The position numbers and the translations under genes were made by a program. A DNA stretch of 64,000 nt, taken from positions 62,001 to 126,000 of the IMG/VR virus record IMGVR_UViG_3300046543_000266, one strand, 5' to 3'. Under the pieces are notes generated by a model that saw only the letters and a list, made by a program, of their open reading frames with translations, was not told the DNA's origin and made no database searches. Shown here piece after piece: positions 1-64,000 of the stretch (position 1 is the first letter of the stretch; every line of letters begins with the position of its first letter).

Positions 1-1
1 T

Positions 2-511
2 GAGATCGCGGATGCTACCGAGCAGGGGCTGTTCAAGCAGCCTCTGCAAGACACCGACTACTGGAAGTCTATGGCTGCCGGTGGTCTGGTGCTGGCGCGT
101 GATACCAAACGGTTGCTCCTCAACAAGCGAAGTTCCAAGGTATCTGATCCGGGCCTGTGGGGTGTGTTCGGTGGGACTGTCGATTGTGGTGAAACTCCCA
201 AGAAGACGGTGCTACGGGAATTGAACGAAGAAGCCGGTCTGCCTGGAGGCAAGCCTTTCGGTGGCGGCAATACCAACGGAGCGCATCGAGTTTTCCCGAT
301 GCTCACGTACCGTAACATGGATGCAGGATTCGTCTACTACAACTTCTTGGTCGTGGTCGAGAAGGAGTTCAAGCCGGTCCTGAACTGGGAATCCGAAGCT
401 GCCGAGTGGTTCACCTACGGCAATTGGCCCAGTCCGCTGCATCCGGGCGTGACCGCGCTGTTCAACGACAAGGTATCCGTAGATACCATTCGTCATCATC
501 TTCGCAGATAG
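2..511 (+). CDS. Nudix hydrolase (5'-partial, frame open from window start)
   Basis: Nudix box GGTVDCGETPKKTVLRELNEEAGL; frame is open from position 2 (EIADATEQGLF...), so the start may lie upstream of the window. Confidence 0.9.
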   Translation, partial: EIADATEQGLFKQPLQDTDYWKSMAAGGLVLARDTKRLLLNKRSSKVSDPGLWGVFGGTVDCGETPKKTVLRELNEEAGLPGGKPFGGGNTNGAHRVFPMLTYRNMDAGFVYYNFLVVVEKEFKPVLNWESEAAEWFTYGNWPSPLHPGVTALFNDKVSVDTIRHHLRR

Positions 512-518
512 GCATAGA

Positions 519-1787
519 ATGACAATCGCACTCAATGCGGCCGCACGTTTAACCGCGGCGATGGCCGACGAGAAGCAATCGTTGGTGTTCCTGCAGTCGC
601 TCGGGTTCAATGGCCTTCGCTACAAGAACGCGGAAGAGGATCGCATCCGCTTCCACTACACGACGTATAACGAGCAGTTCCTCATCAAGCACTTTGGCAA
701 GCCCGAAAGCATCAAGATCGGCAAAGTGTGGAAGTTCGGTACGGAAGGCGCTATCCTCGTGCGCACCACTATGAGTCTGGTGGTGCTCCGCAATGCCAAA
801 GGCAACGCCAAGCGTCGGGCACCTGCTCCAGTCGCACCCGTTGCACCTATCGAGACGCATGTTCCGGCACCGGCACCGGCTCCCGCGCCAGAGCCGAAGC
901 TTCCTCCGGCACAGGATCCGAATGTTCCAGGGGCTAAGGACAACGACGACGCGAATGTCCCGGTCACGCATTTGCCTGACAATCTGGTCAAGTTCTACAG
1001 CCGAGCCAAGGCACTGAAGGACGACCGGATATACCGTAAGCGCTTCATGGCTCTGCTGTGGCATTACCTGAACACCAACAAGTTCGGCGGTCAGTTGAAG
1101 GAACCACGCTTCAACTTGCTCAAGGATCAAGATGCGTATCGGATGCGACTGCGTGGTCGTTGGTGGCCGGGTAAGCGCGTGCTGGATATCGCGCCTCGTC
1201 TGTACAACGCACAGCAGAACTTCTTCGTCGAGATCTTCCTCCACGAGATGTGCCATCAGGCAGTGTCCGAAATCGACCACGCGGACTTCGACCCATCCGA
1301 GCGTTACCATAAGGGACACGGTCCGTACTGGCAAGACTGGATGCGCAAGGTCGGCTTGAACCCATTGCGGTTCGATCCGAATGACAACTCGACCTACATG
1401 ACCGAGGACGAGAAAGAAGAACATAAAGAACGCGTTGAACAGCGTAAAGAAGCATCGGAAGAACTGCGTGATCGGGGCATCACCCGTCTGATGTATTACG
1501 AGGGTATCACACCGGCAACCGCAGTGTGGCAGGGGAAGATCTTGGTTGGTCTGGCAGTATGCCCGACCGCCAAGAACGGTAAGGCTATCGCATTCCTCGA
1601 CATCAACGAGTTGCCCGGCAATTCGTTCAAGCTCGTAGCAGGAACCGCACTGTACAAGTTTTCGGGTACAGAAGAGCAGAAGGCCACGTTGTTGAGTGCC
1701 CCGTATCTGAGTAAGGCGAAGCGCATTGCTGATTACTACGGCGATAAGGCTCTTCTTCGTCAGCTCAAGCGGACGCGTCGTATCTAA
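519..1787 (+). CDS. SprT-like zinc metalloprotease with N-terminal NAAARL tag and Ala/Pro linker
   Basis: LHEMCHQ (HExxH) followed by HKGHGPYWQDWMRKVG (SprT HG..W...M motif); APAPAPAPEP linker. Confidence 0.8.
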   Translation: MTIALNAAARLTAAMADEKQSLVFLQSLGFNGLRYKNAEEDRIRFHYTTYNEQFLIKHFGKPESIKIGKVWKFGTEGAILVRTTMSLVVLRNAKGNAKRRAPAPVAPVAPIETHVPAPAPAPAPEPKLPPAQDPNVPGAKDNDDANVPVTHLPDNLVKFYSRAKALKDDRIYRKRFMALLWHYLNTNKFGGQLKEPRFNLLKDQDAYRMRLRGRWWPGKRVLDIAPRLYNAQQNFFVEIFLHEMCHQAVSEIDHADFDPSERYHKGHGPYWQDWMRKVGLNPLRFDPNDNSTYMTEDEKEEHKERVEQRKEASEELRDRGITRLMYYEGITPATAVWQGKILVGLAVCPTAKNGKAIAFLDINELPGNSFKLVAGTALYKFSGTEEQKATLLSAPYLSKAKRIADYYGDKALLRQLKRTRRI

Positions 1788-1849
1788 TCAAAACACAATC
1801 ACCCACCTTCCCACACTCGTACCCCCCATAATCCATTGGAGTGCAGTGT

Positions 1850-3496
1850 ATGATATCTATCAGTAGCCCGGTTGCAGGCAGTGTCGTAAGCGGTACGGTG
1901 AACATCACCGGATCGTCCAGTCAATCAGTAAGCGCTCAGGTCGGAGCATCGGCACCCGGTACGCCGGTGGTCCTGCCTAGCGCAAGCTTCTCTGTGTCAG
2001 TCGATGTGTCCGCGAATGTTGGCCCTGTCGATCTGACGGTCACCAACAGTGCAGGCGAGTCGGCCGTCGTATCCGTAATCGCCAACATGTCCGCAGACGG
2101 CACAACGACGCCTCCGGCCGCCAAGATTGTCGACGCGTCGGGCAACCTCTGGACGGTCGATCAAGGTCACGCAGCCAAGAATGGTGCTTGGGTGTCCACG
2201 GGTTCGCCTACCGCATTCACCGAGTTGGTGTATTGGGGTGGTGTGATCTACGGTCACAACGCGACCGGTTGGGTGAAGAACACGGCTGCTCCGTGGGTTG
2301 CCACCACGGATCCGCGTCCGGCAGCACCGACCATCACGATGAGCCGACCGCTGAACAACGCGGTCTCCGGTTCGCTGTGTACGGTTTCGGGTACGACCAA
2401 CCAGACGTCGGTCACGATCAAGGACGGTTCCACAGTGTTGGCAACGGTGGTCCCGGCAGCAGACGGTACGTTCAGCAAGCAAGTACGCCTCAGCGGTGCT
2501 GGCGCACGGAACGTCAACGTAGCGGCGTCGTCAGCCACGGCATCCGCGACTGTCAACGTTGGAAGCGCATTGCCCGCGAAGATCTTCTACGGCATGAACG
2601 GTCACATGTGTTACGCCGATGGTAGCTGGTCCACCTACTCGAAGGCGTCGCAGCTCGCTTTCCTGAAGGACCTCGGCTGCACCATGTATCGTGCTGACGT
2701 AGCATCTGGCTTCATGGCCGACGTCATCAAGACGCAGTTGTCGGCTGGTGGTTCCTTCTACAACCAAGGTATCGGATTCATCCCGGTACTGAACGCTGTG
2801 TCCGCAGGTTGGACGACCGGTATGACGGAAACGGCTGCCTACAACCTTGGGAAGAGTCTGGGTGTGGCGGTAGCTACTTCGCTCAATGGTCTGGTCGATT
2901 ACATCGAGTGCGGTAACGAGCTCGACGTGCCGATCAAGATTGGTGGTAACGGAAGTCAGCCGTCGGACTGGAGCCAGACGACGTGGCCCTCGTATCGCGG
3001 CGTACTGCGTGGGATGTACGACGGCGTGAAGAGCATCAACACCGACATTCAGGTGGGCGTCAACATCGGTATCCCGATGGCGTATGGTGCGCTCATCATG
3101 CTGTGGAATGGTACGGAACCCAACGGCACGACGGGTAAACCGAAGCTGCGTTGGGACTTCACTGCCTATCACTGGTACGAGTCGAGTGGTGACATCGAGC
3201 ACGCTGGTGGACCGGCCAACGTCAACATTCCGCAACTGCTGAAAGATCAGTTCGGCGTTCCCACTATCTTCACTGAGTGGGGCTGGCAGTCCAACACAGG
3301 TAACGCACCGGCATACGTCACCAATGCGATGACGCAGTATCGCAACAGCGCCAACTTCAAGGACAAGTACGGCATCCTGTGTATCATGCAATACTGCATG
3401 ATCGACCCGACTTACGGGTTGGTTCAGGCAGACGGAGTCACCAAGAATCCGGCTTACACCACGGCGAAGAACTTCATCGCGGCTAATCCGGCGTAA
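1850..3496 (+). CDS. Ig-like domain + clan GH-A glycoside hydrolase (probable virion surface protein)
   Basis: Two Big-like beta-sandwich segments (ISISSPVAGSVVSGTVNITG; ITMSRPLNNAVSGSLCTVSGT); catalytic-type motifs ECGNELD and IFTEWG; GGAG RBS 8 nt before ATG 1850. Confidence 0.7.
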   Translation: MISISSPVAGSVVSGTVNITGSSSQSVSAQVGASAPGTPVVLPSASFSVSVDVSANVGPVDLTVTNSAGESAVVSVIANMSADGTTTPPAAKIVDASGNLWTVDQGHAAKNGAWVSTGSPTAFTELVYWGGVIYGHNATGWVKNTAAPWVATTDPRPAAPTITMSRPLNNAVSGSLCTVSGTTNQTSVTIKDGSTVLATVVPAADGTFSKQVRLSGAGARNVNVAASSATASATVNVGSALPAKIFYGMNGHMCYADGSWSTYSKASQLAFLKDLGCTMYRADVASGFMADVIKTQLSAGGSFYNQGIGFIPVLNAVSAGWTTGMTETAAYNLGKSLGVAVATSLNGLVDYIECGNELDVPIKIGGNGSQPSDWSQTTWPSYRGVLRGMYDGVKSINTDIQVGVNIGIPMAYGALIMLWNGTEPNGTTGKPKLRWDFTAYHWYESSGDIEHAGGPANVNIPQLLKDQFGVPTIFTEWGWQSNTGNAPAYVTNAMTQYRNSANFKDKYGILCIMQYCMIDPTYGLVQADGVTKNPAYTTAKNFIAANPA

Positions 3497-3501
3497 TTTT
3501 A
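3495..3501 (+). promoter_or_regulatory. AATTTTA late-type promoter motif
   Basis: Same heptamer as upstream of virion genes; followed directly by a hairpin, target transcript unclear. Confidence 0.35.
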
Positions 3502-3509
3502 CGGTCATC

Positions 3510-3537
3510 GGTGGTGAGGCTAACACGGCTCACCACC
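3510..3537 (+). terminator. Stem-loop after glycoside hydrolase gene
   Basis: GGTGGTGAG / CTCACCACC 9-bp stem; weak U-tract. Confidence 0.5.
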
Positions 3538-3577
3538 TTCGCCGCATCTACCCTCGACAAGATCATCACCGGCCAGT

Positions 3578-3585
3578 GTAAATAG
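3578..3585 (+). promoter_or_regulatory. GTAAATAG promoter motif (DNA-metabolism class)
   Basis: Recurrent motif, about 25 nt upstream of dCMP deaminase ATG. Confidence 0.6.
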
Positions 3586-3610
3586 CAGGTATCTAACAAA
3601 GGTATCTGCT

Positions 3611-4060
3611 ATGGCACACAAATACGAAGACGACCTCATGTACCTCGACATCGCCAACCGGGTTGCCGAGCGTAGTCACGATCTGACCCACAAGGTCGGC
3701 TGCGTGATAGTGAAAGACGAAAACATTCTTGCGTATGGTTGGAATGGAATGCCCGAAGGTATGGACAACTGCATGGAGTATCCGCAGATGATGCGGCACG
3801 AGTGTGGAAGTCTGTATCTGAAGATGCGCACGCGTCCCGAAGCAGCGCACGCCGAGCTCAACGCATTGAGCAAGATTGCGCGGTCCACCAGTTCTGCGTT
3901 GAACGCCAGTCTGTACGTGACGCTGAGCCCGTGCTTGAAGTGCGCCCTACAAATCCACAAGTCAGGTATCTCAGAAGTAGTCTACGATGAACTGTACAAG
4001 GATGTCGCGGGTGTGACATTCCTTGCAGAACGTGGCCTCACTGTACGAAGGTTTGAATAA
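3611..4060 (+). CDS. dCMP deaminase
   Basis: HAELNA and LSPCLKCA zinc motifs; N-terminal RS.D...KVGCVIV and GWNG of the deoxycytidylate deaminase family. Confidence 0.92.
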   Translation: MAHKYEDDLMYLDIANRVAERSHDLTHKVGCVIVKDENILAYGWNGMPEGMDNCMEYPQMMRHECGSLYLKMRTRPEAAHAELNALSKIARSTSSALNASLYVTLSPCLKCALQIHKSGISEVVYDELYKDVAGVTFLAERGLTVRRFE

Positions 4061-4064
4061 CGAT

Positions 4065-4388
4065 ATGATGCAAGACGAGACACATAACCGGTCCCGGGAT
4101 TCCGTCCATGCAAACGCGTGGTATCACATGCGGGAGATTGTCGGGAAGCTACACCTTCCTGCAACATGGTCGCGCCAGTTCCAGCCGACATCGCTGGTAA
4201 CTCACAACCACAAACGCACCGTCTACGTGAAGGTCACGATCGGTGGCGAAGTGTATGTTGACCGGAAGCAGCGTGACTTTACCTTCCTGTCCGAGAAGCA
4301 TGTCTTCCCTCATGTGGAAGATGCTTGTCGGAAAGCCAAGGAAATCTTGCTGTTTGAAACGGGACAGGCCGTGCGAGTCTACGAGTAG
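4065..4388 (+). CDS. hypothetical protein
   Basis: ORF directly after dCMP deaminase and ending before a terminator; start uncertain. Confidence 0.6.
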   Translation: MMQDETHNRSRDSVHANAWYHMREIVGKLHLPATWSRQFQPTSLVTHNHKRTVYVKVTIGGEVYVDRKQRDFTFLSEKHVFPHVEDACRKAKEILLFETGQAVRVYE

Positions 4389-4404
4389 TTCATCATATCC
4401 AACG

Positions 4405-4437
4405 AGGGCGCATTCCTTAACTGGTCTGCGCCCTTTT
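4405..4437 (+). terminator. Intrinsic terminator
   Basis: AGGGCGCA / TGCGCCCT stem followed by TTT. Confidence 0.7.
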
Positions 4438-4450
4438 GCGTTTCTGGGGC

Positions 4451-4457
4451 AATTTTA
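4451..4457 (+). promoter_or_regulatory. AATTTTA late-type promoter motif
   Basis: Intergenic, upstream of ATG 4490. Confidence 0.6.
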
Positions 4458-4489
4458 CGCCATGAATATTCAACCAGATCGAGGACCAT

Positions 4490-5749
4490 ATGCCGGTGCG
4501 CGAGCGTAGTAACAACCGTCTGCTACCTGCCAATGCGCGGGCGGCTGACGTCGCCGAGAAGGCAGTCAACGAGATCATCCCGATCCAGCAGCGGCGATAC
4601 TACGATGCGTTCCGTGTCCAAGGTATCGCGGCAGTTCACTACACCAATCTCAAGACTGGTCGCAAGTGCAACTGTCAGAGCAGCCAGAAGCAGATCAATG
4701 GTCTGCTGAACGAACAAGGGAAGGCCTCCGAAGGTCACATCAACGAGTTGCTGACGGCACCGAGTGGTGCAGCCAAGACCAACGGTAGCTTCTCGTTCAA
4801 CATCACGCCGTACAATCAAGATCAAGCAAAGCTCGGAGTGCCGTCCACACAGACTAGTCCGTTCGCACCAGTCAACAAGAACCAAGGTGTGTTCGACATC
4901 GTTACGCCGGACGATGACTTTGGGTTTGCTGACAACGTGGTGAGCGAGGGCTTTGGTGACAACGGTCCGGTGTCGGATCTCGATCTCGACGCAATGGTCG
5001 GTGACTTCGACGCCAGTGCCTTCGGTTACTCTGACGTGAGTTGCCCCGTCTGCTTCGGCAGCGGTTTTGTCGGCGGATACACTCCGTACCATGCGCATCG
5101 TCAAGTACTGACGGTTGCCGACATGCAGATGGATGCACACGGCGAGATCGACATGTTGAAGCGTCCGTGGGTTGCACACACCATCGGCTTCTCGGTGATC
5201 GTGATCCTTCCGCGCGGTGCTATCGGCGTCGATGCCTTCCGCCTGTGGAACATGGCTGACGTGGTCAACGTACCGATACTGCTGGATGGACAGGCGCTGA
5301 CGTCCACAACACAGCTACTCAGCAAGTGTGATGGACGCCCGCACGTTGTTAGTGTCAGCGTTCCGGCAGGTTTCTCGTTCACCCATCTCGAGATGCAGTT
5401 CAACCTGACTACCGAGTCCGTGTACTTCGAGTTCCCACGGCGTGGCTCCAGCGCAGATACGGCGTTGCTGGAACAGATGGAACCGTTCCAGATCATCGTT
5501 AGTCCCAACCTCCCGGCTATTGACTCGGAAGACGTTATCGTCGAGTCGCAGCTAGGTAAGGTTCTTCTGGTGCAGAACAGTAACCCATGGAACAGTCGCA
5601 ACCGCGCGGTTCTTGGGTGGGAAGTTCAAGTGCGGGTTATCCAACCGCAAGAGCTGTATCGCATACTCCCACGTCGTGGTCGTGTCATGACCAAGGACGC
5701 AACCACGCAGATGATTCGCGACAACGTAACAGGCCCACGTCGGACGTAA
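4490..5749 (+). CDS. putative head-closure/neck protein with Cys motifs
   Basis: CNC ... CPVCFGSGFVGGY pattern recalled from myovirus head-closure proteins; structural-gene context. Confidence 0.45.
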   Translation: MPVRERSNNRLLPANARAADVAEKAVNEIIPIQQRRYYDAFRVQGIAAVHYTNLKTGRKCNCQSSQKQINGLLNEQGKASEGHINELLTAPSGAAKTNGSFSFNITPYNQDQAKLGVPSTQTSPFAPVNKNQGVFDIVTPDDDFGFADNVVSEGFGDNGPVSDLDLDAMVGDFDASAFGYSDVSCPVCFGSGFVGGYTPYHAHRQVLTVADMQMDAHGEIDMLKRPWVAHTIGFSVIVILPRGAIGVDAFRLWNMADVVNVPILLDGQALTSTTQLLSKCDGRPHVVSVSVPAGFSFTHLEMQFNLTTESVYFEFPRRGSSADTALLEQMEPFQIIVSPNLPAIDSEDVIVESQLGKVLLVQNSNPWNSRNRAVLGWEVQVRVIQPQELYRILPRRGRVMTKDATTQMIRDNVTGPRRT

Positions 5750-5753
5750 CGAC

Positions 5754-5760
5754 AATTTGA
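5754..5760 (+). promoter_or_regulatory. AATTTGA late-type promoter motif
   Basis: Intergenic, upstream of ATG 5796. Confidence 0.6.
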
Positions 5761-5795
5761 CTGGGTGCTTACCGACTTACACTTAGGAACTAAAC

Positions 5796-7145
5796 ATGGC
5801 CACGAACGCCGCTCAACGCCTCACCGCAACTGCTGCCCAACGCAAGAACCCCTCCAATACCAAGACAAAGGCTCGCGCTAACATGAACACGGAAGCAACC
5901 CGCGTGTGCGCCGTTGAACTGCCGAAGTTCCGGTACATCGACGACGTCACCCGTTTCCTCGACACGATGCGTGACGAGATCGACGAGTTGGGTCAGCTCG
6001 TGAAGGTTCAGCAACAGGCTCTGGCCTATCTGCAACGTCCGCGCGCTTTCGTGAAGGCTGCGATGGAAGTATCGGCTGCTGGCTTTTCCTTCAACATCAA
6101 CACTCCGGCCGGTGGTTCCAAGACTCACCTGAAGCGCAAGATCGACCCGGAACTTCCGAAGTTTGTGATTCCGAACATCACGAAGCTGCGCGAGCAGTAC
6201 GCGCTGTCCGAAGATCTGTATGAGAAGCATCGCATGTTGCAAGCTGTCGAGACGCAGGTTGCCATGCAGTTTCCGGAACGCAGCGGCAAGGAATACAACA
6301 ACGCAATCGGCGCGATCAAGGAACTGAAGGACAAGGTCGGTGCGCAGCTGAAGGAAGTTCTGGGCTTCCTGAACTCGGTGGCGTCGGAACACGTACCGAA
6401 GACCTTCATGAAGTACCGTGAAGCGATCATGCAGGAAATCTCCGAGCACGTGATGTTCGAGCAGTCGGAGCAGTTCATGTACGTGAATACCAGCCCGGCG
6501 AAGGAACTGGTGTTCACCAACTACATCATGCTGCAGAATGCGACCAACGACGAAGGCAAGACCACGCCGCATCTGTACATCAGCATCCAGTGGACGGTCG
6601 GCGCTGGCGTCAAGGTGCAAGTCAACCACGAGTTCGAGTTGCCCGCGCAGCTGATGAAGGAAGGCGGCACCGAAGTGGAAAGCGCTGGCGAAGCAGTGAA
6701 GGCTATCAGCCATCTGCTGGACCTCGAAGACTTCAGCACGTCGCTGGGTGTTATCCCGCTGGCAACCCAACTGCGCATGGAACCGTCGCAAATCACGCCG
6801 ACGATGTTCACGTACAAGGACTTCATCAGCCGCATCGACTTCGACACGAACAGCCTGACGTTCATCCTGCGCAAGGGCACCACCCAAGAGCAAGTCGACG
6901 AGATCAAGTATCCGCTGTACGAAGAAGTCAAGGCGCTGTTCCAGAAGGATCTGAACAAGAGCCGCAAGGCCAAGCTCAAGGCGAAGATCAGCCGCCAGAA
7001 GATCAGCTTCGAGCTCATCAACGTGGCCGAGCGTGGCGAAGTCAACAACCACGATGCTGAGTTCCTCGCCGACCGCTTCGGTCTGAACGACAGCCAACTG
7101 CGCAAGGTTGTGAACTTGCTCAACGAAGGCAACAGGGACCAGTGA
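5796..7145 (+). CDS. putative internal head protein (NAAQRL tag)
   Basis: 449-aa ORF with strong codon bias, AGGA RBS, N-terminal TNAAQRLTA. Confidence 0.6.
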   Translation: MATNAAQRLTATAAQRKNPSNTKTKARANMNTEATRVCAVELPKFRYIDDVTRFLDTMRDEIDELGQLVKVQQQALAYLQRPRAFVKAAMEVSAAGFSFNINTPAGGSKTHLKRKIDPELPKFVIPNITKLREQYALSEDLYEKHRMLQAVETQVAMQFPERSGKEYNNAIGAIKELKDKVGAQLKEVLGFLNSVASEHVPKTFMKYREAIMQEISEHVMFEQSEQFMYVNTSPAKELVFTNYIMLQNATNDEGKTTPHLYISIQWTVGAGVKVQVNHEFELPAQLMKEGGTEVESAGEAVKAISHLLDLEDFSTSLGVIPLATQLRMEPSQITPTMFTYKDFISRIDFDTNSLTFILRKGTTQEQVDEIKYPLYEEVKALFQKDLNKSRKAKLKAKISRQKISFELINVAERGEVNNHDAEFLADRFGLNDSQLRKVVNLLNEGNRDQ

Positions 7146-7321
7146 TGAAACCGTTGCCGCGTGTGAGTCCCGCAGTTGAAGAGGTTCCCACTGGCGACGT
7201 AGGCACTCGGATTGGTATCGATCCGGTGCCTCCCACCATTCCGGTACAAGGGCAACGACAAGTCAAGTCACGCAGCGCCGTCAAGTTGAACGCTGCCCGG
7301 CGACTGGCAAAGGATAAATGA
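7145..7321 (+). CDS. 58-aa protein with C-terminal LNAARRL tag (missing from ORF track)
   Basis: Translated by hand: MKPLPRVSPAVEEVPTGDVGTRIGIDPVPPTIPVQGQRQVKSRSAVKLNAARRLAKDK; TGATG overlap with both neighbours. Confidence 0.7.
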   Translation: MKPLPRVSPAVEEVPTGDVGTRIGIDPVPPTIPVQGQRQVKSRSAVKLNAARRLAKDK

Positions 7322-8850
7322 TGGCCGCCCCATTCGTCTATTTCAAGGACACTGTGCAGGACACGGTGGTTCTGGCCGACATCACGTCGCTGCTGAACGC
7401 TGGCGAGACTATCTCGACTATCGTTGCCGGAACTCTGAGTCCTCAGTCCACACCCGCTCTGACGGCTATGATCACCAGTGGGATAAGCCCGCAGGTCTTG
7501 ATCGCGCTGTCCGGCGGCGTCAACAACACGAGCTACGGCTTCAAGCTGACGGTCACCACCAACGCCCGAGTGTTCCTCGTGTCGTGTGTGGTCACTGCTG
7601 CCGACAAGGAGTTCGTGCCGTACACCACGCAGAACCCAGACGCGTATCAGGATCTGGTGGACGAGGTAGAAGCAGGTAAGGCCGCAATCGGTACTGCAAT
7701 CTTCAGCTTCCCGCCGACCATCGATCCGCGGGGCGGGTTCGTTACGTGGGAGCTTCTGGCTTCCGACGGAACAGTGTACGCCGCAGGTAACGCCTACGAG
7801 TACAACGTCCAGTCTAACGGTCTGAGCAACACCGTGATCGGCAAAGCTGTTATCAGCATTCCGTCGACCGTTCCGCCGTCGCTGGATGGTCAGCGGTATC
7901 AGCTGCGATACACGTTGGAACTGCCGCAGTCGATTGGTGTGTCACCTGACCCGACAACCGGGTTGCAAGGACAGAACACCTTCTTCCAGTTCGAAGGCAT
8001 CCGCGTCGTTGGCCTGAACACGGTTCCGCTGGGAACGCAGCCTTCCGTCGAGCTCAAGGGTGTACCGGCTACGGTATCGATCGTTGTGGATCGTCCGTAC
8101 GACAACGTGACGGTCGAACTGTGGAGCGGTGGCACGCAGCTCAGTCCGCCGTCGCAGATCACCGACTTCGAGCGTACTGCGGACGGCTGGTATTACGCAG
8201 GTGTTATCGACACATCGCAGATGGAAGTCTCACTGGTCCCATACCAGATGGTGTGGAAGTATTGGGCGAGCACCAACGCAGCGATGGTGTATCAGGAGTC
8301 GGCTGATTTCTGGGTTATCAACCCGTCGATCATGAGCGCTATCTCGGATGTGAAAGCCAAAGTATCGAAGGCTCGCACCACGCTGTACGGTGCTCCAGAC
8401 CTGATCTACTCGACGCCGACGATCCTCACATGGCTGCGTCGGGGTGCCGACCAGTTCAATGGTGCCTACGGTCAGTTCACGAGCTTCACATTCACGAATG
8501 CACTCGGCGTCATCCGTGAATACTGGTTGATGTGCGCTGAGTTGTCGGCGCTGGAATCGCAGTATCTGGCGGAAGGCGAGAAAGCATTCAACTTCCAAGG
8601 CGCTGCTATCACGCTGGATGTGGACCGCACTCAGTACCTCGACAACGCGGCTTCGAAGATCCAATCCAAGTTGGACAACGAGCTCAAGTCGATCAAGGTC
8701 AATCTGATCATCAAGGGCAACACTGGCGGTGACGGTTCTGCGGATCCGAGTCGTCTGCGCGCTGGCGCTATCGGTGCAGTTGGTATCACCATCACACCCG
8801 CCTCGATGTGGGGTCGTTATGGTCCGGGTTACTTGCGAGGTCTTAGCTAA
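7321..8850 (+). CDS. putative head-tail adaptor/neck protein
   Basis: 510-aa beta-rich virion-like ORF; C-terminal region (ILTWLRRGADQFN...LDVDRTQY) recalls jumbo-phage neck proteins. Confidence 0.45.
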   Translation: MAAPFVYFKDTVQDTVVLADITSLLNAGETISTIVAGTLSPQSTPALTAMITSGISPQVLIALSGGVNNTSYGFKLTVTTNARVFLVSCVVTAADKEFVPYTTQNPDAYQDLVDEVEAGKAAIGTAIFSFPPTIDPRGGFVTWELLASDGTVYAAGNAYEYNVQSNGLSNTVIGKAVISIPSTVPPSLDGQRYQLRYTLELPQSIGVSPDPTTGLQGQNTFFQFEGIRVVGLNTVPLGTQPSVELKGVPATVSIVVDRPYDNVTVELWSGGTQLSPPSQITDFERTADGWYYAGVIDTSQMEVSLVPYQMVWKYWASTNAAMVYQESADFWVINPSIMSAISDVKAKVSKARTTLYGAPDLIYSTPTILTWLRRGADQFNGAYGQFTSFTFTNALGVIREYWLMCAELSALESQYLAEGEKAFNFQGAAITLDVDRTQYLDNAASKIQSKLDNELKSIKVNLIIKGNTGGDGSADPSRLRAGAIGAVGITITPASMWGRYGPGYLRGLS

Positions 8851-8884
8851 CAAAACAAAGATGACCAATCTAGCGGGGAGTATC

Positions 8885-9328
8885 ATGTCAGCAATATGGG
8901 CTGCATTCATCAAGCTGTTAAACAATCCGATGGCGTTTGTATTGCTGATCATCGCACTGCTCGCCCTAATCGTGCTCTGGTCTATTCAGGCCAAGCGCGA
9001 CAACTTCGATCTACGCGCCCTCATCACAGATCCCCGCACGCACCAACCATCCGTCCACAAGATGGGTGAGCTGGTGGCGCTGATTGTCTCGACATGGTTG
9101 ATCGTTTATCTGGCCTTGAACGGTAAGATCGACGAGAACTACTTCGGCCTTTACATGGCAGTGTGGGCTGGAGCTCAGGTGGCAAACAACTGGGTGTCCA
9201 ACAAGTACAATCCGGCTGCCTCGACGACGGTCACCAGTTCCACGGTGTCCACGGTGGTCCCGTCCGGTGCAACGGTGGTTTCGACTGATGATAGTCAAAC
9301 CACCACGCCCGATCAGCAATCGCAGTAA
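8885..9328 (+). CDS. membrane protein (holin-like topology)
   Basis: Hydrophobic segments AFVLLIIALLALIVLWSI, LVALIVSTWLIVYLAL, YFGLYMAVWAGA; GGGAG RBS. Confidence 0.6.
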   Translation: MSAIWAAFIKLLNNPMAFVLLIIALLALIVLWSIQAKRDNFDLRALITDPRTHQPSVHKMGELVALIVSTWLIVYLALNGKIDENYFGLYMAVWAGAQVANNWVSNKYNPAASTTVTSSTVSTVVPSGATVVSTDDSQTTTPDQQSQ

Positions 9329-9345
9329 GACCACTCTAATCCTGC

Positions 9346-9352
9346 AATTTGA
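9346..9352 (+). promoter_or_regulatory. AATTTGA late-type promoter motif
   Basis: Intergenic, upstream of ATG 9380. Confidence 0.6.
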
Positions 9353-9379
9353 ACGTATCACTCGATAAAGGAAATCATC

Positions 9380-9865
9380 ATGGCAGCAATCACGTACGCA
9401 CAAGCCAAGACCGCTATCGTTGCGGCAGCTCTTCCGGCGTCTGCAGGTTCGGCATGGCAAGGCATCGACGACGGTTCGTATGATCAGTACGCGGCTGGCG
9501 CGTGCTACGCTGCGGGCGTCCCGTTCAACCGCAACGCTGCGCAATACGGCTTCGCGTATCCCGGTGAAATGCCGAACGCGATCGCTGGCGCAGTCAAGGG
9601 TGCTGGATACAGCGCAACGATGGCTGGCTCGCCGTTGACCGGTGCTCACCCGGCGACTGTCACCTGGACGCTGACGGAAACGAACGGCCCGGCCGATTCG
9701 TACTTCTGGGACTTCGGCGACGGCGTCACCGCAACGGTGTCGACCAACGCAGCGCAAGCACACTCGTATGCGGTGGCCGGTTCGTTCCGCGCCAAATGCA
9801 CGCCGTCGTTCAATGGCGTGGCTGACACCCAGATCATCGCCGCTGCACCGGCAGTCATCTCGTAA
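9380..9865 (+). CDS. PKD-domain virion decoration protein
   Basis: YFWDFGDG...HSYAVAGSF PKD signature; AAGGA RBS. Confidence 0.75.
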   Translation: MAAITYAQAKTAIVAAALPASAGSAWQGIDDGSYDQYAAGACYAAGVPFNRNAAQYGFAYPGEMPNAIAGAVKGAGYSATMAGSPLTGAHPATVTWTLTETNGPADSYFWDFGDGVTATVSTNAAQAHSYAVAGSFRAKCTPSFNGVADTQIIAAAPAVIS

Positions 9866-9876
9866 GGAGCGTAGCA

Positions 9877-10194
9877 ATGTGGGAACGTAGAGCCCGTTCG
9901 GGGCGCAGGAATTCACACGGTATCGCCAAGATCCGGCGAGATACGTATAACACCTCGAACGGGTTCTCCGTGAAGGCTGGATGGTGGGAGATCCGCGACA
10001 AGGTCTGGAAGCGAGACGGTGGTAAGTGCCGCTCGATGACTAGTGGCGTCTTCTGCCTGAAGCCGGGCACCGAAGTGCATCACATCATCCCGCTGTCCAA
10101 CGGCGGGACCACCACGATGGCTAACCTCATCACTCTGTGTCAGGGCTGCCACGATAAGCGTCATCGGCATCTATTCCGAGCGCGTTCCCGATAA
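9877..10194 (+). CDS. HNH endonuclease
   Basis: RDKVWKRDGGKC...EVHHIIPLSNGGTTTMANLITLCQGCHDKRH. Confidence 0.9.
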   Translation: MWERRARSGRRNSHGIAKIRRDTYNTSNGFSVKAGWWEIRDKVWKRDGGKCRSMTSGVFCLKPGTEVHHIIPLSNGGTTTMANLITLCQGCHDKRHRHLFRARSR

Positions 10195-10210
10195 CCAAAC
10201 CACCACGACT

Positions 10211-10573
10211 ATGACCGTAAAACTCCACGCGGGAATGCGCCTCCTGGCTGACAGCAATGAAGCCGGAGTGGCACTCACTGCCATCAAGAAGATCATCGGC
10301 CCCCACTTCGTCACCGACGAGGACCACGCAGAACAACGCATCCTGTGGCGTAGCAGCAAGATCCAAGCCGAGCTCGACTTGACGCTCGACGACGAAGACA
10401 TGCTGCTGTTCAGCTTCCGCACCCGAGGCTTTGCCGGCGGATTTGACGCTGAGGGCCACACGGCGCACGAGCTGTTCGCCGACATCCGCAAGCAAGTGAC
10501 CGAGTATCAGCCGTCGGGTCGCGTACCCAACGACATCGCGGCTCTGCGCAAGCGGTTTGCCAACATCCGATAA
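10211..10573 (+). CDS. putative internal head protein (LHAGMRL tag variant)
   Basis: 120-aa ORF beginning MTVKLHAGMRLLA. Confidence 0.6.
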   Translation: MTVKLHAGMRLLADSNEAGVALTAIKKIIGPHFVTDEDHAEQRILWRSSKIQAELDLTLDDEDMLLFSFRTRGFAGGFDAEGHTAHELFADIRKQVTEYQPSGRVPNDIAALRKRFANIR

Positions 10574-10582
10574 AGGACAACC

Positions 10583-11020
10583 ATGGATAAGCAGCAACTC
10601 CAAGAACTGATCGCGGCGTTTCTGAAAGTGAATCCGACGCCGACGGACGATCAGGTACATGCGCTGGCTGGCGCAGTCAACCTCGACCACGAGACGTTCG
10701 AAGCCGTTATGTACGAGATGCTGGCCGAGTCGGACGAAGTCAACGCCACATCCGAGCATACCGACGCTGAGAAGGTTCTCGACGGCGAGTACGACCCGAA
10801 CACCACGACGACCGACGATCTGGTGCTGAACGACGGAGCACCGGAAGGTACCTCCAGCCAACAGCAAGTGCAAGACTCGACGTTGGACGACGGTGTAGCA
10901 CCGGACGACGTTGGCCTCGACGTGAACTCGGACCAGTCGGCACTTCTGGACGATGGCGAAGTGATTCGCAGTCTGGCTGCAGTCAAGGTGAACGCGGCTG
11001 CTCGTCTGAAGGCAAACTGA
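10583..11020 (+). CDS. acidic putative head core protein with C-terminal VNAAARL tag
   Basis: D/E-rich ORF ending VKVNAAARLKAN; AAGGA RBS. Confidence 0.65.
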   Translation: MDKQQLQELIAAFLKVNPTPTDDQVHALAGAVNLDHETFEAVMYEMLAESDEVNATSEHTDAEKVLDGEYDPNTTTTDDLVLNDGAPEGTSSQQQVQDSTLDDGVAPDDVGLDVNSDQSALLDDGEVIRSLAAVKVNAAARLKAN

Positions 11021-11021
11021 C

Positions 11022-11729
11022 ATGGCCCATCCTTTCCTCTCGAATCTAGGGGTCGACGCTCTGGCACAGGGCCGGAGCCCCACGACGCAGACGTTCCCGT
11101 TGGCGTTCAATCAGAACAACGCCAGTGACTGGGCTGCTGCAGTCAATAAGACTGTGATGGGTGCCGACCCCACGGAGGATTGGGGTGCGGTCATCAAAGA
11201 GTACATTCATCTGTGTGCTCAGCGCGGCGTGTATCCGTTCCAGAACCTGCACGAGTCGAAGAACGATCAGATCGTCGACTTCCTGCGCGAGCGTCGTCGT
11301 GCATTCGTGCACTTCGTCAACATCACGGACTTCTTCCGCACGCTTACGCTGCGCGCTACTCATCGGCGCGTGACTGCTACGGAAAGCGGGTTTGTGCTCA
11401 CGGTGTATGCGCATACGCTCAACACCGACCCGTCGTTTGTTAAGTGGTTGATTGAAAGCCCGTTCCCGCGTTTCGATTTGGTACGCAAGAACGGTCGTTA
11501 CACCAAGCGCCTGATGCACGGCCTCGACGTCTTCGTTGAAAACGACTACGCCGACAACATGAAGGATCGGTGGGTCGTGGGGTACGACATCCACTGTCCG
11601 ATGTATCCGGATCTTCCTACCAACCACACTCCGTCCAAAGCAGAAATCGAACGATTCGTACTGGACGTGTGTTGGATGCCCCTACTGCGCGCGATGAGAC
11701 CACTTCGCACCACCCATCGCCTCATCTGA
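11022..11729 (+). CDS. hypothetical protein
   Basis: 235-aa ORF tightly packed in the operon. Confidence 0.7.
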   Translation: MAHPFLSNLGVDALAQGRSPTTQTFPLAFNQNNASDWAAAVNKTVMGADPTEDWGAVIKEYIHLCAQRGVYPFQNLHESKNDQIVDFLRERRRAFVHFVNITDFFRTLTLRATHRRVTATESGFVLTVYAHTLNTDPSFVKWLIESPFPRFDLVRKNGRYTKRLMHGLDVFVENDYADNMKDRWVVGYDIHCPMYPDLPTNHTPSKAEIERFVLDVCWMPLLRAMRPLRTTHRLI

Positions 11730-11757
11730 GGCAACAATAACGCAAGAGGAGTATCAA

Positions 11758-12060
11758 ATGGATTATCTGTCGTTGGCTAGTGAACTGTGGAAAGCTATCG
11801 TGGCTGTCCCGGCGTTCGGTGTCGGCATCGCTGTTGGTGCCGTCGGTTACAAGTATCTCCTGAAGAAGAATCCGGTGATGCTCAACAAACTGGTGGCTCT
11901 GGCAGAAGCGGAACTGCAAAAGGTTGCACTCGCGGCGGTTGCAAAAGCTGGTGCTGTCCCGTCGCCGGTTGCCACGTCGGCGGCTCTGGTTGTGGGCCTC
12001 GCTGAGGACGTCCAAAAAGAGGTCACAGTGGCTCCCGCAGTCGCACCTGTCACCAAGTAG
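11758..12060 (+). CDS. small membrane-anchored protein
   Basis: N-terminal hydrophobic helix AIVAVPAFGVGIAVGAVGY; AGGAG RBS. Confidence 0.65.
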   Translation: MDYLSLASELWKAIVAVPAFGVGIAVGAVGYKYLLKKNPVMLNKLVALAEAELQKVALAAVAKAGAVPSPVATSAALVVGLAEDVQKEVTVAPAVAPVTK

Positions 12061-12066
12061 GCGTTG

Positions 12067-12095
12067 TTTTTACGCAACACCGGGTATGTTATGAT
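12067..12095 (+). promoter_or_regulatory. possible sigma70-like promoter (extended -10 TGtTATGAT)
   Basis: TG-N-TATGAT at 12087-12095; weak -35 (TTTTTA) 17 nt upstream. Confidence 0.35.
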
Positions 12096-12117
12096 AGTGG
12101 TAACTCCGGGCGTGCTA

Positions 12118-12125
12118 GTAAATAG
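12118..12125 (+). promoter_or_regulatory. GTAAATAG promoter motif
   Basis: Exact recurrent motif; only a terminator follows. Confidence 0.5.
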
Positions 12126-12142
12126 GTGGTAAGTCACAAGGC

Positions 12143-12182
12143 AGGGTTCCCCGGGTTAGTAATCTCGGGGAACCCTTTCTTC
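12143..12182 (+). terminator. Strong intrinsic terminator
   Basis: AGGGTTCCCCGGG / CTCGGGGAACCCT 13-bp stem followed by TTCTT. Confidence 0.85.
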
Positions 12183-12203
12183 GTTCGTGTCTTAGCATCT
12201 TGC

Positions 12204-12210
12204 AATTTTA
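12204..12210 (+). promoter_or_regulatory. AATTTTA late-type promoter motif
   Basis: Downstream of terminator, upstream of leader ORF and SNF2 gene. Confidence 0.6.
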
Positions 12211-12263
12211 GCCGTGAACCGCAGATATTGTGCGCGTTGACTCAACTAGCCGCGAGGACCCAC

Positions 12264-12320
12264 ATGAAACGTGGAACAGTTACCAAACATCAACATAACA
12301 AGGTCATCTATTATGGCTGA
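12264..12320 (+). CDS. 18-aa leader peptide overlapping SNF2 start
   Basis: GAGGA RBS, MKRGTVTKHQHNKVIYYG*, stop overlaps SNF2 ATG (ATGGCTGA). Confidence 0.4.
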   Translation: MKRGTVTKHQHNKVIYYG

Positions 12321-15300
12321 ACTCCGCCCAACAACCAATCTCGTGATTCCGGAAGATCTGATGCTTCCGAAGCGCGAGTGGAAGAACAAGTTTCTGTTCG
12401 TCTACAACAAGGGATACGTTGGCTCGCCGTCGGCATTCATGACGAAGCTCTGGGCTTCCGTACTTTTCCCGTCGCTTGCGCACGACCCGAAGTTCGGTAG
12501 CGTCAAGGGTAAGGCGGCGGCGAAGGCGCTGGCAGAAGTTACTCCGTACGGATATCTGCGTCTGAAGAAAGTGCTCGACCCCAAGAACCCGCACTTCGTC
12601 GTTAGCGTCCCGCTGTATAGTGGCCCGAAGTCGAACGGTCTGGGCGCGATGTCATTCCTGTCGAACTGGTTCCTTGGTGGGAACAAGATGAAGAACCCGC
12701 CGGAGCCGACTGCTGAAACGATCAGCGAACTCCGCGAGTTCCAGTCCAAGCTGACCGCAGAAGGTAGTCCCGACGAGATCCGCGACCAAGTGATCTCGGT
12801 TGATCGTGCAGTGCAAGCAATGCGTCTGCCGGCCGATCAAGCCCTCCAGCTGAAGTCCACGCTGCTCGGCATCCGGGTGCAGACCAAGGGTTATCTGGGC
12901 ATCATCTTCGCGGATTTCAAGATCACGAAGGAAGAAGCACAGCAGCTGACAACCACGCCGTGGACGGAACTGCGCGACATCGATCTGTATCCGCTGCTGC
13001 TCCAATGGGTCAAGACGACCTACGGCGAACGTGGCCCGGCTCCGATGACGAGCTTCCCGATCTCGAAGATCGCCATGACGCTGCCGCCTACGCATTCCGC
13101 GGACGCGCGCATCAACGAGAACAACATCTCGATCGGTCCGAAGGGCACGCCGTTCTACCTGCCGAAGGAACTGCCGAAGACTACCACGATCGACTACGAA
13201 GATCGCTACACGCAAGCGGGCGCGCGTGAAGACGGCAGCTTCTGTCTGTTCGATATCAACCAAGGCGCTCAGGCCATGTCTTCGGGCGCGAACCTGAAGA
13301 ACAACCTGCCGGTCAACATGCCGGTTCTGGTTGACTGGGTGAACCTGAAGTATGCGTACACCATGACGAATGGTGCGATGGAAGTGCTGGACCTCACGCG
13401 TTTCCGCGCTGCTGACGTCACCCACATCCGCAATCTGGTGGACGACACGGTCGTTACTCTGGAACTCATCGATCTGATGACTCGCATGGGTGAAGCCGCT
13501 GGTTGCCCCGCGTCGTCGCTGGCCCCGATCCCCACCGATCTGGAAGGTCTGCAGTTGGGTCCGGTTCTTGAACGTCAGTTCGAAGATGCCAAGCGTCCGC
13601 AAGACTGGTTCAAGGTCGCGGTTCTGGCCTACAAGAAGCTCGAAGAGCAAGACCGCATCACCATCGCCGACATCAACACCATCGGCTTTGGCCCGTTCCG
13701 TACGCTGGCTCGCTACTTCAAGCAAGTCGAGGCAACGGTTCGTGACAACATCGATCCGGTGTACAACAAGTATTCCGTGGCTACCGTCATCGAGGCAATG
13801 CCGTGGCTCGTGTTGATCGCCAAGTACACCGACGACATGCCGGGTCTGCGCGCATCGGACGTGGCGAACCGCAAGGCAGCCATCGATCAGGAAGTGGATC
13901 CGAACTGGAAGCCGCCTGCAATCCCGCTGTTGTCCGATCAGATTGGCTTCTTGCCGCACCAGTCGAAGGTGCGCAATCTGCTGAAAGATAGCCCGGACTT
14001 CGCAATGCTGCCGGTTCAAGCTGGTGGCGGCAAATCGATCCTGTTGTTGACCGACATCCTGTACGAGATCAAGGCCAATCGCAGCAACCCGTATCTGGTC
14101 CTGTGTCCGGGCCACTTGGTCGCCAACTACGTGAAGGAAGTGGTGTACTTCACGCAGGGTAAGCTCAACGTCGTAGCCATCTCGCGATTTGCTATCCGCC
14201 AGAATGGTTGGGCGCGTCTGCGGGCTATCCTGGAAGCGGCTCCGCGCAACACGGTGGTTGTCGCTGAGTACGATTGTTTGGCTTACCGTCAGCAGTCTGT
14301 GTGCTACGGCACGACGCCGGTGGAAGTGTTCCCGGTCATCGACTTCCTGCGCCAGTTCAAGTTCGGCTACGTCGCACTGGACGAATCGCATTTGGTCAAG
14401 AACGCTACCTCGCGTTCGAAGTCGACGGCAACGTTGATCACCGACATCCCGAAGAAGCGTCTGGCTTCGGGTACGATGGTTCACGACAGCCCTTCCGACT
14501 TGGCAATGCAGGTCTCCATGATGGACCCGACGCTGTTCGGCGATCGTGACAAGTTCAACGAGACGTACGGCGAAGTGGTTCGGGGTGGTCGCGTGGTCAA
14601 GTGGCGTGACGACGCACCGCAGAAGATTCAGCAGCGCATCCAAGGCCGTATCGTGTATGCGAAGGCTATGCGTAAGGAGTGGGCTGCCCTCTTGCCTACC
14701 AAGCGCGAATGGCTCGGTGGTGTTGAGCTGACCGAAGCTCAGCAGAATCTGTACAACGACATCTTGGACGACACGGTTGAGAAGATCACCGAGAAGGCCA
14801 AGAAGGGCAACAAGAACCTGCAGAAGTTCCTGGGTCTTGGTAAGAAGCCCGCAGTCAAGTCGGATGACGACGAAGACAACGGCGACGAGATCGTTGACGA
14901 GGACAACGAGGAAGAAGATGCAGCGGACGAAAGCGCAGGTGAAAGCGTCGAGAACGCACTGCGTCCGTACTTGCAGCGCCTCGAAACCTTCCTGATCGCT
15001 CCAGGTCGTGACGACGTGGGCAAGAACCTGCTGAAGGGCGACGATCTTATCAGCCCGAAGGCACTGGCAGTGTTGCGTCGTGCAGAAGCCCACATCTTCG
15101 GTGGTCAAGAAGAAAACGGCGATACCGGTCAGCTGGAAGCCTACGGTCCGTTCCCCGGCAAGGTGCTGATTTTCACGAACAACATCAAGTCGGCTGAAGA
15201 ACTGTGGGAACGTGCCAGCCCGCGTATGCGTGCCTGTGGTCTGCTGTATAAGGCCGCCCGCAAGATGGAAGACGGTTCCAAGTTCGAAAAGGATCCGAAG

Positions 15301-17004
15301 GTCAAGTGGATGGTTGGTGTTTCGTCGTCCATGGAAACCGGCCTCAACTTCCAGTTCGCCTCGCGCCTGATTCGTACGGAAGGTGTGTGGAATCCGGGTA
15401 CGCTGGAGCAAGGTAACAGCCGTATCAACCGCCCGGAACTGAAGGCAGAAGAGACCCGCAAGGAAATCTTCTTCGATACTATCGTGGCTAACCACACGAT
15501 CGATATCACGAAGGCAGCACGTCTGATCTCGAAGGTGATCGCGGCGGCGAAGTTCGAAAACGCCGAGAACTCTGAGTTCAAGACGATTCCCGACGTGGAA
15601 ATCATCAACATGTCGCTGCCGTCGATCCGGAACTTCAACTCGTGGCATGGTGATGGCACCGACGAGAACCCCGGCCTGAAGTCGTACGCCATTGCACAGG
15701 CGAAGTACGAAGATGTGCGGAACCGCGACTACGAGGAGTACAAGCAAGCGTACATCGAGAAGCATGGTTCGGGTCCTGTCAAGCAGTCGATCCCGGTGGC
15801 CCCGGTTCCGGCAGATGCAAAGTTGTTGAAGCGTGTCCCGTATGCTCCGGGTCTCGACATCTACAACGCCAAGGAAATGGGTCTGGTGCGCGTCGACGAG
15901 TACCTCAATCTGTCGTCCAGCAATGGCGACGACGAGGACGACGACACCAACGGTGGTGAAGAGGAAGAAAACGGCACGGACGCAGCGGCTGCAGAACTCG
16001 CAGCTCAAGCGGCAGCCCTGTCGGGTCGTCTGGTCCACACCGAGTTTGGCGAAGGGTACGTGCAGAAGTGCAGCCCGACCAATCCGTTTATCAGCGTCAA
16101 CCTGCTGAACGGCTATGCCATGACGGTGCGCAAGTCGCAGTGCTTCTTGGTGACCCGTGGTGAAACGTCAACCAAGGACATCCGCAATCAGCTGCTGAAG
16201 AGCGTGGGTGTTAAGAACATCGCCGATCCGGTGGATGTTCCGGCTGAGAAGTGGCGGCCGATGCGCAAGAGCATCAAGGAGCAGATTCAGCGCGAGAAGG
16301 AAGAGAAGGTTGTCCAACAGAAGAAGGTACGCGAGGAAGAAACCAAGTCCGCGCTGTCCGTCGAGTTGGCAGTCGTGCTGGTCAACGGCTTCTTGGGTCT
16401 CGACTACATCGTCGACGAGTCGAATCACAAGGCGATGCAAGCGCTGTCGGCAGTGGGCTTCCGCCCGACGCCGCAGTTCTACTACGCTCGTGTGGTCAAC
16501 GACAAGGCGCTGGTCAACCAGATGAAGCTGTGGAAGGAGCTGGGTCTGCGTCCGGATCCGGTGGTCATCAAGCAGAACATCCCGGCTGCGTTCGCTGAGC
16601 TGCTCGCCCTGTTGAAGAGCGGTCAGATCAAGAGCCACCACGCGACGTACAAAGCTGCAATGAACGCCAACATCGTGAATTTCTATCGCCTGACGCACAA
16701 GGCGTCGAACGACAAGATGTTGTTCAAGCCGTATCCGATTATCCAGGACGGTCAAGCGTACATCGCACTGCCGCTCGGTCAAGCTGGTACGAAGACTGCA
16801 ATGTCGCCGAAGTTCAAGCGGCCGTCGTACAAGTGGGCGCTGTCCGAACACTCGCTGTCGTATTACGGCACGATGCAGCAAGTGAACGGGATGATCAAGA
16901 AGCTGCAAGCGGCTGGCGTTCAGATCATGAACCTCGACGAGTTGAACGAGGAACTTGGTGCTCTGAAGAAGGCTAAGGTTCGCGCACCGTCCGAAGACAT
17001 CTGA
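12313..17004 (+). CDS. large SNF2-family (SF2) ATPase/helicase
   Basis: QAGGGKS (I), LDESH (II), LASGT (III), SMETGLNFQ (V), WNPGTLEQGNSRINR (VI); start placed at ATG 12313 after AAGGT. Confidence 0.85.
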   Translation: MAELRPTTNLVIPEDLMLPKREWKNKFLFVYNKGYVGSPSAFMTKLWASVLFPSLAHDPKFGSVKGKAAAKALAEVTPYGYLRLKKVLDPKNPHFVVSVPLYSGPKSNGLGAMSFLSNWFLGGNKMKNPPEPTAETISELREFQSKLTAEGSPDEIRDQVISVDRAVQAMRLPADQALQLKSTLLGIRVQTKGYLGIIFADFKITKEEAQQLTTTPWTELRDIDLYPLLLQWVKTTYGERGPAPMTSFPISKIAMTLPPTHSADARINENNISIGPKGTPFYLPKELPKTTTIDYEDRYTQAGAREDGSFCLFDINQGAQAMSSGANLKNNLPVNMPVLVDWVNLKYAYTMTNGAMEVLDLTRFRAADVTHIRNLVDDTVVTLELIDLMTRMGEAAGCPASSLAPIPTDLEGLQLGPVLERQFEDAKRPQDWFKVAVLAYKKLEEQDRITIADINTIGFGPFRTLARYFKQVEATVRDNIDPVYNKYSVATVIEAMPWLVLIAKYTDDMPGLRASDVANRKAAIDQEVDPNWKPPAIPLLSDQIGFLPHQSKVRNLLKDSPDFAMLPVQAGGGKSILLLTDILYEIKANRSNPYLVLCPGHLVANYVKEVVYFTQGKLNVVAISRFAIRQNGWARLRAILEAAPRNTVVVAEYDCLAYRQQSVCYGTTPVEVFPVIDFLRQFKFGYVALDESHLVKNATSRSKSTATLITDIPKKRLASGTMVHDSPSDLAMQVSMMDPTLFGDRDKFNETYGEVVRGGRVVKWRDDAPQKIQQRIQGRIVYAKAMRKEWAALLPTKREWLGGVELTEAQQNLYNDILDDTVEKITEKAKKGNKNLQKFLGLGKKPAVKSDDDEDNGDEIVDEDNEEEDAADESAGESVENALRPYLQRLETFLIAPGRDDVGKNLLKGDDLISPKALAVLRRAEAHIFGGQEENGDTGQLEAYGPFPGKVLIFTNNIKSAEELWERASPRMRACGLLYKAARKMEDGSKFEKDPKVKWMVGVSSSMETGLNFQFASRLIRTEGVWNPGTLEQGNSRINRPELKAEETRKEIFFDTIVANHTIDITKAARLISKVIAAAKFENAENSEFKTIPDVEIINMSLPSIRNFNSWHGDGTDENPGLKSYAIAQAKYEDVRNRDYEEYKQAYIEKHGSGPVKQSIPVAPVPADAKLLKRVPYAPGLDIYNAKEMGLVRVDEYLNLSSSNGDDEDDDTNGGEEEENGTDAAAAELAAQAAALSGRLVHTEFGEGYVQKCSPTNPFISVNLLNGYAMTVRKSQCFLVTRGETSTKDIRNQLLKSVGVKNIADPVDVPAEKWRPMRKSIKEQIQREKEEKVVQQKKVREEETKSALSVELAVVLVNGFLGLDYIVDESNHKAMQALSAVGFRPTPQFYYARVVNDKALVNQMKLWKELGLRPDPVVIKQNIPAAFAELLALLKSGQIKSHHATYKAAMNANIVNFYRLTHKASNDKMLFKPYPIIQDGQAYIALPLGQAGTKTAMSPKFKRPSYKWALSEHSLSYYGTMQQVNGMIKKLQAAGVQIMNLDELNEELGALKKAKVRAPSEDI

Positions 17005-17023
17005 TCGTCTGACGACAATCTGT

Positions 17024-17030
17024 AATTTGA
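17024..17030 (+). promoter_or_regulatory. AATTTGA late-type promoter motif
   Basis: Intergenic, abutting the terminator stem. Confidence 0.55.
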
Positions 17031-17031
17031 C

Positions 17032-17066
17032 GGGGAGGCCGGGAAACTGGCACTCCCCTTTCTTTT
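17032..17066 (+). terminator. Intrinsic terminator with GAAA tetraloop
   Basis: GGGGAG-GCCGG GAAA CTGGC-A-CTCCCC followed by TTTCTTTT. Confidence 0.8.
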
Positions 17067-17079
17067 CTCAGGAGTAGAT

Positions 17080-17736
17080 ATGAGCTTCAACTATCAAGCA
17101 ATCAAAGACGCCCTCAAAGAAGCTGGTCATCTCGTGTCCGAAGGCGAAGCGTGGGTGGCATCGGACTTCAGCGCGCTGTACCAGTTCGCGAAAGACAAGT
17201 TCGGCCTTCTGCATGACAAGGTCGCGTACGGTCTGGCCTTCCCGTCGGAACTGCCCACGGATTTCCCGGGCCATCCGAACGCCGGTGAAGAAGTCGTGGC
17301 CGTCGACACGAGCAAGCAAATCCAGCCGGTAGTCGTTCCGGCGGCGTCGACTGGTGTTACGTCGGTCGTGGACACCACGGACGCCAGCGTTCACGCAGCC
17401 ATCCTCGAAGCGCGCGTCGCTGCGGGTGTGCCGACTGGTCCGGCACCGGAAGCTGAAGCTGAAGAAGCCGCTCCGGTTGCTGACGAAGCTCCGGTTGCTG
17501 AAGAAGCCGCGGAACCCGTAGTCGAGCAACCGGCACCGGAAGTGAAGCAAGAAGCCGCTCCCGCTCCCGAAGTCAAGGAAGAAGTGAAGCAAGAAGCTGC
17601 TCCCGAAGTGAAGCAAGAAGCCGCTCCCGCTCCTGCTCCCGGAGTGAAGCAAGAAGCTGCTCCCACCCCACCCCCGGAAGTGAAGCAAGAAGCCGAGCAA
17701 GAGCAAGCTCCGTCCGACGACAAAGCGGCTGAGTAA
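17080..17736 (+). CDS. acidic Ala/Pro/Glu-rich protein with EVKQEAAP repeats
   Basis: AGGAG RBS; low-complexity repetitive C-terminal half. Confidence 0.75.
   Translation: MSFNYQAIKDALKEAGHLVSEGEAWVASDFSALYQFAKDKFGLLHDKVAYGLAFPSELPTDFPGHPNAGEEVVAVDTSKQIQPVVVPAASTGVTSVVDTTDASVHAAILEARVAAGVPTGPAPEAEAEEAAPVADEAPVAEEAAEPVVEQPAPEVKQEAAPAPEVKEEVKQEAAPEVKQEAAPAPAPGVKQEAAPTPPPEVKQEAEQEQAPSDDKAAE
17536..17697 (+). repeat. Imperfect coding tandem repeat (GAAGTGAAGCAAGAAGC units)
   Basis: Four near-exact copies encoding (E/G)VKQEA plus one EVKEE variant, with variable AP spacers. Confidence 0.8.
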
Positions 17737-17756
17737 TCCACCTGGAGTATAACAAC

Positions 17757-18149
17757 ATGGCAGTTAAGCTCATGAGTAATCGTGGGTCTTACTACCGTAA
17801 CGGCGTAGATGGGATCGGCGGGCGTAATCTGCCCGACGGCCTCATCTCGTGGATAGGCCTCACCGGGAAAGCCGGTGATGTTGCCTATCTGTCCGCTGCG
17901 GACTGTACGACTTCGAATAAGGTTGACCAAGGCTATTACTTCCAGTCGGTGGGTAGCTCGGTCACGGTAGATCGCACGCTACAGAACATCGGCATGGCCT
18001 GTGATCCGGATCCGGCTGTTCAGGCGGGCGTTCATTGGGTCAGCCCGACGGTGGTCGCACCCGGCGCAATCGTGCAGACGGCGGTCGCATTCGCAGCCAT
18101 CCGTATCACCTTTGCTGCGGACGGCGAATTCTACATCGTCGCACGCTAA
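17757..18149 (+). CDS. hypothetical virion protein
   Basis: 130-aa beta-rich ORF, GGAG RBS, directly before protease gene. Confidence 0.65.
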   Translation: MAVKLMSNRGSYYRNGVDGIGGRNLPDGLISWIGLTGKAGDVAYLSAADCTTSNKVDQGYYFQSVGSSVTVDRTLQNIGMACDPDPAVQAGVHWVSPTVVAPGAIVQTAVAFAAIRITFAADGEFYIVAR

Positions 18150-18159
18150 GGAGTAGGTC

Positions 18160-19017
18160 ATGCCACTACACGTTCCGAAGGCGTTTCAAAACGCGGGCGT
18201 CTCCACGTCCAAATCACAAGAGCGCGATCGCGTCTCGTACAACAAGAACCGTCTGCGGGCCAACGAACAAGGTATCGCGGATGCACTGAACACCAACGCA
18301 GTCGACACTCCGGTAACACAGGCACTCGAGACGTTCGAAGCCGAGAAGGAAATGGGTCGGATGAATGGCCTCGACTACGAGACGTGGTTGCCGTTCGCTG
18401 CCAAGCTGTACAAGATCAGCCCGCGCATCGAGGACTACATCATTGTCAACACGATGATCTGCCCGTCGGACATTCCGAATCGTAACGGCATCGCGTTCCC
18501 GGCCACGGAGCTCGCGAAGTTCCAGCCGCCGCCCACCAATCGCATGGCGTACAAAGCGTGGGCTGGCTGTCCTGTCCATCTCGAGCACGACAACGAAGTT
18601 CACGAGAAAGCCTATGGCGTGATTCTCGACGCCGCATTGACGAAAGTCTCGGGCTACGGTGGTGGCAAGCTGTGGAAGGTCATGGGGTTGCAGGCAATCG
18701 ACAAGAACAAGTATCCCGACATGGCGCAGAAGGTGTTGACGAAGGAAATCAACACCTACTCGATGGGAGCTCTGGTCGATTACTTCACGTGCGGCTACTG
18801 CGGACAGGAATGCAGCAGCAAGCGGGTGTGCGGTCACATCTCCAGTCCGGCTAACGTCAACTGGAAACAGTACCGTGACTTCGACGGTTCGTCGCATTTG
18901 GCGTTCCTGAACGCTCATGGCATTCAGCCGATCGAATGTTCCATCGTTGCTGACCCGGCGTGGGCTCCTGCTCTGTCCGACGAAGTCTTCGATCCGTGGG
19001 CCAACACCGGAGGCTAG
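18160..19017 (+). CDS. prohead (maturation) serine protease with Cys-rich insertion
   Basis: DIPNRNGIAF, VHLEHDN, YSMG, CGYC...C...CGH pattern of assemblin/HK97-type prohead proteases; lies upstream of scaffold and capsid. Confidence 0.7.
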   Translation: MPLHVPKAFQNAGVSTSKSQERDRVSYNKNRLRANEQGIADALNTNAVDTPVTQALETFEAEKEMGRMNGLDYETWLPFAAKLYKISPRIEDYIIVNTMICPSDIPNRNGIAFPATELAKFQPPPTNRMAYKAWAGCPVHLEHDNEVHEKAYGVILDAALTKVSGYGGGKLWKVMGLQAIDKNKYPDMAQKVLTKEINTYSMGALVDYFTCGYCGQECSSKRVCGHISSPANVNWKQYRDFDGSSHLAFLNAHGIQPIECSIVADPAWAPALSDEVFDPWANTGG

Positions 19018-19018
19018 C

Positions 19019-19669
19019 ATGGTCAAGCTCAATGCTGCGGCGCGACTCATTAACGCCGCAGGTCCGCATCCGGCTGCTACGCAATTCGCCGAGAAGCACG
19101 GCATTCCCATCTACAACGTGGACAACGCGATTGCTGCCAGCCGATTCGGGCTGGTAGTTGCCGAGATCGATAAGGCAGTACAATCGCTGTACGCTCGCGG
19201 GGTTCCCCGCAAGTCCATAAACGTCCACGAGATCAAGTTGATAAAGGGTAAGTCGTTCCCTGCCAACGGTTGGGATGCAGGTGGATTGTTTGAGGATCAC
19301 GACGGTTACGGAATCGTGTCTCTGGCTGCTGGCCAGAAGTTCGGTGACAGTCCGGTGCTCAAACCCGGTGGATGGGCAATAGCGGGCGCGTACATGAACG
19401 ATTCGGTACGCCACGAATTCGGTCATGGTCTGGTCCGATCGTTGATGACGTTCGGTGAAAACCCGACGATGCTTCGGAACGCGTATGTCCGCGAGAAGAG
19501 AGAACCGGGCGGTATCCAACCCAGACTGTCCAAGTACGCTGCTGAGAATGAGTACGAGTACTTCGCGGAAGCGTTTGCTGCGTTCATGCATCCGAAGTTC
19601 AAGACCAGCGGCATCAAGATCTACCCGCCGTTACTAGAAGTGTTCGAGAAACACTTCGGCGTCAAGTAA
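19019..19669 (+). CDS. zincin metallopeptidase (lethal-factor-like) with N-terminal LNAAARL tag
   Basis: VRHEFGHGL (HExxH) and LSKYAAENEYEYFAEAFAAF; GGAGG RBS before ATG 19019. Confidence 0.75.
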   Translation: MVKLNAAARLINAAGPHPAATQFAEKHGIPIYNVDNAIAASRFGLVVAEIDKAVQSLYARGVPRKSINVHEIKLIKGKSFPANGWDAGGLFEDHDGYGIVSLAAGQKFGDSPVLKPGGWAIAGAYMNDSVRHEFGHGLVRSLMTFGENPTMLRNAYVREKREPGGIQPRLSKYAAENEYEYFAEAFAAFMHPKFKTSGIKIYPPLLEVFEKHFGVK

Positions 19670-19695
19670 CAGTTGTTCCACCACGAAGTTCAAAC

Positions 19696-19730
19696 AGCCC
19701 CGCCCGACATCCCAGTCCGGCGGGGCTTTT
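19696..19730 (+). terminator. Intrinsic terminator
   Basis: AGCCCCGCC / GGCGGGGCT followed by TTT. Confidence 0.8.
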
Positions 19731-19835
19731 GACGTTCTGGCTTCAAATCCGCGCAGCACAAACCCCTCGGTCGTTCTGACCACGCAGCACAATCCCACCC
19801 CCTGCAACCTGCAAACCCACAGTTCCCGCAATCGC

Positions 19836-19842
19836 CATTTTA
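19836..19842 (+). promoter_or_regulatory. CATTTTA variant late-type promoter for scaffold/capsid operon
   Basis: One mismatch to AATTTTA; inside the palindrome GCCATTTTAATGGC; upstream of ATG 19912. Confidence 0.4.
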
Positions 19843-19911
19843 ATGGCTGAGCGAGTTTAGTTAGGACCGGTCCTTCATAAACTTGTTTCTTAACATCTCA
19901 GCGAGGAATCT

Positions 19912-21450
19912 ATGGCGATCGTCACCAAGAAGCGGAAAGTCGCAGCAGCGCGCGAAAGCACGTCGTTGCACTTTTCGAACGAAACCACCAAGGCGGTGGA
20001 AGAGAGCAAGCAGCCGCTGCTCAACCATCAAACGGCTGACACTCTGATCGATCCGGAAGACACGACGGACGATCAAGGTTCGACGCACTTCACGAACGAC
20101 ACGAAGTACAGCAAGAAGACGAATCGTCTGCACACCACTGCCGCGAAGAAGCCGGTTCTGGCGCTGGAAGTTCCCGAAGCGTTCGGCAAGAAGGTGCCGA
20201 AGGACGAGGCTCCGGCCGACGAAGCAACGGAAGCATCGCTCGACGACGTGGCTGCTGAAGACGACGGTTGCGAAACCGGTCTGCAAGACACGCAGCACAT
20301 GCCGAACGACATCGATCCGACGGAAGGCTACCTGACGACGGGTTCGGAAGAAGGCGACGACGAGTTCGACGAAGACCTCGAAGACGACGAAGACGAAATC
20401 GACGCCAGCGCCGAATTCGAAGAAGGCACCGGCACGAATCCCCAGTCACTGCTCGAAGCAGACGACGAAGAATGGGATCCGGACTCGGCAGTCGTTGCTG
20501 AATTCGGCGACGAAGACGGCGAAGACGAGTTCTCGGAAGAAGATGAATCGGAAGGCGAAGCTGAAGTCGAAGCCGCTCCGGCATCGGACGACGACATGTC
20601 GGTGGTCGACGTGGACGGTACGGACGACGAAGGCGACGACGTTGTGTTCGCATCGATCGGCCTGCAACTGCACGCCATCAAAGCCAACCGCATCATCGCA
20701 TCGATCGGCAAGAAGCGCGCGATCAAGGCCGGTCACGGCGACGTGTATCTGTCGGATCAGTTCCAAGACGTAGTGGGCGTCGAGATGTCGAAGCACGGTC
20801 TGCGCGCTGGTCTGCAGAAGATGGGCTTCGCACTCGCAACGTTCAACGTGGCGAAGAACGAAGTCGTGAACAAGCGCGTCGAAGCGAAGGCTGCCAAGGT
20901 CACGTCGGCTGTCCGTCGCACCACGCATCAGTCGAACGAAGCACTCGGCCAGTGCTTGGCGATCGCCGCTGTCGGTATCAACCGTCAGTACTTCAAGGAC
21001 GCACGCAACGAACTGCGCGCATCGCTCGAAGAAGAACTCGAAGCGGCTGGCGTTCGTGGCGCGTCGCGTCTCGTGCGCAAGGTGTTCGCATCGAAGGGCG
21101 TCGACTACGCGAAGGCGATTCTCACGCTGGCAAACAAGCTGGTGAACATGCCGGAAACGACGCGTAACCAGTTCGCGGCCGCTCTCGACATGACCAACGA
21201 CGGCGAGATCGAAGACGACGAAGACCTGTTCGCTGAACCGTCGGATCCGGAATTCGTTACGGCCGAAGGCGAAGACGAAGAATTCGACGACGAGTTCGAA
21301 GACGAAAACGACGCACCGAGTTCGGTCCAAGCTGCGCTGGCTCGCCCGGCAAGCAAGGTCCAACGCCGTGAGATCAACGCTGCGAAGACCGGTTACTCGG
21401 TCACCGCAATGGCGATCCTGTCGGGCAAAGCACCGCTGCCGTTCGCCTAA
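19912..21450 (+). CDS. prohead core/scaffold protein
   Basis: Extremely acidic 512-aa protein between protease and capsid genes; strong codon bias. Confidence 0.65.
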   Translation: MAIVTKKRKVAAARESTSLHFSNETTKAVEESKQPLLNHQTADTLIDPEDTTDDQGSTHFTNDTKYSKKTNRLHTTAAKKPVLALEVPEAFGKKVPKDEAPADEATEASLDDVAAEDDGCETGLQDTQHMPNDIDPTEGYLTTGSEEGDDEFDEDLEDDEDEIDASAEFEEGTGTNPQSLLEADDEEWDPDSAVVAEFGDEDGEDEFSEEDESEGEAEVEAAPASDDDMSVVDVDGTDDEGDDVVFASIGLQLHAIKANRIIASIGKKRAIKAGHGDVYLSDQFQDVVGVEMSKHGLRAGLQKMGFALATFNVAKNEVVNKRVEAKAAKVTSAVRRTTHQSNEALGQCLAIAAVGINRQYFKDARNELRASLEEELEAAGVRGASRLVRKVFASKGVDYAKAILTLANKLVNMPETTRNQFAAALDMTNDGEIEDDEDLFAEPSDPEFVTAEGEDEEFDDEFEDENDAPSSVQAALARPASKVQRREINAAKTGYSVTAMAILSGKAPLPFA

Positions 21451-21500
21451 TCCCCAGCCGGGTTTTAGCGCGGTTGCACAATCCGTACTTTTATAGTGAC

Positions 21501-21535
21501 GGTCCAGCGTAGTGGTTAAATCCTAACGCTGGACC
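21501..21535 (+). other. Intergenic stem-loop (mRNA processing/stability?)
   Basis: GGTCCAGCGT / ACGCTGGACC 10-bp stem with no U-tract. Confidence 0.5.
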
Positions 21536-21566
21536 GCACGCAAAACTTCCAATTGGAGAAGCACAC

Positions 21567-22268
21567 ATGTCTCTGTATCTTCCTTTCACGAAAGCAGTCG
21601 ACAGCACGGAAATGCTGACGGCTCCGGGTGCAGTCTTCACCGCTGAAGGTCAAGCACTCGTTCGCGCAGCCAGCGCTCCTGCTGCTGGCGTTCTTCCGGG
21701 CACTGGCGTTGCTGCCAACGACATCTTCGCGGGCTTCGCTCTCGCAGGTACGTCGGCACTGCCGTTCCCGGAATCGTACACCAACAAGGTGGAACAGTTC
21801 CTGGTTCCGGTGACGGGCGTGGTTACGCTGTCGCTCACGCCGGTGGCTGGTCAAGTGTTCCTGCATGACGACACGGCGGGCACCGCCAACACGGCACCGA
21901 CGGTGTCGGGCAAGCAAGTGACCGGTCTCACGGCTGGCAACCAAGTCACCATCACGTACAAGTACGCAGTCAGCGTCGTGCAAGCTCGCGCGCTGTTCGG
22001 CGACGTGCAACCGGGCGGTTACGTCGGCGCATACGTCGGCCAAATCGGCGTGGTCACGCGTGGCTCGATCTGGACGTCGGAATTCGACTCGTCGGCAAAC
22101 TGGGCGATCGCTGGTTCGGACGCATCGCATCAGATCGTCGTCGGCGCAAACGGCCAGCTCAAGCTCGGCACGGTCGGCACGAACGGCGTTGCAGTTCCGG
22201 GCGCATACGTGATCGGCGTTCCGGGTCAAGACGTGCCGTTCCTCGGCATCCGCTTCTCGGCTGCGTAA
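21567..22268 (+). CDS. capsid decoration/minor head protein
   Basis: Gly/Ala/Val-rich beta protein directly upstream of MCP; GGAG RBS. Confidence 0.55.
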   Translation: MSLYLPFTKAVDSTEMLTAPGAVFTAEGQALVRAASAPAAGVLPGTGVAANDIFAGFALAGTSALPFPESYTNKVEQFLVPVTGVVTLSLTPVAGQVFLHDDTAGTANTAPTVSGKQVTGLTAGNQVTITYKYAVSVVQARALFGDVQPGGYVGAYVGQIGVVTRGSIWTSEFDSSANWAIAGSDASHQIVVGANGQLKLGTVGTNGVAVPGAYVIGVPGQDVPFLGIRFSAA

Positions 22269-22290
22269 GCAACCAACAAGGCTTCTTAGT

Positions 22291-22329
22291 CCGGACGCGC
22301 ACTTCAGCATAACGCTACCGCGCATCCGG
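22291..22329 (+). other. Intergenic stem-loop before major capsid gene
   Basis: CCGGA..GCGC / GCGC..TCCGG with inner AGC-ATAAC-GCT. Confidence 0.4.
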
Positions 22330-22361
22330 GCTAATCACAAAACACGAAACGGAGTATCAAG

Positions 22362-23453
22362 ATGCGTACAAAAGTTAAGGTTCGTGCGTCCAAGACGCCG
22401 ATGGTGGCAGCCAGCGAGTATCGCTTCGACGGCGCGCTGACGGGTGAACGTGCAATCGGTCGCAACGGCGAAATCAACGCCAGCAACAAGCGTGACCTCA
22501 TCAACCGCCAAATGGCTTTCGTGCAAGCTGCTTCGAACGGCCAAGTCGCCGGCGATGCAGTGTTCGCTTCGGCAGAACAAGCAACGAAGGCTTCGAAGGA
22601 ACTCATCGCTGCTGCGTTCAACGACGGCGAAGCTCACCGCGTTCTGGGCGAGCGCATGGCTGATTCGCTGTACATCACGGCGAATCGCCAAGGCTTCATG
22701 CGCAAGTACCTGACCAAGATCACGGTCGAGCAGGGCGCAATCCCCCGCTTCCCGCTGCGCACGAAGAACGTGACGGCTGTGTACTCGACGTCGCCGACGA
22801 AGATCCAGTCGCAAATCACGCGCGACAAGTGGTTCACGCCGCCGGAACTGCAAGTGGTCACCCGTCCGTTCATTCCGATGAACGAACTGAACCAGTCGGC
22901 TGGCGACGTGCTGCAAGAAAAGTACGTGGAAGCAACGGAAGCCATCATGGTCGGTGAAGACCGCCTGTGGTACAACCAAGTGAACCAGATCGTCGGCGTG
23001 GACAACCCCCTGTCGATCATCTCTGGTCAGCTGACGCCGTACACGTTCGCGCAAGTCATGACCAACGTCACGCGTTGGGGCCTGAAGGCACCGCACGTCC
23101 TGATCGCCACGGACATCTATCAGGACATCATCGGTAACGCGGACTTCTTCAACGCGATCGATCCGGTTGCTCGCCACGAACTGCTGTTGACCGGCGAACT
23201 CGGCGTGATGTACGGTTGCACGATCACGTCGGACGCGTACCGTCACCCGGAGCACAAGGTGCTGAACCAAGGCGAATTCTTCGTGATCGCCGACGCTCTG
23301 AACCACGGCGCGTACTCGGATCGCGGCGGTCTGCAATCGCAGCCGACCGACATCTCGGTCGAGAAGATCCCGGGTCGCGGTTGGGTGATGTTCGAATCGC
23401 TCGCCGTGTCGGTTGCCAACAGCCGCTCGGTAGCAAAGGGCCTCCGTATCTAA
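22362..23453 (+). CDS. major capsid protein (HK97-fold, inferred)
   Basis: 363 aa, follows protease-scaffold-decoration; DIYQDII...ELGVMYGCTIT...GEFFVIA pattern typical of HK97-fold C-terminal half; strong codon bias. Confidence 0.8.
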   Translation: MRTKVKVRASKTPMVAASEYRFDGALTGERAIGRNGEINASNKRDLINRQMAFVQAASNGQVAGDAVFASAEQATKASKELIAAAFNDGEAHRVLGERMADSLYITANRQGFMRKYLTKITVEQGAIPRFPLRTKNVTAVYSTSPTKIQSQITRDKWFTPPELQVVTRPFIPMNELNQSAGDVLQEKYVEATEAIMVGEDRLWYNQVNQIVGVDNPLSIISGQLTPYTFAQVMTNVTRWGLKAPHVLIATDIYQDIIGNADFFNAIDPVARHELLLTGELGVMYGCTITSDAYRHPEHKVLNQGEFFVIADALNHGAYSDRGGLQSQPTDISVEKIPGRGWVMFESLAVSVANSRSVAKGLRI

Positions 23454-23473
23454 TACGGGAACGTCGAGTGATG

Positions 23474-23517
23474 CAGTATCAGGTAGCCGCATAAATGCAA
23501 AGTGCTACCTGATACTG
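23474..23517 (+). other. Perfect 14-bp inverted repeat downstream of MCP
   Basis: CAGTATCAGGTAGC / GCTACCTGATACTG. Confidence 0.7.
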
Positions 23518-23543
23518 TGTCTATCAAACGCACACAAGGAAAC

Positions 23544-23999
23544 ATGATGAAGACATACAATCGTGCTCTCGACTTCATGGCACTGGCTGCAGTCCAGTTC
23601 ACCAAGGGTCGTCCGCAAGTTGCAGCAAAGCTGATGGTCAAGGCCACGGCAAGCTCGGACTTCGCACAAGCCATCGCGATCATCGAAGCGTCGAACGGTC
23701 AAGCGTTCGCAGCCAAGGAAGCTGAAAAGGCCCGTCTGGCAGCCGCAGCCAAGAAGGTCGCAGCGAAGAAGAAGGTGAAGGCTTCGGAAGAAGACGAAGC
23801 CCTCGAATCGCTGGTCGGTGACCTCGACGAACTCGACACCGACGCGGGTGACGCAGTCGAAGACGAAGTTGAACTCGACGAAGTCGAAGCATCGGATGAA
23901 ACGGACGAGGAAGAAGACGCTGGCGACGACGAAGTCGAAGCACCGTCGGAAGCTTTCGCCTCGGCGCTGGCCTCGATGGTCAAGCGCGCCGCCAAGTAA
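23544..23999 (+). CDS. acidic head core-like protein
   Basis: Lys/Ala-rich then Asp/Glu-rich; AAGGA RBS before ATG 23544. Confidence 0.65.
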   Translation: MMKTYNRALDFMALAAVQFTKGRPQVAAKLMVKATASSDFAQAIAIIEASNGQAFAAKEAEKARLAAAAKKVAAKKKVKASEEDEALESLVGDLDELDTDAGDAVEDEVELDEVEASDETDEEEDAGDDEVEAPSEAFASALASMVKRAAK

Positions 24000-24023
24000 G
24001 TTCGCGCACGCGCAGTAAAAGAC

Positions 24024-24064
24024 AGAGGCCCGCCGGTGATTGTGCCGCCGGGCCTCTTCCGTTT
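24024..24064 (+). terminator. Probable intrinsic terminator
   Basis: AGAGGCCCG / CGGGCCTCT followed by TCCGTTT. Confidence 0.6.
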
Positions 24065-24090
24065 GTGCGGTATATTCCGGAGCTCTTCCT

Positions 24091-24759
24091 ATGTCGGAAA
24101 TGCAGGCAATCCAGACAATCGATCACATGGTGCTTGCTGGATTCCAACAGCGTTTCCAGCAAGTGTTCAACTGCCCCTGCCTGTTCATCAACGCTAACGA
24201 TAAGACGCGCATCCTGCAGAAGGTGTTTGGCGAAGGTCAGCCGATCACGTATCCGTATGCGTACTTCGTCGTTCAGTCGATGGGCGCTAACAATGAGTCC
24301 TACAACGCGCACGTGATGGCACGCCGCGGACTGGTTGTGAACGTAGCAGCGAATGACCTACTGCAGACGGTTCGGGTTGTGCCTACGAACTTCGTTATCG
24401 AGGTATCGTATGTCACCAACAAGTTCGAGTCGGTGGAACAGGGTTCGGTGTTAGCGTTCGTGCGTCGGTGGTTGCTGGCGCGACGGGTGGGTTACCTGAA
24501 GTTCAGCATCAACTACGGGCGACTGCAGTTTGGTATCAGTCACACGCTGGAAGAATCTGTGAACATCCCCCAACGGGAGAATGTCACTGAGAGCGAAACG
24601 TCTTACGTCATTACCACCTCCGTCACCACTCACGGTTACGTAAGTGAGCCGGTCCTTGGCCGACAAGGCAAGGTGACGGAAATCCGGCAGAACACCTCGG
24701 TTGGACTGCCCGGAACGGTAGTGTCCACGCAGTTTTCCGAGTTCCCGAAACAGTCCTAG
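24091..24759 (+). CDS. putative tail completion/terminator protein
   Basis: 222-aa ORF with GGAG RBS between capsid cluster and sheath; positional inference. Confidence 0.45.
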   Translation: MSEMQAIQTIDHMVLAGFQQRFQQVFNCPCLFINANDKTRILQKVFGEGQPITYPYAYFVVQSMGANNESYNAHVMARRGLVVNVAANDLLQTVRVVPTNFVIEVSYVTNKFESVEQGSVLAFVRRWLLARRVGYLKFSINYGRLQFGISHTLEESVNIPQRENVTESETSYVITTSVTTHGYVSEPVLGRQGKVTEIRQNTSVGLPGTVVSTQFSEFPKQS

Positions 24760-24770
24760 GAGTAAATCGC

Positions 24771-25088
24771 ATGGCTACGAAGGTTATCAATACCGGCCGT
24801 GTTCCTCTTCAAGTCGGCATCATTCTGGAAGACGGCACCAAGTCGTCTATCCGTGTGATGGGTCGCGGTCGTCCTGATCTGGCGGAAGGTGTGACCGTCG
24901 ATCCGAACTGGCTGGTACTGCACGGCGGCGACGTCCGTGTGGTGGAAGAGAAGTCGATTCAAGTGGCCGAAGTCGCCACGCAGATCGACAACACGAAGAA
25001 AGAAACGGCCCCGGCAGCAACGACTGCCACGCCGTCCACCGTCGAAACCCCGGCTGCGACCGTCACTGCTAAGGAGGACAAGCAATGA
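24771..25088 (+). CDS. hypothetical virion protein
   Basis: AGGAG RBS; ATGA overlap with the sheath gene. Confidence 0.65.
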   Translation: MATKVINTGRVPLQVGIILEDGTKSSIRVMGRGRPDLAEGVTVDPNWLVLHGGDVRVVEEKSIQVAEVATQIDNTKKETAPAATTATPSTVETPAATVTAKEDKQ

Positions 25089-27022
25089 CTATCTCGGCAA
25101 AGCAAGGTTCGAAGGTAATCGTACAGGAAATCAACCTGTCGCAAGTGATCACCAGTGCTTCCACCTCGGTGGTTGCTCAAGTGGTCGTCGCCAAACAAGG
25201 CCGTACCATCCCGGTCCAGTTCACCAACGCGCAAGACTATCTGGCGGAGTACGGTAATCCGAACGCTCAGGTCAGCTTCGACGTGTATTGCGGACTCGAC
25301 TACTTCGGCGAAGGCAATCAGCTGTGGGGTCTGCGCGTTGCTGGCACGGGCGCTCTGTACTCGGCACTGCTGATGTACACCGACGGTTCGGCTACGCATC
25401 TGCTGCCGATCGCCGCAGGTGTGGTTGACCCGACCAAGCCCAACTGGACGGCCATCCTCCCGAGCGGCGCGCAGAACGAAGCAATCGCGTTGTTCTACCC
25501 GAACAAGGGTCCGGGTTCGTACGGCGACAACGTAGCGCTGTCGATCACCAGCAACAATATCGCGACGCCGACGGGTTTCGCCGTGACCTCGGCAGCGACG
25601 GGCGGTACGCTGGTTCCGGCCACGTATCAGTACCAGATCTCCAGCGTGTCGCTCACGGGCGAGACTCTGGCAACCAATCCGGCGCAAGTCGTGATCGGCG
25701 GCGCGGCAGTAACGAACGTCGTGAATCTGTCGTGGACAGCGGATCCGCAAGCAATCGGGTACAACATCTACGGTCGCGTAGGTGCGGGCGTTGGCCTACT
25801 CGCTCAAGTTGGTCAGGGCGTGACCACGTTCACGGATACCGGCGCGCTGACTCCGGATACCACCAAGACTCCGGTGGTGAGCCCGGCTAACGCAGCACAG
25901 CCGCTCCCGACGTTCGGCCTCAACGTGTTCGACACGACGCAGTCCACGTCGTACCCGGTGGAACAGTTCAGCGTGTCGCTGGATGACTTCACCGACAGCA
26001 CGGGCACCGAAACGGAACTGGAACAACGCATCAACCCGTTCTCGACGTACATCCAAGTGACCTCGAATGTGCCGGCTCTGCTGGACACACCGGCAGTCAC
26101 GACGACGTCGCTGACTTCGATGAAGGGCGGTGACAGCGGTGCGGCTCCGACGAGCTTCCAAGTTGCGGCAGCGTGGAACACCTTCAGCAACAAGCAACTG
26201 TACGCGGTCAACATCCTGCTCAACTCGGGTCACGCAGATCCGACGGTGCAGTTGGCGATGGATACGTTGGCGCAGAAGCGTGGTGACTGCGTGGCAATGC
26301 TCGACATCCCGTCGGCAAGCCAACAGTTCCAGCAAGCGATCAACTACCGGAACCTCAACCTGAATCTGAATTCCACGTACTCGGCGCTGTTCGCACCCGA
26401 CGTGCTGGAAGCGGATACGATCAACGGCAAGCAACAGTATGTGCCGTTCTCGGGATGGGCGGCAGCACTGTGCGCTCGTACCGATCGGGTTGCCAACCCG
26501 TCGTTCTCGATCGCTGGTCTGAATCGCGGTTTGCTCAACGTGCTGAAGACGCGCTACACCTACGACGACGGCCAAGCGGACGCTCTGTTCAACGCGCAAG
26601 TCAACTACACCAAGACCTTCATCGGTCAAGGTATCGCGCTGTGGGAACAACAGACGTGTGCTGCGCAGTTCTCGGCGCTGTCGTGGGTTTCGGTTCGCCG
26701 TATCGTCAACGTGATCAAGGTCGCGCTGTATCAGTTCTTGCTGTATTCGCTGCAAGAGCCGAACGACGACTTCCTGGGTCGCCAGATCGTTAGCTCGTGC
26801 TCGGATTATCTGCAGTCGATCCAGAACGCGCGCGGCATCTCGAGCTACACGGTGATCTCCGACAGCCAGAACAACTCGGCGCAGGACTTCAACAGCGGCG
26901 TCCGTAACGTGACGGTCATCATCGTCCCGACGATCCCGACGCACATCATCAACTTGCAAGTCGTGATCAGCAAGCAAGGTGTGTCGTTCACGGAAGCCCT
27001 GTCGCAAGTCAATCCGGGCTAA
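25085..27022 (+). CDS. tail sheath protein
   Basis: 645 aa; N-terminal VIVQEINLS, C-terminal PFSGWAAALCARTD...IAGLNRG, LYNAQVN-like segment, SVRR, EPND. Confidence 0.9.
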   Translation: MTISAKQGSKVIVQEINLSQVITSASTSVVAQVVVAKQGRTIPVQFTNAQDYLAEYGNPNAQVSFDVYCGLDYFGEGNQLWGLRVAGTGALYSALLMYTDGSATHLLPIAAGVVDPTKPNWTAILPSGAQNEAIALFYPNKGPGSYGDNVALSITSNNIATPTGFAVTSAATGGTLVPATYQYQISSVSLTGETLATNPAQVVIGGAAVTNVVNLSWTADPQAIGYNIYGRVGAGVGLLAQVGQGVTTFTDTGALTPDTTKTPVVSPANAAQPLPTFGLNVFDTTQSTSYPVEQFSVSLDDFTDSTGTETELEQRINPFSTYIQVTSNVPALLDTPAVTTTSLTSMKGGDSGAAPTSFQVAAAWNTFSNKQLYAVNILLNSGHADPTVQLAMDTLAQKRGDCVAMLDIPSASQQFQQAINYRNLNLNLNSTYSALFAPDVLEADTINGKQQYVPFSGWAAALCARTDRVANPSFSIAGLNRGLLNVLKTRYTYDDGQADALFNAQVNYTKTFIGQGIALWEQQTCAAQFSALSWVSVRRIVNVIKVALYQFLLYSLQEPNDDFLGRQIVSSCSDYLQSIQNARGISSYTVISDSQNNSAQDFNSGVRNVTVIIVPTIPTHIINLQVVISKQGVSFTEALSQVNPG

Positions 27023-27034
27023 AGCTGTAACCAA

Positions 27035-27068
27035 CGAGGCGACAGTGCTAGTACAGGCTGTCGCCTTG
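27035..27068 (+). terminator. Stem-loop after sheath gene
   Basis: AGGCGACAG / CTGTCGCCT stem. Confidence 0.55.
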
Positions 27069-27088
27069 TAGACTAAGAGGTGACTCAG

Positions 27089-27469
27089 ATGGGATTCAAA
27101 CTCAACGCAGCAACGCGCCTTAGTGCTGATACCGAAACCAGCAAGGACGGTAAAGCAGTCAGCCCGGCGAATGGTTTCCGCGAGCAGAACGAGGACAACC
27201 TGAAGGACCGACAGCAAGACAGCCAGAAGTCGGTCGATGAAAAGCCCAAAGCCGAAACCACGGCGGATGCTGAGGGTGACGACGGCGCGAGCACTGGTGA
27301 TACAACTATCACCCTGGACATTCCGCAGGACAACGACGACGATATGAGCTCGATCGACGCTGTGGTAACGGCCGCAGTTAAACGACTGCACGCTGAGCAA
27401 GAAGTCGAAGCGGACGCCGACCCGAAGCTCTTCAACATGGCAAACCAACCGATGGGGCCAATGGCATGA
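27089..27469 (+). CDS. acidic putative internal head protein (LNAATRL tag)
   Basis: GAGGT RBS; MGFKLNAATRLSA. Confidence 0.65.
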   Translation: MGFKLNAATRLSADTETSKDGKAVSPANGFREQNEDNLKDRQQDSQKSVDEKPKAETTADAEGDDGASTGDTTITLDIPQDNDDDMSSIDAVVTAAVKRLHAEQEVEADADPKLFNMANQPMGPMA

Positions 27470-27774
27470 TCATCAATGCGGCTACCCGCCTCAAGGCGTC
27501 GGAATACGAGGTCAAGCTGCACAAAGCTTCTGATCTATTCACCCGATTGAACGCGGTCTTCCGCAACAAGCTGTCGCTGAACAAAGTCGACGCTTCGATC
27601 TGCGTGAAGGACGTCAGCGTGGTGCTGGTCCTCAAAGCGTTGCAGCGCATGGGTTACGACCTACGTGCTCGCGGCGACAGTGAAGCGGCACACATCTTGT
27701 CGCTCAACGGCACGCCTGAACTGCAAGTACAATCGCCCCGCGAGGATTGGGACCCGGTTATCAGTTTCGTCTGA
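27466..27774 (+). CDS. putative internal head protein (INAATRL tag)
   Basis: ATGA coupling; MIINAATRLKA. Confidence 0.65.
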   Translation: MIINAATRLKASEYEVKLHKASDLFTRLNAVFRNKLSLNKVDASICVKDVSVVLVLKALQRMGYDLRARGDSEAAHILSLNGTPELQVQSPREDWDPVISFV

Positions 27775-27793
27775 GACCCGTTGCAGCAATCCC

Positions 27794-27800
27794 AATTTGA
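27794..27800 (+). promoter_or_regulatory. AATTTGA late-type promoter motif
   Basis: Intergenic, upstream of tail tube ATG 27840. Confidence 0.6.
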
Positions 27801-27839
27801 CGGTGTCTTCGACAAACAGACATACTAAGGAGTATCACA

Positions 27840-28346
27840 ATGGCTCGTTCCAGCTTGTATGATGCACAAGCAGTGGCGGACCCGGCTCAGAGTTGGAACT
27901 TCGACTTGTTCCTTCCGGCAATCCCGGGTTCGTCGGATACCCGTGCTCTCACGTGGAAGTGCATGTCCACGGGTCTGCCCGGTTTCCAAATCGAAAAGGT
28001 CGCAGTTCCGCTGCACGGCGTGGAGTTGCAGTACGCTGGCCGCAAGACCTTCAGCCACAGCTTCCAGTCGGTGTTCATGGAAGCCTCGGACTGGTCGACC
28101 CGTTCACAGTTCTACGCTTGGTCCGAAGCTACTCGCTCCTGGGTCAACAACAGCGGCACGTTCGCCAGCGCCTACAAGGTGAATGCGCAGATCGTGGTCT
28201 ACAACGACCTGCCGCAAGTCGCACGCACGATCAACGTGTGGGGTCTGTGGCCCGAACAGATCGCTGACGTAGCGCTGGACGGTGCGAACTCGACGCTGGT
28301 CACGCTCGACATCACGTGGTCGTTCGACTACGTAACGGATGCTTGA
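27840..28346 (+). CDS. tail tube protein
   Basis: 168 aa; DPAQSWNFDL...C.ST.LPG...ELQYAGRKTF...W...Y...G.WP...LD...TWSFDY, T4 gp19-like pattern. Confidence 0.85.
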   Translation: MARSSLYDAQAVADPAQSWNFDLFLPAIPGSSDTRALTWKCMSTGLPGFQIEKVAVPLHGVELQYAGRKTFSHSFQSVFMEASDWSTRSQFYAWSEATRSWVNNSGTFASAYKVNAQIVVYNDLPQVARTINVWGLWPEQIADVALDGANSTLVTLDITWSFDYVTDA

Positions 28347-28348
28347 TC

Positions 28349-28558
28349 ATGATCGTCACCTCGGCGGCATCCCGTCTGGTGGCGGCAACCCACTCGTTTG
28401 CGTTTGAAGTGCGTATCCTTGACGACAACGGCCAGCACGGCGTTTTCCGAAAGACTGTAGACGCAGCAACGCGCGGAGCCGCCTGGATAAAGCTGACCAA
28501 GGATCTCAAGAGTATGAAGGTCCTGGAGTCGGTCTACCAAATCACGAGCACACCATGA
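28349..28558 (+). CDS. small putative internal head protein (TSAASRL tag variant)
   Basis: MIVTSAASRLVAA; ATGA coupling to next gene. Confidence 0.55.
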   Translation: MIVTSAASRLVAATHSFAFEVRILDDNGQHGVFRKTVDAATRGAAWIKLTKDLKSMKVLESVYQITSTP

Positions 28559-29331
28559 AAACCCGACTGCACGCTGCACGTCGGTTGGTAGTTGCAGAAG
28601 GGGAGTGGTTCCACGCGATGGAACCCGAGATGCAGAAGCAGTATCTGGAAGAGCATCCGGGTAGTAAGTACGCGAAGGATCACACGTCAACGGCACCGGC
28701 CAATCCGAAGGCGCTACCTGCGCCCACTCAGAAACCGAAGTCTGAAGTAAAACCTGCTAGTCCGAAGCCGACGCCCGAAGAAGTCAAGAAGGTGTCACCG
28801 AAGGCGAAGGCCGCAGGTAGCAAGGAACGTGTTGACAGCGCTAAGAAGCTGAAGGCAACAGCTCCTGGTCTGGCGTCCCAGTTGATCGGCGGCGTCAAGG
28901 ATTTCGGCCACGATCTGAGTGCAGTTGGCAACTTCCTGAATGGTCACCCCGAGCATGGTGACATGAAGCGTGTTGGTTCGATGCTGGTCACACTTCTAGG
29001 CACGGGCGCAATGATGACGGCTCTGGGTGCAACTGGCCCCGTCGGCTTTCTGGCGTTCATGGCACTGAAGAAGTTGGCGCTTCCCGAGTTGGTTGGATGC
29101 GCGAAGAGCGTGTACAAGGGAACCAAGCGTCAGTTCGCACCTGCGGATCGGTCCAAGATGTTGCCGGAGTATCAGGATGCGTGTGTTCGTTTGCTGGCTG
29201 CTTCTAAGCAAGATCAAGAAACGTTGCTGGAACTGATTGAGCTTCTCGCTGACATGGTTGCTCACGGGGAAATCCCGCAATCGGCTCTCGACGAAGCGCA
29301 AGCAGAACTGGAAGCCACGCACAAGAAGTAA
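28555..29331 (+). CDS. putative internal head protein with hydrophobic hairpin (LHAARRL tag)
   Basis: MKTRLHAARRLVVA; Lys/Pro-rich linker; hydrophobic MLVTLLGTGAMMTALGATGPVGFLAFMAL. Confidence 0.6.
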   Translation: MKTRLHAARRLVVAEGEWFHAMEPEMQKQYLEEHPGSKYAKDHTSTAPANPKALPAPTQKPKSEVKPASPKPTPEEVKKVSPKAKAAGSKERVDSAKKLKATAPGLASQLIGGVKDFGHDLSAVGNFLNGHPEHGDMKRVGSMLVTLLGTGAMMTALGATGPVGFLAFMALKKLALPELVGCAKSVYKGTKRQFAPADRSKMLPEYQDACVRLLAASKQDQETLLELIELLADMVAHGEIPQSALDEAQAELEATHKK

Positions 29332-29336
29332 TTTGA
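29330..29336 (+). promoter_or_regulatory. AATTTGA late-type promoter motif
   Basis: Overlaps stop codon, upstream of ATG 29414. Confidence 0.5.
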
Positions 29337-29413
29337 AGTTACACCCAATGAGTGCGATCCCGTGCTCTAGAGGTTCACAATCGCAATCCACCTTTCTCAA
29401 TAAGGACAGTATC

Positions 29414-30166
29414 ATGCAAACCGTAGCTCTTACCGATTTCGAAATGAAGAGCGAGACGCTCGCCAAGGTGATGGTCTCGTTCACGGGCCGCTTCAACAAG
29501 GACAGCATCCGTGCTGCTCTGCTCGAAAAGCTGAACGGTCTGGCAGCTCCCGTCGAGAACAGCTTCCGCATGGTGAAGGCACACAGCGCGGGCGGCGTGG
29601 CCGTGGGCTTCCTTCGCGCCAACAAGGAAGTTCGTGTGGTCGAGAACGAAAACGAACTGCGCGCATCGTACCGCGTGATGAGCTCGAACATCCTGATGGA
29701 CAACGCAGACAAGTCGCTGTGGGCTGTCAAGGAAGGTCGCGCTGGTAAGTACCTCGCACGCCACGGCAACGAAGATCTGTCGGAACTCGTGAGCGCCAGC
29801 CTCAATCGCCGCGCCGATGTGCCGGGTCTGCGTCATCTGTCGGTTGCCAAGGCAGCAGCCGGTGAGTTCGTAGCATTCGTCGGCAAGACTGGCGACATGG
29901 ACTACGGCTTCGCAGTGCGCGCCAACGCCGACAAGGTGCAAGTCATCAGCCACACGACGCACACCCCGATGGTTGTTTCGTACGACATGGTCGCTTCGAT
30001 CTGTCAAGTGCCGGTGCCGCGTGAGTTCGCGAAGCAGATGACGAAGGCTGGCATCAGCCGCGCGGACAAGGACCAAGCCAACGAATACTGGCGCAAGCTG
30101 TATTCGTACGACACGGCGTACATGAACGACGTGATCGAGCAAGTCAACGAAGACACCGTCGCGTAA
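29414..30166 (+). CDS. hypothetical virion protein
   Basis: AAGGA RBS; strong codon bias; last gene of the + strand block. Confidence 0.7.
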   Translation: MQTVALTDFEMKSETLAKVMVSFTGRFNKDSIRAALLEKLNGLAAPVENSFRMVKAHSAGGVAVGFLRANKEVRVVENENELRASYRVMSSNILMDNADKSLWAVKEGRAGKYLARHGNEDLSELVSASLNRRADVPGLRHLSVAKAAAGEFVAFVGKTGDMDYGFAVRANADKVQVISHTTHTPMVVSYDMVASICQVPVPREFAKQMTKAGISRADKDQANEYWRKLYSYDTAYMNDVIEQVNEDTVA

Positions 30167-30186
30167 TCCGAAAGCGCACCAACGTC

Positions 30187-30224
30187 AAAAGCCCCGCCAG
30201 ACTAATCATCTGAGCGGGGCTTTT
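30187..30224. terminator. Bidirectional intrinsic terminator between convergent blocks
   Basis: AAAAGCCCCGC-CAGA-CTAATCA-TCTG-A-GCGGGGCTTTT. Confidence 0.9.
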
Positions 30225-30227
30225 GAT

Positions 30228-30485
30228 TTACTGCAGTCGGTCCCAGAATTCCTGACCATACTGCTCGACGAAGGCTTCCTTCTGTGCATCGTACAGCTTG
30301 TCGGCACGCTTGCGATCACGGTTCTCGAGAGCCTCATGCAACATCGTACCGGGACCTACTGCCAGTCCACGATACAGATAGCCGTTCTTGATACGAGGGT
30401 GACGTGCGATCGGATGGGGTTGTGCCTTCCGTACTCGCTCCGCCTCGGCCGTTTGAACATCATCCATAAACACTCCGTTTTCCAT
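30228..30485 (-). CDS. hypothetical protein
   Basis: 85-aa ORF ending at the terminator. Confidence 0.6.
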   Translation of the reverse strand: MENGVFMDDVQTAEAERVRKAQPHPIARHPRIKNGYLYRGLAVGPGTMLHEALENRDRKRADKLYDAQKEAFVEQYGQEFWDRLQ

Positions 30486-30580
30486 GTGATGGTCGGCTCA
30501 TGGGCAAACACCCATTTGAGCTATTTTAGCGTTGTCACGCATAGACAGGGACGTCCTCAGCGTGACGCTGTGACCGCTAT

Positions 30581-31969
30581 TCAGACATCCGCCTCGGCCA
30601 AGTTGGGTATGTTCCGTTTCTTGGGGCGCTGCGTCTTATCCGAGTAGTCGGAACCCTTACCGCTCTTGCCGCCTTCAGGCTTCTTCTCGTCATCAGCGGC
30701 ACCAAGGCTATCGTCCTGCGGCATGTCCTCCACCCGCATGTACTCGTAGACCATCTTGACGCGGAACGGGAAGGCCAAGCTGTTACGCGACTTGGGTTGT
30801 TCGACCAGCGTCTCGCCAGTTTCCTTCGACTCCTTGGTCGCCACCCAGATCCACGAGTTGGAACTGTGCTCGGAGATCGCCCGGCTGTACCGGATCTTGC
30901 CGTCGTCAGCCACCTGACACAGCAGGATGTTCACCCGGTTCTCGACTTCGGCGTTGATCTTCGAGTATCGGGCAACCGCACCCAACGCCCGCCACATATC
31001 GTCGCCATCCACGCCCTTCAGCAGTGAGATGTAGTCGATGATAGTGACGTCGCAGTCATACGCGCTAGTTGCCGCGTACACTTCCTCGATCGTCATATCT
31101 TCCTGCGGCTTGAAGATAGTGAAGCGTCCACCCTTGGCGAACACCTTCTTCTCCCACATCCGCTGCCGCTTGTACACCAGATCCTTCTCGCCAGTAGCTA
31201 GGCGCTGCAACAGGATCTTCGTGAGATTGGTCTTCGTGACGTTAGCCATGATACGACCAGTCATCTCACGCTTACTCATTTCCAACGGAACCAGCAGGAC
31301 CTTGTAACCCATAGCCGCCATGTTGACGGCCATCGCCGCAGCCAACGTGGACTTACCGCCGCCGGAGTTAGCGCCGATGGTGACCAGCGATCCGCGTGCG
31401 AATCCACCACTCACCGTGTCGAACGCCTTGATGCCTGTCGGAATCACCTGCTCCGAGTTGTCCTCATACAGGATCGACTTGACCAGCGAGCTGCTGTTGT
31501 TATTGCGGCCGAAGTGCAGGAAGGCGTCTTGGTTGGACTTCTTCGAACGAACCACGTTGAACGCAGTGGCCGTCTCTTCAAGCAGTTCATCGATGCTGAC
31601 CTTGGAACCCTGTACCTTCTGATTGATGTGGGCTGCCAGATTGAAAAGACCGCGCGTCTGCCGGTACTTGTTAAGAATGCGCGCCGCTTTGTTGGCGTCG
31701 TCGACCGACTGGACGGTAGCTACGCTATCGCGGAAATGGGAACGCGCATCCTCGGACAGGTCCGGGTCTTCGACCATCAAGCGGAACGACGGACTCGACC
31801 CACTGTCTTTCATCTGGCGCTTGATGCCGTCATAGATCTCACGACTTTCGTCGCTGAAGAAGTACGACTCGTCAACCTGCGCCAGTAGCGCACCGGCGAT
31901 CTTCTTGTCCTTGTGGCACATTCCCCGTAGAACCGCGAGCTCCGCGCGGGGAGAAACGATCTTCGCCAT
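30581..31969 (-). CDS. dnaB: DnaB-like replicative helicase
   Basis: GANSGGGKST Walker A, VPLEM, IIDYISL Walker B, ILLCQ. Confidence 0.9.
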   Translation of the reverse strand: MAKIVSPRAELAVLRGMCHKDKKIAGALLAQVDESYFFSDESREIYDGIKRQMKDSGSSPSFRLMVEDPDLSEDARSHFRDSVATVQSVDDANKAARILNKYRQTRGLFNLAAHINQKVQGSKVSIDELLEETATAFNVVRSKKSNQDAFLHFGRNNNSSSLVKSILYEDNSEQVIPTGIKAFDTVSGGFARGSLVTIGANSGGGKSTLAAAMAVNMAAMGYKVLLVPLEMSKREMTGRIMANVTKTNLTKILLQRLATGEKDLVYKRQRMWEKKVFAKGGRFTIFKPQEDMTIEEVYAATSAYDCDVTIIDYISLLKGVDGDDMWRALGAVARYSKINAEVENRVNILLCQVADDGKIRYSRAISEHSSNSWIWVATKESKETGETLVEQPKSRNSLAFPFRVKMVYEYMRVEDMPQDDSLGAADDEKKPEGGKSGKGSDYSDKTQRPKKRNIPNLAEADV

Positions 31970-32001
31970 GTTTCCTCTTATGCTTTGTGATCAGTGTGAC
32001 C

Positions 32002-32009
32002 TTATTTAC
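32002..32009 (-). promoter_or_regulatory. GTAAATAA promoter motif
   Basis: About 33 nt upstream of DnaB start; overlaps the upstream stop codon. Confidence 0.55.
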
Positions 32010-32310
32010 TGTCGGCCTGAATGACAGTAGTGGCGTGTCCACACTTAGTAAACTCACCGGTGCCGGTCTTCTTGTTGGTGCTGATGTACGGTGTGACGTT
32101 GCGGATCCCGAAGAAGTACAGGTATCCGTCCAAGCACATGAACTCCTTGGGTGACACTGTCGTATCCACCAGCAAGGGGTTGGATTTGGTATTGTAGTCG
32201 ACGCCCGGAATGCCATACTCGTGCAGCTTGTTTGAGATGCTGGCCTGAACGTCAGCCTTGCTGCAGGATGCCAGTGCAATGACACTAGCTAGAATGAGTG
32301 CTGTCTTCAT
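32002..32310 (-). CDS. lipoprotein
   Basis: MKTALILASVIALAS-C signal peptide II/lipobox. Confidence 0.75.
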   Translation of the reverse strand: MKTALILASVIALASCSKADVQASISNKLHEYGIPGVDYNTKSNPLLVDTTVSPKEFMCLDGYLYFFGIRNVTPYISTNKKTGTGEFTKCGHATTVIQADSK

Positions 32311-32506
32311 GTTCTGGTGATTGCGCAATAGGGTGCTCGTGGCACTTGAGGTTGAACTCGATTTCCCAGTCGCGACCCCACAAGCGGTGGACGTCGCTGA
32401 TGCGCATCGCCCAGAACGCTGTGTGGGATTCGTCCGACCCTGACGGGGCTTGAGTGTAAGTGCGAATGCGTTTACGGCTGGAGGTTCGACGTTGTCGACT
32501 GTTCAT
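32285..32506 (-). CDS. hypothetical protein
   Basis: 73-aa ORF whose start directly abuts the stop of the upstream small gene. Confidence 0.5.
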   Translation of the reverse strand: MNSRQRRTSSRKRIRTYTQAPSGSDESHTAFWAMRISDVHRLWGRDWEIEFNLKCHEHPIAQSPEHEDSTHSS

Positions 32507-32617
32507 CTATAGTTTCCTTATCAATGTGACGATGCCCCAAACGGTGAATAGAACGACGAACATGCCAACCCCATTCAGGATGTGCACGACGCCCAAACCA
32601 ATCTCGGAGCAGCCCAT
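32507..32617 (-). CDS. 36-aa single-pass membrane protein (missing from ORF track)
   Basis: AGGAGG RBS; MGCSEIGLGVVHILNGVGMFVVLFTVWGIVTLIRKL. Confidence 0.65.
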   Translation of the reverse strand: MGCSEIGLGVVHILNGVGMFVVLFTVWGIVTLIRKL

Positions 32618-32636
32618 GATGATACCTCCTAACGCG

Positions 32637-33401
32637 TCATAGAACTTCTACGCGCTTCTTGACGAGGCTTTCGCTGAAATACGCCACACCGTTCACTGGT
32701 ACATACAGACGAGTGGTGAGAAACGACATCGGATCTTCACCTGCCGCCACGATAACGCGTGGGATATCAGCAAAGCGTTCGAGCAAGTCACGCGCCTTCT
32801 CCAGCTTTACGCCGGTACTGTTGGGCGTCAAATTGCTGAGCACGAGCATGGTAGGTGCAGTCTTACCGTCGATCTCGTCGTACTCCTTGAGGATCTTATT
32901 GTCGAATCCGCCGTACAGCGTGTGCCACAGGACGTTGCCTTTGACCGGACCGAGGCACGTCATGTGTAAGTGCGCCAGATAGGCTGCAAAGAACTTGGCT
33001 TTGCTGTCATCCGGATTGCCAGTCACCCCGTAGATCAGAGGTAGTGTCGGATCGGCACTGAACATAGCAAGGCTGTTACGCTGCACCTTCTCTTCGATGA
33101 TGCGGTCTTCGAGCTTCTCGCTCTCAGCCACGAACGCCAGCGGATCCCACTTGAACGCACCTTGCTTCCACACGCTGCCGGGAATCATGGCGCGCAGTTG
33201 TGCCGACGGATGACGTATCTCGATGCGACCCACTTCTTCAGGCGTCGGGCTGCGCTGTGTCGGCTGCTTTGCTGTGCGCTGTACTGCCTGAAGATCCTCT
33301 GCGGTGGCTTCATCCGCCGGATCGTATCTAGGGGTGGTCTTCTTGGCGGCGAACGGCGGCTGACGGCGACGTCCGTTGGCATTGGCTTTGATTTCTCGCA
33401 T
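32637..33401 (-). CDS. putative degenerate DnaA/DnaC-like helicase loader
   Basis: AAA+-like order (IYGVTGNP...MLVLSNL...DLLERF..IPRVIV) near dnaB; motifs degenerate. Confidence 0.35.
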   Translation of the reverse strand: MREIKANANGRRRQPPFAAKKTTPRYDPADEATAEDLQAVQRTAKQPTQRSPTPEEVGRIEIRHPSAQLRAMIPGSVWKQGAFKWDPLAFVAESEKLEDRIIEEKVQRNSLAMFSADPTLPLIYGVTGNPDDSKAKFFAAYLAHLHMTCLGPVKGNVLWHTLYGGFDNKILKEYDEIDGKTAPTMLVLSNLTPNSTGVKLEKARDLLERFADIPRVIVAAGEDPMSFLTTRLYVPVNGVAYFSESLVKKRVEVL

Positions 33402-33429
33402 GGGCTTAGAGACTCCTTGTTTGTACCTC

Positions 33430-33437
33430 TTATTTAC
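33430..33437 (-). promoter_or_regulatory. GTAAATAA promoter motif
   Basis: About 29 nt upstream of ATG 33401. Confidence 0.6.
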
Positions 33438-33457
33438 GCAAGACACACCACAGTCCC

Positions 33458-33497
33458 AAAAGCAAAGGGCCGTATCCCATTACAGAATACGGCCCTT
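33458..33497 (-). terminator. Intrinsic terminator (minus strand)
   Basis: AAGGGCCGTAT / ATACGGCCCTT followed by TGCTTTT on the minus strand. Confidence 0.75.
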
Positions 33498-33506
33498 CGA
33501 TTGTGA

Positions 33507-33749
33507 CTAACACGGTTCAACGAGCGGCATCCTCGACAGTCTGCCACTATCCCGCTGAAGTAGGTTCGGTTCCTTTTGGGTGACGCCGGTGCAAGCTCGG
33601 TGCAACGCCATCTCCATCGTATCACCATCCCCACTTCCCAACACGATCGAACGATTGGGGCCAGTGTCACGAACGATCTGCGCCGTGAAGTAGGTTCCCA
33701 TGTCGTACATGTCCAGCCTGAAGCTGTTCACCATTTCTGCTGCCACCAT
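33507..33749 (-). CDS. hypothetical protein
   Basis: AGGAGG RBS. Confidence 0.65.
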   Translation of the reverse strand: MVAAEMVNSFRLDMYDMGTYFTAQIVRDTGPNRSIVLGSGDGDTMEMALHRACTGVTQKEPNLLQRDSGRLSRMPLVEPC

Positions 33750-33758
33750 AGCCTCCTG

Positions 33759-35288
33759 TTAGAATTCTACTTTTGCGACCTTGTCCTTGTTGGCGAAGTA
33801 ACCCTTCAACACTTCTGAGTCACGCTCACTTATCACCGGCCGGAACTTGGGGCTGACGCATTGGAAGTACTCGTTACGCAAACAGTTACGACGCACGTTC
33901 ATGTCGTCGAGGAAGAAGCGTAGCACTGGCGTCGGCTTGTCATCCCACGGTGTCAGGATACGAGAGGTACGCTGTTCACAGTTCTCCATGTTGGAGCTCA
34001 TGGTCACATCGTACAGCGCACTCGCCCGCGGGATGTTGGTGCCGGTACTCAGCAGCTTGATGTTGCCGACCAGAATCTTGGCCTTGTACTTCCGGGCCCA
34101 CTCGATGTAGTCGTCACGTTGCTGCTTCTTCAAGCCGCCGTAGAACGGATACGCCAGTGTTTCACCGGCCAGCTTGTTGATAGCCAGTACCAACGCCTTG
34201 ATAGGTGTGATCTGTGAGAAGGGTATGAGAACCATGTGACCGGCCTTCGCATCCTTGATCGCCCACTGCGCAATCAGCTTCAAGCGCTTCGGATCCTTCT
34301 CCAGACTCGACACCATCCGAACCCAAGGCACCTGTCCCTTGTAGTTCTGGACATACGCAGTACGGACCAATCGTACATGCGGACGCAAGCGCTCCACCTT
34401 GATGTCGGCTACCAACGGACCGATGAGGTTGCGCATCAGGATGTATCGACCATCCTTACGTGACGGCGTACCTGACAGGCCAATCTTGTAGCGACAATTG
34501 ATGTTGCTGATAACCGTCGCGTACTTTGGGGCCGCACCAGTGTGCACTTCATCGATGAAGATGCACTCGAACATGTCCCGCACTTTGCGCAACAGCTTCT
34601 GGCCGTTCTCAGACCAGAACGTCTGGGTAGTGACCAAGCAGATGTCGTACTTCAGGAAGTCCGCGTACGTCTTGGCGATACCGATCTGGTCCGGACGACA
34701 GTTGGTCAGTGCCGTCTGCGTGGGACTACCGACGAACGTTTCCTTGAAGCCCAATAGCCACTCACGCTGCGACGCCATGATCATGGTCTTCCGACCAATC
34801 TTGCAAATGGCGGCACTCGCCATCACCGTCTTACCACTTCGCGGAGGCGCACGCAGCACGCCGCGCTGCTTCTCGATGATGGCGCTGACCGCAGCAGGTT
34901 GATAATCCTTCAGAGTGCCTGTGAACTTGATAGGCCGCTTGAACTTCTTAACCGGGAACCGATCCTTGATGCGGTACTCGATGTCGTGGTTGTCCAACAC
35001 CTTGAGCAAGCCTGACTCGTCGCCGATCGGTGTCTTGATGTAAGTGTTGTCGCCGACCTTTACGTTGGAAGCCAGTTCAGCCCCGCCCTTGAACGCCGCG
35101 CAGTTATCACACACGCCTTCCACGAGACCCGTCGGACTAGCCTTCTTCTCGTCGTTGAACTCACACTTACCGCACGCCTTGTCCTCGAAGAAGAGGAACT
35201 TGTACTTGTTCAGCAGTCCCTTGCGCAGCTTGATTGGAAGGCTATCCTTCCGTATATAAAACGCTTCACGCGCATTGATAGTTATCAT
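33759..35288 (-). CDS. SF2 DNA helicase (UvsW/XPB-like) with N-terminal Cys pairs
   Basis: APPRSGKT, IDEVH, GLSGTP.RKDG, LLSTGTNIP, EQRTSR; CGKC...CDNC. Confidence 0.88.
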   Translation of the reverse strand: MITINAREAFYIRKDSLPIKLRKGLLNKYKFLFFEDKACGKCEFNDEKKASPTGLVEGVCDNCAAFKGGAELASNVKVGDNTYIKTPIGDESGLLKVLDNHDIEYRIKDRFPVKKFKRPIKFTGTLKDYQPAAVSAIIEKQRGVLRAPPRSGKTVMASAAICKIGRKTMIMASQREWLLGFKETFVGSPTQTALTNCRPDQIGIAKTYADFLKYDICLVTTQTFWSENGQKLLRKVRDMFECIFIDEVHTGAAPKYATVISNINCRYKIGLSGTPSRKDGRYILMRNLIGPLVADIKVERLRPHVRLVRTAYVQNYKGQVPWVRMVSSLEKDPKRLKLIAQWAIKDAKAGHMVLIPFSQITPIKALVLAINKLAGETLAYPFYGGLKKQQRDDYIEWARKYKAKILVGNIKLLSTGTNIPRASALYDVTMSSNMENCEQRTSRILTPWDDKPTPVLRFFLDDMNVRRNCLRNEYFQCVSPKFRPVISERDSEVLKGYFANKDKVAKVEF

Positions 35289-35743
35289 TTCTGGTTGATC
35301 GTCAGCGTTAGGTCGGTCGCCGCTGCCAGTTGCTTGATACCCTGGATGTTCATACCGGCGAAGCGAACCTTATTTACGCCACCCTCCGTGATGGTACTGG
35401 CTTCTACAACGAAATCCATGGTGGCGATCAGCTCGCCGATCAGACCGGCGGATACTATCCCGGCGTTCAGCGACAGGGCAAACACCAGCGCGTCCGTATC
35501 GTGCAGAGCGACCGGAGCCTTGTTGAATTGCTTCGAGACTGCGGCGATGAAGTTGAGCACCGCTGTGAACGTATCAGGCAGCGCCAGATTGTCGTTCAGG
35601 CCCATCTGAATGTTCTTCGAGACGTTGGGTGCGAACATCACGTTGCACACCGGCTTCAGAGTATCAGTGTTGAACAACAGCAGATACTTGGCATCCGACT
35701 TGGTGACTGATAGCGCGGGGCCGCTGAGGATTACGGAATTCAT
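35285..35743 (-). CDS. hypothetical protein
   Basis: ATGA-coupled in operon. Confidence 0.65.
   Translation of the reverse strand: MNSVILSGPALSVTKSDAKYLLLFNTDTLKPVCNVMFAPNVSKNIQMGLNDNLALPDTFTAVLNFIAAVSKQFNKAPVALHDTDALVFALSLNAGIVSAGLIGELIATMDFVVEASTITEGGVNKVRFAGMNIQGIKQLAAATDLTLTINQK
35370..35377 (-). promoter_or_regulatory. GTAAATAA promoter motif (intragenic)
   Basis: About 80 nt upstream of the SF2 helicase start. Confidence 0.4.
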
Positions 35744-36198
35744 TGTGCTTCCTTATCAAGTTTATGAGTCACGTCCACGGCCGTGATCCGGGTTATGCTG
35801 TGCTCTTTGGAATTGCCGAACCGATCGATACGCTCCACTACACCCTCAGCGTTATACGCCTTCACGTCGACGTTGACCACCCCAATGAAGCCCTGGAAGC
35901 CTTGCCCGAATACCTCGATCCGCATCTTACCGTCGGGGTGGTTCTCGAGGAAGTACGGACACGCGAACGACATCAGGTAGGCAGCGTGCCGGTACACGCG
36001 ATGATCGGTCGTCTGTGCGATGAGCAACGACAACTGACCTGTTGGTGGCACGCTCTGCAACACGACTGCCGAGCCAACGAACGAGATCTCTTCCCGATTG
36101 CCGAGCTTGGTTTCGTAGACACTGTATTTCCACAGGCCGTGGATGGCTTTGTCATTCGTGCTGTGGAAGTATTCGTAGAAGTCGTGTAGCGAATGCAT
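35740..36198 (-). CDS. hypothetical protein
   Basis: Operon packing. Confidence 0.65.
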   Translation of the reverse strand: MHSLHDFYEYFHSTNDKAIHGLWKYSVYETKLGNREEISFVGSAVVLQSVPPTGQLSLLIAQTTDHRVYRHAAYLMSFACPYFLENHPDGKMRIEVFGQGFQGFIGVVNVDVKAYNAEGVVERIDRFGNSKEHSITRITAVDVTHKLDKEAQ

Positions 36199-36204
36199 GA
36201 TTGG

Positions 36205-36582
36205 TTATACCTCGATGATGGGTGCATCAAACGCGTTCAGACTGGCCGTCTTCAGCGTACACTTCAAGACTTCGCGAGTCTCAGTGTACTTCCCGACCTT
36301 GCTTCGTGCGACTTCCCACACCGCCATCAGGTGAGTGCGGTTTTGCAGGAGAGTGGGTGTGAGCAGCGCCCCCAGATAACAGGCAACATCAACCCGGTCT
36401 TTGCGCACCTGAAGATGTGCGACCGGCACGAACCCGCGATGTTCGATCAACGCATCCAGGACAAGCTTCGCCCGGTCAGCGCCCATGAGCAGCGGAATTC
36501 CGACCGGCGAATCCGTGAACGGCGCACCGTTGTACTGGTCCGCTGCGGTTTCAATCATTCTGGCGAGTTCGGCGCTTGTCAT
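36205..36582 (-). CDS. hypothetical protein
   Basis: Operon packing; GGGGA RBS. Confidence 0.65.
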   Translation of the reverse strand: MTSAELARMIETAADQYNGAPFTDSPVGIPLLMGADRAKLVLDALIEHRGFVPVAHLQVRKDRVDVACYLGALLTPTLLQNRTHLMAVWEVARSKVGKYTETREVLKCTLKTASLNAFDAPIIEV

Positions 36583-36592
36583 ACTGTGTCCC

Positions 36593-37156
36593 CTAGAGTA
36601 CGCGGCCCTTCGAGCCGTCGAGTAGTTTCAACGATTCCATCATGTTTCTGAGGGAGTGCCCGGCCTGATCGATATCCTTGATGATATGGTCGAGCATCTC
36701 CAACAGTTCCTTTCCTTCTTGCGCCAGATCCCGAGCACTACCCTGCACCCGCTGAACCAACGCATTACGCTGCGACTCGTTGCTGTACTTCCGAATCTCG
36801 TCGTTGTACGTCGTGACCATGTGACGCTTCATGGCGTCCATCGCCTCGTCGAGCAAGCCTAGATGATAACTGGCCTTCACTCGGATCTCTACCAAGCGCG
36901 CACGCGCCGACAGATCCTTCAGTGAAGCATCCATCAGAGCTTTCGGGCTGTACTGCGCTTTGCCGTGCAGAGTACGGGACGTACGCGACGCGTGCAACGC
37001 AAACGCCTCGTTACGGTCTGCATCTAGGTTCAAGCGTGACTGGGTGTTCTGAACGATGTTGCGGAACTTCTTGTACTTCGGGTCTACCTTGACGTCGTTG
37101 AGCAGACCACGCAAGTCCACTTCGTCATCGTCGTCTCTACGTCGGCGAGTCGCCAT
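36593..37156 (-). CDS. helical protein, possibly UvsY-like recombination mediator
   Basis: Long amphipathic helices; near UvsW-like helicase; function is positional inference only. Confidence 0.3.
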   Translation of the reverse strand: MATRRRRDDDDEVDLRGLLNDVKVDPKYKKFRNIVQNTQSRLNLDADRNEAFALHASRTSRTLHGKAQYSPKALMDASLKDLSARARLVEIRVKASYHLGLLDEAMDAMKRHMVTTYNDEIRKYSNESQRNALVQRVQGSARDLAQEGKELLEMLDHIIKDIDQAGHSLRNMMESLKLLDGSKGRVL

Positions 37157-37186
37157 GTTATTGTTCCTGGGAAGGGTTCACTTAAA

Positions 37187-37618
37187 CTATTGTTCTTCGA
37201 AGATTGTGCGCACGTCGTCACCGACTACCGGGCACACTGCCAGCGTGCCGCGATTGGTGTAGTGGTAGACGACGAGGTCAGGGGTCTTCAACAGCACTTC
37301 CACGTTAGATGCCTTGCCGACACCCCGGTTCATGTACGTGGCAAGGAAGCCACCACTATTTACCACGTGGAACTGCGACTCGAAGTAGAACCCGACCTTC
37401 GCGCCATTCAATACCAGCCAGTGCATCTGGAACATACACGAGACTGGGATGCGCTCGCCAACCGTAATCACCGCACCCTTCGCAATCTTCGTGAGGAACA
37501 ACGCGTGCCCCTCGTCGAGAGTGTAGAACAGGTGCGGTTCAGCATCCAAGGTAACTTGCAGATACTGCGACTCGATCGTAGAGTTGGGATTCACACGGGA
37601 GTCGAATAGGTTTGTCAT
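37187..37618 (-). CDS. hypothetical protein
   Basis: Start MTNLF overlaps clamp stop (ATGA). Confidence 0.6.
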   Translation of the reverse strand: MTNLFDSRVNPNSTIESQYLQVTLDAEPHLFYTLDEGHALFLTKIAKGAVITVGERIPVSCMFQMHWLVLNGAKVGFYFESQFHVVNSGGFLATYMNRGVGKASNVEVLLKTPDLVVYHYTNRGTLAVCPVVGDDVRTIFEEQ

Positions 37619-38706
37619 TCGCTGGCCCCTTCGTCCTGATTCAGCGCTACCAGCAGACTGGTTCCCTTGGTCTTGAACATCAGGAACGAATCGGCCACTA
37701 GCTTCATCAGCACTTGATCGCCACACTTGCGAACAGCTTCATCGAAGAACTCGTAGTCGATCTTGAACTTCACTGCCTTCTTGATCGAGCACTTCATGTA
37801 CGTCTTGACGATACCGTTGGTGGTCGCCACTTCGAACCGTACCTTGCCCGGCTCTGTTACCACCGACAGTTCCGGCCTCTCCTTGGTTGCCACACTGCGG
37901 CAGTTGTCCAGGAACGCCGACACGTCCTTCTTGTCGAGCTCGATCGCCAGACCATCCGCACGGGATGCTTCCTTGGCTTTCTCCAGCACCAGATCCGGCG
38001 ACAGTGCCGCATCATCGTTGACTTCGGGAAGCGCCAGCGATACGTTGACCAGCTTGTTCTTGACGATAAGCGAGCTGTTCGTCACCGTCATCGTACATGC
38101 CAACTTGTTGAACGTATCCAACACTGCAGTCAGCGTTTCGATCGGCAGCGTGAGCTCCATATCACCGTTCACCTCCTTGGAGTTGATGAACGCCATGTGC
38201 TGTTGGTCATAACAAGCAACAAAAGCTGACTTAGAAGTCAGCTTCACCGAGACCGGCATGAACGTCGTGATGTTCTGCGTGGGCTTCAGAGCCACGGCTG
38301 CGACTGCCGACTTCAGCCATTGCAACTGATCCACGGTAAGGTCCCACGACTGACCTTTGGCTTCTTCGGCCGCGTCCGACTCTTCGACCTGCAACGCGTC
38401 CACTGTCGTCAGGCTGGCCTTGTAGCGACCGCCTTTCATATTGAGCATCGTCTTGTCGTATGCCATCTCCAGCGAGGCGTGCCCCTTGGAGGCAGCCGCC
38501 AGACTGTCGGTCGGAATGGCGAACAGGGCTTTTCCGGTAACGGCACACGGGATAAGCACCGAGCAGCGGGACAACTCGGCTGCTGAGTGCAGATGCAGGT
38601 TCTTCCCGTCCGAGTGCAGCGTCACGTTGCCGGTGACCGGCGGGCTCAGGCGCAGCGATACCCGGATAGCTTCCTGCAGGATTTCTGTATCGATGGTTGC
38701 GTTCAT
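37615..38706 (-). CDS. dnaN: sliding clamp, DNA Pol III beta-like
   Basis: 363 aa (beta-clamp size), three-domain alpha/beta pattern (IDTEILQEAIR...; LTVDQLQWLKS...; LDKKDVSAFLDN...), DnaX-like loader in same block. Confidence 0.6.
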   Translation of the reverse strand: MNATIDTEILQEAIRVSLRLSPPVTGNVTLHSDGKNLHLHSAAELSRCSVLIPCAVTGKALFAIPTDSLAAASKGHASLEMAYDKTMLNMKGGRYKASLTTVDALQVEESDAAEEAKGQSWDLTVDQLQWLKSAVAAVALKPTQNITTFMPVSVKLTSKSAFVACYDQQHMAFINSKEVNGDMELTLPIETLTAVLDTFNKLACTMTVTNSSLIVKNKLVNVSLALPEVNDDAALSPDLVLEKAKEASRADGLAIELDKKDVSAFLDNCRSVATKERPELSVVTEPGKVRFEVATTNGIVKTYMKCSIKKAVKFKIDYEFFDEAVRKCGDQVLMKLVADSFLMFKTKGTSLLVALNQDEGASE

Positions 38707-38733
38707 AGTTGATTGGGAAGGGTGTGGGTATGC

Positions 38734-38741
38734 TTATTTAC
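38734..38741 (-). promoter_or_regulatory. GTAAATAA promoter motif
   Basis: About 28 nt upstream of clamp ATG. Confidence 0.6.
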
Positions 38742-38760
38742 GCAGACTGCGCGCGCCGTC

Positions 38761-39594
38761 TTATACGACGGTCAGGGTAAGCACCGCAGGGGTGGACTGG
38801 CCGAGGTTGTCGGACACCGAGAAGTTGAAGGTGTAAGTTCCAGCAGTCGGATCAGCCAAGCGCAGGACGCGAACCGTGTTGAACATCACGCCGCCGCCCG
38901 GAACGATGACCTGACCGCCGTCACCCTGAAGCACGCTTGCTTTGAAGACACCACCGGCCGGGTTGGACACAGTTGCCAGCGACAGCGGAACCACGCCGTT
39001 GCCGTATGCCTTCGGATCTGCTTGAACGCTTGCCGCGAACAGCGTATCCCAGCGGAAGTCGAAGAACGAGCAGTCTTCAGCGAACGACTGCAGATTCATG
39101 GTACATGCCCACGTCAGCGTCTTCGGCGTGCTGACTGTCGGAGGATTCTGACTCGGCATTGCCGCCCCGGTGTTGAAGTTCGCCATGCCGACCGTCATCG
39201 AATCAAGGAACACGCCCTTGGCGAAGTGACGGAACCACCCGTTGACAGGCATCGACCACCATGCGTAATGGCCGATGTCGTTGGGGTTCTCCACCGAGAC
39301 CAATTCCGCGTAACCGCGCCACGGAGCTTGACTGGCGGTCGATTGCGGGAACACCGCAGCCATGAACTGCTGGACGCGCTGTTCACCGTAGACGTTGGTG
39401 GAAACCTTCGGAGGCAACGTCACACTCTGGATGGCAACCGAACCGCTTGCCAATGCGAACGTCGTTTCTGCACCCGTGAAGGTGGTGGACGCGATCGGGA
39501 AGAATCCGTACACGCGACCACTCGGGGTCATGACCGGCAGAAGCGTCTGCTTGGACGGGGCAACAAGTGCCAGTCCGTATTGATTGCTACTCAT
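38761..39594 (-). CDS. putative virion structural protein with C-terminal Ig-like segment
   Basis: Ends AGTYTFNFSVSDNLGQSTPAVLTLTVV; AGGAG RBS; downstream of late-type motif. Confidence 0.55.
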   Translation of the reverse strand: MSSNQYGLALVAPSKQTLLPVMTPSGRVYGFFPIASTTFTGAETTFALASGSVAIQSVTLPPKVSTNVYGEQRVQQFMAAVFPQSTASQAPWRGYAELVSVENPNDIGHYAWWSMPVNGWFRHFAKGVFLDSMTVGMANFNTGAAMPSQNPPTVSTPKTLTWACTMNLQSFAEDCSFFDFRWDTLFAASVQADPKAYGNGVVPLSLATVSNPAGGVFKASVLQGDGGQVIVPGGGVMFNTVRVLRLADPTAGTYTFNFSVSDNLGQSTPAVLTLTVV

Positions 39595-39607
39595 GGAAAC
39601 TCCTTAG

Positions 39608-39991
39608 TTATGCGGATACCGTGGTGTCCACGTTCGAGACCTTCGCGTAGGCCAGTTCCGTACCCATGCAGGTGATGCCACAGACACATGAACCATCCGT
39701 CGGATCGACCGCGGCGATTACGTTTTGGTTGGGGAAATCGTCAGTACCTACAGGCTCCCGCCAGCAGACGCGCACTTCGTTGAGCGTTGCACTGTCCAGG
39801 TGAACTGCGGCTTGATCAGCGCTGAACGGCGTGAAGTCGAAGCTCGCGGGGATGCTGTGCACCGTGATCGTCTTGGCGCTCTGAACCGGAACGAACGCGT
39901 TGTCCGATAAGATCAGTGCTTCTTTGTCCACGTCGATGACTTGTTGGGTGCCGTTGGGGGAGGGTACAAGATACAGACGGATGAAGGCCAT
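39608..39991 (-). CDS. hypothetical (probably virion) protein
   Basis: First gene after the minus-strand AATTTTA motif. Confidence 0.6.
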   Translation of the reverse strand: MAFIRLYLVPSPNGTQQVIDVDKEALILSDNAFVPVQSAKTITVHSIPASFDFTPFSADQAAVHLDSATLNEVRVCWREPVGTDDFPNQNVIAAVDPTDGSCVCGITCMGTELAYAKVSNVDTTVSA

Positions 39992-40070
39992 TTGCTAAAA
40001 CCTCTGATGAGTGTTTTGTTGATTTGTGATTCCGGTTTGGTCTACTCGCTGATGTAGCAGTCCAGCCGGG

Positions 40071-40077
40071 TAAAATT
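40071..40077 (-). promoter_or_regulatory. AATTTTA late-type promoter motif (minus strand)
   Basis: TAAAATT on + strand, in the gap upstream of 39991. Confidence 0.55.
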
Positions 40078-40082
40078 GCCAA

Positions 40083-40805
40083 TTAGGCTTTTGATTTCTC
40101 GAAGGAACGCAGCACATACAAGATTTCAAACTGCTCAAATCCAGTTTCATGCGCGACGATTTCGACGTTATCGCGACGCGCACGACCCACGGCTTCCCGC
40201 AGTTCCCGAGCCTTTTCGCTGTCCATCAACGTCAGTAGCTGGTCCAGCTTGTGCGACGACTTCAGTTTGCGCTTCAAGGCCGTGATGCTGACGCTACCCG
40301 CCAGATAGGCCACGCACATCAGGTTGACTTCCTTGCGCAGATTGTACGGGGTGATGCGGTACATGGCCGACTGCACATGATTAAAGAACGACGGCTTGGT
40401 TGCGATGTTGACGTAGTCCTCGATAGTCGGCTCGTTGACAACGATCTGCCAGTCGTGAGTAAGTGAGTTCGCGGCGATCAGCGCTTGCTTGACTGCCGCG
40501 GTGACCTCCATCAATCCACGATGCTCCGGCCACAGTACCTGACTGATGTTGGACGTGGACAGCGCGGCTCGTGCGTCACACACGAAGTACACTGCTCGGC
40601 CCATGTCCACCCGCACCTTCGGGACGTTGCGTACCCGATCGACAATGATCGGCCACACAGGTTGTTCTTTGCACAGACCGTTCACTGTCATGTGCAGGGT
40701 TCGAACCAAACCACCCACTAGTGAGTGGCTCATGTTCAGGCTTTTCAGGACGGTCGACAGTTGATGCGGCGAGACGTCGACCAGCCCGTATGAGGCTAAG
40801 ATCAT
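40083..40805 (-). CDS. hypothetical protein (possible clamp-loader accessory subunit)
   Basis: 240-aa ORF in replication block; function unsupported beyond context. Confidence 0.5.
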   Translation of the reverse strand: MILASYGLVDVSPHQLSTVLKSLNMSHSLVGGLVRTLHMTVNGLCKEQPVWPIIVDRVRNVPKVRVDMGRAVYFVCDARAALSTSNISQVLWPEHRGLMEVTAAVKQALIAANSLTHDWQIVVNEPTIEDYVNIATKPSFFNHVQSAMYRITPYNLRKEVNLMCVAYLAGSVSITALKRKLKSSHKLDQLLTLMDSEKARELREAVGRARRDNVEIVAHETGFEQFEILYVLRSFEKSKA

Positions 40806-40838
40806 TGATGGGTTCCTCGGGTAAGATGTAGTTATCTG

Positions 40839-43094
40839 TTATTTGACTTGGTGCGGGAAGCCTTCAACAATAGAGGCCACCCCTTGATTCTTCACAACAG
40901 TGAACGGCTTGGCACCTTCGTAGATTTCGTCGCTCTTCGGAGTAACGATGATCACTGACGGGATAAGCGCGTTCAGTACCGGCAGCAGGTCCTGGAAGGA
41001 CTGCGTCATTTCCTTCGAGAGGTTAGCGGTAGGTTCGTCGAGTATCAGCATGGAACAACGCTTGTGACTCGGAACGAACGCGAGAAGCGCCAACACCAGC
41101 ACGATGGTAAACAGCTTCGACTCGGCGCCCGACAGCTTGCGTACATCCGAAGTCAGCGTCTTCTTACCGTATCGACGATGGACCATCAACGATACCTGCG
41201 TGCCCCATTCGAACTCGAAGCGGTACGTCTCGGGGAAAACTTGTGACGAATACTTGTTGACGAGTGCCATCAAGCGCTGGCTGATTGCTTCCACCGCCAT
41301 CTTCTTGATGTTCTTGTCCTGATACCCCTGCACCAACAGACGCAGCGGTTCTTCGTCGCGGAGCTCACGCTTCATCTCAACCAGACGATCACGCATCTCG
41401 GTAACACGCACGCTGATGGTCTGATGCACTTCCAGCTTGGCACTGACCTTCGACAACCGTTCCTGAATCGTGTTCATCTTCGATGACAAACCACTGGCGT
41501 TCTTGGCCTTGAGCTTGTCAGCCTTCGTCAGCTGCAGATACTCCAGAATGGTTTCGACGTGCGGACGCATTGCCTCTAGCATAGCCCTACGTTCATACAG
41601 TTCTTCGAGCATCCGCTTGAGCACCACCGTCTGTAGCTTCTTGCCCTCGAACTTCTTGGGCTTCTTCGGCAGATCCTGAAGTTCTTCGTCGATGGCTACC
41701 CACGGCTGCACGTTGGACAGTTCGGCAGTGAGCTTCGTGATCTCGGCGTCGGCGGCTTCCAGCTTGACTCGCAGCTTCTTCTGCTCACCACGCGCGGCTT
41801 TGTACTCGGCATACGCTCGATGTTGCTTGGCCTGTGCCGTCAGCTTCTTGACTCGCGCTTGCAACACCTTCGGATCTTTGATCTGCACGACTTGCCCGCA
41901 CGTCTCGCACTTACCTTCCGCGAACTGTTCGGCGTGTTCCAGCTGATGCTTGTAGGCGCGCAACGCCGTCAACACATCCTCTTCTTCGCCAGAAGGCATA
42001 TCTACCTTCTCGACCTCGATGTCCTTGAGCTGATCGTTCAGCAAGTCCCGATCACCCTTCAGCTCCGCCAGCTCATTCTTGATGCGACGCGCTTCCCTAG
42101 CTTCCGTGGTGGCCGTGCTACGAGCAGCGGACAATCCATGTTCGGTTACGGCCTCGCGCGTTGACGCACTCAGCTTCTTGGTAGCCTCGATGTATGCTGC
42201 GTTGTCCTTCTGATAACGATCCCACGCTTCGGAATCTTCAAGATCAGCCTTGACCTTGTTGAGTTCCCACGTGTTGTCCTTGACGGCACGCTCGAACTCT
42301 TCCTGCGTGATGGTTCCACCCAGAGCCTTCGCCAGTTCCGCGATCTGCGGTGCAGCACTGGTAGCATACTGGACGAGGCGTATCGTGTCCTGTACCGCCT
42401 GGAACTCGTCTTGCAGTTGCGACAGCTGGAGCTTGTAGCCCTTCGCCTTCTTGCGCATGACTGCGAAGGTTTCGTCGTCGAGCAGATCTTCCTTGCTCTT
42501 GTTGTACTGCGCACGCAACTCGTTGAACGCCGCCTTGATCTTCGACAGCTTGGACAGCGCGGCAGCAAACAGCTTGCGCTCCGTATCCATCTTGTCCAGA
42601 CCGAAGAACGAAGTGAAGAAGCGCTTGCGTTCAGCACTCGACCCCATGACAAGCGGGTGGGGAACCCGGCTGTCGATGTGGACGTAGGTGTTATACTCTT
42701 CTTGCGAGATGGGGAATGATTTGCGCAGATAGGCCCGAGCGAACGTCGGGGTACGCAATTGCTTGTCCTTGCCGTTGACCTTGATGGCGATCTTCTCGGT
42801 CTTGCCGCGCATCGACCGATTGACCACTACCTTGTGACCGTAGGCATTCGTGTAAGACAGCGCGCGAGTGCCTTGCTTCAGACGGTCGGCCTTCTCACCG
42901 ACGATAGGTTCGTCGTAGAGGATCTCCGCAGGTTGGCTTGTCAGCAGCGACTTGCCAACTGCGTTGGAGTTCTTCGAAGCCTTTCCACCTGCGCGATTCA
43001 GCCCGTACACCACGCTGACACCCTTCGGGATTTTGAAGACTACGTTTTCGAAAGGACCTACATCCTTAAGAGCGATGGCGTGAATGATGTTCAT
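40839..43094 (-). CDS. sbcC: SbcC/Rad50/gp46-like SMC ATPase
   Basis: GLN...NAVGKS Walker A, coiled coil with CETCG hook, LSGAE signature, ILDEP. Confidence 0.88.
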   Translation of the reverse strand: MNIIHAIALKDVGPFENVVFKIPKGVSVVYGLNRAGGKASKNSNAVGKSLLTSQPAEILYDEPIVGEKADRLKQGTRALSYTNAYGHKVVVNRSMRGKTEKIAIKVNGKDKQLRTPTFARAYLRKSFPISQEEYNTYVHIDSRVPHPLVMGSSAERKRFFTSFFGLDKMDTERKLFAAALSKLSKIKAAFNELRAQYNKSKEDLLDDETFAVMRKKAKGYKLQLSQLQDEFQAVQDTIRLVQYATSAAPQIAELAKALGGTITQEEFERAVKDNTWELNKVKADLEDSEAWDRYQKDNAAYIEATKKLSASTREAVTEHGLSAARSTATTEAREARRIKNELAELKGDRDLLNDQLKDIEVEKVDMPSGEEEDVLTALRAYKHQLEHAEQFAEGKCETCGQVVQIKDPKVLQARVKKLTAQAKQHRAYAEYKAARGEQKKLRVKLEAADAEITKLTAELSNVQPWVAIDEELQDLPKKPKKFEGKKLQTVVLKRMLEELYERRAMLEAMRPHVETILEYLQLTKADKLKAKNASGLSSKMNTIQERLSKVSAKLEVHQTISVRVTEMRDRLVEMKRELRDEEPLRLLVQGYQDKNIKKMAVEAISQRLMALVNKYSSQVFPETYRFEFEWGTQVSLMVHRRYGKKTLTSDVRKLSGAESKLFTIVLVLALLAFVPSHKRCSMLILDEPTANLSKEMTQSFQDLLPVLNALIPSVIIVTPKSDEIYEGAKPFTVVKNQGVASIVEGFPHQVK

Positions 43095-43127
43095 GGCTGA
43101 GTGCTGAAGGGTTAGTTGCTGACACTG

Positions 43128-43135
43128 CTATTTAC
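43128..43135 (-). promoter_or_regulatory. GTAAATAG promoter motif
   Basis: About 34 nt upstream of SbcC-like ATG. Confidence 0.6.
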
Positions 43136-43178
43136 TTGCTGACGCAGAGCGTGGCGCTCGTGGATGTTGTCCACCAGA

Positions 43179-43454
43179 CTAGCTCCAGTTGAGCAACAAG
43201 CGATCCCACCAGTTCAGCGGCTTGACTGCCATGATGATGTGCCACTCCTTCATACCATAGCTATCATCAGCCAGGATATACGTGACTTTGACCGCCACGC
43301 TGCGTCCCGTGTAGTTGGTGCCGTTCCACTCGTTGAGGATTAGAACGTCACCGACTTGGTAGTCGCGGTCGTTCTTGCGAATCTCGAACGACTTGATCCC
43401 GTCGAGGGACGGGCCGAACACTTCCTGCGCTTGTTTCAAGTGATGTGTTATCAC
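43179..43454 (-). CDS. ASCH/PUA-like (DUF3850-type) protein
   Basis: GIKSFEIRKNDRDYQVGDVLILNEW...YTGR. Confidence 0.8.
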   Translation of the reverse strand: MITHHLKQAQEVFGPSLDGIKSFEIRKNDRDYQVGDVLILNEWNGTNYTGRSVAVKVTYILADDSYGMKEWHIIMAVKPLNWWDRLLLNWS

Positions 43455-44584
43455 GCCGCGATCTCCTTGATCAGATAGTAGAGCTCGGACGACAGCAACT
43501 CTGTGGCCGGAACTTGGAACTGCGTGGCTTGCGACTGGATGCGGACGATCCTGGCGTTGACCGCAGCCAACGTACCCAACGTCAGCTTCTGCTCTTTCGT
43601 TGCTGCCATCACTTCACGCGCGGCCGCACTCGCCCACACCTTCGGATGACGCGCGCCATTGAGCACGGCGTTGTTCAGCATGTACGAGCTGATGTAGCCG
43701 AGCTTCTTGACGAACATGAACTGGTCCGACACGTCGAGTAGCGCCTTCACGACCTGAGCATACTTCAGATTGTAGACGCCGGACATCACTGCGGCAGCCA
43801 GCTTGTCGTCCGACGATTCGGTGCTCGACAGGACCGTGGACAACTGCTCCTTGGTCAGCAACTCCGGCTTGTCCTTCATGCCGTCGTAATACTGCTGAGC
43901 CGACTGCATCAGGTTGGCGAGCGTTCGCATTTCCTGATTGGAGTTCTTGACGATGGTCTTCAGCAGCGCCTTGTCTTCGGTGAGCAGATAGTTCATGCCC
44001 TCACCCTTGGCGATACGCACGGCTTGCTTCAGCAGATCGACGTTGGAATGCGGCTCCAACACAAACTGCGTGCATCGCGACAGGATAGCCTTGCCTACCG
44101 TAGAGCTGAACTTGGCGGGCTCCATCGAACAGATGATGAACATCGTGTCTTTCGAGGGCTCTTCTAATGTCTTCAGCAGGGTTTGTGCTGCGGCATTGTT
44201 GCTCACCAGCTGATGCGCTTCGTCGATCATGATGATGCGCTTCTTCAACATAGGCTTGAACTTCGAGACCTTGATGAGCTCGCGCACATCGTCGATGCCT
44301 CGCTCGTCAGCCGCGTTGATCTCACGGAAATCTTGCTGCTGATTGTGAGGCTTGCCGTTGATCTCGTTGGCCAGGATGCGAGCAAACGTGGTCTTGCCAG
44401 CCGACGGCGGGCCAAAGAAGGCAATGGCCGATGGGATCTTCCCGCCTTCGAGGATACCGCGCAGACGGGTGGTTGCTGCTTCCTGACCGATCACACGATC
44501 CAGCGACGTCGGACGATACTTGGTGTGGAGTGCGTTCTGATCGAGCTCGACGGCTGTGGGAGTGGGTGCTTTCTTGGTTGCCAT
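43451..44584 (-). CDS. dnaX: clamp loader, DnaX (gamma/tau)/RFC-like AAA+ ATPase
   Basis: LHTKYRP..LD.VIGQ, GPPSAGKTT, EINAADERGIDDVR, IDEAH, LLKTLEEP, ILSRC. Confidence 0.9.
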   Translation of the reverse strand: MATKKAPTPTAVELDQNALHTKYRPTSLDRVIGQEAATTRLRGILEGGKIPSAIAFFGPPSAGKTTFARILANEINGKPHNQQQDFREINAADERGIDDVRELIKVSKFKPMLKKRIIMIDEAHQLVSNNAAAQTLLKTLEEPSKDTMFIICSMEPAKFSSTVGKAILSRCTQFVLEPHSNVDLLKQAVRIAKGEGMNYLLTEDKALLKTIVKNSNQEMRTLANLMQSAQQYYDGMKDKPELLTKEQLSTVLSSTESSDDKLAAAVMSGVYNLKYAQVVKALLDVSDQFMFVKKLGYISSYMLNNAVLNGARHPKVWASAAAREVMAATKEQKLTLGTLAAVNARIVRIQSQATQFQVPATELLSSELYYLIKEIAA

Positions 44585-44603
44585 TGTGTCGGTTGGTTAT
44601 TAG

Positions 44604-44891
44604 TTAGGCCAGGACTTCGATCACTGCGTTCGCCGCCGGAGCGTTGTCGAACAAGCGCGAGAAGAAGCCTTGTCGATTGGTTGCCTCGTCGAGTGACTTC
44701 GAGAAGGTGTGTGCCGCGAGATACATCGCATACGGATGTGCGAACGTCAGCGACAGTGCCTTGCCATTACGATCGTGACGAGCGCGGAAGGGCTTACCAG
44801 TTTCGGCTTGAACGACCAGTAACTTGTCGAGGATCTCGGGATGGTAGTGCAGGAAGGTGCGGCAGCGATTACCACGGGATGCGAGCTTCAT
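44604..44891 (-). CDS. hypothetical protein
   Basis: Operon packing; GGAG RBS. Confidence 0.6.
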   Translation of the reverse strand: MKLASRGNRCRTFLHYHPEILDKLLVVQAETGKPFRARHDRNGKALSLTFAHPYAMYLAAHTFSKSLDEATNRQGFFSRLFDNAPAANAVIEVLA

Positions 44892-44897
44892 GATGGA

Positions 44898-45098
44898 TTA
44901 CTCCGGTCGAGTGAATTCGCGCTTCAGCCAGATCTGCACGCCCGGCTTGTGATTGCCGGTTGCCAGCGGTTGAGCAGGACGGCGCGTGACTTCGAAGTTC
45001 AGACCCACGCTATTGGCGAACGCGACTAGCTGTTCTACCTTGTACGTGATGATCTCGCAGTACTCTTCCATCTGTTCGGGAGTGGGTTTGATTGCCAT
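44898..45098 (-). CDS. hypothetical protein
   Basis: Start MAIKPTPEQ after AGGAAG. Confidence 0.55.
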   Translation of the reverse strand: MAIKPTPEQMEEYCEIITYKVEQLVAFANSVGLNFEVTRRPAQPLATGNHKPGVQIWLKREFTRPE

Positions 45099-45099
45099 G

Positions 45100-45363
45100 T
45101 TAGTCTTCCTTATTCCATCGATCATGTTCGTTGTTGAGATACCGGACAACTGCTTTGGCACAGCGATTGTACATTTCGGTACGGACCTCTGCTACGTCGT
45201 CACCTTCTTGCAGTGTGTACGTCTCCGACACGCTGACTACCACCGGTTCGAACTGGACAACTTGAAGCGTCTTCTGCACCGACACGGTAACGCTGTCAGG
45301 CTGCCTTTCGCTTGTGGGTTGTCGCTTCTTCGTCTTCGTCTTGAGGCCGATTGGATTCACCAT
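45100..45363 (-). CDS. hypothetical protein
   Basis: Start MVNPIG with GGAG upstream; overlaps previous ORF. Confidence 0.5.
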   Translation of the reverse strand: MVNPIGLKTKTKKRQPTSERQPDSVTVSVQKTLQVVQFEPVVVSVSETYTLQEGDDVAEVRTEMYNRCAKAVVRYLNNEHDRWNKED

Positions 45364-45520
45364 TTGAATATCGCTCCATGAACTGTTGGAATTCGTCTTT
45401 CCATCGTGTTTCAGGTAGGAACTTGGTCCGGGCTTTACCTGTCTTAACCAGATGAAGCCAGTGGTGCTCGAAGTCCTTGAGTATCTGAACCTGATCAGCA
45501 ATGAATTCGTCTAACTTCAT
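45296..45520 (-). CDS. hypothetical protein
   Basis: GAGGT RBS directly after the GTAAATAA motif. Confidence 0.55.
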   Translation of the reverse strand: MKLDEFIADQVQILKDFEHHWLHLVKTGKARTKFLPETRWKDEFQQFMERYSNGESNRPQDEDEEATTHKRKAA

Positions 45521-45529
45521 TGACACCTC

Positions 45530-45537
45530 TTATTTAC
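45530..45537 (-). promoter_or_regulatory. GTAAATAA promoter motif
   Basis: Directly upstream of RBS of 45520. Confidence 0.55.
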
Positions 45538-45562
45538 TGTTGATGATTTAGTCGACAAAATA

Positions 45563-46495
45563 TTAAGCTGCAATCTTCAGTTTTGCCCTCTTCTTGGCTT
45601 GTTCTGCCATTCCACGCTCTGCGAGCTCTCGGAGGGGTAGGTGTCCTGCTTGTTTGCCGAGTTTGTAGGCGTGCTTGATCTTGTCCTTCAGGGAAGATTC
45701 AGACAATTTACAAGTTTGGCAGTACGGATTGGCACATCGACCCCAGTCACGAAGAGCCAGTGCTTCACGCAACGATCCAGCGTCGAGAGTTGCACGATGT
45801 GCCTTCTTGTACTTGGACAGCCGAATCTTCACCCTGCGGCGCATGTCGTCGGTCATCGGACGCGCCCACACAACCGGATCCTTCTTCGGGTTGTCACGCA
45901 AGATGAATGCGTCCATGATACCCTCGATCTTGATTCCGTACTGAAGTTCCAGCAACACACCGTAGACTTCGATCTGCTCGATGTACACAATCCCAGGATT
46001 CTTTTTCTTCGAGGCAGCACCGGCGACGCTGGTTGTCTTGAAGTCGAGAATCCACAGTTTGCCTTTCTTGTCGCGATAGATAGCGTCGATGTGACCCTTC
46101 ACGCCTTTGTAGTCGATGAGAGCTTCGTGATACTGCGTCGGCACATCGCAGCATTCATACTTGTAGGACATGCGATGCCACGTCCCACATTCCTTGCAGT
46201 GGTAGTCGGCAAGCAGACGGCCGCTACGACACAAGAAGTTCTGAAGCACTTCGTGGACGGTGGTGCCGACGCTAGTGTAGTAAGCGCCCGCCATGTCGAG
46301 GTGACCGGTGAGTCCGCGCATCGCATGGTTGACGAAGAACTGGACAGCACAGAAGGGCATCTGTGAAGGTCGAAGATACAAGAGTCGCGTTGGGTCTGAC
46401 TTCCCGACCACGATCTGATGTTCCATAGTGTTGCGATACACCTGTACGAAATCTGCAGATATGTTGTGGCTACTCAGAGGCTTTAGGATTTCCAT
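45563..46495 (-). CDS. Cas4-like PD-(D/E)XK exonuclease
   Basis: GTTVHE, VKGHIDAIY, ILDFKT, QIEVY; N-terminal Cys (MPFC) plus C-terminal CANPYCQTC (Fe-S staple pattern). Confidence 0.75.
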   Translation of the reverse strand: MEILKPLSSHNISADFVQVYRNTMEHQIVVGKSDPTRLLYLRPSQMPFCAVQFFVNHAMRGLTGHLDMAGAYYTSVGTTVHEVLQNFLCRSGRLLADYHCKECGTWHRMSYKYECCDVPTQYHEALIDYKGVKGHIDAIYRDKKGKLWILDFKTTSVAGAASKKKNPGIVYIEQIEVYGVLLELQYGIKIEGIMDAFILRDNPKKDPVVWARPMTDDMRRRVKIRLSKYKKAHRATLDAGSLREALALRDWGRCANPYCQTCKLSESSLKDKIKHAYKLGKQAGHLPLRELAERGMAEQAKKRAKLKIAA

Positions 46496-46536
46496 GCAGG
46501 TCTATTCCGTTTGATTTATGCCTGGACCAATTGGCT

Positions 46537-46543
46537 AATTTTA
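46537..46543 (+). promoter_or_regulatory. AATTTTA late-type promoter motif
   Basis: Intergenic, upstream of tail-fibre ATG 46587. Confidence 0.6.
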
Positions 46544-46586
46544 CACAGTACGAGATGTCCATAATCAAATTCGCAAGGACGAAAAC

Positions 46587-48878
46587 ATGAACGTTCAAAT
46601 CACGAACGCTGGTGCAGCACTGCTCGCGGCGAACAGTGGTCCCATCACGCTCACATCATACAAACTCGGTTCGGCATACGGATACGTACCTGCGTTGGGC
46701 GACACTGGCATTCACGGGACGCTCGTCTATCAGGGTGTGCCCTCGGCACCGGTTGCCAGTAACGCCAACGTCGTCAAGTACAGTGCGTACCTCGACTACG
46801 ATCTCGGCTCGTTCGCCTTTGGTGAGATCGGCTTCTACACGAGCACTGGAGTGCTGTTCGCACTCGGATGTGGTAACGAACTTATTTACAAGCTGGCGCT
46901 GACGTCGATTGCCGCTGGCAACAGCATCCGCCTCGACATGTACCTGTCGATGGTCGGCACCAACTACGAGATGTGGTTGGACTTGGCTGAATCGAACAAT
47001 GAGTTCCGCATGGCGGTTCTCGGAAGCGTCGATCAGATTCCCCCGCCGCAGAACGCAACGCCGAACGCGTACATCATCAGCGGCGCGGCTGGCAATCAGT
47101 CGGCGTTCATGGCCTACACTGACCGCAGCGGTATGTGGGGCTTCGATGCCTATGAGTTCGCCAATCAGGCAAGCGCTACGATCACGGCGCGGGACAGCAT
47201 GTCGGTGACCATCGCACTGGCCGACTACGTTCCGGGTATGAGCCCGTCGTACTTCGGTCAGATCATCCTGGAGTTCTCGACGGGTGCTCTGTTCGGTATC
47301 TGCCGTTACGTCAAGACTGCGGTGATCAGCGGCGGTACGGTGACTCTCGGGTTCAACAATCCGTTGATGATCCTCCCGACGGTTGGCGACAAGTTCGTAG
47401 TGTTCGGCCGTCAAGCGCTGTCCACTACGATCCCGGGCATTCCCATCGCCAGCGACACGCGTCTGGGTGCAGTCATTGTTGGCAACACGCTGACGGTCGA
47501 TGCGTCTGGTCTGATCAACGTGAAGACCTCGTCGTACCCGGTGTCTAGCGTCAACAACAAGACTGGCGACGTTCATCTGGTGGCTGGTGATATCCCAGGC
47601 TTTGCCGCGGTCGCTACGTCGGGCAACTACAACGACCTGTCCAACCGTCCGGCAGTGTACAGTCTTCCCATCGCGGACACCAGCACGCTCGGTGGTGTGA
47701 AAGAACCGACGACCGGCAACATCGCGATCGCTGGTGACGGTACGATTGATCTGACGTACATCCCAGTCAAGACGGTGAACGGTGTAACGCCGGACGCTGG
47801 AACGGGTAACGTGGACGTTGTCTACAATCTGCCGGTAGCATCGATGTCCACGCTTGGTGGCGTGAAGTCGTCGTCGGACATCACGGTTAGCGAGGATGGT
47901 ACGCTCGGTCTGGGCTTTGCCAAGGTGTTGACGGTCAACGGCGGAGCACCTGATGGAAGCGGTAACGTAACCGTGACGATCCCGCCGGTCATCGGTCTGG
48001 TTGCTCCGGCGAAGCTGGCGAGCTTGAACCTCAACACGGTACAAACGGCCGGTCTATACTTCGTGCTGGATTCGGACGCAGCGTCGGTTGTCAACCTGCC
48101 GAGCGCTTCGGGTGGCACGCTGGACGTTGAACCGCTGACGACCACGGCTTCTGGCGGCGACGTCATGCAGCGCTATCAGACGGCGACCAGTCTGTACTTC
48201 CGTCGTTACACTCAGACACTCAACACGTGGAGCACATGGGTTGCAGTGACGACAACGGCAAGCCTTCCGCTGGCAACTACCTCGTCGGTCGGTGTAGTGA
48301 AGGTTGGAAGCGGTCTGTCGGTGGACGGTACGGGTAACCTGACGGCTAACGTAGCGTCGGTCAACGGTCACTCCAACACCAACATCACGCTGAACGCAGC
48401 TGACGTCGGTGCGGTGGATGCCAACACAGTTGGAATGCCGGGCGGAGTTGCTCAGCTGGACAACACGGTGGTCACGCCAATCCCGGCAACGGACCCGTTC
48501 ACCTACGGTCGCCTGCCGTTCAACCAGAACACACTCGGTGTGTGGTGGAACGCTGGTCTGTGGGATGCCAACGCCAATCACGTTCACCAGACGGCAGTTG
48601 CTGGAACCACGCCGGATACGTCGACGTCGTTGCTGGCTAACGGACAGCAGATCATCGACATCACGTATGGTGGTTACATCACGGACAGCGGAGCAGCTCC
48701 GAACTACCAGACGGTAAGCGCGGAAGGCAACGTGTACCGCGTGACGGTTGCAGGCACCACGTCGCTGGACGGCATAGCGCAGTGGGATGTGGGTGATCTG
48801 GTGGTCGCCGTTGCTGGCAAGTGGACGAAGGTCACGGTGAACTTCTCGAACATCGTGATGGGCGCCGGTACATTCTAA
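46587..48878 (+). CDS. tail fibre / tail-collar fibre protein
   Basis: N-terminus ITNAGAALLAA...ITLTSYKLG (collar-fibre baseplate anchor); repeated LP.A....LGGVK and V..VNG..PD..GNV fibre modules. Confidence 0.8.
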   Translation: MNVQITNAGAALLAANSGPITLTSYKLGSAYGYVPALGDTGIHGTLVYQGVPSAPVASNANVVKYSAYLDYDLGSFAFGEIGFYTSTGVLFALGCGNELIYKLALTSIAAGNSIRLDMYLSMVGTNYEMWLDLAESNNEFRMAVLGSVDQIPPPQNATPNAYIISGAAGNQSAFMAYTDRSGMWGFDAYEFANQASATITARDSMSVTIALADYVPGMSPSYFGQIILEFSTGALFGICRYVKTAVISGGTVTLGFNNPLMILPTVGDKFVVFGRQALSTTIPGIPIASDTRLGAVIVGNTLTVDASGLINVKTSSYPVSSVNNKTGDVHLVAGDIPGFAAVATSGNYNDLSNRPAVYSLPIADTSTLGGVKEPTTGNIAIAGDGTIDLTYIPVKTVNGVTPDAGTGNVDVVYNLPVASMSTLGGVKSSSDITVSEDGTLGLGFAKVLTVNGGAPDGSGNVTVTIPPVIGLVAPAKLASLNLNTVQTAGLYFVLDSDAASVVNLPSASGGTLDVEPLTTTASGGDVMQRYQTATSLYFRRYTQTLNTWSTWVAVTTTASLPLATTSSVGVVKVGSGLSVDGTGNLTANVASVNGHSNTNITLNAADVGAVDANTVGMPGGVAQLDNTVVTPIPATDPFTYGRLPFNQNTLGVWWNAGLWDANANHVHQTAVAGTTPDTSTSLLANGQQIIDITYGGYITDSGAAPNYQTVSAEGNVYRVTVAGTTSLDGIAQWDVGDLVVAVAGKWTKVTVNFSNIVMGAGTF

Positions 48879-48888
48879 GGACACAAGA

Positions 48889-49536
48889 ATGGCAAAGATT
48901 CAGCATCTCTATTCAACGACTCCGGGTAATGTTCCCGGGTCGTTGGTGCGGGGTCAGGTAGCCATCAACATCCCGGACAAGATCGTGTACGCTAACGATC
49001 CGTTCGGGAATGTGGCACCGATCTCGAACGGTAATCCGGGAGTCGCCAACGCTGGTTCATTGGTTGGCTCCCACATCCCGGTTCAGTTCCATCCGGTCGC
49101 GCAGTTCGGTGTTGGAATGACGGAAGCGCAACTCACCGCGCTGTTCACCGACAACGGTACGACTGCGACTTTGCAGCCTGTGAAGGTGTTTGCATTGGGA
49201 CGCGTCTGGTACACTCCAGTACTGACGTGTCCGCATGTGAGCGCAGGTGCGTATCAGCTGAACCTGAACGCTTCGGCACGTACCGTCTCGATCTCGGGCC
49301 TGACCCTCCCGCACACTGGCAGTGGCAGCGTCAACGTTTCCACGAGCTCATGCAATCTGGTGTTCTACTCGGACAGCCATATCTATCCGTGGTTCTACCT
49401 ACCGGAAAGCTATGGGGCGGCAAACAGTGCGGCTACTCTGTACCGCATTTCACCGTATCCGACCTTCGGGGCTATCCCAGTCTCGACCGGATTCGCAGGG
49501 GCTAACGCCGCTACCTATTGGGGACACTACCCATGA
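48889..49536 (+). CDS. tail-associated protein
   Basis: N-terminal STTPGNVPGSLVRGQVAINIPDKIVY (fibre-type motif). Confidence 0.6.
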   Translation: MAKIQHLYSTTPGNVPGSLVRGQVAINIPDKIVYANDPFGNVAPISNGNPGVANAGSLVGSHIPVQFHPVAQFGVGMTEAQLTALFTDNGTTATLQPVKVFALGRVWYTPVLTCPHVSAGAYQLNLNASARTVSISGLTLPHTGSGSVNVSTSSCNLVFYSDSHIYPWFYLPESYGAANSAATLYRISPYPTFGAIPVSTGFAGANAATYWGHYP

Positions 49537-50144
49537 TCTTTAAACATCTGGTTCCCCTCAGCACGTTCGGTATCAGCCCGGCTCTGTCGTCGGTACAGGG
49601 TTCGCTGATCGTGCAAGACGCCGAGCGTGCTATCTACGCACAGGTATCCGCCAGTCCTACTCCGGCAACGAAGGTCGGCTTCATCCCTGCGACGTCAGAT
49701 GGGTTTGGCGGCATCACGCAGTTGGCCCGCGACCTAGACGTGCGCTGCTACTCGCAGATGACGGCAATCGGCGGATTCAGTACCGCTCTGGTAGGCACCA
49801 CGCTCACGGTGTATTACCCGAACACCGATGTGATGTGGGACGGAGTGGTGCGCACGCTGGCGATCGGCTCGATCAGTGGCACGGTATCCACTGGGACATA
49901 CAGTCTCGTCGTGGGTTACAACTGGGGATTGACGCAAGTCCAGCTGCTCCCAACCGCATCGGTCACGTCCAACGGTGCTTACGTAGAACTCTGCCAGATT
50001 GCTGTGAACACCACGACGGTATCTGCAGTGGTATCACCGGGGCGGATCAACACGAAGTTCCTGCAGACGTATGTGGTGCGCGGCGACACTTCCACGGCGT
50101 ACAGCATCTCAGTGTCCGACGGCAGCGGTAACATCACATGGTGA
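49533..50144 (+). CDS. tail-associated protein
   Basis: ATGA-coupled, beta-rich. Confidence 0.55.
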   Translation: MIFKHLVPLSTFGISPALSSVQGSLIVQDAERAIYAQVSASPTPATKVGFIPATSDGFGGITQLARDLDVRCYSQMTAIGGFSTALVGTTLTVYYPNTDVMWDGVVRTLAIGSISGTVSTGTYSLVVGYNWGLTQVQLLPTASVTSNGAYVELCQIAVNTTTVSAVVSPGRINTKFLQTYVVRGDTSTAYSISVSDGSGNITW

Positions 50145-50148
50145 TTAC

Positions 50149-53100
50149 ATGACACAATACAAATATCAAACCAACTCTTCCCTGTTGATCGAGGGTGAGC
50201 TCGGTGTGACTGGCGGTCAACTGCTGACGAAGGACGGGTCGAACAACGTCGTGGTTGTCGGCAATCCGACGGGCAGCACCGCAGTATCCGACCTCACTCC
50301 TAGCTACGCCGAAGAGGCGATGGACATCTCGACGGCCAAGACACTCGGCACCGGCTTCGTGTTCCTGAACGGTACGTCCTTCGACGCGATGGGTAGCTCG
50401 GACTATGAGTTCGAGGAACCCGACGGTCGAGTGTTCGGCCTGTACGGTCGCACCGACGGCATGGGACAGCAGATCTATTACGCTGGAGCCGCCAACAATC
50501 AGCAGGATTTGCAGTTCACGACCGTTCCGTATGTGCCGCCCTTCCTGTCCAGCTCCGTGTGGCAAGTCGCAGCGGTGTGCGGTGGCGACGTGTACGGATT
50601 CACGGTGGCATTGCGCGATACCAGCGGCGTGTCACTCGGCTTGCGCTATCTGTACATCAAGCATGGCGGAACGCTCATCAACACGGCAGGTCATCAGTAC
50701 GTGGAGATCACGCAGTTGGTGAACTCGTACGCCACGACTGCGGCGATGGACGCTGGCACCATTCCACGGGTCGTCCGCGTTGGCGCGTACTTCTTCATCG
50801 CGGCGTCGTCATGGACACAAGCGAAGGTGTGGATCGGCGGCTGGAACGCACAGGACGGGACGTACCCGTTCTCGACCTCTGCACTCGCAGGATCGGCACC
50901 GTCATACGCACCGACTACGTTCACAATCCAGACAGTCAACTGGCCGGGAACGTCGGGAACGTCAACCGCAGCACAGATTCCGGTGGTGCTCGGCAACTCG
51001 TTGGGTGGCAATCAGCATTGCAGTCAGATGTTCCGTATCCTGGACGTGACGACCAATACGCTGACCCAACCGGTCAACGGTAACTATCCGCTGCCTCCTA
51101 TTGTGCAGTGGGTCACATCGTCGCCGGTGTATCTGGACGGTGAGGTCGACGGGTCGGGTAACGTGTTCCTGGCGTTCGGCACACAAGGTCAAGCAGCGGA
51201 TTCGAATGCCAACAGCGGTTTGTTCCAGTTGGTGTATTCACTGAGCGTTCAGTTCACGGCCGGTTCCGCAGGTTCGTACACCAATGCGCAGCTGACTTAC
51301 AACACGCCCGGAACCAACGGCACAGATCTGCTGCACTGTCAGCCGTGGCCGTTCGTCGTTAGCTATAATGCCTACGACGCGTTGCCGAACGAAGCAGTCA
51401 ACTCGAACGCTGGAGTTCCCTCCACGTGCGTGAACAAGCTGCCGATCGCGAGTGCGTGGCTCGGGTACACCGCGAACGGCGGTGGTGGAACCGGAATGAC
51501 ATTCAACTGGTTCTACAGCGGATACGGATCGATCGTGCGATGTGGTGGTAACGTGTTGGTCCGTGGCAAGGCCAAGATGCAGAGTGGTGCGAATCTCGGA
51601 AGTGCTGCGGCAACACAGCTGAACAAGCTGGCGACCATCTATCCGATGTTCAACGTGAATCCGCGTGCGAACCTGAGTACTACGAGCGGGACGCCGTCCA
51701 GTCTAGCCAAGGTGCAGCCTTCCGGTGTGTTGACTACGATCTTCAGTGGTATGATGATCGCGGCAGATACGATCCTGAGTACTGGACTCGACATCAACCG
51801 TAGGGGTGTATGGACGGTATCCAAGCTTCCATCGAACGCAACGCTGAGTGCGTCGTACAATCGAGGCGGTACGCTTGTTCCGGGTATGCCAGCGCGTGTT
51901 GCTGAATATCCGACTACGCTGTCTACAGCTACCTACAGCTCGTTGTCCAGCATGGTGAACGTGTGGCCGGTTGGAATCTCGAACATCAAGAATCCGGTGA
52001 ACGTGTTCCTGCCTGCCTTGGCAACGTCGTCGATCAACTCACCGAATCCGAACAGCCAGAACATCGGCGTTGGTTCCTGGACGTTGAGTGGTGGATCGTA
52101 TGCACCTCCGTCGACTACATGGACGACGAGCTCCTCACTGAGCACTCAGTTGGCTGCGCTCAAGTCCAGCGTGTTTGCGGCGGCCCTGTCACCGTATCCG
52201 GATCGATTCGGCAACGCGATGGCTTGTGAAGTAGTTCCGCTGCTGAACAGTGCAGGCACCGGCGTCGCGGCCGCGCTCGGAGCGCTATGGGTTGTTGACG
52301 CAGTAGGTTCTTCTGGTACGTCGGTGCAGGTTTACTTCTTCACGACGCCCGCGACTATCAGTGGTGGCGTGTTCAGCTTGACCAACACTGCGTCGGTCAC
52401 GTTCCTCAACCGCTGTGTTGGTTCGGGGCTGCAAGGGATTCCGGGCACCAATCCGAACAACGATACGTATCCGGGCCGGCTCAATCACGTGTATCTGGAC
52501 GCAACCAATCAGTTGGTGCAGTGGACACCGGCGAACGGTCTACTGGTGAATGGTGATGACTGGACGTGTTGCCTTGTTGCCAAGCTGAGCGGCACGTCGG
52601 CTACGTCGTCAGCGTCGATCATCGCTTCGGTCAGTCGCGGCTTCTTCGGCGTACATCCGCAGACTCAGGGATTGTACTGGAGCCCGCAGTTCGGTGTATC
52701 CGAACCGCAAGCGGACATTCCGATCTCGCGATACAGTACGAGTGCAGTCAGCGTCGTGTCTGATTTCACTGCGGGTTTCACGCAAGCGATAACCGACATA
52801 ACCAATGCCGCTGGCGCTGGTTACGGTGGCAAGAATATCGCTGAGTTGATGACGTTGCAGGCTATCAACAACAATTTCTTGTTGCAGCTCGGGGCAGTGA
52901 ACGGCCGTTTGAATCACAAGCAATACAATCTGCCGTCCACGTTCCTGGACATGACGAGCTTTGCCGTCGGCACCTACTACCTGTATCTGACGGACACTGG
53001 GACTAGTGGAATTCAGTTGCAAGTGGACAGTGTCCAACGTGCGGAGACCGCGACCAACATGTACTTCGGGAAGTTTGATAGGACGTCTGGAGGCTTTGCC

Positions 53101-53214
53101 AACGAGACGTCGATCGCGGAGTGTCTGAGGTTTGGAACTGCACGGCTCGTTTCCGGTAGTGCTGGAGTGGCCGTGCAGGGATCGTCGATCCGGATTGGGT
53201 CGTACGTCGGCTGA
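50149..53214 (+). CDS. large tail/baseplate-associated protein
   Basis: 1021 aa Gly/Ser/Thr-rich beta protein in fibre cluster. Confidence 0.6.
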   Translation: MTQYKYQTNSSLLIEGELGVTGGQLLTKDGSNNVVVVGNPTGSTAVSDLTPSYAEEAMDISTAKTLGTGFVFLNGTSFDAMGSSDYEFEEPDGRVFGLYGRTDGMGQQIYYAGAANNQQDLQFTTVPYVPPFLSSSVWQVAAVCGGDVYGFTVALRDTSGVSLGLRYLYIKHGGTLINTAGHQYVEITQLVNSYATTAAMDAGTIPRVVRVGAYFFIAASSWTQAKVWIGGWNAQDGTYPFSTSALAGSAPSYAPTTFTIQTVNWPGTSGTSTAAQIPVVLGNSLGGNQHCSQMFRILDVTTNTLTQPVNGNYPLPPIVQWVTSSPVYLDGEVDGSGNVFLAFGTQGQAADSNANSGLFQLVYSLSVQFTAGSAGSYTNAQLTYNTPGTNGTDLLHCQPWPFVVSYNAYDALPNEAVNSNAGVPSTCVNKLPIASAWLGYTANGGGGTGMTFNWFYSGYGSIVRCGGNVLVRGKAKMQSGANLGSAAATQLNKLATIYPMFNVNPRANLSTTSGTPSSLAKVQPSGVLTTIFSGMMIAADTILSTGLDINRRGVWTVSKLPSNATLSASYNRGGTLVPGMPARVAEYPTTLSTATYSSLSSMVNVWPVGISNIKNPVNVFLPALATSSINSPNPNSQNIGVGSWTLSGGSYAPPSTTWTTSSSLSTQLAALKSSVFAAALSPYPDRFGNAMACEVVPLLNSAGTGVAAALGALWVVDAVGSSGTSVQVYFFTTPATISGGVFSLTNTASVTFLNRCVGSGLQGIPGTNPNNDTYPGRLNHVYLDATNQLVQWTPANGLLVNGDDWTCCLVAKLSGTSATSSASIIASVSRGFFGVHPQTQGLYWSPQFGVSEPQADIPISRYSTSAVSVVSDFTAGFTQAITDITNAAGAGYGGKNIAELMTLQAINNNFLLQLGAVNGRLNHKQYNLPSTFLDMTSFAVGTYYLYLTDTGTSGIQLQVDSVQRAETATNMYFGKFDRTSGGFANETSIAECLRFGTARLVSGSAGVAVQGSSIRIGSYVG

Positions 53215-54153
53215 TCAGCCGAAGAGACCCTTGCTCTTTGGATAGAGCCAGTTGTGATAGTCGTGGTAGCGTGCCGAGAGGAAGGGGTTCTTGCTCTTGA
53301 CTTTCGGCAGCTTCCATTCCGACAGTTCGTTCGGAGGTGGGCACTCCTTGCTGAGTTCCACCAGCTTTCGGTTACGGCGAAGGGCTTCGAGTTGGGACGT
53401 TATGAATACCTTCTCGTCGCCCTTCGCCTTCTTATACCAGTTCGACAGTGTGCCGAACTCGGCCAGTATCTTCTTGGCGCGTGCCGCTTTGATATCCTTG
53501 ATATTAGGCACGCAATCGCCAGCATCGCCCACCAGAGTTTGATAATCCAGCATCTGATGCACCGGAACACCGAAGCGCTTCTCAGCATCTGCAGCCTTGA
53601 TGTAGCGCCCGCTCTTCTTGGTCTTCAGATTCTTGTAGGAAGCATCGTACAGAATGACGCTGTTGTCGTGAGTCAGATACTGATACGCGTCCTTATCCTG
53701 CGTACCGCCGATCACAATGTAGTCGCCACCGTACTTGTGAGCGACAGAGCGCAGCACATCGTCAGCCTCGAACGTCTTGGGCTGATAGAACACGATGCCT
53801 ACTTCCGAGAACAGTGTGAAGATGTATGGCAAGAACTCGTAGATGCTGACAGTCGGGACCGCGTTCTCTTGGTCAGCACCTTCGCCAGCAACTCCTTCCC
53901 GATGCTTCTTCTCTCCGCGATCCGATTTGTACTTCGGATACACCTTGTATCGGAAGACCTTCGGACCGTCGAAGGCAACCGCTATGTATGTGGAGCGGGT
54001 GTCGAGTGCATCCTTGATCACCATACCGAGCAGCTTGTATGGGATGACGTCTTCGATCGGGCGGTTGGTTTGCAACGTAGACATCGCACGATGGAGGTAC
54101 CAGTTTCCGTCAACGATGAGGATGCGTTCTTTGGTTGTTGATTTGGCTTTCAT
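53215..54153 (-). CDS. 5'-3' exonuclease / flap endonuclease (Pol I N-terminal or T4 RNase H-like)
   Basis: LIVDGN, VAFDG, YKSDR, FEADDV, DKD..Q, LVGDAGDCVP. Confidence 0.92.
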   Translation of the reverse strand: MKAKSTTKERILIVDGNWYLHRAMSTLQTNRPIEDVIPYKLLGMVIKDALDTRSTYIAVAFDGPKVFRYKVYPKYKSDRGEKKHREGVAGEGADQENAVPTVSIYEFLPYIFTLFSEVGIVFYQPKTFEADDVLRSVAHKYGGDYIVIGGTQDKDAYQYLTHDNSVILYDASYKNLKTKKSGRYIKAADAEKRFGVPVHQMLDYQTLVGDAGDCVPNIKDIKAARAKKILAEFGTLSNWYKKAKGDEKVFITSQLEALRRNRKLVELSKECPPPNELSEWKLPKVKSKNPFLSARYHDYHNWLYPKSKGLFG

Positions 54154-54446
54154 CAGTGGATCTGCGTGGAGTGGACGTCAAGGGTATTGACGAAGAGGAT
54201 GAGGTTGATGCTGTCACGGTCAGCGTCTTGCTGCAAGTCAGCATCGAAGAACGTCACGTAGTACGAGTTGCCGAAGCGCGAGGCCAGAGCCTTATCAATG
54301 TCCGGCTTCATTTCCAACAGGGACAGGTGCTCACGACCTAGACCTGCTTGAGTGAAGTAGCTCTCAACGAACAGTCCGAGCGCCTTGCCGTTAGGAGCTC
54401 GCATCTGGGCTTCAGGTGTCACGTAGAATCCTAACAAAGTCTGCAT
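54153..54446 (-). CDS. hypothetical protein
   Basis: AAGGAG RBS before MQTLL. Confidence 0.65.
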   Translation of the reverse strand: MQTLLGFYVTPEAQMRAPNGKALGLFVESYFTQAGLGREHLSLLEMKPDIDKALASRFGNSYYVTFFDADLQQDADRDSINLILFVNTLDVHSTQIH

Positions 54447-54465
54447 GGTGGTTCTCCTTTGCCTC

Positions 54466-54473
54466 ATATTTAC
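54466..54473 (-). promoter_or_regulatory. GTAAATAT promoter motif
   Basis: About 20 nt upstream of ATG 54446. Confidence 0.5.
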
Positions 54474-54508
54474 AACACGAAATAAAATTCTGCACACGGG
54501 TCCCCGCC

Positions 54509-54515
54509 AATTTAA
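54509..54515 (+). promoter_or_regulatory. AATTTAA variant late-type promoter for lysis cassette
   Basis: One mismatch to consensus; upstream of holin. Confidence 0.4.
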
Positions 54516-54561
54516 TGGAGTAGTGGCGGGTAACTAAGTAGTGGGTTATGGAGTTAATGAT

Positions 54562-54948
54562 ATGATCGAAAATAAAGATCCGTTTGGATACCCGCTCAGT
54601 ACGTATGCGTGGGTGTTCGCGATCGCGTTGACCGGAGGGTTGGTGAAGTACCTGAACCACACGGGAAGGTTCAGTGTATTCGGTCTAGTGCGCGATCTTG
54701 TGACGGCGGGGTTTGCCGGACTTCTCACGTTCTGGCTTTGCGAGTGGACCAATATAAATGGGCCGTTGTCCGCAGTTTTGATTGCGACATCCGGACTCAT
54801 GGGCACAAGGGCACTGAAGGAAATTGAAAACCTATACCGTCTGCGGATGGGGCTTCCAATTGAAAAAGAGGATGCTCCAATCAAAGACGTTCCTCCTTCT
54901 GCACCTTTGACTTCAACGGAAAATACAGCGAAGACCGAAGGGGAGTAA
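54562..54948 (+). CDS. holin (LydA-like)
   Basis: Three hydrophobic segments (YAWVFAIALTGGLVKY; LVTAGFAGLLTFWLC; AVLIATSGLMG); precedes endolysin. Confidence 0.8.
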   Translation: MIENKDPFGYPLSTYAWVFAIALTGGLVKYLNHTGRFSVFGLVRDLVTAGFAGLLTFWLCEWTNINGPLSAVLIATSGLMGTRALKEIENLYRLRMGLPIEKEDAPIKDVPPSAPLTSTENTAKTEGE

Positions 54949-54950
54949 CC

Positions 54951-55421
54951 GTGATTCTCAGTTCGAAAATCCAACATAGCGATGGGTGGAAGCATGTAAC
55001 CAGCGTTCTCATGAAGGTGTATTCGTCGGCGTCTGTGATTGCGCTGGTGATGCTGATAAGCGTCTCAGTAGTATGGGCGTTTGAGAAAGCACCGTCACAG
55101 ACGTTTGTCAATGTGCAGAACATCGTTCATACCCATGTGGGCGACCGTATCAAGTTGAGCAGCAACGTTCGTGTTCATACTGATGCGGTTCGCGCAGTCT
55201 ATCGCATGTGGTTGACGGACTCAGATAATGAGTCCGTCTATGTTTTTCCGGACCGCGCTGTAATCGATCCGTCCGATTTCATTCTTGAACCGGATAACAT
55301 TCGCGTACCGCCCGGTCTAAAGCCGGGTGAGTACACGTTTCATGCGCAGGTTATTTATCCGTTCAATCCTTTCAAGAATGGAAGCATCAACATGACGTTG
55401 GCAACACTGTACGTCAATTAA
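54951..55421 (+). CDS. membrane-anchored protein in lysis cassette
   Basis: TM SASVIALVMLISVSVVWAF followed by Ig-like segment (VPPGLKPGEYTF). Confidence 0.6.
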   Translation: MILSSKIQHSDGWKHVTSVLMKVYSSASVIALVMLISVSVVWAFEKAPSQTFVNVQNIVHTHVGDRIKLSSNVRVHTDAVRAVYRMWLTDSDNESVYVFPDRAVIDPSDFILEPDNIRVPPGLKPGEYTFHAQVIYPFNPFKNGSINMTLATLYVN

Positions 55422-55431
55422 GGAGTTAGAC

Positions 55432-56088
55432 ATGTCATTCAAAATCACGAACACTCAGTTGGCGAAGTTAGCACCTACTCTCGATCAAGCAACCGTGAAT
55501 GCCTTGGTGGCGTCGATCAATGACACTACCGCGCGCTTTGGGATCGATACTACGGCGCGGCGTGTTCGCTATTTTGTGGCCCAGTCTTTCTTCGAAACTC
55601 AAAGCTACACGAAGTGGTCGGAAAACCTAGTGTACACAACTCCGCAACGATTGGTGACTGTGTGGCCCCATCGCTTCACAATGGATAAGTCACAAACCAA
55701 TCTAGCCTATGCCCCAGACTACGTCAACAACGCACAGAAGCTCGCGAACCTGACGTATGCCAATCGGTATGGTAACGGGAATGAAGCCTCGGGCGACGGT
55801 TGGAAATACCGTGGTCGTGGTGGATTCCATCTGACATTCAAGAACAACTACCAGAAGTTCAGTATGGACACGTACAAGGACGGCCGGATTGTGTCGAATC
55901 CGGATCTGGTATCCCAACCGCAAGACGCGATGTTGAGCGCAGGTTGGTTCTGGACCAGCAATGGTCTCTCAGCACTGGCAGATACAGATTCGTTCACACG
56001 CGCCACTGAAGTGATAAACGGAAGTGCGGAAACGGTGCCCGCGCGGCTGCCGGTCTTGACGAAAGTCAATTCGCTCTTTACATGGTAA
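55432..56088 (+). CDS. endolysin, glycoside hydrolase family 19
   Basis: FVAQSFFET, ENL.Y, GDGWKYRGRG, NY, SAGWFW, TEVING. Confidence 0.92.
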   Translation: MSFKITNTQLAKLAPTLDQATVNALVASINDTTARFGIDTTARRVRYFVAQSFFETQSYTKWSENLVYTTPQRLVTVWPHRFTMDKSQTNLAYAPDYVNNAQKLANLTYANRYGNGNEASGDGWKYRGRGGFHLTFKNNYQKFSMDTYKDGRIVSNPDLVSQPQDAMLSAGWFWTSNGLSALADTDSFTRATEVINGSAETVPARLPVLTKVNSLFTW

Positions 56089-56105
56089 TAACCTAGGATA
56101 GTTCA

Positions 56106-57857
56106 ATGGACAGCCCATTTCTCTATAAGATGACGCTTCACCAAGGCGCTAACACAGGCACGGTGACTGCGTCGTGGGTTCAGAAACTCCCTCTGATCCA
56201 GCAAGTAACAGACCAAGTAGTGGTCATGCCGAACACGGAAGGCGGCGCCATTCCAGGTGTGTACGTATGGTCCGGGACCCGCTGGCGATTCCTGCTTCCG
56301 TACGTTGAAATCGCACAGGCAATCATCGACGGTTCGACCATCGACGTGTTCTACAACATGGCGGCGGACTTCACCGATCTATCGCACGCCGCAGTTCTGT
56401 GGCGGAACGGTACGCCTGCGAGTGGTACGACGGTCGTCGCCGGTGGGGACGCCGTGTGGTGTGGCGTCACTAAGAAGCAGAGTGGCGACGTGGCGTCAGT
56501 CAACGGTGTGCAGCCGGATGAGTTCGGCAACGTCGTGATCCCGTCCAGTGGTTTGAAGACAGTCAGCAGCCAGTCTCCGGACGTCAACGGTAACGTCGTC
56601 ATCAAGGCACAAGATGCAAACGGCGCGACAGGCACTTCGCTTATCGTCGGTGACGGTAGCGGAACTGGCGTCGTCCGTCTGAAGACCATCGTCGCGGGCG
56701 TCAACGTGACTATGACCTCGGACGTGAACGGCAACATCGTTCTGAACGCTGCCGGTGGTGGCGGCAGTGGCGGTGGTCTGGCCGCAGTCGTCAACGAAGG
56801 AACCGGGACTTCGTTGGTAGACAACGACGGCACGACGGGTGGTATCGCAACTATCAAATCCCTGCAAGCTGGCGCGGGTATCACGATCACACCGTCTGGC
56901 GACAACAAGACGCTGAACCTGACGGCTGTATCGACCTACGTGTTGCCGGTCGCAACCTCCACCGTTCTGGGTGGTGTGAAGCAAGGTCTCGGTGTGACGA
57001 TCGCTGGGGACGGTACTATCACGGCGCTCGGTTCGGTAACTGCAGTCGGTGCAGGTACTTCGATCATCAATGACGACGGTTCGACGACTCACGCAGCCAA
57101 GCTGAAGACGCTGGTTGCTGGCACGGGCGTGACACTGAGCTCCGACGCGAACACTGTGACGATCAACGCGAGCTCTGCCTACACGTTGCCGACGGCAAGC
57201 GCTACGGTTCTGGGTGGCGTGAAGGTCGGTGCTGGTCTGGCGATCGACGGTTCGGGTGTGCTCAGCGCAACTGGCGGTGGCGGTGCAGTGACCTCGGTCA
57301 ACACCAAGACGGGCGCGGTCAGCATCACAGGTAGCACCTACATCAACGTTGACAATTCGGGTTCAAACATCGTCATCAGCCTGCTAGGGGCTATCGCGGA
57401 TGCGCCGAACGACGGAACGCTGTATGGCCGCCAGAACATGGCTTGGACGGCAATCCCGGACATCGGCACGGCCATCACGTCGGTTACTGGTCAGGTAGGT
57501 GCGTCGGCAATCAAGCTCGTTGAAGATAATCCGCCTGCGCACTCGGCGATCATCAAGAGCCTGATTGCTGGTAACAACGTGAGCATCACCGAGATCAACG
57601 GTCTGGTAACCATCACGGCGTCTATCCCGTCGGGTACGGTAGCTACGGTCAACAGCAAGGCACCGGACGTCAACGGTAACGTGGTGATCAACTCTTCGGA
57701 TGTTGGCGCGTTACCGCTCGCCGGTGGAACCATGCAGGGTGCGATAGCGATGGCTGGCTTCAAGGTCAGCGGGTTGCCTACCCCGACAGTTGCGGGTGAC
57801 GCGGTTCCTCTGTCGTATCTGCAGGGACTCACAATCGATAACGGAACCTACGCCTGA
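56106..57857 (+). CDS. tail fibre protein
   Basis: VASVNGVQPDEFGNV, LPVATSTVLGGVK, IADAPNDGTLYGRQ, LPLAGGTMQG, LPTPTVAGDA modules. Confidence 0.8.
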   Translation: MDSPFLYKMTLHQGANTGTVTASWVQKLPLIQQVTDQVVVMPNTEGGAIPGVYVWSGTRWRFLLPYVEIAQAIIDGSTIDVFYNMAADFTDLSHAAVLWRNGTPASGTTVVAGGDAVWCGVTKKQSGDVASVNGVQPDEFGNVVIPSSGLKTVSSQSPDVNGNVVIKAQDANGATGTSLIVGDGSGTGVVRLKTIVAGVNVTMTSDVNGNIVLNAAGGGGSGGGLAAVVNEGTGTSLVDNDGTTGGIATIKSLQAGAGITITPSGDNKTLNLTAVSTYVLPVATSTVLGGVKQGLGVTIAGDGTITALGSVTAVGAGTSIINDDGSTTHAAKLKTLVAGTGVTLSSDANTVTINASSAYTLPTASATVLGGVKVGAGLAIDGSGVLSATGGGGAVTSVNTKTGAVSITGSTYINVDNSGSNIVISLLGAIADAPNDGTLYGRQNMAWTAIPDIGTAITSVTGQVGASAIKLVEDNPPAHSAIIKSLIAGNNVSITEINGLVTITASIPSGTVATVNSKAPDVNGNVVINSSDVGALPLAGGTMQGAIAMAGFKVSGLPTPTVAGDAVPLSYLQGLTIDNGTYA

Positions 57858-57872
57858 GTAGAGGAAACATAA

Positions 57873-59102
57873 ATGGCCGCACTCAATATTCCGGTGCAAC
57901 ACCCTCGGTCCGCGGTATCCGCCGCGAAACCGACCAGTGCACAGATTCTGCAAGGACAGCTTGCAATCAACTTCGTCGACCGCAAGCTATGGACATTGGA
58001 CAACACTGGAGCAATCATCCAGATCGGCGTAGCACTGTCCGATCTGGCAACGGTAGCACAGACCGGCAACTACAACGACCTAGCGAACAAGCCCAATCTG
58101 TCCGCAACGTACACGCTTCCGGCAGCACAGCCCACGACGTTGGGCGGCGTGATGATTCCAGCAAGCTCTGGTCTGTCCGTCGACGGTAGCGGCAATCTGA
58201 CGGCAGCCGTGAAGTCCGTAGCTGGACGGACCGGCATCGTCGTGCTAACTGCAACCGACGTGGGTCTGCCAACCGATCTGTTGTCGGGTCCGTCGACTAC
58301 GCTGGCTTCGAAGTATCTGCCGGCGTCGGTCACGGGCGCGTTGAACTATCAAGGCCAGTGGAACGCTTCGACCAATACTCCGACGTTGACGTCGAGTACC
58401 GGCACGAAGGGTAACTACTATGTCGTGAGCGTCGCAGGTACGACCAACCTGAACGGCAATGCTTCGTGGAACGTCGGCGACTACGCGATCTTCAACGGCA
58501 CGACGTGGGATCGTCTGCAACAAGCGGCCGCTGCAGTCCAGTCGGTGAACGGCAATACGGGAACCGTGGTGGTGAACGCCGCGAACCTGCCGAACCTGTC
58601 GCAGGTCGGTAAGGACAATCTGTACAGTTCGCTGACCGGTATCCCGTCGACGTTCGCGCCGTCGGCACACACGCAGCCCGCTTCGTCAATCACTGGTCTG
58701 GCAACGGTAGCGACCACGGGTGCTTACGCAGATCTGACTGGAAAGCCTTCCAATCCGGATGTAGCGCGCTTGCCGGTGAACGTTCAGGGCAATCCGAACG
58801 TGATCAACGAAGTGTATTACGACTTCGCACAGGGTTGCCAGTTCCCGCAGAACTTCGCGGCTTCGGTAGTGACTGCCAAGCTCATCAGCGGCACCACCGC
58901 AACGATTCGTATCATGCAGTACAACGCTGCGAATCCGAGTGGTGTGCAGGTGGGGACTATCAACATCGACACGGTTGGTGGCAACACATTCACCTCGGTG
59001 GGATCCTCGACGACTTACGTGCCCGGTGATGAACTGTCGTATCAGTTCGTGACCACTAACATCTCGCGATTCACGGTGACCCTTATGGGTACGTGGCAGT
59101 GA
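57873..59102 (+). CDS. tail fibre protein
   Basis: GQLAINFVDRKLW, VAQTGNYNDLANKP, YQGQWNASTNTP...GNYYVVSVAG...W.VGD modules. Confidence 0.8.
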   Translation: MAALNIPVQHPRSAVSAAKPTSAQILQGQLAINFVDRKLWTLDNTGAIIQIGVALSDLATVAQTGNYNDLANKPNLSATYTLPAAQPTTLGGVMIPASSGLSVDGSGNLTAAVKSVAGRTGIVVLTATDVGLPTDLLSGPSTTLASKYLPASVTGALNYQGQWNASTNTPTLTSSTGTKGNYYVVSVAGTTNLNGNASWNVGDYAIFNGTTWDRLQQAAAAVQSVNGNTGTVVVNAANLPNLSQVGKDNLYSSLTGIPSTFAPSAHTQPASSITGLATVATTGAYADLTGKPSNPDVARLPVNVQGNPNVINEVYYDFAQGCQFPQNFAASVVTAKLISGTTATIRIMQYNAANPSGVQVGTINIDTVGGNTFTSVGSSTTYVPGDELSYQFVTTNISRFTVTLMGTWQ

Positions 59103-59122
59103 ACAGGATAGGGGAATAGAAA

Positions 59123-60265
59123 ATGGCAGTAGCACAATTCATTGCGGGCGCGGAAGGCTTCGACATCTACGGGTCCGGGAACATCCCGGCAAACTACCCG
59201 TGGTTCGTTACCGACGCCACACGTCAGGGTCAGATCAACCCGACGGCTGGTGCGTTTGGTGGTTCGGCCCTGACCTTCCCGATGAGCGGGTTGAGCGCCA
59301 GTCTGGCATCGGGGTTCGAGTATCAGTTCCCGTCGTCGCTGGTTATGACACGCGGAAACACGGCGGCCAACGGCAAAGGCGTGTTCGCCATCAATGGCTG
59401 GTTGAACGTCAGTTCGATGACCACCGGAAGCGGTACGTTGCTCGGACTGGGAACAGCCGGTGCGACCGGGGTGGCATACCCGCTCCTGAACATCTCGCAG
59501 TCCGCGACGGCTGGCACCAACCTCCAGTTTGTGACCAATATCAACAGTCCGTCCAGCGCGCCGTACAACTTCAACATCCAGCTGAACACGTACTATTGGA
59601 TCTCGATGCAGTTCGCCTTCTACTCGACGAGTTCGGCCACGAGTTCGGCTGTTCTGCTGGCGACGTACACCATAAACGGCACGACTATCCAGCAGGATAT
59701 CCCGGTAACATGGGGTGGCGACGTGTTCACGTCGGTGCAGTTTGCAAACCGTCTGAAGTTCTACGCATCCAACTTCATCACGCACTTCTGGGATGACGTG
59801 GTTGTTCAGGCAGTGAGTGGTGCGGACACGAACTGGCCGCTGGCCGGTGGTGTGAATCCGACGCCGGAAGCCGTTCCGACTATCAGCGCACGTCGTATCT
59901 ACGCAGTGTCGGCAAGCGCCAACGGTTCGCTGTCACAGTGGACGCCGAGTGGTGCACAACCGAACTGGCAATCGGCTACCGATCCGACTGGTGCGAACTA
60001 CGTGACAGCAACCGATACGGCGCTGACCGACACGTACAAGTGGAGTGCTCCGGCGGTATCTGATGTTCGAGCCGTCGTTATCCGTGGCAACAGCAATCGG
60101 TTCCAGAACGTCAACGGCAGCTTCAAGGCTTCGGGTGGTGCATTGACGCAGATGCCTACCAACAATGGGCCTTCGCGGTACATCGGTGTCTGTGAAAACG
60201 ACGGCACCAACGCGTGGACGCAAACGTCCATCAACGCCGCTGAGTTCGGACAAACATCTAAGTAA
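59123..60265 (+). CDS. tail-associated beta-sandwich protein (GFD family paralog 1)
   Basis: N-terminal AGAEGFD; C-terminal FWDDVVV...QWTP...N...DTY. Confidence 0.6.
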   Translation: MAVAQFIAGAEGFDIYGSGNIPANYPWFVTDATRQGQINPTAGAFGGSALTFPMSGLSASLASGFEYQFPSSLVMTRGNTAANGKGVFAINGWLNVSSMTTGSGTLLGLGTAGATGVAYPLLNISQSATAGTNLQFVTNINSPSSAPYNFNIQLNTYYWISMQFAFYSTSSATSSAVLLATYTINGTTIQQDIPVTWGGDVFTSVQFANRLKFYASNFITHFWDDVVVQAVSGADTNWPLAGGVNPTPEAVPTISARRIYAVSASANGSLSQWTPSGAQPNWQSATDPTGANYVTATDTALTDTYKWSAPAVSDVRAVVIRGNSNRFQNVNGSFKASGGALTQMPTNNGPSRYIGVCENDGTNAWTQTSINAAEFGQTSK

Positions 60266-60270
60266 AGGAC

Positions 60271-62508
60271 ATGGCAATGTCATTACCATTCTTCAACGGG
60301 TTTGACACATGCGCCGCCGACTCGGATCTCCGAGCTCAGGGTTGGGTGAACGGTCCGACTGTTCGACCGGCGGCGTTCGTACCGAGCCTCTCGTCGTTCA
60401 GCGGCAAAGCACTGGCTTTGGTCGGTGCATCCGCAGTAGGTAACGCGACGGCGCCGGGTGCCGCTGGTGCCAAGGACGTCGGCTACAAAGCCACTGGATT
60501 CACGGTGCGACAAGCGTGGGACGCAGGTGGTGCGACGCTCGGTATGGCCGCTCGCTTCAACTCGGGACAATCCGCAAGTTACGCTTCCGGTCAGGCGGGC
60601 AGCAACTTCGGGGTAGCCCACGACGGTACTCGCTATTGGGCGCTGCGCAACATCGCCGGTGCGTTTGCTATCTGCACTTCGACCGACCTCGCCAACTGGA
60701 CGGCGACCCCGACTCAGCCGAGCGGCGCAGTGTTGAACATCACAACCACAATCAGTCACATGGGTTCTGGGCTGATCGCAGTGATTCCGACCAAGGCGGC
60801 GCTCCAGCTGGTGGTTTACTACACGTCTGATCAAGGCACGACGTGGAACACGATGAACCTCGGCGGCACGGGAGCCTCAACCTACACTGTAGCCGTTGGA
60901 TGTGCGACAGGTAACGCGACGTATCCCCACGCGTTCGTCGCCATTTCATACATCAACGGTAGTACCGCCTCGTGGTACGCGACTTACGTAGGGACCGTCG
61001 GAGGCACTACGTTCGGCCCGGTCAATGGTACAGCCAACGCAACGGCAGCCTCCGTAGGTAAGCCGCGGATCCTCGGGAACATCCTGTTCCTGCTGGGTCA
61101 GCATTTCAACCAGCGAATCTTCTGCGCTAACGTGACGGGTGGCTCGTTCAACGTTGGTGCCGGGTGGGTCAACGGTGTATCCACCAACGTTGGTGGGCTG
61201 CTAGACATCGCGTATGTGGCGTCTTCGAACCTGTACGTGGTGGTCAACTCCATCGGGATTTGGACTATTCCAAATTCGAACGGTTCGTCAGGAACGCCGG
61301 CCAATCTGCCCGCCAGCTTTACGGCAACGCAGCGATACTCGACAGTAGGTATGAACAACGTCTGGTGGAACAGTGCGGCTTCGTTGCTGGTCGCCACCGG
61401 TGCTTCAGGTCACATCGTTACGTCACCCGATGGTATCACCTGGACGGAGCTCGGGCCCAAGATCCTTCCGGTAGGTATCTCGGGTACGGATTGGCGCGTC
61501 TCGATCTATGACGGTAGCAAGTATGCGCTGTTCTCGGATTCGGGCTCAGGTATCGTCGCTGTGTCCCCCGATCTGCTGACTGGATACGAGTGCAAGTACG
61601 CGACGGAATACGGTGAGTCTACGTCGGGTGCGCAGTCGAGCCTCGGCTTTGTGGGCGTCAGTGGCGGTACACTAGCCTCGACGTTTACCATCGCGGGTGG
61701 CGTGGGAGTCGTGGCTGGTGCTATCAATGGCACCGATCGCCCGATCAACGTCTACTCGTATGCGAGTCCGGCCAGTGGGATGTTTGTGTCGCCGTTCAAC
61801 GTATCGACGGTGACTCCGACAAGCTTCTATCCGAATCCGCTAACGCATTACTACGAGGTTCAGCTGGTCAAGGATCCGGCCACGGTCAACAACTTCTTCG
61901 TCGCTTTGTACGTCGATGGTTCGTTGCTCGGTCAGACCGCGGCATCCACCCCTATTGGTACTGGGACGTCGGATACAACCACGACACTGGCGATTCAGGT
62001 TCCGCGTTCAAACCAGTGGACGGTATTCGACGACATGTACTGCACGCTGGATGACGGCACAGGCACGGTTGGTCCGGTTGGTCCTTCATATATGGTGGTG
62101 CGTCGCCCGACGTCGGATACTACGGCTCAGTGGACGAAAGACGGGGCAGAAGCGTCGAATGCAGCGGCTGTATCGGCGCTGGCATTGTCGTCGACCAATG
62201 GTTACGTGCAGACGACTACCGACGGTGCGAAAGATGTGTACGCGTCGACGGATACGCTCCCAGCCTCGGGATACCGAGTCAAGGGTGTGGCAGTCGAAGG
62301 TTACTTCGCCCGCATGAGCGCAGGTTCGCCGGTAGTTACGATTGGCGCTACGATCAGTGGGGTTGAAGTTGACAGTGCCAATATCACGGTGTCGTCTGCA
62401 GCCTATACGTTCGCCCAGAAGATCCTGGAAAAGAATCCGAATGGCAACGTGAACTGGACAACCACTACGGCGGCGCAAGTCTCTTCGGTGATCAACAAAC
62501 TGAGCTAA
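60271..62508 (+). CDS. tail spike/fibre protein (GFD family paralog 2)
   Basis: FFNGFD...DLRAQGWVNGP; propeller-like repeats (TSTDLANW, TSDQGTTW, TSPDGITW). Confidence 0.65.
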   Translation: MAMSLPFFNGFDTCAADSDLRAQGWVNGPTVRPAAFVPSLSSFSGKALALVGASAVGNATAPGAAGAKDVGYKATGFTVRQAWDAGGATLGMAARFNSGQSASYASGQAGSNFGVAHDGTRYWALRNIAGAFAICTSTDLANWTATPTQPSGAVLNITTTISHMGSGLIAVIPTKAALQLVVYYTSDQGTTWNTMNLGGTGASTYTVAVGCATGNATYPHAFVAISYINGSTASWYATYVGTVGGTTFGPVNGTANATAASVGKPRILGNILFLLGQHFNQRIFCANVTGGSFNVGAGWVNGVSTNVGGLLDIAYVASSNLYVVVNSIGIWTIPNSNGSSGTPANLPASFTATQRYSTVGMNNVWWNSAASLLVATGASGHIVTSPDGITWTELGPKILPVGISGTDWRVSIYDGSKYALFSDSGSGIVAVSPDLLTGYECKYATEYGESTSGAQSSLGFVGVSGGTLASTFTIAGGVGVVAGAINGTDRPINVYSYASPASGMFVSPFNVSTVTPTSFYPNPLTHYYEVQLVKDPATVNNFFVALYVDGSLLGQTAASTPIGTGTSDTTTTLAIQVPRSNQWTVFDDMYCTLDDGTGTVGPVGPSYMVVRRPTSDTTAQWTKDGAEASNAAAVSALALSSTNGYVQTTTDGAKDVYASTDTLPASGYRVKGVAVEGYFARMSAGSPVVTIGATISGVEVDSANITVSSAAYTFAQKILEKNPNGNVNWTTTTAAQVSSVINKLS

Positions 62509-62518
62509 GGAGAGACTA

Positions 62519-62848
62519 ATGTCGAGCAGTAATCAACCGAAAGCTCGGGCGATAGCTCAGCAGGTGATGCTGGCTCCAGGCACTGATCCGGTGAACAAGG
62601 CTGGAGCCACAGCAGTCGGGCTCCAGACCTTCCTCCAACCCGCACCGAACGTCCAAGACTTCGGTGTGAAGTTGGAGGTTCTGGGTCGAGGCCTGATTCC
62701 GGTGCAGCTAGCCAAGGTGGTGATGGAAGTCATAAGCGGTGTGCCCTACGCTGTCCCTGACTCAAAGGTAACTATGGAAGTCGTGGCAGCAACCACTCAG
62801 ACTCCCGCCAAACCCATGCAACGGATTGTGTGGTTCATGCCTAATTAG
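62519..62848 (+). CDS. small tail-associated protein
   Basis: AGGAG RBS; between paralogous fibre genes. Confidence 0.6.
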   Translation: MSSSNQPKARAIAQQVMLAPGTDPVNKAGATAVGLQTFLQPAPNVQDFGVKLEVLGRGLIPVQLAKVVMEVISGVPYAVPDSKVTMEVVAATTQTPAKPMQRIVWFMPN

Positions 62849-62858
62849 GAAAATACAA

Positions 62859-64000
62859 ATGACTCTCAAATACGCTCAGGGATTCGAGACCATGCGCGAT
62901 GACACCGACCTGCGTGCGCAAGGCTGGGTCAATGGTCCGGTGTCCCGATCCTGCGGTTTCGTTCCGTCGGCGAATGGTAGCGGCACCGGATACGCGATGG
63001 CTCTTATGGGAGCAAATCGTGTAGGAACTTCAGGATACGCAGGGGGTTCCGGCGTTACTGACCCCGCGTATTTCAACCTCGGTGTTACCATCAACTCGTT
63101 GTGGAATGCGGGCGGGTTCACGCTTGGCGCCTCTGGTAAGCTCAATGCCGGGGCTGCGAATGCTCCAGGTGCTGGCTCGTCCAATCAGTTGGCCTTTGAC
63201 GGCACCAAGTACTGGACTATCCTGCGCAACTTGACGACAAGTTCGGCAAACGTTGCCACGTCGACCGACCTGATCAACTGGACGGTAACTCCGGCACAGC
63301 CGTCGAACGCAGGTGTCTACGCAGGATTGGCTGTTCTCGGTAGTGGACTGGTCGCAGTCATCGGTATCGACAGTTCGACAAGCGTCCAGTATTACTACTC
63401 CACGAACTCGGGTGCTACGTGGAACCAGAAGGTCCTGTACACGACGGCGTCAACCGCTGGCGCAGTTACAGGACACGTCATCAACACCGGCAACTCATCG
63501 TTCCCGCACGCGCTGATCATCTCCAGCAACTCCTCGGGAGCAACGGGTACGAACAACGGCGTCTGGATCGGTGACATCACAGGCACCATGACCAACGTCA
63601 CAGGTGCTGGCGCAGGCAACATCTACTTCTGCCCGTGGCGAATCACGAACGGCTATCTAAATGTGATTGGGAACGGCTTCGTCTATTCGGCGCTTGCCAA
63701 TAACGTAGCACTCAACACAGCGGGTGCGTGGTCGAAGTCAACAACCACGCTGACCGGCGGGGCCAGTGACTTCGTGTTCTTCCCGGCAGGCAATCTCTGG
63801 GTTGCGAGCACTCAGTCGGGTATCTCCACGACGCCGAACACCGGTACGGTAGGAGCTCCGATTCCTCCGACTGGATCGTTCACCTGGACCAGTCGTTACA
63901 GCACGCTTGCCGTCTATAGGTTGGCAGTTGACGGAAGCAACATCTACGCCTTCTGTGCGAACGGCACGGTGGTCACGTCAACCGATGGTCTTACGTGGAC
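62859..64000 (+). CDS. tail spike/fibre protein (GFE family paralog 3), 3'-partial, missing from ORF track
   Basis: AGGA RBS; MTLKYAQGFETMRDDTDLRAQGWVNGP...FDGTKYW...TSTDLINW; frame runs off the window end. Confidence 0.75.
   Translation, partial: MTLKYAQGFETMRDDTDLRAQGWVNGPVSRSCGFVPSANGSGTGYAMALMGANRVGTSGYAGGSGVTDPAYFNLGVTINSLWNAGGFTLGASGKLNAGAANAPGAGSSNQLAFDGTKYWTILRNLTTSSANVATSTDLINWTVTPAQPSNAGVYAGLAVLGSGLVAVIGIDSSTSVQYYYSTNSGATWNQKVLYTTASTAGAVTGHVINTGNSSFPHALIISSNSSGATGTNNGVWIGDITGTMTNVTGAGAGNIYFCPWRITNGYLNVIGNGFVYSALANNVALNTAGAWSKSTTTLTGGASDFVFFPAGNLWVASTQSGISTTPNTGTVGAPIPPTGSFTWTSRYSTLAVYRLAVDGSNIYAFCANGTVVTSTDGLTW

What the first reader, a model, noticed from the sequence alone, without database searches (positions are those of the whole stretch)
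531..28587. A shared terminal peptide tag (L/V/I)-N/H-A-A-x-R-L-x-A on ten unrelated proteins: candidate capsid-targeting and cargo-loading system
Seen in sequence, N-terminal copies: LNAAARLTA (SprT protease, 531), TNAAQRLTA (5802), LHAGMRLLA (10223), LNAAARLINA (zincin, 19028), LNAATRLSA (27101), INAATRLKA (27472), TSAASRLVA (28358), LHAARRLVVA (28567). C-terminal copies: VKLNAARRLA (7280) and VKVNAAARLKA (10982). The carriers share nothing else (58-449 aa; enzymes, acidic proteins, a hydrophobic protein). The codons differ at synonymous positions (aat/aac, gcg/gcc/gct/gca, cgt/cgc/cga), so conservation is at peptide level and is not a DNA repeat. All carriers lie in the + strand head/tail block and I saw none in the replication or fibre genes. 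Established analogy: T4 internal proteins use a short N-terminal capsid-targeting sequence that the prohead protease removes. Inference: this is a different, position-flexible address tag that loads a set of proteins, including enzymes, into the head for delivery with the DNA. It could be a tool for packaging foreign proteins.
Basis: partly seen in the sequence, partly recalled or inferred. Interest (0 to 1): 0.92.

Follow-up and report, generated by a model that had tools for sequence, protein, structure and literature searches.

The report
Shared terminal address tag, phage proteins
About eleven unrelated proteins of this RSL1-like giant phage, several of them enzymes, carry the same 12-residue peptide at one extreme end, and the whole phage group keeps it next to the head-building genes, so it is most likely a label that loads proteins into the virus head, as phage T4 does with a different label.

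Summary
A strict pattern finds exactly these ten in six frames of 64 kb, against about 0.6 expected by chance. Eight start 2-5 residues after the start Met. Two end 3-4 residues before the stop. An eleventh carrier, a NUDIX hydrolase, starts 47 nt before the window. The window is a new relative of Ralstonia phage RSL1 and Burkholderia phages BcepSaruman/Sauron.

The tag, M-K-[IL]-[NE]-A-A-x-R-L-x-A-[TS], is kept across this clade, including Achromobacter phage Motura and about 20 uncultured genomes. It sits on non-orthologous proteins: SprT-like, zincin, NUDIX, GNAT and small acidic proteins. Their genes flank the prohead protease and the portal. In 523 kb of independent portal loci, all nine hits scoring 14.9 bits or more are N-terminal. 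Early, replication and fibre regions have none, nor do the more distant phages PaBG and Vibrio GR11A. Each genome has its own tag "dialect", which points to one common receptor.

Best reading (confidence about 0.55): a capsid-targeting, cargo-loading peptide, functionally like the T4 capsid targeting sequence. Removal at a downstream Glu is possible but unproven. Packaging itself is untested. I found no description of the tag in the papers I could search.

The parts
2..511 (+). NUDIX hydrolase, 3' part. The gene starts 47 nt before the window and its product begins with the tag (MTVKLTALTRLLLTE). This is the eleventh carrier.
   Evidence: Pfam NUDIX 3.2e-16. The frame is open to the window edge. 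The full gene is seen on L092:9436-9993. The RSL1 ORF109 and Saruman gp100 NUDIX proteins are also tagged.
519..1787 (+). Carrier 1: SprT-like metalloprotease, 422 aa. Tag core at 528-560 (ALNAAARLTAA), Arg at residue 10.
   Evidence: (PF10263, 1.8e-9). The ortholog L020:1614 is also tagged.
5796..7145 (+). Carrier 2: 449-aa protein with no family hit. Tag core at 5799-5831, Arg at residue 8.
7145..7321 (+). Carrier 3: 58-aa protein with a C-terminal tag (core 7283-7315, four residues before the stop). Its start and stop overlap the neighbouring genes (TGATG and ATGA).
   Evidence: An independent gene call gives it as 58 aa. Saruman gp094 in the same slot has a tag at both ends.
10211..10573 (+). 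Carrier 4: 120-aa protein of a family conserved in the clade. Tag core at 10220-10252.
   Evidence: orthologs in L027, L014, L012 and RSL1 ORF124, all tagged.
10583..11020 (+). Carrier 5: acidic 145-aa protein with a C-terminal tag (core 10985-11017, three residues before the stop).
   Evidence: The C-terminal tag is kept in orthologs of L012, L016, L027, Saruman and Sauron. In RSL1 ORF125, L014 and L018 the same tag lies internally.
18160..19017 (+). Prohead (head maturation) protease. It carries no tag itself. It has an invariant Cys/His cluster (C211, C214, C224, H226).
   Evidence: phrog_18299, 6e-87. Alignments A1 and A2. Remote relatives are annotated as prohead core protease.
19019..19669 (+). 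Carrier 6: zincin-like protein, 216 aa, with an HEFGH motif, directly after the protease gene. Tag core at 19025-19057.
   Evidence: Pfam gives only a sub-threshold zincin family match (20.1 bits against a cutoff of 27.4). A GGAGG ribosome-binding site lies 8 nt before the ATG. The same slot holds tagged but unrelated genes in 7 other lineages.
19912..21450 (+). Very acidic 512-aa protein between protease and capsid genes. It is a probable scaffolding protein and a candidate receptor for the basic tag. It is untagged.
   Evidence: Sequence composition. The 'ATPase' label comes only from phrog_20988. Its C-terminal end is conserved in the clade.
22362..23453 (+). Major capsid protein. The N-terminal 19 residues end in A-A-S-E before Y-R-F, a candidate maturation cut that is conserved in the clade.
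   Evidence: phrog_2522, 1e-99. PDB 6wkk phage G capsid protein, 5e-16. N-termini.
27089..27469 (+). Carrier 7: very acidic 126-aa protein between the sheath and tube genes. N-terminal tag core at 27098-27130, plus a second looser copy (VVTAAVKRLHAE) at 27362-27397.
   Evidence: Tagged orthologs in Saruman gp077, L009, L012 and L027.
27466..27774 (+). Carrier 8: 102-aa protein. Tag core at 27469-27501, Arg at residue 8.
28349..28558 (+). Carrier 9: 69-aa protein. Weakest tag (TSAASRL), core at 28355-28387.
   Evidence: (leave-one-out 10.8 bits).
28555..29331 (+). Carrier 10: 258-aa protein. Tag core at 28564-28596. The conserved domain starts right after the tag (EGEWF).
   Evidence: tagged orthologs in L009, L018, L016 and Saruman gp075.

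Best explanation
The peptide is an address label of about 12 residues. Its consensus is M-K-[IL]-[NE]-A-A-x-R-L-x-A-[TS], usually at the very N-terminus and sometimes at the very C-terminus. RSL1-like giant phages use it to recruit a changeable set of otherwise unrelated proteins to one common receptor while the prohead is built. The proteins then end up inside the head and can enter the host cell with the DNA.

Shown here: the tag exists. It is terminal. It is conserved at peptide level across the clade. It sits on non-orthologous carriers that include SprT-like, zincin, NUDIX and GNAT enzymes. Its genes cluster around the prohead protease and portal genes. All tags of one genome drift together.

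Inferred:
- The receptor is a prohead component. Candidates are the very acidic scaffold-like protein at 19912-21450 and the inner face of the capsid protein.
- The tag binds as a short basic peptide with alternating apolar and polar residues, possibly as an added beta-strand.
- In many carriers the prohead protease cuts it off after the first Glu that follows (A-[ST]-E or similar), as in T4 and SPN3US.
- The enzymes act on host targets early in infection.
For: - Non-random and terminal: 10 observed against about 0.6 expected, and all ten are at protein ends.
- Peptide level, not DNA level.
- Clade-wide: 57 N-terminal tags in 16 loci. A at -3 in 53/57. R and L were fixed by the search pattern, and A at -3 was restricted to A or S. 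The Arg is residue 8 in 31/57. Motura also has the tag.
- Independent test set: 523 kb around portal genes, scanned with a PSSM that lacked the Met and Lys columns. Of 12 hits, 9 are N-terminal directly after an ATG and flank the portal gene. Those nine score 14.9-25.9 bits and the other three at most 14.8. T4, PaBG and Vibrio controls gave 0 hits.
- Whole RSL1 genome: in-frame terminal tags occur only at 58-78 kb (the head block) and next to the portal. There are none in early, replication or fibre regions.
- Modular cargo: the slot after the protease holds tagged but mutually unrelated genes. Tagged carriers include NUDIX, GNAT, SprT-like and zincin proteins.
- One receptor: within-genome tag identity at variable positions is 0.41 against 0.22 between genomes, with 0 of 5000 label permutations reaching this difference. 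RSL1 ORF124 carries a new RSL1-style tag upstream of a decayed older one.
- Cleavage hint: Glu is enriched at +5 to +8, and [AGSTV]-x-E occurs within 14 residues in 49% against 20% of controls. The capsid protein has a conserved A-[ST]-E near its N-terminus.
- Precedent: the T4 capsid targeting sequence and the SPN3US A-x-E cleavage site.
Against: - There are no virion proteomics for any member, so presence in the particle, location in the head, cleavage and injection are all untested.
- Four carriers (27089-29331) lie between and after the tail sheath and tube genes. One of them shares a conserved C-terminal motif with RSL1 ORF141 that could serve another assembly step.
- A Glu after the tag is common but not universal: E at +5 in 13/57, and none nearby for some. 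The C-terminal tags have no obvious upstream cut site.
- The protease could not be tied to the T4 gp21 family by any test run here.
- Proteins with two tags are not needed by a simple label model.
- The window phage's own portal-adjacent gene lacks the tag although its RSL1 and Motura orthologs have it.
Confidence: 0.55

Rival explanations
1. The tags bind each other, or a small hub, and build an internal protein body or core in the head. Proteins with two tags act as cross-links. Here the tag is a building joint, not only a label.
For: Several proteins carry two copies: the window carrier at 27089, Saruman gp094 with one at each end, and RSL1 ORF125 and its L014 homolog with two internal copies. 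The concerted change of tags within a genome fits self-recognition as well as it fits a single receptor. Many carriers are small and acidic, as core proteins tend to be.
Against: Enzymes with a single tag are the majority. The tag is short, and nothing here tests whether it self-associates. This is a variant of the head-loading model rather than an alternative to it.
Confidence: 0.15
2. The tag docks proteins to some other assembly partner, such as a tail or neck component or a phage or host chaperone. T4 offers a precedent: the N-terminus of its capsid protein directs it to GroEL. On this view the carriers are assembly factors or tail-associated proteins.
For: Four window carriers lie beside the sheath and tube genes (parts list). 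The family at 27089 is conserved in that position across the clade. [quoted passage not shown]
Against: Most tagged genes flank the protease and portal, not tail genes. The baseplate and fibre blocks of the window and of RSL1 have no tags. NUDIX, GNAT and SprT-like enzymes are not plausible tail parts or chaperone-dependent structural proteins.
Confidence: 0.12
3. The tag is a turnover or timing signal, meaning a terminal degron read by a host or phage protease, or a zymogen propeptide that keeps the enzymes silent until late. It has no role in packaging.
For: The tag is strictly terminal at either end. Several carriers are potentially harmful enzymes (proteases, NUDIX). An acidic stretch follows the tag.
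Against: This does not explain the tight linkage to the protease and portal genes. It does not explain the many small non-enzymatic carriers, or the genome-specific dialects in phages that infect related hosts. In several carriers the conserved domain begins immediately after the tag, so an inhibitory propeptide fold is unlikely.
Confidence: 0.07
4. There is no function. On this view the similarity is a leftover of common ancestry or recombination among N-terminal gene segments, or a translation-start preference.
For: Met-Lys-Ile/Leu starts are common in well-expressed genes. The tags could spread by short recombination events.
Against: Synonymous codons vary freely while the residues are held. 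The A-A-x-R-L-x-A part and the C-terminal copies cannot be a start-codon context. The tag persists down to about 50% protease identity on non-orthologous proteins, and the independent loci give only terminal hits.
Confidence: 0.03

Closest known systems
Capsid targeting sequences (CTS) of phage T4 internal proteins IPI, IPII, IPIII and Alt, removed by the prohead protease gp21 (Mullaney and Black 1996; review PMC9026906)
   Same: A short peptide of 10-19 residues sits at the very N-terminus of proteins that are otherwise unrelated. The cargo varies between related phages and includes a host-modifying enzyme (Alt). The system is linked to a prohead protease. A Glu often follows the peptide. T4 Alt is processed at both ends, so terminal flexibility also has a precedent.
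   Different: I did not compare the tag with the T4 CTS sequence. The consensus is much sharper and is held across a clade. There are true C-terminal and occasional internal or double copies. Each genome has its own dialect. The protease could not be shown to be a gp21 homolog. Packaging and cleavage are not demonstrated.
N-terminal propeptides of head and ejection proteins of phiKZ-like giant phages (SPN3US gp245 cuts after A-x-E; PMC10052503)
   Same: Giant myovirus heads hold many internal or ejection proteins that are processed at N-terminal propeptides ending in small-x-Glu. Here A-[ST]-E often follows the tag and also occurs near the capsid protein's N-terminus.
   Different: The SPN3US passages I read describe a cleavage motif, not a common address sequence. 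Here the shared element is the address peptide itself.
Cargo-loading (targeting) peptides of encapsulins, which are HK97-fold nanocompartments (my own knowledge, not tested here)
   Same: A short terminal peptide, at either end of the cargo, is enough to load diverse enzymes into an HK97-fold shell. The cargo genes lie next to the shell gene. The peptide binds in an extended form.
   Different: This is a tailed phage with portal, sheath, tube and fibres. The receptor is unknown and may be the scaffold rather than the shell. The sequences are unrelated.
C-terminal capsid-targeting tail of the HK97 protease and the coat-binding C-terminus of scaffolding proteins such as that of P22 (my own knowledge)
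   Same: A terminal peptide that takes a protein into the procapsid.
   Different: Those signals sit on the protease or the scaffold itself. Here the protease and the scaffold-like protein lack the tag, and about eleven other proteins carry it.

Membership tests
T4-type capsid targeting sequence (CTS) propeptide | Short peptide (10-19 aa) at the extreme N-terminus, shared by otherwise unrelated proteins | tested here: met
   Eight of the ten window copies have the Arg at residue 8-10. In the clade it is residue 8 in 31 of 57 tags. The carriers are unrelated outside the tag.
T4-type capsid targeting sequence (CTS) propeptide | The peptide ends at a prohead-protease cut site (x-x-Glu) | tested here: inconclusive
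   [AGSTV]-x-E occurs within 14 residues after R-L in 49% of tags against 20% of controls. E is at +5 in 13/57. The pattern is not universal and is absent before the C-terminal tags.
T4-type capsid targeting sequence (CTS) propeptide | The phage encodes a gp21-family (S77) prohead protease | tested here: inconclusive
   A head maturation protease is present (phrog_18299) and remote relatives are annotated as prohead core protease. There is no Pfam or PDB sequence hit. hhalign against T4 gp21 is not significant (probability 0.1%), though it pairs the NRN..P and G..H motifs. The structure model was too poor to use.
T4-type capsid targeting sequence (CTS) propeptide | Carriers are packaged inside the head through the scaffolding core and are delivered to the host | not testable with these tools
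   I found no virion proteome for this clade in the papers I could search or fetch.
Encapsulin cargo-loading peptide | Short terminal peptide on cargo enzymes encoded next to the shell gene | tested here: met
   Terminal tags occur on NUDIX, SprT-like, zincin and GNAT proteins encoded in the capsid, protease and portal gene blocks.
Encapsulin cargo-loading peptide | The shell is a closed nanocompartment without portal, tail or genome packaging | tested here: not met
   The window encodes a tail sheath, tube and fibres. The same contig has a portal, and the relatives are plaque-forming myoviruses.
Sec/Tat signal peptide or membrane anchor | Hydrophobic core of about 10 or more residues after a basic N-region (twin Arg for Tat), at the N-terminus only | tested here: not met
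   Mean hydrophobicity of the tag is about 0, with alternating polar and apolar residues. C-terminal copies exist.
DNA repeat or regulatory element | Conservation at nucleotide level, including synonymous sites and flanks | tested here: not met
   There are four Ala, four Arg and five Leu codons in the conserved columns, and the upstream sequences are unrelated.

The most novel reading that the evidence does not exclude
A portable, position-independent peptide of about 12 residues docks on a single prohead receptor, either the inner face of the HK97-fold capsid protein or the acidic scaffold. Its alternating pattern suggests docking as an added beta-strand. Phages of this clade would use it, much as encapsulins load cargo, to fill their heads with an exchangeable arsenal of host-directed enzymes (NUDIX, GNAT, SprT-like, zincin) that enter the cell with the DNA. 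The receptor and tag would co-evolve as a lineage-specific code.
Probability: 0.3. Interest if true: 0.8.

Novelty: new variant of a known kind. Interest (0 to 1): 0.62.

Why it matters
If the reading holds, genome sequence alone would show which proteins a whole clade of giant phages carries into the cell: every gene with the tag. That gives a ready list of candidate early-acting effectors (NUDIX, GNAT and two kinds of metalloprotease) in phages of Ralstonia, Burkholderia and Achromobacter.

It would be a second, much better defined example of the T4 capsid-targeting principle. Natural variation between genomes (the dialects) could be used to find the receptor. A short tag that works at either end of a protein would also be a simple handle for loading reporter proteins into phage heads.

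If it is instead a joint of an internal body or a tail-assembly signal, it is still an unusually clear short linear motif for studying virion assembly.

Tried and rejected
- Protease family. Pfam found nothing on the window protein or on 16 homologs. A profile search of PDB sequences found nothing. The AlphaFold model from 16 sequences was poor (pLDDT 51), so its Foldseek matches are meaningless (best E 1.6). hhalign against T4 gp21, fetched from the T4 record, gave probability 0.1%.
- Literature. The RSL1 genome and cryo-EM papers are not held. Searches on RSL1, BcepSaruman/Sauron, Motura, capsid targeting and jumbo-phage propeptides found no description of this tag. The jumbo-phage comparative paper, the PaBG paper and the Matilda preprint do not mention it. 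A Burkholderia glumae phage paper turned out to concern a phiKZ-like phage.
- DNA-level repeat or shared promoter: rejected.
- The 18.9-bit hit at the fibre N-terminus (46599): rejected as PF12571.
- More distant relatives of the protease: PaBG (36% identity) and Vibrio phage GR11A (44%) have no tag near the protease, so the tag is limited to the RSL1/Saruman/Motura clade.
- 'The gene after the protease is always tagged': only partly true. It holds for the window and seven other lineages. Saruman, L009, L012 and Motura have no gene in that slot, and L016 has an untagged one.
- Amphipathic helix: the hydrophobic moment is low at 100 degrees (0.05-0.47) and higher at 170 degrees in 13 of the 16 tags tested, so a strand-like alternating pattern fits better. 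This is a calculation, not a structure.

Full report
**What the window is.** Its capsid gene is about 83% identical in DNA to those of Ralstonia phage RSL1 and Burkholderia phages BcepSaruman and BcepSauron. Gene order matches theirs. The same sequence lies on a 217.6 kb IMG/VR contig (L004 and L070).
- The + strand block 1-30.5 kb holds these genes: NUDIX, SprT-like, dCMP deaminase, a 510-aa 'head-tail connector' homolog, an HNH endonuclease, a 1577-aa SNF2-related protein, the prohead protease (18160-19017), a very acidic 512-aa protein, a 233-aa virion protein, the capsid protein (22362-23453), the sheath (25085-27022) and the tube (27840-28346).
- Replication genes follow on the - strand, and fibre and baseplate genes follow on the + strand.

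- All ten copies are in frame where stated.
- A strict pattern finds exactly these ten in six frames. Chance would give about 0.6, with at most 3 in 200 shuffles.
- A PSSM separates them cleanly from background. The one intermediate hit is the N-terminus of a fibre of family PF12571.
- Eight copies have their Arg at residue 8-10. Two end 3-4 residues before the stop.
- The carriers share only the tag.
- Codons vary freely at synonymous sites and the upstream DNA is unrelated.
- An eleventh carrier exists. The NUDIX gene that runs off the window's 5' edge starts 47 nt upstream with a tag.
- Of the 22 genes in the 9.4 kb before it, none has a clear tag. One Lys/Ala-rich N-terminus is ambiguous.

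**The tag is a clade character.** I fetched 27 loci around protease homologs and 52 around portal homologs. I also read the whole RSL1 genome in pieces and regions of Saruman, Motura, PaBG, Vibrio GR11A and T4.
- Fifty-seven N-terminal tags from 16 loci give the consensus M(-7) K(-6) [IL](-5) [NE](-4) A(-3) A(-2) x R(0) L(+1) [LK] A(+3) [TAS](+4). Glu is enriched at +5 to +8.
- Motura, at 56% protease identity, has the tag. PaBG (36%) and Vibrio GR11A (44%) do not.
- In RSL1 the in-frame terminal tags are on ORF109 (NUDIX), 112, 120, 123, 124, 126 (from an upstream start), 127 and 133. These all lie at 58-78 kb. One more is on ORF210 beside the portal gene. The rest of the 231 kb has none.
- As an independent test I used a PSSM without the Met and Lys columns, trained on the protease loci only, on 523 kb of portal loci. 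It gave 12 hits. Nine are N-terminal directly after an ATG and flank the portal gene. Those nine score 14.9-25.9 bits and the other three at most 14.8. The controls gave none.

**The cargo is modular.**
- Tagged proteins include SprT-like proteases (window, L020), a zincin (window), NUDIX hydrolases (window phage, RSL1, Saruman) and GNAT acetyltransferases (L020, L021). There are also many small, often acidic proteins without family hits.
- The slot after the protease gene holds a tagged gene in the window and seven other lineages. The proteins there are mutually unrelated, 60 to 216 aa long.
- Orthologs can differ in having the tag. The small gene after the portal is tagged in RSL1 and Motura but not in the window's phage.

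**The tags of one genome drift together.**
- Each genome has its own dialect: [VF]-K-L-N-A-A in the window, Y-[DE]-I-x-A-A-V-x-R-L in RSL1 (one residue longer), M-K-I-E-A-A in L020 and L021, L-Q-A-K in L024, and E-I-Q-A in Motura.
- Identity at the variable positions is 0.41 within genomes and 0.22 between them. None of 5000 label permutations reached that difference. The result holds without RSL1.
- RSL1 ORF124 shows an RSL1-style tag placed upstream of what looks like the decayed older tag of its orthologs.
- Because the carriers within a genome are unrelated, this is best explained by one common binding partner per phage, or by self-recognition.

**Likely mechanism.**
- The tag is basic (net +1 to +4). 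It alternates apolar and polar residues. Its hydrophobic moment is higher at strand periodicity than at helix periodicity in 13 of the 16 tags tested.
- The protein between the protease and capsid genes is extremely acidic with a helical core and a conserved C-terminal end. It looks like a scaffold.
- The capsid protein has a conserved A-[ST]-E about 19 residues from its start. A-[ST]-E or a similar site often follows the tag. This resembles the cut sites of T4 gp21 and SPN3US gp245.
- I therefore propose this sequence of events: the tag binds a prohead component during assembly; many tags are then removed by the prohead protease; the freed cargo stays in the head and enters the cell with the DNA.
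- Only the first layer (existence, placement, conservation, linkage, concerted evolution) is shown. The rest is inference from the T4 and phiKZ-like precedents.

**Weak points.**
- There is no proteomic evidence for the clade.
- The protease family could not be established.
- Four carriers lie among tail genes.
- Some proteins have two tags, which suggests bridging or avidity.
- The C-terminal tags lack an obvious cut site.

**Comparison and novelty.**
- In function, the closest known system is the T4 capsid targeting sequence. In T4, N-terminal propeptides of 10-19 residues on divergent internal proteins are sufficient to package foreign proteins. Alt is processed at both ends.
- The present tag is a different, sharper motif in an unrelated giant-phage clade. 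It occurs at either end, has lineage-specific dialects, and sits on a richer set of enzymes.
- I found no description of it in the papers I could search. I rate it a new variant of a known kind.

Noticed in passing
window 12271-17004 (+): A 1577-aa protein with an SNF2-related domain sits in the middle of the head gene block. It is conserved there across the clade (RSL1 ORF129, Saruman gp088 and Motura gp182, all annotated 'DNA helicase'). It is untagged. It could be a virion-borne enzyme.
   Followed up: partly
window 19912-21450 (+): This 512-aa protein is annotated 'ATPase' in RSL1 and Motura through a PHROG. It is extremely acidic, with long Asp/Glu runs, a helical core and a conserved C-terminal end. 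It looks like a scaffolding protein, so the ATPase label is probably wrong.
   Followed up: partly
window 18160-19017 (+): The prohead protease carries an invariant C-x-x-C ... C-x-H cluster (C211, C214, C224, H226 in 16 homologs). This suggests a zinc-binding insert, which I have not seen described for prohead proteases.
   Followed up: no
window 27089-27469 (+) and L001:24462-25493 (RSL1 ORF141): The acidic carrier between sheath and tube ends in D-P-K-L-F-N-M-A-N-Q-P-M-G. RSL1 ORF141 ends in nearly the same peptide. This is a second conserved terminal motif of unknown role.
   Followed up: no
window 22362-22420 (+): The first residues of the capsid protein (hydrophobic-K-hydrophobic-x-A-S) resemble the first half of the tag and then diverge. 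This may be chance, or both may be read by the same partner.
   Followed up: no
window 9877-10194 (+): An HNH endonuclease gene (Pfam HNH, 1e-12) is inserted among the head genes. It lies at the same place in RSL1 (ORF122), Saruman (gp091) and Motura (gp179).
   Followed up: no
L070:11900-12200 and other portal loci: The small gene after the portal forms a conserved family (M-Y-S-F ... D-W-F-T-Y-K-G ... F-G-V-R). Members carry the tag in RSL1 and Motura but not in the window's own phage. Other clade members have a tagged gene at that position, but I did not check whether it belongs to the same family.
   Followed up: partly
L092:567-989 (about 8.9 kb upstream of the window): A 140-aa Lys/Ala-rich protein starts M-K-A-S-K-L-K-A-A-K-L-R-L-K-V-K-E-A-K-A-T-E. 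This loosely fits the RSL1-style tag register. It lies among early-looking genes and may simply be a coiled coil.
   Followed up: no
window 7142-7147 and 7318-7321: Carriers 2 and 3 and the following 510-aa gene overlap by TGATG and ATGA. This suggests translational coupling of the three.
   Followed up: no
window 46587-48878 (+): The fibre N-terminus (I-T-N-A-G-A-A-L-L-A-A) mimics the tag in a PSSM scan but belongs to Pfam PF12571, the tail-collar fibre N-terminal domain.
   Followed up: yes

What the first reader, a model, noticed from the sequence alone, without database searches (positions are those of the whole stretch)
12313..17004. Giant late-expressed SNF2 ATPase with a PcrA/UvrD-like C-terminal Tudor motif, placed just upstream of protease-scaffold-capsid
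Seen: complete SNF2 motifs, a roughly 540-aa unknown N-terminal region, two acidic inserts, and after the helicase core SGRLVHTEFGEGYV (16021-16062). That segment matches the V.H..FG.G.V pattern of PcrA/UvrD C-terminal Tudor domains. Established: those Tudor domains bind RNA polymerase, RapA is a bacterial SNF2 that recycles RNAP, and P1 DarB is a packaged helicase-domain antirestriction protein. Inference: a virion-packaged or late DNA translocase that remodels RNAP or nucleoprotein on phage DNA, for example clearing host silencers or driving early transcription after injection.
Basis: partly seen in the sequence, partly recalled or inferred. Interest (0 to 1): 0.72.

Follow-up and report, generated by a model that had tools for sequence, protein, structure and literature searches.

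The report
Jumbo-phage SNF2 motor with Tudor-like domain
A 1563-residue SNF2-type DNA motor, conserved in phiRSL1-like jumbo phages, carries a small Tudor-like domain resembling the RNA-polymerase-docking domain of bacterial PcrA/UvrD helicases, and its regulatory signals group it with the phage's DNA-replication genes rather than with the neighbouring capsid genes.

Summary
ORF 12313-17004 (+) encodes 1563 aa with an intact SNF2 ATPase core, a 545-aa N-terminal region of unknown kind, two acidic stretches, and SGRLVHTEFGEGYV at 16021-16062. The window comes from a 217.6-kb rhizosphere jumbo phage related to Ralstonia phiRSL1, whose ORF129 is 52% identical.

The motif lies in a predicted five-stranded Tudor/KOW-type barrel (aa 1232-1283). 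HTE[FYW]G[DE]G is kept even in homologues of 27-29% identity. A profile-profile comparison with PcrA/UvrD C-terminal domains gives 90.6% probability. Pfam's PcrA_UvrD_tudor model hits none of 42 family members, and the domain is internal, not C-terminal.

"Late-expressed" and "virion-packaged" are not supported:
- The gene is bracketed by conserved hairpins.
- It is preceded by AGTAAATA, an 8-mer found 30 times in the genome (about 2.6 expected). The same 8-mer precedes the DNA polymerase, SSB, UvsX, DnaB and SbcC genes, but no head or tail gene near the ORF.
- Distant homologues sit beside DNA polymerase and ligase genes.

Best reading: a replication-regulon dsDNA translocase, tethered through the Tudor-like domain, that clears RNA polymerase or other obstacles from phage DNA. 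RNA polymerase binding is untested; the complex prediction gave no answer. This is a new variant of a known kind, of moderate interest.

The parts
12117..12124 (+). AGTAAATA motif (TAGTAAATA with its 5' T), 189 nt upstream of the ATG. It is a candidate phage promoter or regulatory element of the replication-gene class.
   Evidence: The window holds 4 copies against 0.38 expected, and 0 of 100 shuffles reach 4. The genome holds 30 copies against about 2.6 expected from base composition, 26 of them with a same-strand ORF of at least 90 aa starting within 260 nt downstream. The motif is invariant at this position in 4 related contigs and is present before the SNF2 gene in BcepSauron and BCSR5, with the variant GGTAAATA in phiRSL1. 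It is enriched in three relatives' genomes: 17, 21 and 23 copies against 0-2 for the reversed control.
12143..12176 (+). A 13-bp GC-rich hairpin followed by TTCTTCGTT. It looks like a terminator and lies between the motif and the SNF2 gene.
   Evidence: Reported by the terminator scan. The RNA fold gives -41.1 kcal/mol with z -8.9. A hairpin is kept at the same place in relatives with changed sequence: 9 of 15 predicted pairs show a change on both sides in at least one sequence.
12201..12223 (+). Conserved leader block TGCAATTTTAGCCGTGAACCGCA, of unknown role.
   Evidence: Most of its positions are invariant in the 4 aligned relatives. It is unique in the window even with 3 mismatches allowed.
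12313..17004 (+). Complete SNF2-family ATPase gene of 1563 aa, the orthologue of phiRSL1 ORF129.
12313..13947 (+). N-terminal region (aa 1-545): a compact alpha/beta part plus a helical part, with no recognised relatives.
   Evidence: AlphaFold2 gives mean pLDDT 90.3 and pTM 0.79. There is no significant fold match in PDB by Foldseek, in PDB by VIA wide (best Z 5.1, helical part only), in AFDB clusters or in the ESM Atlas (TM <= 0.27). Pfam finds nothing. Only aa ~266 onward is shared with the Vibrio and Xanthomonas phage homologues.
13948..15432 (+). SNF2 ATPase core (aa 546-1040), both RecA-like lobes with all catalytic motifs.
   Evidence: In homologues, inteins interrupt the gene at the Walker A motif, just after DESH, and near motifs V/VI.
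14830..14967 (+). Acidic insertion between the two ATPase lobes (about aa 840-885).
   Evidence: D/E density, up to 18 of 30 residues.
15892..16005 (+). Acidic, disordered linker (aa 1194-1231) before the barrel.
   Evidence: D/E-rich. pLDDT is below 50 at model residues 161-180, which are aa 1201-1220.
16006..16161 (+). Tudor/KOW-like five-stranded barrel (aa 1232-1283).
   Evidence: AlphaFold2 places strands at model residues 200-240 with pLDDT about 85. VIA-align gives Z 4.4-5.5 and rmsd 1.1-2.5 A over 45-53 residues to PHF1/PHF19 Tudor and Spt5/NusG KOW domains. hhalign against a PcrA/UvrD CTD profile gives probability 90.6%. The motif is conserved in all homologues.
16357..16983 (+). C-terminal domain (aa 1349-1557): two beta-beta-alpha-beta-beta-alpha repeats, possibly nucleic-acid binding.
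   Evidence: pLDDT is about 85-95. Only weak fold matches appear (Z 4.7-5.1) to LAGLIDADG-type folds (I-LtrI, I-OnuI, WhiA), the XPB damage-recognition domain and the T4 UvsW N-domain. The domain is conserved in distant homologues.
17032..17058 (+). Hairpin directly after the stop codon, followed by TTTCTTTTCT.
   Evidence: The fold of the 75-nt intergenic stretch gives -28 kcal/mol with z -2.7. A hairpin is present at the same place in three relatives with different sequences, and a T-run follows it in two of the four.

Best explanation
The gene encodes a catalytically active SNF2-family double-stranded-DNA translocase that belongs to the phage's DNA-replication and recombination gene set. 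It is not a head component.

Its parts, in order, are:
- a family-specific 545-aa N-terminal module of unknown fold;
- the two-lobed SNF2 motor with an acidic insertion;
- a flexible acidic linker;
- a Tudor-like barrel whose first three strands carry the V-H-x-x-F-G-x-G-x-V signature of PcrA/UvrD C-terminal domains;
- a C-terminal twin beta-beta-alpha-beta-beta-alpha domain.

Proposed mechanism (inferred). The tethered barrel docks the motor on a partner protein, most likely host RNA polymerase, on which these phages depend. ATP-driven translocation then pushes or strips RNA polymerase and other bound proteins off phage DNA. This would resolve collisions between transcription and the phage replisome or recombination intermediates, as Mfd, RapA and PcrA/UvrD do in bacteria.

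What is shown: the domain architecture, conservation of the catalytic motifs, the predicted Tudor-like fold, the profile similarity to PcrA/UvrD, and the regulatory motif shared with replication genes.

What is inferred: the partner, the substrate and the timing of expression.
For: - Active, constrained ATPase. The Walker A, DExH and motif VI arginine residues are invariant in 42 homologues of 33-80% identity. Inteins sit at three catalytic motifs in homologues.
- Tudor-like barrel. HTE[FYW]G[DE]G is conserved down to 27% overall identity. hhalign against 97 diverse PcrA/UvrD CTDs gives probability 90.6% and P 1.3e-6, with score 30.0 against 9.3 +/- 2.0 (maximum 20.1) for 200 column-shuffled templates. 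His and the aromatic residue of the motif occupy the positions of PcrA H681 and W684; these are two of the four conserved residues that Sanders et al. mutated to test RNA polymerase binding, and their point mutations greatly reduced that binding (PMC5397179). As in PcrA/UvrD, a disordered linker precedes the barrel.
- Regulation. AGTAAATA occurs 30 times in the genome (about 2.6 expected) and lies 35-104 nt upstream of the DNA polymerase, SSB, UvsX-like recombinase, SbcC-like and DnaB-like genes, and of a DEAD-type helicase. Within 6-30 kb of the window, the only copy is the one before this gene. That copy is invariant in relatives. Hairpins bracket the gene.
- Context elsewhere. Homologues in Vibrio, Xanthomonas and P. 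putida jumbo phages lie beside DNA polymerase, ligase and NUDIX genes.
- Host RNA polymerase dependence of phiRSL1 (PMC5468394).
- Iyer et al. proposed, independently, a recombination role for the distinct SNF2 helicases of these jumbo phage groups (PMC7824862).
Against: - No direct evidence for RNA polymerase binding. The complex prediction with E. coli RpoB 1-650 gave score 0.00, which the tool reports as neither support nor refutation.
- Pfam PcrA_UvrD_tudor and CarD_TRCF_RID hit none of 42 family members.
- At HMMER level, the UvrD/PcrA CTDs score no better than a chance hit to cyanase (E about 1).
- The profile match covers only strands 1-3. The conserved Lys of PcrA/UvrD strand 4 (K712/K708) has no conserved counterpart.
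- PcrA/UvrD CTD structures are not among the top 50 fold matches. All Z values are about 5, a range the tool calls common.
- In the phiRSL1-like clade the gene has kept its place inside the head-gene cluster for a long time, which could reflect a head-related role.
- AGTAAATA is not proven to be a promoter. Before this gene it is followed by a terminator-like hairpin, so its meaning for timing is an inference.
Confidence: 0.4

Rival explanations
1. A recombination or fork-remodelling motor. The SNF2 enzyme would be the functional stand-in for T4 UvsW or RecG in recombination-dependent replication. It would branch-migrate or anneal DNA, with the C-terminal twin domain recognising branched DNA. 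The Tudor-like barrel would bind a phage replication or recombination protein, or nucleic acid, rather than RNA polymerase.
For: The gene shares the AGTAAATA motif with the UvsX-like, SSB, SbcC-like, DnaB-like and DNA polymerase genes. Iyer et al. made this proposal for the SNF2 helicases of these jumbo phage groups (PMC7824862). Distant homologues are adjacent to DNA polymerase and ligase genes. The C-terminal domain gives weak fold matches to the T4 UvsW N-domain and the XPB damage-recognition domain (Z 4.8-4.9).
Against: SNF2 enzymes generally translocate on duplex DNA rather than unwind it (established knowledge). The fold matches are within the noise range the tool describes. This reading does not explain the specific PcrA/UvrD-like signature of the barrel.
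Confidence: 0.3
2. The protein is made late, packaged into the capsid and injected with the DNA. It would then act at the start of infection, for example in anti-restriction like P1 DarB, in clearing silencers, or in helping first-round transcription.
For: The gene lies inside the head-gene cluster, upstream of and on the same strand as the protease and major head protein. This order is kept in phiRSL1, BcepSauron, BCSR5 and Motura. phiKZ-type jumbo phages do package a predicted helicase (review PMC13282480).
Against: The gene is insulated by hairpins and carries the replication-class motif. Homologues in other jumbo phages are not near head genes. The N-terminus is part of a confidently folded domain and does not look like a disordered targeting propeptide. 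There is no methyltransferase or DarB-like domain.
Confidence: 0.12
3. A packaging helper. In this reading the protein is a late, non-virion motor that strips proteins or resolves structures on concatemeric DNA ahead of the terminase.
For: The conserved position in the head-gene cluster. The generic ability of SNF2 motors to displace proteins from DNA (established knowledge).
Against: The same points as for the virion reading: the regulatory motif, the insulation by hairpins, and the replication-gene context in distant homologues. No link to a terminase was seen.
Confidence: 0.1
4. The PcrA/UvrD likeness is only convergent. In this reading the barrel is a generic SH3-like module whose glycine-rich turn happens to resemble the PcrA/UvrD signature, and it has nothing to do with RNA polymerase.
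For: The same short motif (VHEQFGDGII) occurs in cyanase, an unrelated fold, and scores as well at HMMER level. Pfam finds no hit. The strand-4 Lys is not conserved.
Against: The motif sits on strand 1, the turn and strand 2 of a predicted Tudor-type barrel, as it does in PcrA/UvrD. The profile-profile score is about 10 standard deviations above shuffles.
Confidence: 0.08

Closest known systems
phiRSL1 ORF129 and its orthologues in BcepSauron, BcepSaruman, BCSR5 and Motura (PHROG family phrog_62, 'DNA helicase')
   Same: These are full-length orthologues of 37-52% identity with the same architecture and the same gene neighbourhood.
   Different: Nothing beyond 'DNA helicase', 'SNF2-like protein' or 'hypothetical protein' is annotated for them. 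No domain analysis or experiment was found in the literature searched.
PcrA/UvrD C-terminal Tudor domain (Pfam PF21196; PDB 5DMA, 6YI2, 7EGS)
   Same: A five-stranded barrel preceded by a disordered linker on a DNA motor. It has the V-H-x-x-[FW]-G-x-G-x-[VI] signature on strand 1, the turn and strand 2. The profile-profile probability is 90.6%.
   Different: The host enzyme here is SF2/SNF2, not SF1. The domain is internal, not terminal. The Pfam model does not detect it. T-E after the His is nearly invariant here and variable in UvrD. The strand-4 Lys is not conserved. The partner is unknown.
RapA (HepA), the bacterial SNF2 ATPase that recycles RNA polymerase
   Same: An SNF2 motor combined with Tudor-like domain(s) that contact RNA polymerase (as described in PMC5397179). 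It is a plausible functional analogue.
   Different: RapA's Tudor-like domains are N-terminal and paired. No RapA family model matched; the NCBIfam hits were generic SNF2 cores of other families. The N- and C-terminal modules here have no RapA counterpart.
Mfd (TRCF) and CarD RNA-polymerase-interacting domains
   Same: A translocase tethered to the RNA polymerase beta subunit through a Tudor-like barrel, which displaces stalled polymerase. This is a conceptual analogue.
   Different: PF02559 does not hit this protein. Mfd has a RecG-like SF2 motor, not an SNF2 motor.
T4 UvsW
   Same: A phage SF2 motor of the replication and recombination gene set with an accessory DNA-recognition domain. Iyer et al. 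proposed these SNF2 proteins as UvsW substitutes.
   Different: It belongs to a different helicase family. The only link is a Z 4.8 fold match between the UvsW N-domain and the C-terminal domain here.

Membership tests
SNF2/SWI2 ATPases (Pfam PF00176 plus Helicase_C) | SNF2-related N-lobe detected above the Pfam gathering score | tested here: met
   PF00176 matches with E 1.8e-16 at 60.5 bits, against a cutoff of 24.9.
SNF2/SWI2 ATPases (Pfam PF00176 plus Helicase_C) | Intact helicase motifs I, II, III and VI in both lobes | tested here: met
   GGGKS, DESH, SGT and QGNSRINR are present and invariant in 42 homologues. Helicase_C scores 19 bits, below its cutoff of 23.5, but lobe 2 aligns to Sulfolobus Rad54-like 1z63.
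phrog_62 (phage 'DNA helicase') | Full-length match to the family profile | tested here: met
   E 2.5e-112, covering aa 3-1562.
PcrA_UvrD_tudor (Pfam PF21196) | Match to the family HMM at or above the gathering score (23.9 bits) | tested here: not met
   There is no hit at E <= 10 for the segment alone or for any of 42 family members. The six-frame scan of the genome did not hit this ORF.
PcrA_UvrD_tudor (Pfam PF21196) | Five-stranded antiparallel Tudor-like barrel | tested here: met
   This holds in prediction only. AlphaFold2 gives five strands at aa 1240-1280 with pLDDT about 85. Z is about 5 to Tudor and KOW domains.
PcrA_UvrD_tudor (Pfam PF21196) | Signature V-x-H-x-x-[FW]-G-x-G-x-[VI], with the His and the aromatic residue on the interaction face | tested here: met
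   LVHTEFGEGYV is present. H is kept in over 90% of sequences, both G are invariant, and the F position is aromatic in nearly all sequences. hhalign aligns it to the UvrD signature.
PcrA_UvrD_tudor (Pfam PF21196) | Strongly conserved Lys on strand 4 (PcrA K712, UvrD K708), needed for RNA polymerase binding | tested here: not met
   No conserved Lys is found at the aligned position. The alignment of strands 4-5 is of low confidence.
PcrA_UvrD_tudor (Pfam PF21196) | Located at the extreme C-terminus of an SF1 UvrD-type helicase | tested here: not met
   The domain is internal (aa 1232-1283 of 1563) in an SF2/SNF2 enzyme.
PcrA_UvrD_tudor (Pfam PF21196) | Binds the RNA polymerase beta subunit or a UvrB hairpin motif | tested here: inconclusive
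   The complex prediction with E. coli RpoB 1-650 gave 'no answer'. The host is unknown. A biochemical test is needed.
RapA/HepA | Match to RapA family models, with paired N-terminal Tudor-like domains | tested here: not met
   The NCBIfam hits are only generic SNF2 cores of other families, far below their cutoffs. The N-terminal region has no Tudor-like match.
P1 DarB-type packaged antirestriction proteins | Methyltransferase plus helicase domains; presence in virions | tested here: not met
   No methyltransferase domain is found in Pfam or PHROGs. Virion presence cannot be tested with these tools.
Dpd-type (DpdE) SNF2 helicases of 7-deazaguanine DNA modification systems | Association with a DpdA/TGT transglycosylase | tested here: not met
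   The PADLOC DpdE hit (E 4e-15) covers only the generic N-lobe. No TGT family gene is present in this complete phage genome.

The most novel reading that the evidence does not exclude
A whole clade of jumbo phages that rely on host RNA polymerase has fused a copy of the PcrA/UvrD-type docking domain to an SNF2 motor. The fusion would occupy the host helicase docking site on RNA polymerase (the beta-subunit hairpin motif also used by UvrB). It would actively evict polymerase from phage DNA in step with replication. This would be a phage-encoded resolver of transcription-replication conflicts, built from parts not seen together in cells, and controlled by a motif-plus-hairpin leader shared across the clade.
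Probability: 0.2. Interest if true: 0.75.

Novelty: new variant of a known kind. Interest (0 to 1): 0.5.

Why it matters
Jumbo phages of the phiRSL1, Sarumanvirus and Matilda type are being studied as biocontrol and therapy agents, yet most of their genes are unannotated. This protein is one of their largest and best-conserved enzymes. Inteins target its catalytic motifs, which is typical of indispensable genes.

If the barrel does dock on host RNA polymerase, it would be the first phage SNF2 motor shown to manage collisions between transcription and replication. It would also show that the bacterial helicase-docking surface on RNA polymerase is a target of phage proteins.

Separately, the AGTAAATA motif gives a testable handle on the otherwise unknown transcription programme of this phage group.

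Tried and rejected
- Megablast of the gene against phage genomes found nothing.
- Pfam scans of the barrel, the C-terminal third and the N-terminal region, each alone, found nothing.
- A Pfam scan of all 42 barrel sequences gave only scattered chance families, with cyanase the commonest.
- The barrel profile against PDB sequences and against the E. coli K-12 chromosome put UvrD/PcrA at noise level, and the best E. coli hit was cyanase.
- The first attempt to collect diverse UvrD C-terminal domains returned only Enterobacterales sequences and was not used. The representative search replaced it.
- Fold searches of the N-terminal model in four libraries gave no match.
- An ESM Atlas feature search of the C-terminal domain gave no lead.
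- The complex prediction with E. coli RpoB 1-650 gave no answer.
- A search for the PcrA helicase-interaction motif in the phage proteome found no strict match.
- The sigma-70 promoter scan found nothing before the gene. k-mer recurrence of the leader was not informative.
- [CT]AATTTGA lies upstream of several structural-region genes but is not enriched (14 found, about 12 expected), so it was dropped as a candidate late promoter.
- BLAST detected no homology between the flanking genes here and those of the distant phages.
- The Dpd link was rejected because the genome has no TGT gene.
- Virion proteome and expression data for phiRSL1 and Matilda were unobtainable. The papers or their supplements are not held.
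- Only rhizosphere and soil DNA runs hold this phage, so no RNA evidence was available and read laying was not used.
Full report
**Source of the window.** The window is positions 62001-126000 of a complete 217,605-bp virus record with direct terminal repeats. Near-identical DNA is held only by rhizosphere and soil metagenome runs. By tblastn, the protein in question is 52% identical over its full length to ORF129 of Ralstonia jumbo phage phiRSL1. It is 45% identical to the homologues in Burkholderia phages BcepSauron and BcepSaruman, 42% to BCSR5 and 37% to Achromobacter phage Motura. A protein search found at least 159 relatives, most of them about 1500 aa, aligned end to end, and from metagenomes.

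**The observation.** The ORF from ATG 12313 to the stop at 17004 encodes 1563 aa.
- Pfam finds the SNF2 N-lobe at aa 576-841 (E 1.8e-16) and a sub-threshold Helicase_C at aa 948-1040.
- Solved SNF2 enzymes match the same stretches.
- Walker A (GGGKS 571), DESH 690, SGT 719 and QGNSRINR 1033 are present and invariant in a 42-sequence alignment spanning 33-80% identity.
- The first ~545 aa have no family match.
- Two acidic stretches lie at about aa 840-885 and aa 1194-1231.
- SGRLVHTEFGEGYV is aa 1237-1250, exactly nt 16021-16062.

**The Tudor question: fold.** An AlphaFold2 model of aa 1041-1563, built on the family alignment, has mean pLDDT 80. It shows a helical region after the motor, a disordered acidic linker, and five short strands at aa 1240-1280 with pLDDT about 85. 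A long charged helix and a well-ordered C-terminal domain follow. Structural alignment places aa 1232-1283 on PHF1, PHF19, MTF2 and TDRD3 Tudor domains and on Spt5/NusG KOW domains. Z is 4.4-5.5 and rmsd 1.1-2.5 A over 45-53 residues. These Z values are in a range the tool calls common. The fold class (an SH3-like Tudor/KOW barrel) is credible. A specific relative cannot be named from structure alone, and the PcrA/UvrD CTD entries are not in the top 50.

**The Tudor question: sequence.**
- Pfam's PcrA_UvrD_tudor model does not hit the segment, any of 42 family members, or this ORF in a six-frame scan.
- A family profile searched against PDB sequences lists the isolated UvrD and PcrA CTDs (7egs_B, 6yi2_A) at E 1.1-1.3. 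Cyanase scores better, because it happens to contain VHEQFGDGII.
- Cyanase is also the only hit in the E. coli K-12 chromosome.
- I then collected 150 representatives carrying the UvrD CTD from a 1.84-billion-protein library, reduced them to 97 sequences below 75% identity, and ran hhalign against the phage barrel profile. The result was probability 90.6%, P 1.3e-6 and score 30.0 over 28 columns covering strands 1-3.
- Two hundred column-shuffled templates gave 9.3 +/- 2.0 (maximum 20.1), and the reversed template gave 10.4.
- The match fades over strands 4-5, and the Lys that PcrA/UvrD need for RNA polymerase binding has no conserved counterpart.
- The signature itself is under very strong constraint. 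HTE[FYW]G[DE]G is unchanged in Vibrio, Xanthomonas and Pseudomonas putida jumbo-phage homologues that are only 27-29% identical overall.

My reading is that a Tudor-like barrel is very likely. Kinship with the PcrA/UvrD type is more likely than not, but it fails the formal family test. Its function is open.

**The other domains.**
- The N-terminal 560 aa model confidently as one compact unit (pLDDT 90.3, pTM 0.79). Nothing resembles it in PDB by Foldseek, in PDB by an independent aligner (best Z 5.1, on a helical sub-part), in AlphaFold DB clusters or in the ESM Atlas.
- The C-terminal domain (aa 1349-1557) is two beta-beta-alpha-beta-beta-alpha repeats. It gives only weak likenesses (Z about 5) to LAGLIDADG-type folds, the XPB damage-recognition domain and the T4 UvsW N-domain. 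This is a lead for nucleic-acid recognition, no more.
- Eight homologues carry inteins, inserted at Walker A, just after DESH, or near motifs V/VI. This pattern is typical of indispensable active sites.

**Gene context.** In this phage and in phiRSL1, BcepSauron, BCSR5 and Motura, the gene order is the same. A ~510-aa 'head-tail connector' gene comes first, then small genes including an HNH endonuclease and a ~235-aa gene. The SNF2 gene follows, then two small genes, the head maturation protease, a ~510-590-aa gene, a virion structural protein, the major head protein and later the sheath. In the more distant homologues the picture differs. There the SNF2 gene lies among DNA ligase, NUDIX and DNA polymerase genes, while the full C-terminal half, barrel included, is retained.

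**Regulatory signals.**
- A 13-bp GC-rich hairpin with a T-rich tail lies at 12143-12176 (-41 kcal/mol, z -8.9).
- A second hairpin with a T-run follows the stop codon at 17032-17058. Relatives have a hairpin in the same place with different sequences.
- Aligning the upstream spacer of four related contigs revealed two invariant blocks: TAGTAAATA at 12116-12124 and TGCAATTTTA.CC.TGAACCGCA at 12201-12223.
- AGTAAATA occurs 30 times in the genome, against about 2.6 expected from base composition. The window holds 4 copies against 0.38 +/- 0.63 in shuffles.
- Twenty-six of the 30 copies have a same-strand ORF of at least 90 aa starting within 260 nt downstream.
- Identified downstream genes include the DNA polymerase, SSB, a UvsX-like recombinase, an SbcC-like nuclease subunit and a DnaB-like helicase, all 35-104 nt away. 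Also among them are a DEAD-type helicase, a DnaJ-domain protein and many small unknown genes.
- The one structural-looking case, a tail-tube-like ORF, has the motif only 10 nt from the putative start.
- No copy precedes the protease, the major head protein, the sheath or their neighbours.
- The motif is similarly enriched in phiRSL1 (17 copies), BcepSauron (21) and BCSR5 (23), against 0-2 for the reversed control. Motura has none.
- In BcepSauron and BCSR5, and as GGTAAATA in phiRSL1, it again sits just upstream of a hairpin and the SNF2 gene.
- The phage has a weak candidate sigma factor next to the SSB/UvsX cluster.

I infer that AGTAAATA is a phage-specific promoter or other regulatory element of the DNA-metabolism gene class, and that the SNF2 gene is an insulated unit under that control. 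This is an inference. The motif is not proven to be a promoter. A terminator-like hairpin right after it is unusual and may mean attenuation or a protective 5' structure.

**Function.** What is shown is an active SNF2 motor with a tethered Tudor-like barrel and two further conserved modules, grouped with replication and recombination genes by motif and, in distant phages, by position. Established knowledge adds four points:
- SNF2 enzymes translocate on duplex DNA and displace bound proteins.
- PcrA/UvrD, Mfd, CarD and RapA use Tudor-like domains to reach RNA polymerase (PMC5397179; PMC8318588).
- phiRSL1 has no RNA polymerase of its own and is blocked by rifampicin (PMC5468394).
- Iyer et al. 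suggested a recombination role for these phage SNF2 proteins (PMC7824862).

The explanation I favour (0.4) is a motor that is docked on host RNA polymerase, or another partner, through the barrel. It would clear the template during phage replication. The main rival (0.3) is a UvsW-like recombination or fork-remodelling role with a different partner for the barrel. The one direct test available, a complex prediction with E. coli RpoB 1-650, returned no answer and counts neither way.

**Novelty.** The protein family is present in public genomes, annotated only as 'DNA helicase', 'SNF2-like protein' or 'hypothetical protein'. I found no paper describing its architecture, the barrel or its regulation. 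An SNF2 motor with an internal PcrA/UvrD-like barrel and two unrecognised flanking modules is a new variant of known kinds of RNA-polymerase-associated or remodelling ATPases. It is not a new category.

Noticed in passing
window 12117-12124, 32003-32010 (-), 43129-43136 (-), 45531-45538 (-); 26 more copies elsewhere in the genome: The 8-mer AGTAAATA occurs 30 times in the 217.6-kb genome (about 2.6 expected) and is co-oriented with downstream genes. It lies 35-104 nt before the DNA polymerase, SSB, UvsX-like, SbcC-like and DnaB-like genes. It is also enriched in phiRSL1, BcepSauron and BCSR5, but absent from Motura. It is probably a phage-specific promoter or regulatory element. Its TAAATA core recalls the T4 late promoter TATAAATA, although here it precedes replication genes.
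   Followed up: partly
outside the window: G000:C1:16117-17397 (+), = L003:811-2091: A 426-aa protein has several tandem barrels of the V-x-H-x-x-x-G-x-G-x-V type (for example VEHPTHGLGVV and VEHAEHGMGRI). It gives weak hits to CarD_TRCF_RID (E 1.6e-4, 22.1 bits against a cutoff of 23) and PcrA_UvrD_tudor (E 0.08). It is a second candidate RNA-polymerase-binding protein in the same phage.
   Followed up: partly
homologues P0009, P0023, P0050, P0054, P0058, P0066, P0077, P0088: Inteins (Hint, LAGLIDADG and intein-splicing domains) interrupt the SNF2 gene at three sites: Walker A (~aa 575), just after DESH (~aa 695-699) and near motifs V/VI (~aa 1016-1036). One protein (P0077) carries two.
   Followed up: partly
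window 12201-12223: The leader block TGCAATTTTAGCCGTGAACCGCA is nearly invariant in four related phages and unique in the window. It lies about 90 nt before the ATG and is not a sigma-70 promoter. Its role is unknown.
   Followed up: partly
window 17080-17736; L012:12568-13095 (Motura): In Motura, the gene just after the SNF2 gene is an Acb1-type anti-CBASS phosphodiesterase (Pfam E 2.4e-12). The window's 218-aa gene at that position shares only its first ~67 aa with the phiRSL1 and BcepSauron counterparts and has no family match.
   Followed up: partly
window 9877-10194: An HNH endonuclease gene lies a few genes upstream of the SNF2 gene here. One is found in the same place in phiRSL1, BcepSauron and Motura, and even in the distant Vibrio, Xanthomonas and P. 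putida phages.
   Followed up: no
window 7318-8850: The 510-aa gene that could be taken for the portal matches a 'head-tail connector' PHROG (E 1.5e-88) and, weakly, a podophage adaptor family (Gp77, E 5e-5). Its identity as the portal is not established.
   Followed up: no
outside the window: G000:C1:170468-171439 (-): A ~323-aa ORF gives a weak Sigma70 region 2 match (E 0.0018, below the cutoff). It lies beside the SSB/UvsX cluster and may be a divergent phage sigma factor.
   Followed up: no
window 5753, 9345, 17023, 27793, 29329: [CT]AATTTGA lies 16-57 nt upstream of several genes in the structural region, including the gene right after the SNF2 gene. Its genome-wide count (14) is about what chance gives (12), so it remains only a hint of another promoter class.
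   Followed up: partly
window 9000-12000 and 22335-23492, - strand: Long antisense ORFs (for example 10130-11110 and 22335-23492 on the - strand) overlap real + strand genes. They are artefacts of the high G+C content. Homology to phiRSL1 supports the + strand genes.
   Followed up: yes

What the first reader, a model, noticed from the sequence alone, without database searches (positions are those of the whole stretch)
18160..29331. Predicted prohead-protease specificity [V/I/L]-x-A|[A/S/E/D], shared by scaffold, capsid and tagged cargo
Seen: most tags end in L-x-A (RLTA, RLLA, RLKA, RLSA, RLVA). The same triplet delimits acidic blocks in the scaffold (IDA-S, LEA-D, VVA-E, VEA-A, VFA-S, VTA-E, INA-A), the MCP N-terminus (VRA-S, INA-S, VQA-A, VFA-S), 23544 (VKA-S, VEA-S) and 27089 (LHA-E, VEA-D). 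Established: T4 gp21 cuts after (L/I)-x-E and the phiKZ protease after (S/A/G)-x-E, while herpes assemblin, a related fold, cuts Ala-Ser bonds. Inference: this protease cleaves after Ala, like assemblin, and trims the tag off cargo.
Basis: inference. Interest (0 to 1): 0.62.

Follow-up and report, generated by a model that had tools for sequence, protein, structure and literature searches.

The report
Alanine-cutting capsid protease motif, predicted
In this RSL1-like giant phage, the capsid protein, the scaffold, the protease and about ten tagged cargo proteins share a short motif, (Val/Ile/Leu)-x-Ala followed by a small residue, which is most likely where the head protease cuts. That would be the cutting rule of herpesvirus proteases, not the glutamate rule of T4 or phiKZ, but nobody has mapped the cut ends.

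Summary
All 20 listed tripeptides are present. With tags removed, the head and tagged proteins hold 100 [VIL]xA against about 72 expected (z about 3.8). Other spacings, [VIL]xE and [AGS]xE are not enriched.

A blind scan of all residue pairs recovers T4's known L/I-x-E rule from its scaffold gp22. The same scan puts VxA first in this phage's head set.

The signature [VIL]–variable–Ala–small is kept at N-proximal sites:
- 118 capsid protein homologues;
- 12 scaffolds, including a site just before the C-terminal tail;
- 66 of 93 protease N-extensions.

In 36 tags from 12 genomes, conservation stops exactly at R-L-x-A-[A/T/S/D].

The protease has the T4 gp21/herpes assemblin fold (Z 10.5 and about 7). 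Published lengths imply that the related phage G capsid protein is cut after Ala27.

Cleavage after Ala is therefore the best-supported reading (about 0.6), but it remains inference.
- P1' is small (A/S/T), not A/S/E/D;
- N-proximal sites carry a basic P4;
- most sites inside the acidic blocks, and capsid VFA-S, are not conserved in position;
- conserved Glu residues keep a T4-like rule alive as a rival.

The parts
18160..19017 (+). Prohead (head maturation) protease, 285 aa. The variable N-extension is residues 1-56 and the conserved domain is residues 57-285.
   Evidence: phrog_18299, E 6e-87. AF2 model pLDDT 91. VIA-align gives T4 gp21 5jbl Z 10.5, rmsd 2.7 Å over 134 residues, and herpesvirus proteases Z 5.2-7.4. 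No Pfam hit.
18577..18579 (+). His140 codon (HLEHDN), the putative catalytic His.
   Evidence: Nearly invariant (at least 90%) in 80 homologues; His143 is invariant. Falls on T4 gp21 His85 in the hhalign alignment, which is not significant on its own. Coordinates.
18760..18762 (+). Ser201 codon (NTYSMG), the putative nucleophile.
   Evidence: Invariant in 80 homologues. Falls on T4 gp21 Ser140 in the hhalign alignment. Coordinates.
18253..18264 (+). Candidate autoprocessing site R-L-R-A|N in the protease N-extension (L32-R33-A34|N35).
   Evidence: 66 of 93 homologous N-extensions hold at least one [VIL]xA[small], against 31.8 +/- 4.4 in shuffles.
19019..19669 (+). Tagged cargo, 216 aa, with an HEFGH metalloprotease-like motif. 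The tag MVKLNAAARLINA| spans 19019-19057.
   Evidence: Tag. Weak ATLF-family hit, 20 bits, below the 27.4-bit cutoff.
19912..21450 (+). Scaffold-like acidic protein, 512 aa: an acidic N-region, a conserved core (about residues 248-430), an acidic C-region and a basic C-tail.
   Evidence: Holds 23 [VIL]xA against 11.7 expected. All 12 orthologues are 1.4-2.3-fold enriched, and [VIL]xE is depleted. Ranks first of 249 proteins genome-wide.
19939..19950 (+). Scaffold N-proximal site K-V-A-A|A (residues 10-13).
   Evidence: [VI]-x-A-[ASG] in 12 of 12 scaffolds, with variable P2 and a basic P4 in 10 of 12.
20644..20655 (+). Scaffold site V-F-A|S (residues 245-248), at the boundary between the acidic N-region and the conserved core.
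   Evidence: P1 Ala in 12 of 12 and P2 Phe in 10 of 12. P3 is V in only 5 of 12; where it is not, P4 is hydrophobic.
21325..21336 (+). Scaffold site V-Q-A|A (residues 472-475), just before the basic C-terminal tail. Its position is like the herpes M-site.
   Evidence: [VI]-x-A in 10 of 12, Ala in 12 of 12, P2 variable (Q/H/K/E/T/S). The pseudorabies M-site is VQA-S (PMC4498786).
22362..23453 (+). Major capsid protein, 363 aa, HK97 fold. Residues 1 to about 70-96 form a likely propeptide.
   Evidence: phrog_2522, E 1e-99. PDB 6wkk (phage G gp27) aligns from residue 77. The cut at phage G residue 27|28 maps to G96|E97 here.
22380..22391 (+). Capsid protein site 1: K-V-R-A|S (residues 7-10).
   Evidence: In 118 homologues: P3 V78/I33/L5, P2 variable (2.45 bits), P1 A113/S4/G1, P1' A58/S45.
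22473..22484 (+). Capsid protein site 2: E-I-N-A|S (residues 38-41).
   Evidence: [IL]-N-A-S is invariant in 118 homologues, but the whole block is conserved. It is kept as L-N-A|Y in Erwinia phage Y3, at 35% identity.
22521..22532 (+). Capsid protein site 3: F-V-Q-A|A (residues 54-57).
   Evidence: P3 L89/I16/V8, P2 variable (2.33 bits), P1 A115, P1' A81/S31.
22560..22571 (+).
   Evidence: Conserved in only 30 of 118 homologues. It lies in an indel-rich linker, residues 58-76.
23544..23999 (+). Small protein, 151 aa, with an acidic C-half and the sites VKA|S and VEA|S.
   Evidence: Nine [VIL]xA in 151 residues. Orthologues are aligned. No family hit.
27089..27469 (+). Tagged cargo, 126 aa. 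The tag MGFKLNAATRLSA| spans 27089-27127. Later sites are LHA|E and VEA|D.
   Evidence: Ranks seventh of 249 by motif enrichment.
27466..27774 (+). Tagged cargo, 102 aa. The tag MIINAATRLKA| spans 27466-27498.
28349..28558 (+). Tagged small protein, 69 aa. The tag MIVTSAASRLVA| spans 28349-28384.
28555..29331 (+). Tagged cargo, 258 aa. The tag MKTRLHAARRLVVA| spans 28555-28596.
   Evidence: Ranks sixth of 249.
519..1787 (+). Tagged cargo outside the given range, 422 aa, with a SprT-like metalloprotease domain. The tag MTIALNAAARLTA| spans 519-557.
   Evidence: Tag. PF10263 at 37.8 bits, above the 25.6-bit cutoff.
5796..7145 (+). Tagged cargo outside the given range, 449 aa. The tag MATNAAQRLTA| spans 5796-5828.
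10211..10573 (+). Tagged cargo outside the given range, 120 aa. The tag MTVKLHAGMRLLA| spans 10211-10249.

Best explanation
**Context.** The window is the head module of a 218-kb RSL1-like jumbo myovirus.

**Protease.** The 285-aa protease is a Ser/His enzyme of the T4 gp21 / herpes assemblin fold. This much is shown by the fold match.

**Proposed mechanism (inferred).**
- The protease enters the prohead together with the scaffold.
- It cuts after Ala in an extended-strand motif: P3 Val/Ile/Leu, P2 any residue, P1 Ala, P1' small (Ala/Ser/Thr).
- N-proximal sites also carry a basic P4.

**Expected consequences (inferred).**
- About ten cargo proteins lose a 11-14-residue tag, M-x-K-[IL]-x-A-A-x-R-L-x-A|. 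This is analogous to the 10-residue capsid targeting sequence of T4, whose last residues form the gp21 site.
- The roughly 60-96-residue N-terminal region of the capsid protein is cut into short peptides.
- The scaffold's acidic flanks are cut up, and its C-terminal tail is severed at V-Q-A|A, as at the herpes M-site.
- The protease trims its own N-extension.
For: **1. Fold.** AF2 model pLDDT 91. T4 gp21 Z 10.5, and herpesvirus protease entries Z 5.2-7.4. H140 is nearly invariant (at least 90%) and S201 invariant in 80 homologues; they sit in gp21 order.

**2. Enrichment specific to the i/i+2 spacing.**
- Head set: 100 against 72 expected. With a small or acidic P1': 45 against 22.
- No enrichment of other spacings or of xE motifs.
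- VxA is the top gap-1 pair of 400.
- The scaffold ranks first and the capsid protein fifth of 249 proteins.

**3. Positive control.** The same blind scan of T4 gp22 returns LxE and IxE as the top two pairs. [LI]xE occurs 16 times against 5.4 expected, while [VIL]xA is flat.

**4. Conservation with a free P2.**
- Capsid sites 7-10 and 54-57 in 118 homologues.
- Scaffold N-terminal site in 12 of 12, and the pre-tail site with Ala in 12 of 12.
- All 12 scaffolds are enriched: 254 against 151 in total. [VIL]xE is depleted, 71 against 96.

**5. Tags.**
- In 36 tags found without requiring Ala, 24 have Ala at R+3 (p = 4e-16).
- P1' is A/T/S in 29 of the 35 tags of the set.
- Entropy jumps from about 2 to 3.2-3.8 bits immediately after P1'.
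- Seven of the 12 tags that lack Ala at R+3 carry V/I-x-A|[AS] 2-7 residues further on; two have Ala one residue later.
- Ala at R+3 is not on the helical face of Leu at R+1. That fits strand-like protease binding better than a helix interface (inference).

**6. External anchor.**
- The phage G capsid protein gp27 is a homologue.
- It goes from 282 to 255 residues by N-terminal sequencing (PMC5646251 Table 1).
- That places the cut at VALA|QAMANP; the mass check gives 28.17 kDa.
- Phage G gp19 is a homologue of this protease, E 7e-12.

**7. Protease N-extensions.** 66 of 93 carry the motif, against 32 expected.
Against: - No mature N-terminus is known for this phage or any close relative. The RSL1 virion papers were not held.
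- The motif was defined after looking at these proteins. It is low in information and also occurs in folded regions that are presumably not cut.
- Homologues are not independent, so the pooled z-scores are inflated.
- The phage G site has Ala at P3, not V/I/L. It maps here to V-L-G|E (P1 Gly), and [VIL]xG is not enriched.
- Scaffolds of more distant relatives (Y3, Bxz1, phage G) show no VxA enrichment.
- The capsid N-region also holds conserved Glu residues (E19, E29, E37, E72). Seven of 35 tags have A-x-E right after the tag.
- The protease-tag complex prediction gave no verdict.
Confidence: 0.6

Rival explanations
1. The protease keeps the T4/phiKZ rule and cuts after Glu (x-x-E). The [VIL]xA pattern would then be a docking or structural feature near the true sites.
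For: - The capsid N-region has conserved Glu residues with partly fitting P3: A-[ST]-E19, [SAG]-x-E29, N-G-E37, and E72 inside an otherwise variable linker.
- Seven of 35 tags read A-x-E directly after the tag, for example KASE|Y, which matches capsid AASE|Y.
- The closest solved fold is gp21, a Glu-specific enzyme (PMC9026906).
Against: - [VIL]xE and [AGS]xE are not enriched in the head proteins (z about -0.2). [VIL]xE is depleted in the 12 scaffolds and [AGS]xE is at expectation there. In T4 the true motif is threefold enriched.
- Glu sits at variable or absent positions after most tags, whereas Ala at R+3 is fixed.
- Phage G matures after Ala although five Glu residues lie upstream.
Confidence: 0.12
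2. The tag and the N-proximal [KR]-[VIL]-x-A-small modules are binding motifs for the scaffold, capsid interior or protease. They would not be cut there, and the protease would have another or a loose specificity.
For: - The tag consists of two tandem modules, K-[IL]-x-A-A and R-L-x-A-[ATS], which looks like a recognition element.
- Some [VIL]xA sites lie in conserved, probably folded regions (scaffold 261-263; capsid 137, 247), where conservation needs no protease.
- More distant relatives lack the enrichment.
Against: - The enrichment extends through barely alignable acidic regions of all 12 scaffolds (N-region z 4.7, C-region z 5.3). A single docking motif would not be needed there.
- Seven tags that lost R-L-x-A regained V/I-x-A|[AS] a few residues downstream.
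- In T4 the targeting and cleavage elements coexist in one 10-residue tag (PMC9026906).
Confidence: 0.2
3. The pattern is a chance or compositional artefact of an Ala/Val/Leu-rich proteome (57% G+C), read after the fact.
For: - [VIL]xA is expected at about 2% of positions.
- The non-head proteins also show a slight excess, 1298 against 1230.
- Single-pair z-scores of about 3 are near the maximum expected among 400 tests.
Against: - The enrichment survives local shuffles.
- It is specific to one spacing.
- It recurs in every one of the 12 scaffolds.
- It concentrates in head proteins (p = 4e-6).
- It coincides with conserved columns flanking a variable P2.
Confidence: 0.03

Closest known systems
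T4 gp21 prohead protease with the capsid targeting sequence of internal proteins
   Same: - It is the closest solved fold (Z 10.5), with the same His...Ser order.
- There is a separate acidic scaffold enriched in the protease's own motif.
- Short N-terminal tags on diverse cargo end in the cleavage motif. In T4, targeting depends on tag residues 4 and 7 and processing on residues 8 and 10 (PMC9026906).
   Different: - T4 cuts after Glu (L/I-x-E). Here P1 is predicted to be Ala, and [VIL]xE is depleted in the scaffolds.
- No Pfam S77 hit, and hhalign to gp21 is not significant.
- The tag sequence is unrelated.
- This protease has an extra CxxC...CxH insert.
Herpesvirus assemblin (pUL26N / HCMV protease)
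   Same: - Same fold superfamily (Z 5.2-7.4 for about 18 entries).
- The predicted motif equals the assemblin sites: pseudorabies R-site YLQA-T and M-site VQA-S (PMC4498786). The general consensus (V/L/I)-x-A|S is quoted from my own knowledge.
- A conserved V-x-A site sits just before the scaffold's C-terminal tail, as at the M-site.
   Different: - Sequence identity is only about 10%.
- The third catalytic residue was not established here.
- Protease and scaffold are separate genes, although the relative Bxz1 gp95 is a fusion.
- Many more predicted sites and cargo tags.
- Whether the shared specificity is inherited or convergent is unknown.
phiKZ gp175 / SPN3US gp245 giant-phage prohead proteases
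   Same: Jumbo myovirus heads in which many head proteins, including ejected or internal proteins, carry N-terminal propeptides removed at a three-residue motif (PMC10052503).
   Different: - Those enzymes cut after A/S/G-x-E, and that motif is not enriched here.
- No sequence similarity was detected.
- The RSL1-like clade uses one short, near-identical tag rather than long, diverse propeptides.
Bacillus phage G gp19 protease and gp27 capsid protein
   Same: - The protease is homologous (tblastn E 7e-12) and so is the capsid protein (E 1e-18; PDB 6wkk).
- The capsid protein loses 27 residues, which places the cut after Ala (PMC5646251).
   Different: - The site is V-A-L-A|Q: P3 is Ala and P2 is Leu.
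- The equivalent position here is V-L-G|E.
- There is no RSL1-type tag and no VxA enrichment in phage G gp21.

Membership tests
gp21 / assemblin-fold prohead serine proteases (MEROPS clan SH: S21, S77, S78) | Assemblin-like beta-barrel fold | tested here: met
   AF2 model pLDDT 91. VIA-align gives T4 gp21 Z 10.5 (rmsd 2.7 Å, 134 of 165 residues), then about 18 herpes protease entries at Z 5.2-7.4. These stand above the unrelated MCE-domain rows at Z 6.0 or less.
gp21 / assemblin-fold prohead serine proteases (MEROPS clan SH: S21, S77, S78) | Catalytic His followed about 50-70 residues later by the nucleophilic Ser, both invariant | tested here: inconclusive
   S201 is invariant and H140 nearly invariant (at least 90%) in 80 homologues; H143 is invariant. 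hhalign places H140 and S201 on T4 His85 and Ser140, but with probability 0.02, and the T4 residue numbers are from memory. The third triad member was not identified.
gp21 / assemblin-fold prohead serine proteases (MEROPS clan SH: S21, S77, S78) | Sequence-profile membership (Pfam Peptidase_S77, S78 or S21) | tested here: not met
   No Pfam hit even at E 10. A profile search of PDB sequences found nothing. Only PHROG 18299 'head maturation protease' matches. This is a fold-level relative, not a member of a curated sequence family.
gp21 / assemblin-fold prohead serine proteases (MEROPS clan SH: S21, S77, S78) | Gene placed in the head module next to the scaffold and capsid protein genes | tested here: met
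   The order protease, tagged cargo, scaffold, structural protein, capsid protein is kept in 12 genomes.
Assemblin-type specificity (V/L/I)-x-A|S | Substrates are cut between Ala and a small residue, with a hydrophobic P3 | not testable with these tools
   Only indirect support: enrichment and conservation, plus the phage G capsid protein cut after Ala27, derived from published lengths.
Assemblin-type specificity (V/L/I)-x-A|S | A maturational site near the scaffold C-terminus that frees the capsid-binding tail | tested here: inconclusive
   A [VI]-x-A-[AST] site is conserved 10 of 12 (Ala 12 of 12) about 38 residues from the C-terminus, before a conserved tail. That the tail binds the capsid protein is assumed, not shown.
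T4-type capsid targeting sequence | A short N-terminal peptide shared by unrelated cargo proteins and ending in the protease motif | tested here: met
   36 tags in 12 genomes sit on proteins with unrelated bodies (SprT-like, HExxH and unknown). Conservation ends at A-[ATSD].
T4-type capsid targeting sequence | The tag is sufficient for packaging and is removed in the virion | not testable with these tools
   This needs fusion-protein packaging and virion mass spectrometry. The complex prediction gave no verdict.

The most novel reading that the evidence does not exclude
A clade of jumbo phages (RSL1, BcepSauron, Motura and many metagenomic relatives) uses a gp21-fold protease with the herpesvirus assemblin rule (V/I/L)-x-A|small. 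This includes an M-site-like cut before the scaffold tail. The clade also has a portable 11-14-residue tag, built from two such modules, that loads diverse enzymes into the capsid. If so, the Ala-Ser rule would not be a herpesvirus peculiarity. It would occur within the phage branch of the lineage, either as an ancestral trait or as a repeated solution.
Probability: 0.4. Interest if true: 0.7.

Novelty: new variant of a known kind. Interest (0 to 1): 0.6.

Why it matters
- **Few known rules.** Only a handful of prohead-protease specificities are known to me. The well-mapped ones (T4, phiKZ, 201phi2-1, SPN3US) all cut after Glu.
- **Link to herpesviruses.** A phage enzyme of the same fold that cuts after Ala like assemblin would tighten the phage-herpesvirus maturation parallel. 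It would also give a tractable bacterial model for that specificity.
- **Practical uses.** The rule predicts the mature ends of the capsid protein, scaffold fragments and about ten packaged proteins in a whole clade of Burkholderia, Ralstonia and Achromobacter jumbo phages. The short tag is a candidate handle for loading foreign proteins into such capsids in laboratory strains, as was done with the T4 tag.
- **Method.** The blind residue-pair scan of scaffolds recovered the T4 rule, so it may be a general way to guess protease specificity from sequence.

Tried and rejected
- **RSL1 virion papers.** Yamada 2010 and Effantin 2013, which might give mature N-termini, are not held. The phage G structure paper PMC7316594 and Welch 1991 are not held either. 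The supplements of Hua 2017 carry no N-terminal sequence.
- **phiMatilda preprint.** Its proteomics used trypsin-only searches and says nothing on cleavage.
- **Literature on Ala-cutting phage proteases.** The search found none.
- **Pfam and PDB-sequence searches with the protease.** Nothing found.
- **First protease fold.** With a six-sequence alignment it was poor (pLDDT 50). It was replaced by an 80-sequence alignment.
- **hhalign of the protease profile against T4 gp21.** Not significant. It was used only to see which residues line up.
- **Complex prediction.** Protease domain plus the first 40 residues of the 27089 protein gave no verdict: scores 0.04, 0.47 and 0.00 against a mark of 0.32. 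This is no evidence either way.
- **First gene calling.** Calling by ORF length picked antisense ORFs. It was replaced by a codon-usage caller.
- **Signal peptidase I (A/V-x-A rule).** Rejected because the tags have no hydrophobic core.
- **Host Prp-type processing.** Rejected because that system belongs to Firmicutes. This rests on my own knowledge.
- **[VIL]xG (small P1 in general).** Not enriched.

Full report
**What the region is.** The window is positions 62001-126000 of a 217,605-bp phage genome. Its head module resembles Ralstonia phage RSL1, Burkholderia phages BcepSauron/Saruman and BCSR5, and Achromobacter phage Motura, with capsid protein identity of 62-83%. On the + strand the gene order is:
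- SNF2-type helicase (12313-17004) and two small ORFs;
- protease (18160-19017; phrog_18299 'head maturation protease', E 6e-87);
- a tagged HExxH protein (19019-19669);
- a 512-aa acidic scaffold-like protein (19912-21450);
- a virion structural protein (21567-22268);
- the major capsid protein (22362-23453; phrog_2522);
- a small acidic protein (23544-23999);
- sheath (25085-27022);
- four small tagged proteins (27089, 27466, 28349, 28555), with the tube gene (27840-28346) lying between 27466 and 28349.

The same order holds in 12 genomes: four isolates (L001-L004) and seven metagenomic contigs (L005-L011) besides the window.

**Observation check.** A codon-usage gene call gave 307 genes. 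In 14 head or tagged proteins, with the first 20 residues of tagged proteins removed:
- [VIL]xA occurs 100 times against about 72 expected. The z is 3.7-4.0, unchanged when shuffling within 30- or 15-residue windows.
- [VIL]A, [VIL]xxA, [VIL]xxxA and Ax[VIL] are at expectation.
- [VIL]xA followed by A/S/E/D occurs 45 times against 22 (z about 5). Followed by any other residue it is flat, 54 against 49.
- [VIL]xE and [AGS]xE are at expectation.

A scan of all 400 a-x-b pairs puts VxA first (z 3.3) and LxA in the top ten. AS is the top adjacent pair. Taken singly, these values are near what 400 tests can give. Ranking all 249 proteins of 80 residues or more by [VIL]xA[small or acidic] enrichment puts the scaffold first, the capsid protein fifth, and tagged proteins sixth, seventh, eighth and eleventh. 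Six marked proteins in the top 11 has p = 4e-6.

**Positive control.** The same blind scan of the T4 scaffold gp22 returns LxE (z 4.6) and IxE (z 3.0) as the top two of 400 pairs. [LI]xE occurs 16 times against 5.4 expected, while [VIL]xA is flat and other spacings are flat or depleted. L/I-x-E is the established gp21 rule (PMC9026906). So a scaffold does carry an excess of its protease's motif, and the method finds it. In this phage the excess is [VIL]xA. All 12 scaffolds are 1.4-2.3-fold enriched (254 against 151 in total). The excess is present in the barely alignable acidic N-region (z 4.7) and C-region (z 5.3) as well as in the core. [VIL]xE is depleted, 71 against 96. These pooled z-values are inflated by shared ancestry.

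**Conservation in the capsid protein.** In 118 homologues at 68-93% identity:
- Residues 7-10 read [V78 I33 L5]-x-[A113 S4 G1]-[A58 S45], with P2 free (2.45 bits).
- Residues 54-57 read [L89 I16 V8]-x-A115-[A81 S31], with P2 free (2.33 bits).
- Residues 38-41 ([IL]-N-A-S) are invariant inside a conserved block. They survive as L-N-A|Y in Erwinia phage Y3 at 35% identity.
- A further [VIL]-x-A-A lies at residues 82-85.

**Conservation in the scaffold and protease.**
- In 12 scaffolds the N-proximal [VI]-x-A-[ASG] is present 12 of 12.
- The site before the core has Ala 12 of 12, though P3 is V in only 5.
- [VI]-x-A-[AST], just before the conserved basic C-tail, is present 10 of 12 (Ala 12 of 12) with a free P2.
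- In 93 protease homologues, 66 N-extensions hold the motif against 32 expected.

**Tags.** Genome-wide there are nine clear tags (window 519, 5796, 10211, 19019, 27089, 27466, 28349, 28555, and one 1.7 kb beyond the window end) and one or two variants. Relatives carry the same tag on their own, often unrelated, small proteins.
- A search that did not require Ala found 36 N-terminal tags in 12 genomes. Of these, 24 have Ala at R+3 (p = 4e-16).
- Of the 12 without it, two have Ala one residue later. Seven carry V/I-x-A|[AS] 2-7 residues downstream: VFA|S, VTA|S and VHA|S in three L011 paralogues, and VTA|A, VMA|S, ILA|A and VEA|A elsewhere.
- Two have none.
- The aligned logo is M-x-K-[IL]-x-A-A-x-R-L-x-A-[A15 T10 S4 D4]. 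Entropy rises to 3.2-3.8 bits right after that last position.
- The tag is two tandem modules of the type basic-[VIL]-x-A-small. The capsid protein, scaffold and protease each begin with one such module.
- This mirrors the T4 capsid targeting sequence, whose residues 4 and 7 target and whose residues 8 and 10 (P3 and P1) direct processing (PMC9026906).

**The protease.**
- Pfam and PDB-sequence searches find nothing.
- With an 80-sequence alignment, AlphaFold gives pLDDT 91 for residues 57-285.
- Foldseek ranks T4 gp21 first and herpesvirus proteases next.
- VIA-align gives gp21 Z 10.5 (rmsd 2.7 Å, 134 residues) and about 18 herpes protease entries at Z 5.2-7.4.
- S201 (YSMG) is invariant and H140 nearly invariant. 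A non-significant hhalign alignment puts them on gp21 Ser140 and His85. The gp21 residue numbers are from my memory.

**External anchor.** The capsid protein matches phage G gp27 (PDB 6wkk, E 5e-16). Hua et al. list gp27 as 282 residues (31.2 kDa) as encoded and 255 residues (28.2 kDa) as mature, from N-terminal sequencing (PMC5646251 Table 1). Removing 27 residues gives ...EEGRVALA|QAMANPIR, and residues 28-282 weigh 28.17 kDa. The cut therefore follows Ala, although five Glu residues lie upstream. Phage G gp19, called a head maturation protease (PMC12484599), is homologous to this protease (tblastn E 7e-12). Limits of this anchor:
- The site is my arithmetic from published lengths.
- P3 there is Ala.
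- The equivalent position here is V94-L95-G96|E97.

**Comparison with known rules.** T4 cuts after L/I-x-E. SPN3US and phiKZ cut after A/S/G-x-E (PMC10052503). Pseudorabies assemblin sites are given as YLQA-T and VQA-S (PMC4498786). The general assemblin consensus (V/L/I)-x-A|S is from my own knowledge. The predicted rule here equals the assemblin rule, and the scaffold site before the C-tail resembles the M-site in position.

**Rivals.**
- *A Glu rule.* It is kept alive by the conserved E19, E29, E37 and E72 in the capsid N-region and by A-x-E after 7 of 35 tags. It is opposed by the lack of any xE enrichment and by phage G.
- *A binding motif only.* This fits the modular tag. It does not explain the excess throughout the divergent acidic regions, nor the regained V-x-A|S in tags that lost R-L-x-A.
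- *Chance.* It is largely excluded.
- More distant relatives (Y3 gp141, Bxz1 gp95, phage G gp21) show no VxA excess. The rule may therefore be specific to the RSL1-like clade.

**Verdict.** The refined motif is [VIL]-x-A|[A/S/T], with a basic P4 at N-proximal sites. Virion N-terminomics would settle it.

Noticed in passing
window 519-1787 and 19019-19669; L006 5875-7503; L010 6635-7405: Some of the tagged cargo looks like proteases. Window 519-1787 has a SprT-like domain above the Pfam cutoff. Window 19019-19669 has HEFGH and a weak, below-cutoff ATLF-family hit. In relatives, a SprT-like protein (L006) and a Peptidase_C1 protein (L010) occupy the slot after the head protease, but no tag was found on either.
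   Followed up: partly
L005 5194-7227: In one metagenomic relative the protease gene is 677 aa and carries an intein (Hint_2 and a faint LAGLIDADG hit).
   Followed up: no
window 18790-18837 (protease residues 211-226): An invariant C211-x2-C214 ... C224-x-H226 motif forms a zinc-ribbon-like insert in the protease. T4 gp21 has no such motif.
   Followed up: no
window 19957-19990 and about 20170-20200 (scaffold N-region): Two copies of S-T-x-H-F-x-N, and a P-x-E-G-Y-L motif, are conserved in the otherwise divergent acidic N-region in most of the 12 scaffolds. They are possible docking motifs unrelated to the cleavage motif.
   Followed up: no
L014 7839-11951 (Mycobacterium phage Bxz1 gp95): A distant homologue of the protease is fused to a C-terminal region of about 1100 residues (1370 aa in all). 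This is the protease-scaffold fusion layout of herpes UL26.
   Followed up: no
G000 61963, 37 nt upstream of the window start; the ORF runs into window 1 to about 510: There is another tagged protein, MTVKLTALTRLLLTEGE..., one of the two tags without Ala at or near R+3. Here L-T-E follows instead.
   Followed up: no
window 17080-17736: A 218-aa protein with tandem EVKQEAAP(APAP) repeats lies just upstream of the protease. It has no family hit.
   Followed up: no
genome positions 148542-149351 (-) and 163180-163794 (-), outside the window: Two unannotated proteins (269 and 204 aa) rank second and third genome-wide for [VIL]xA[small] enrichment. They may be further head proteins.
   Followed up: no
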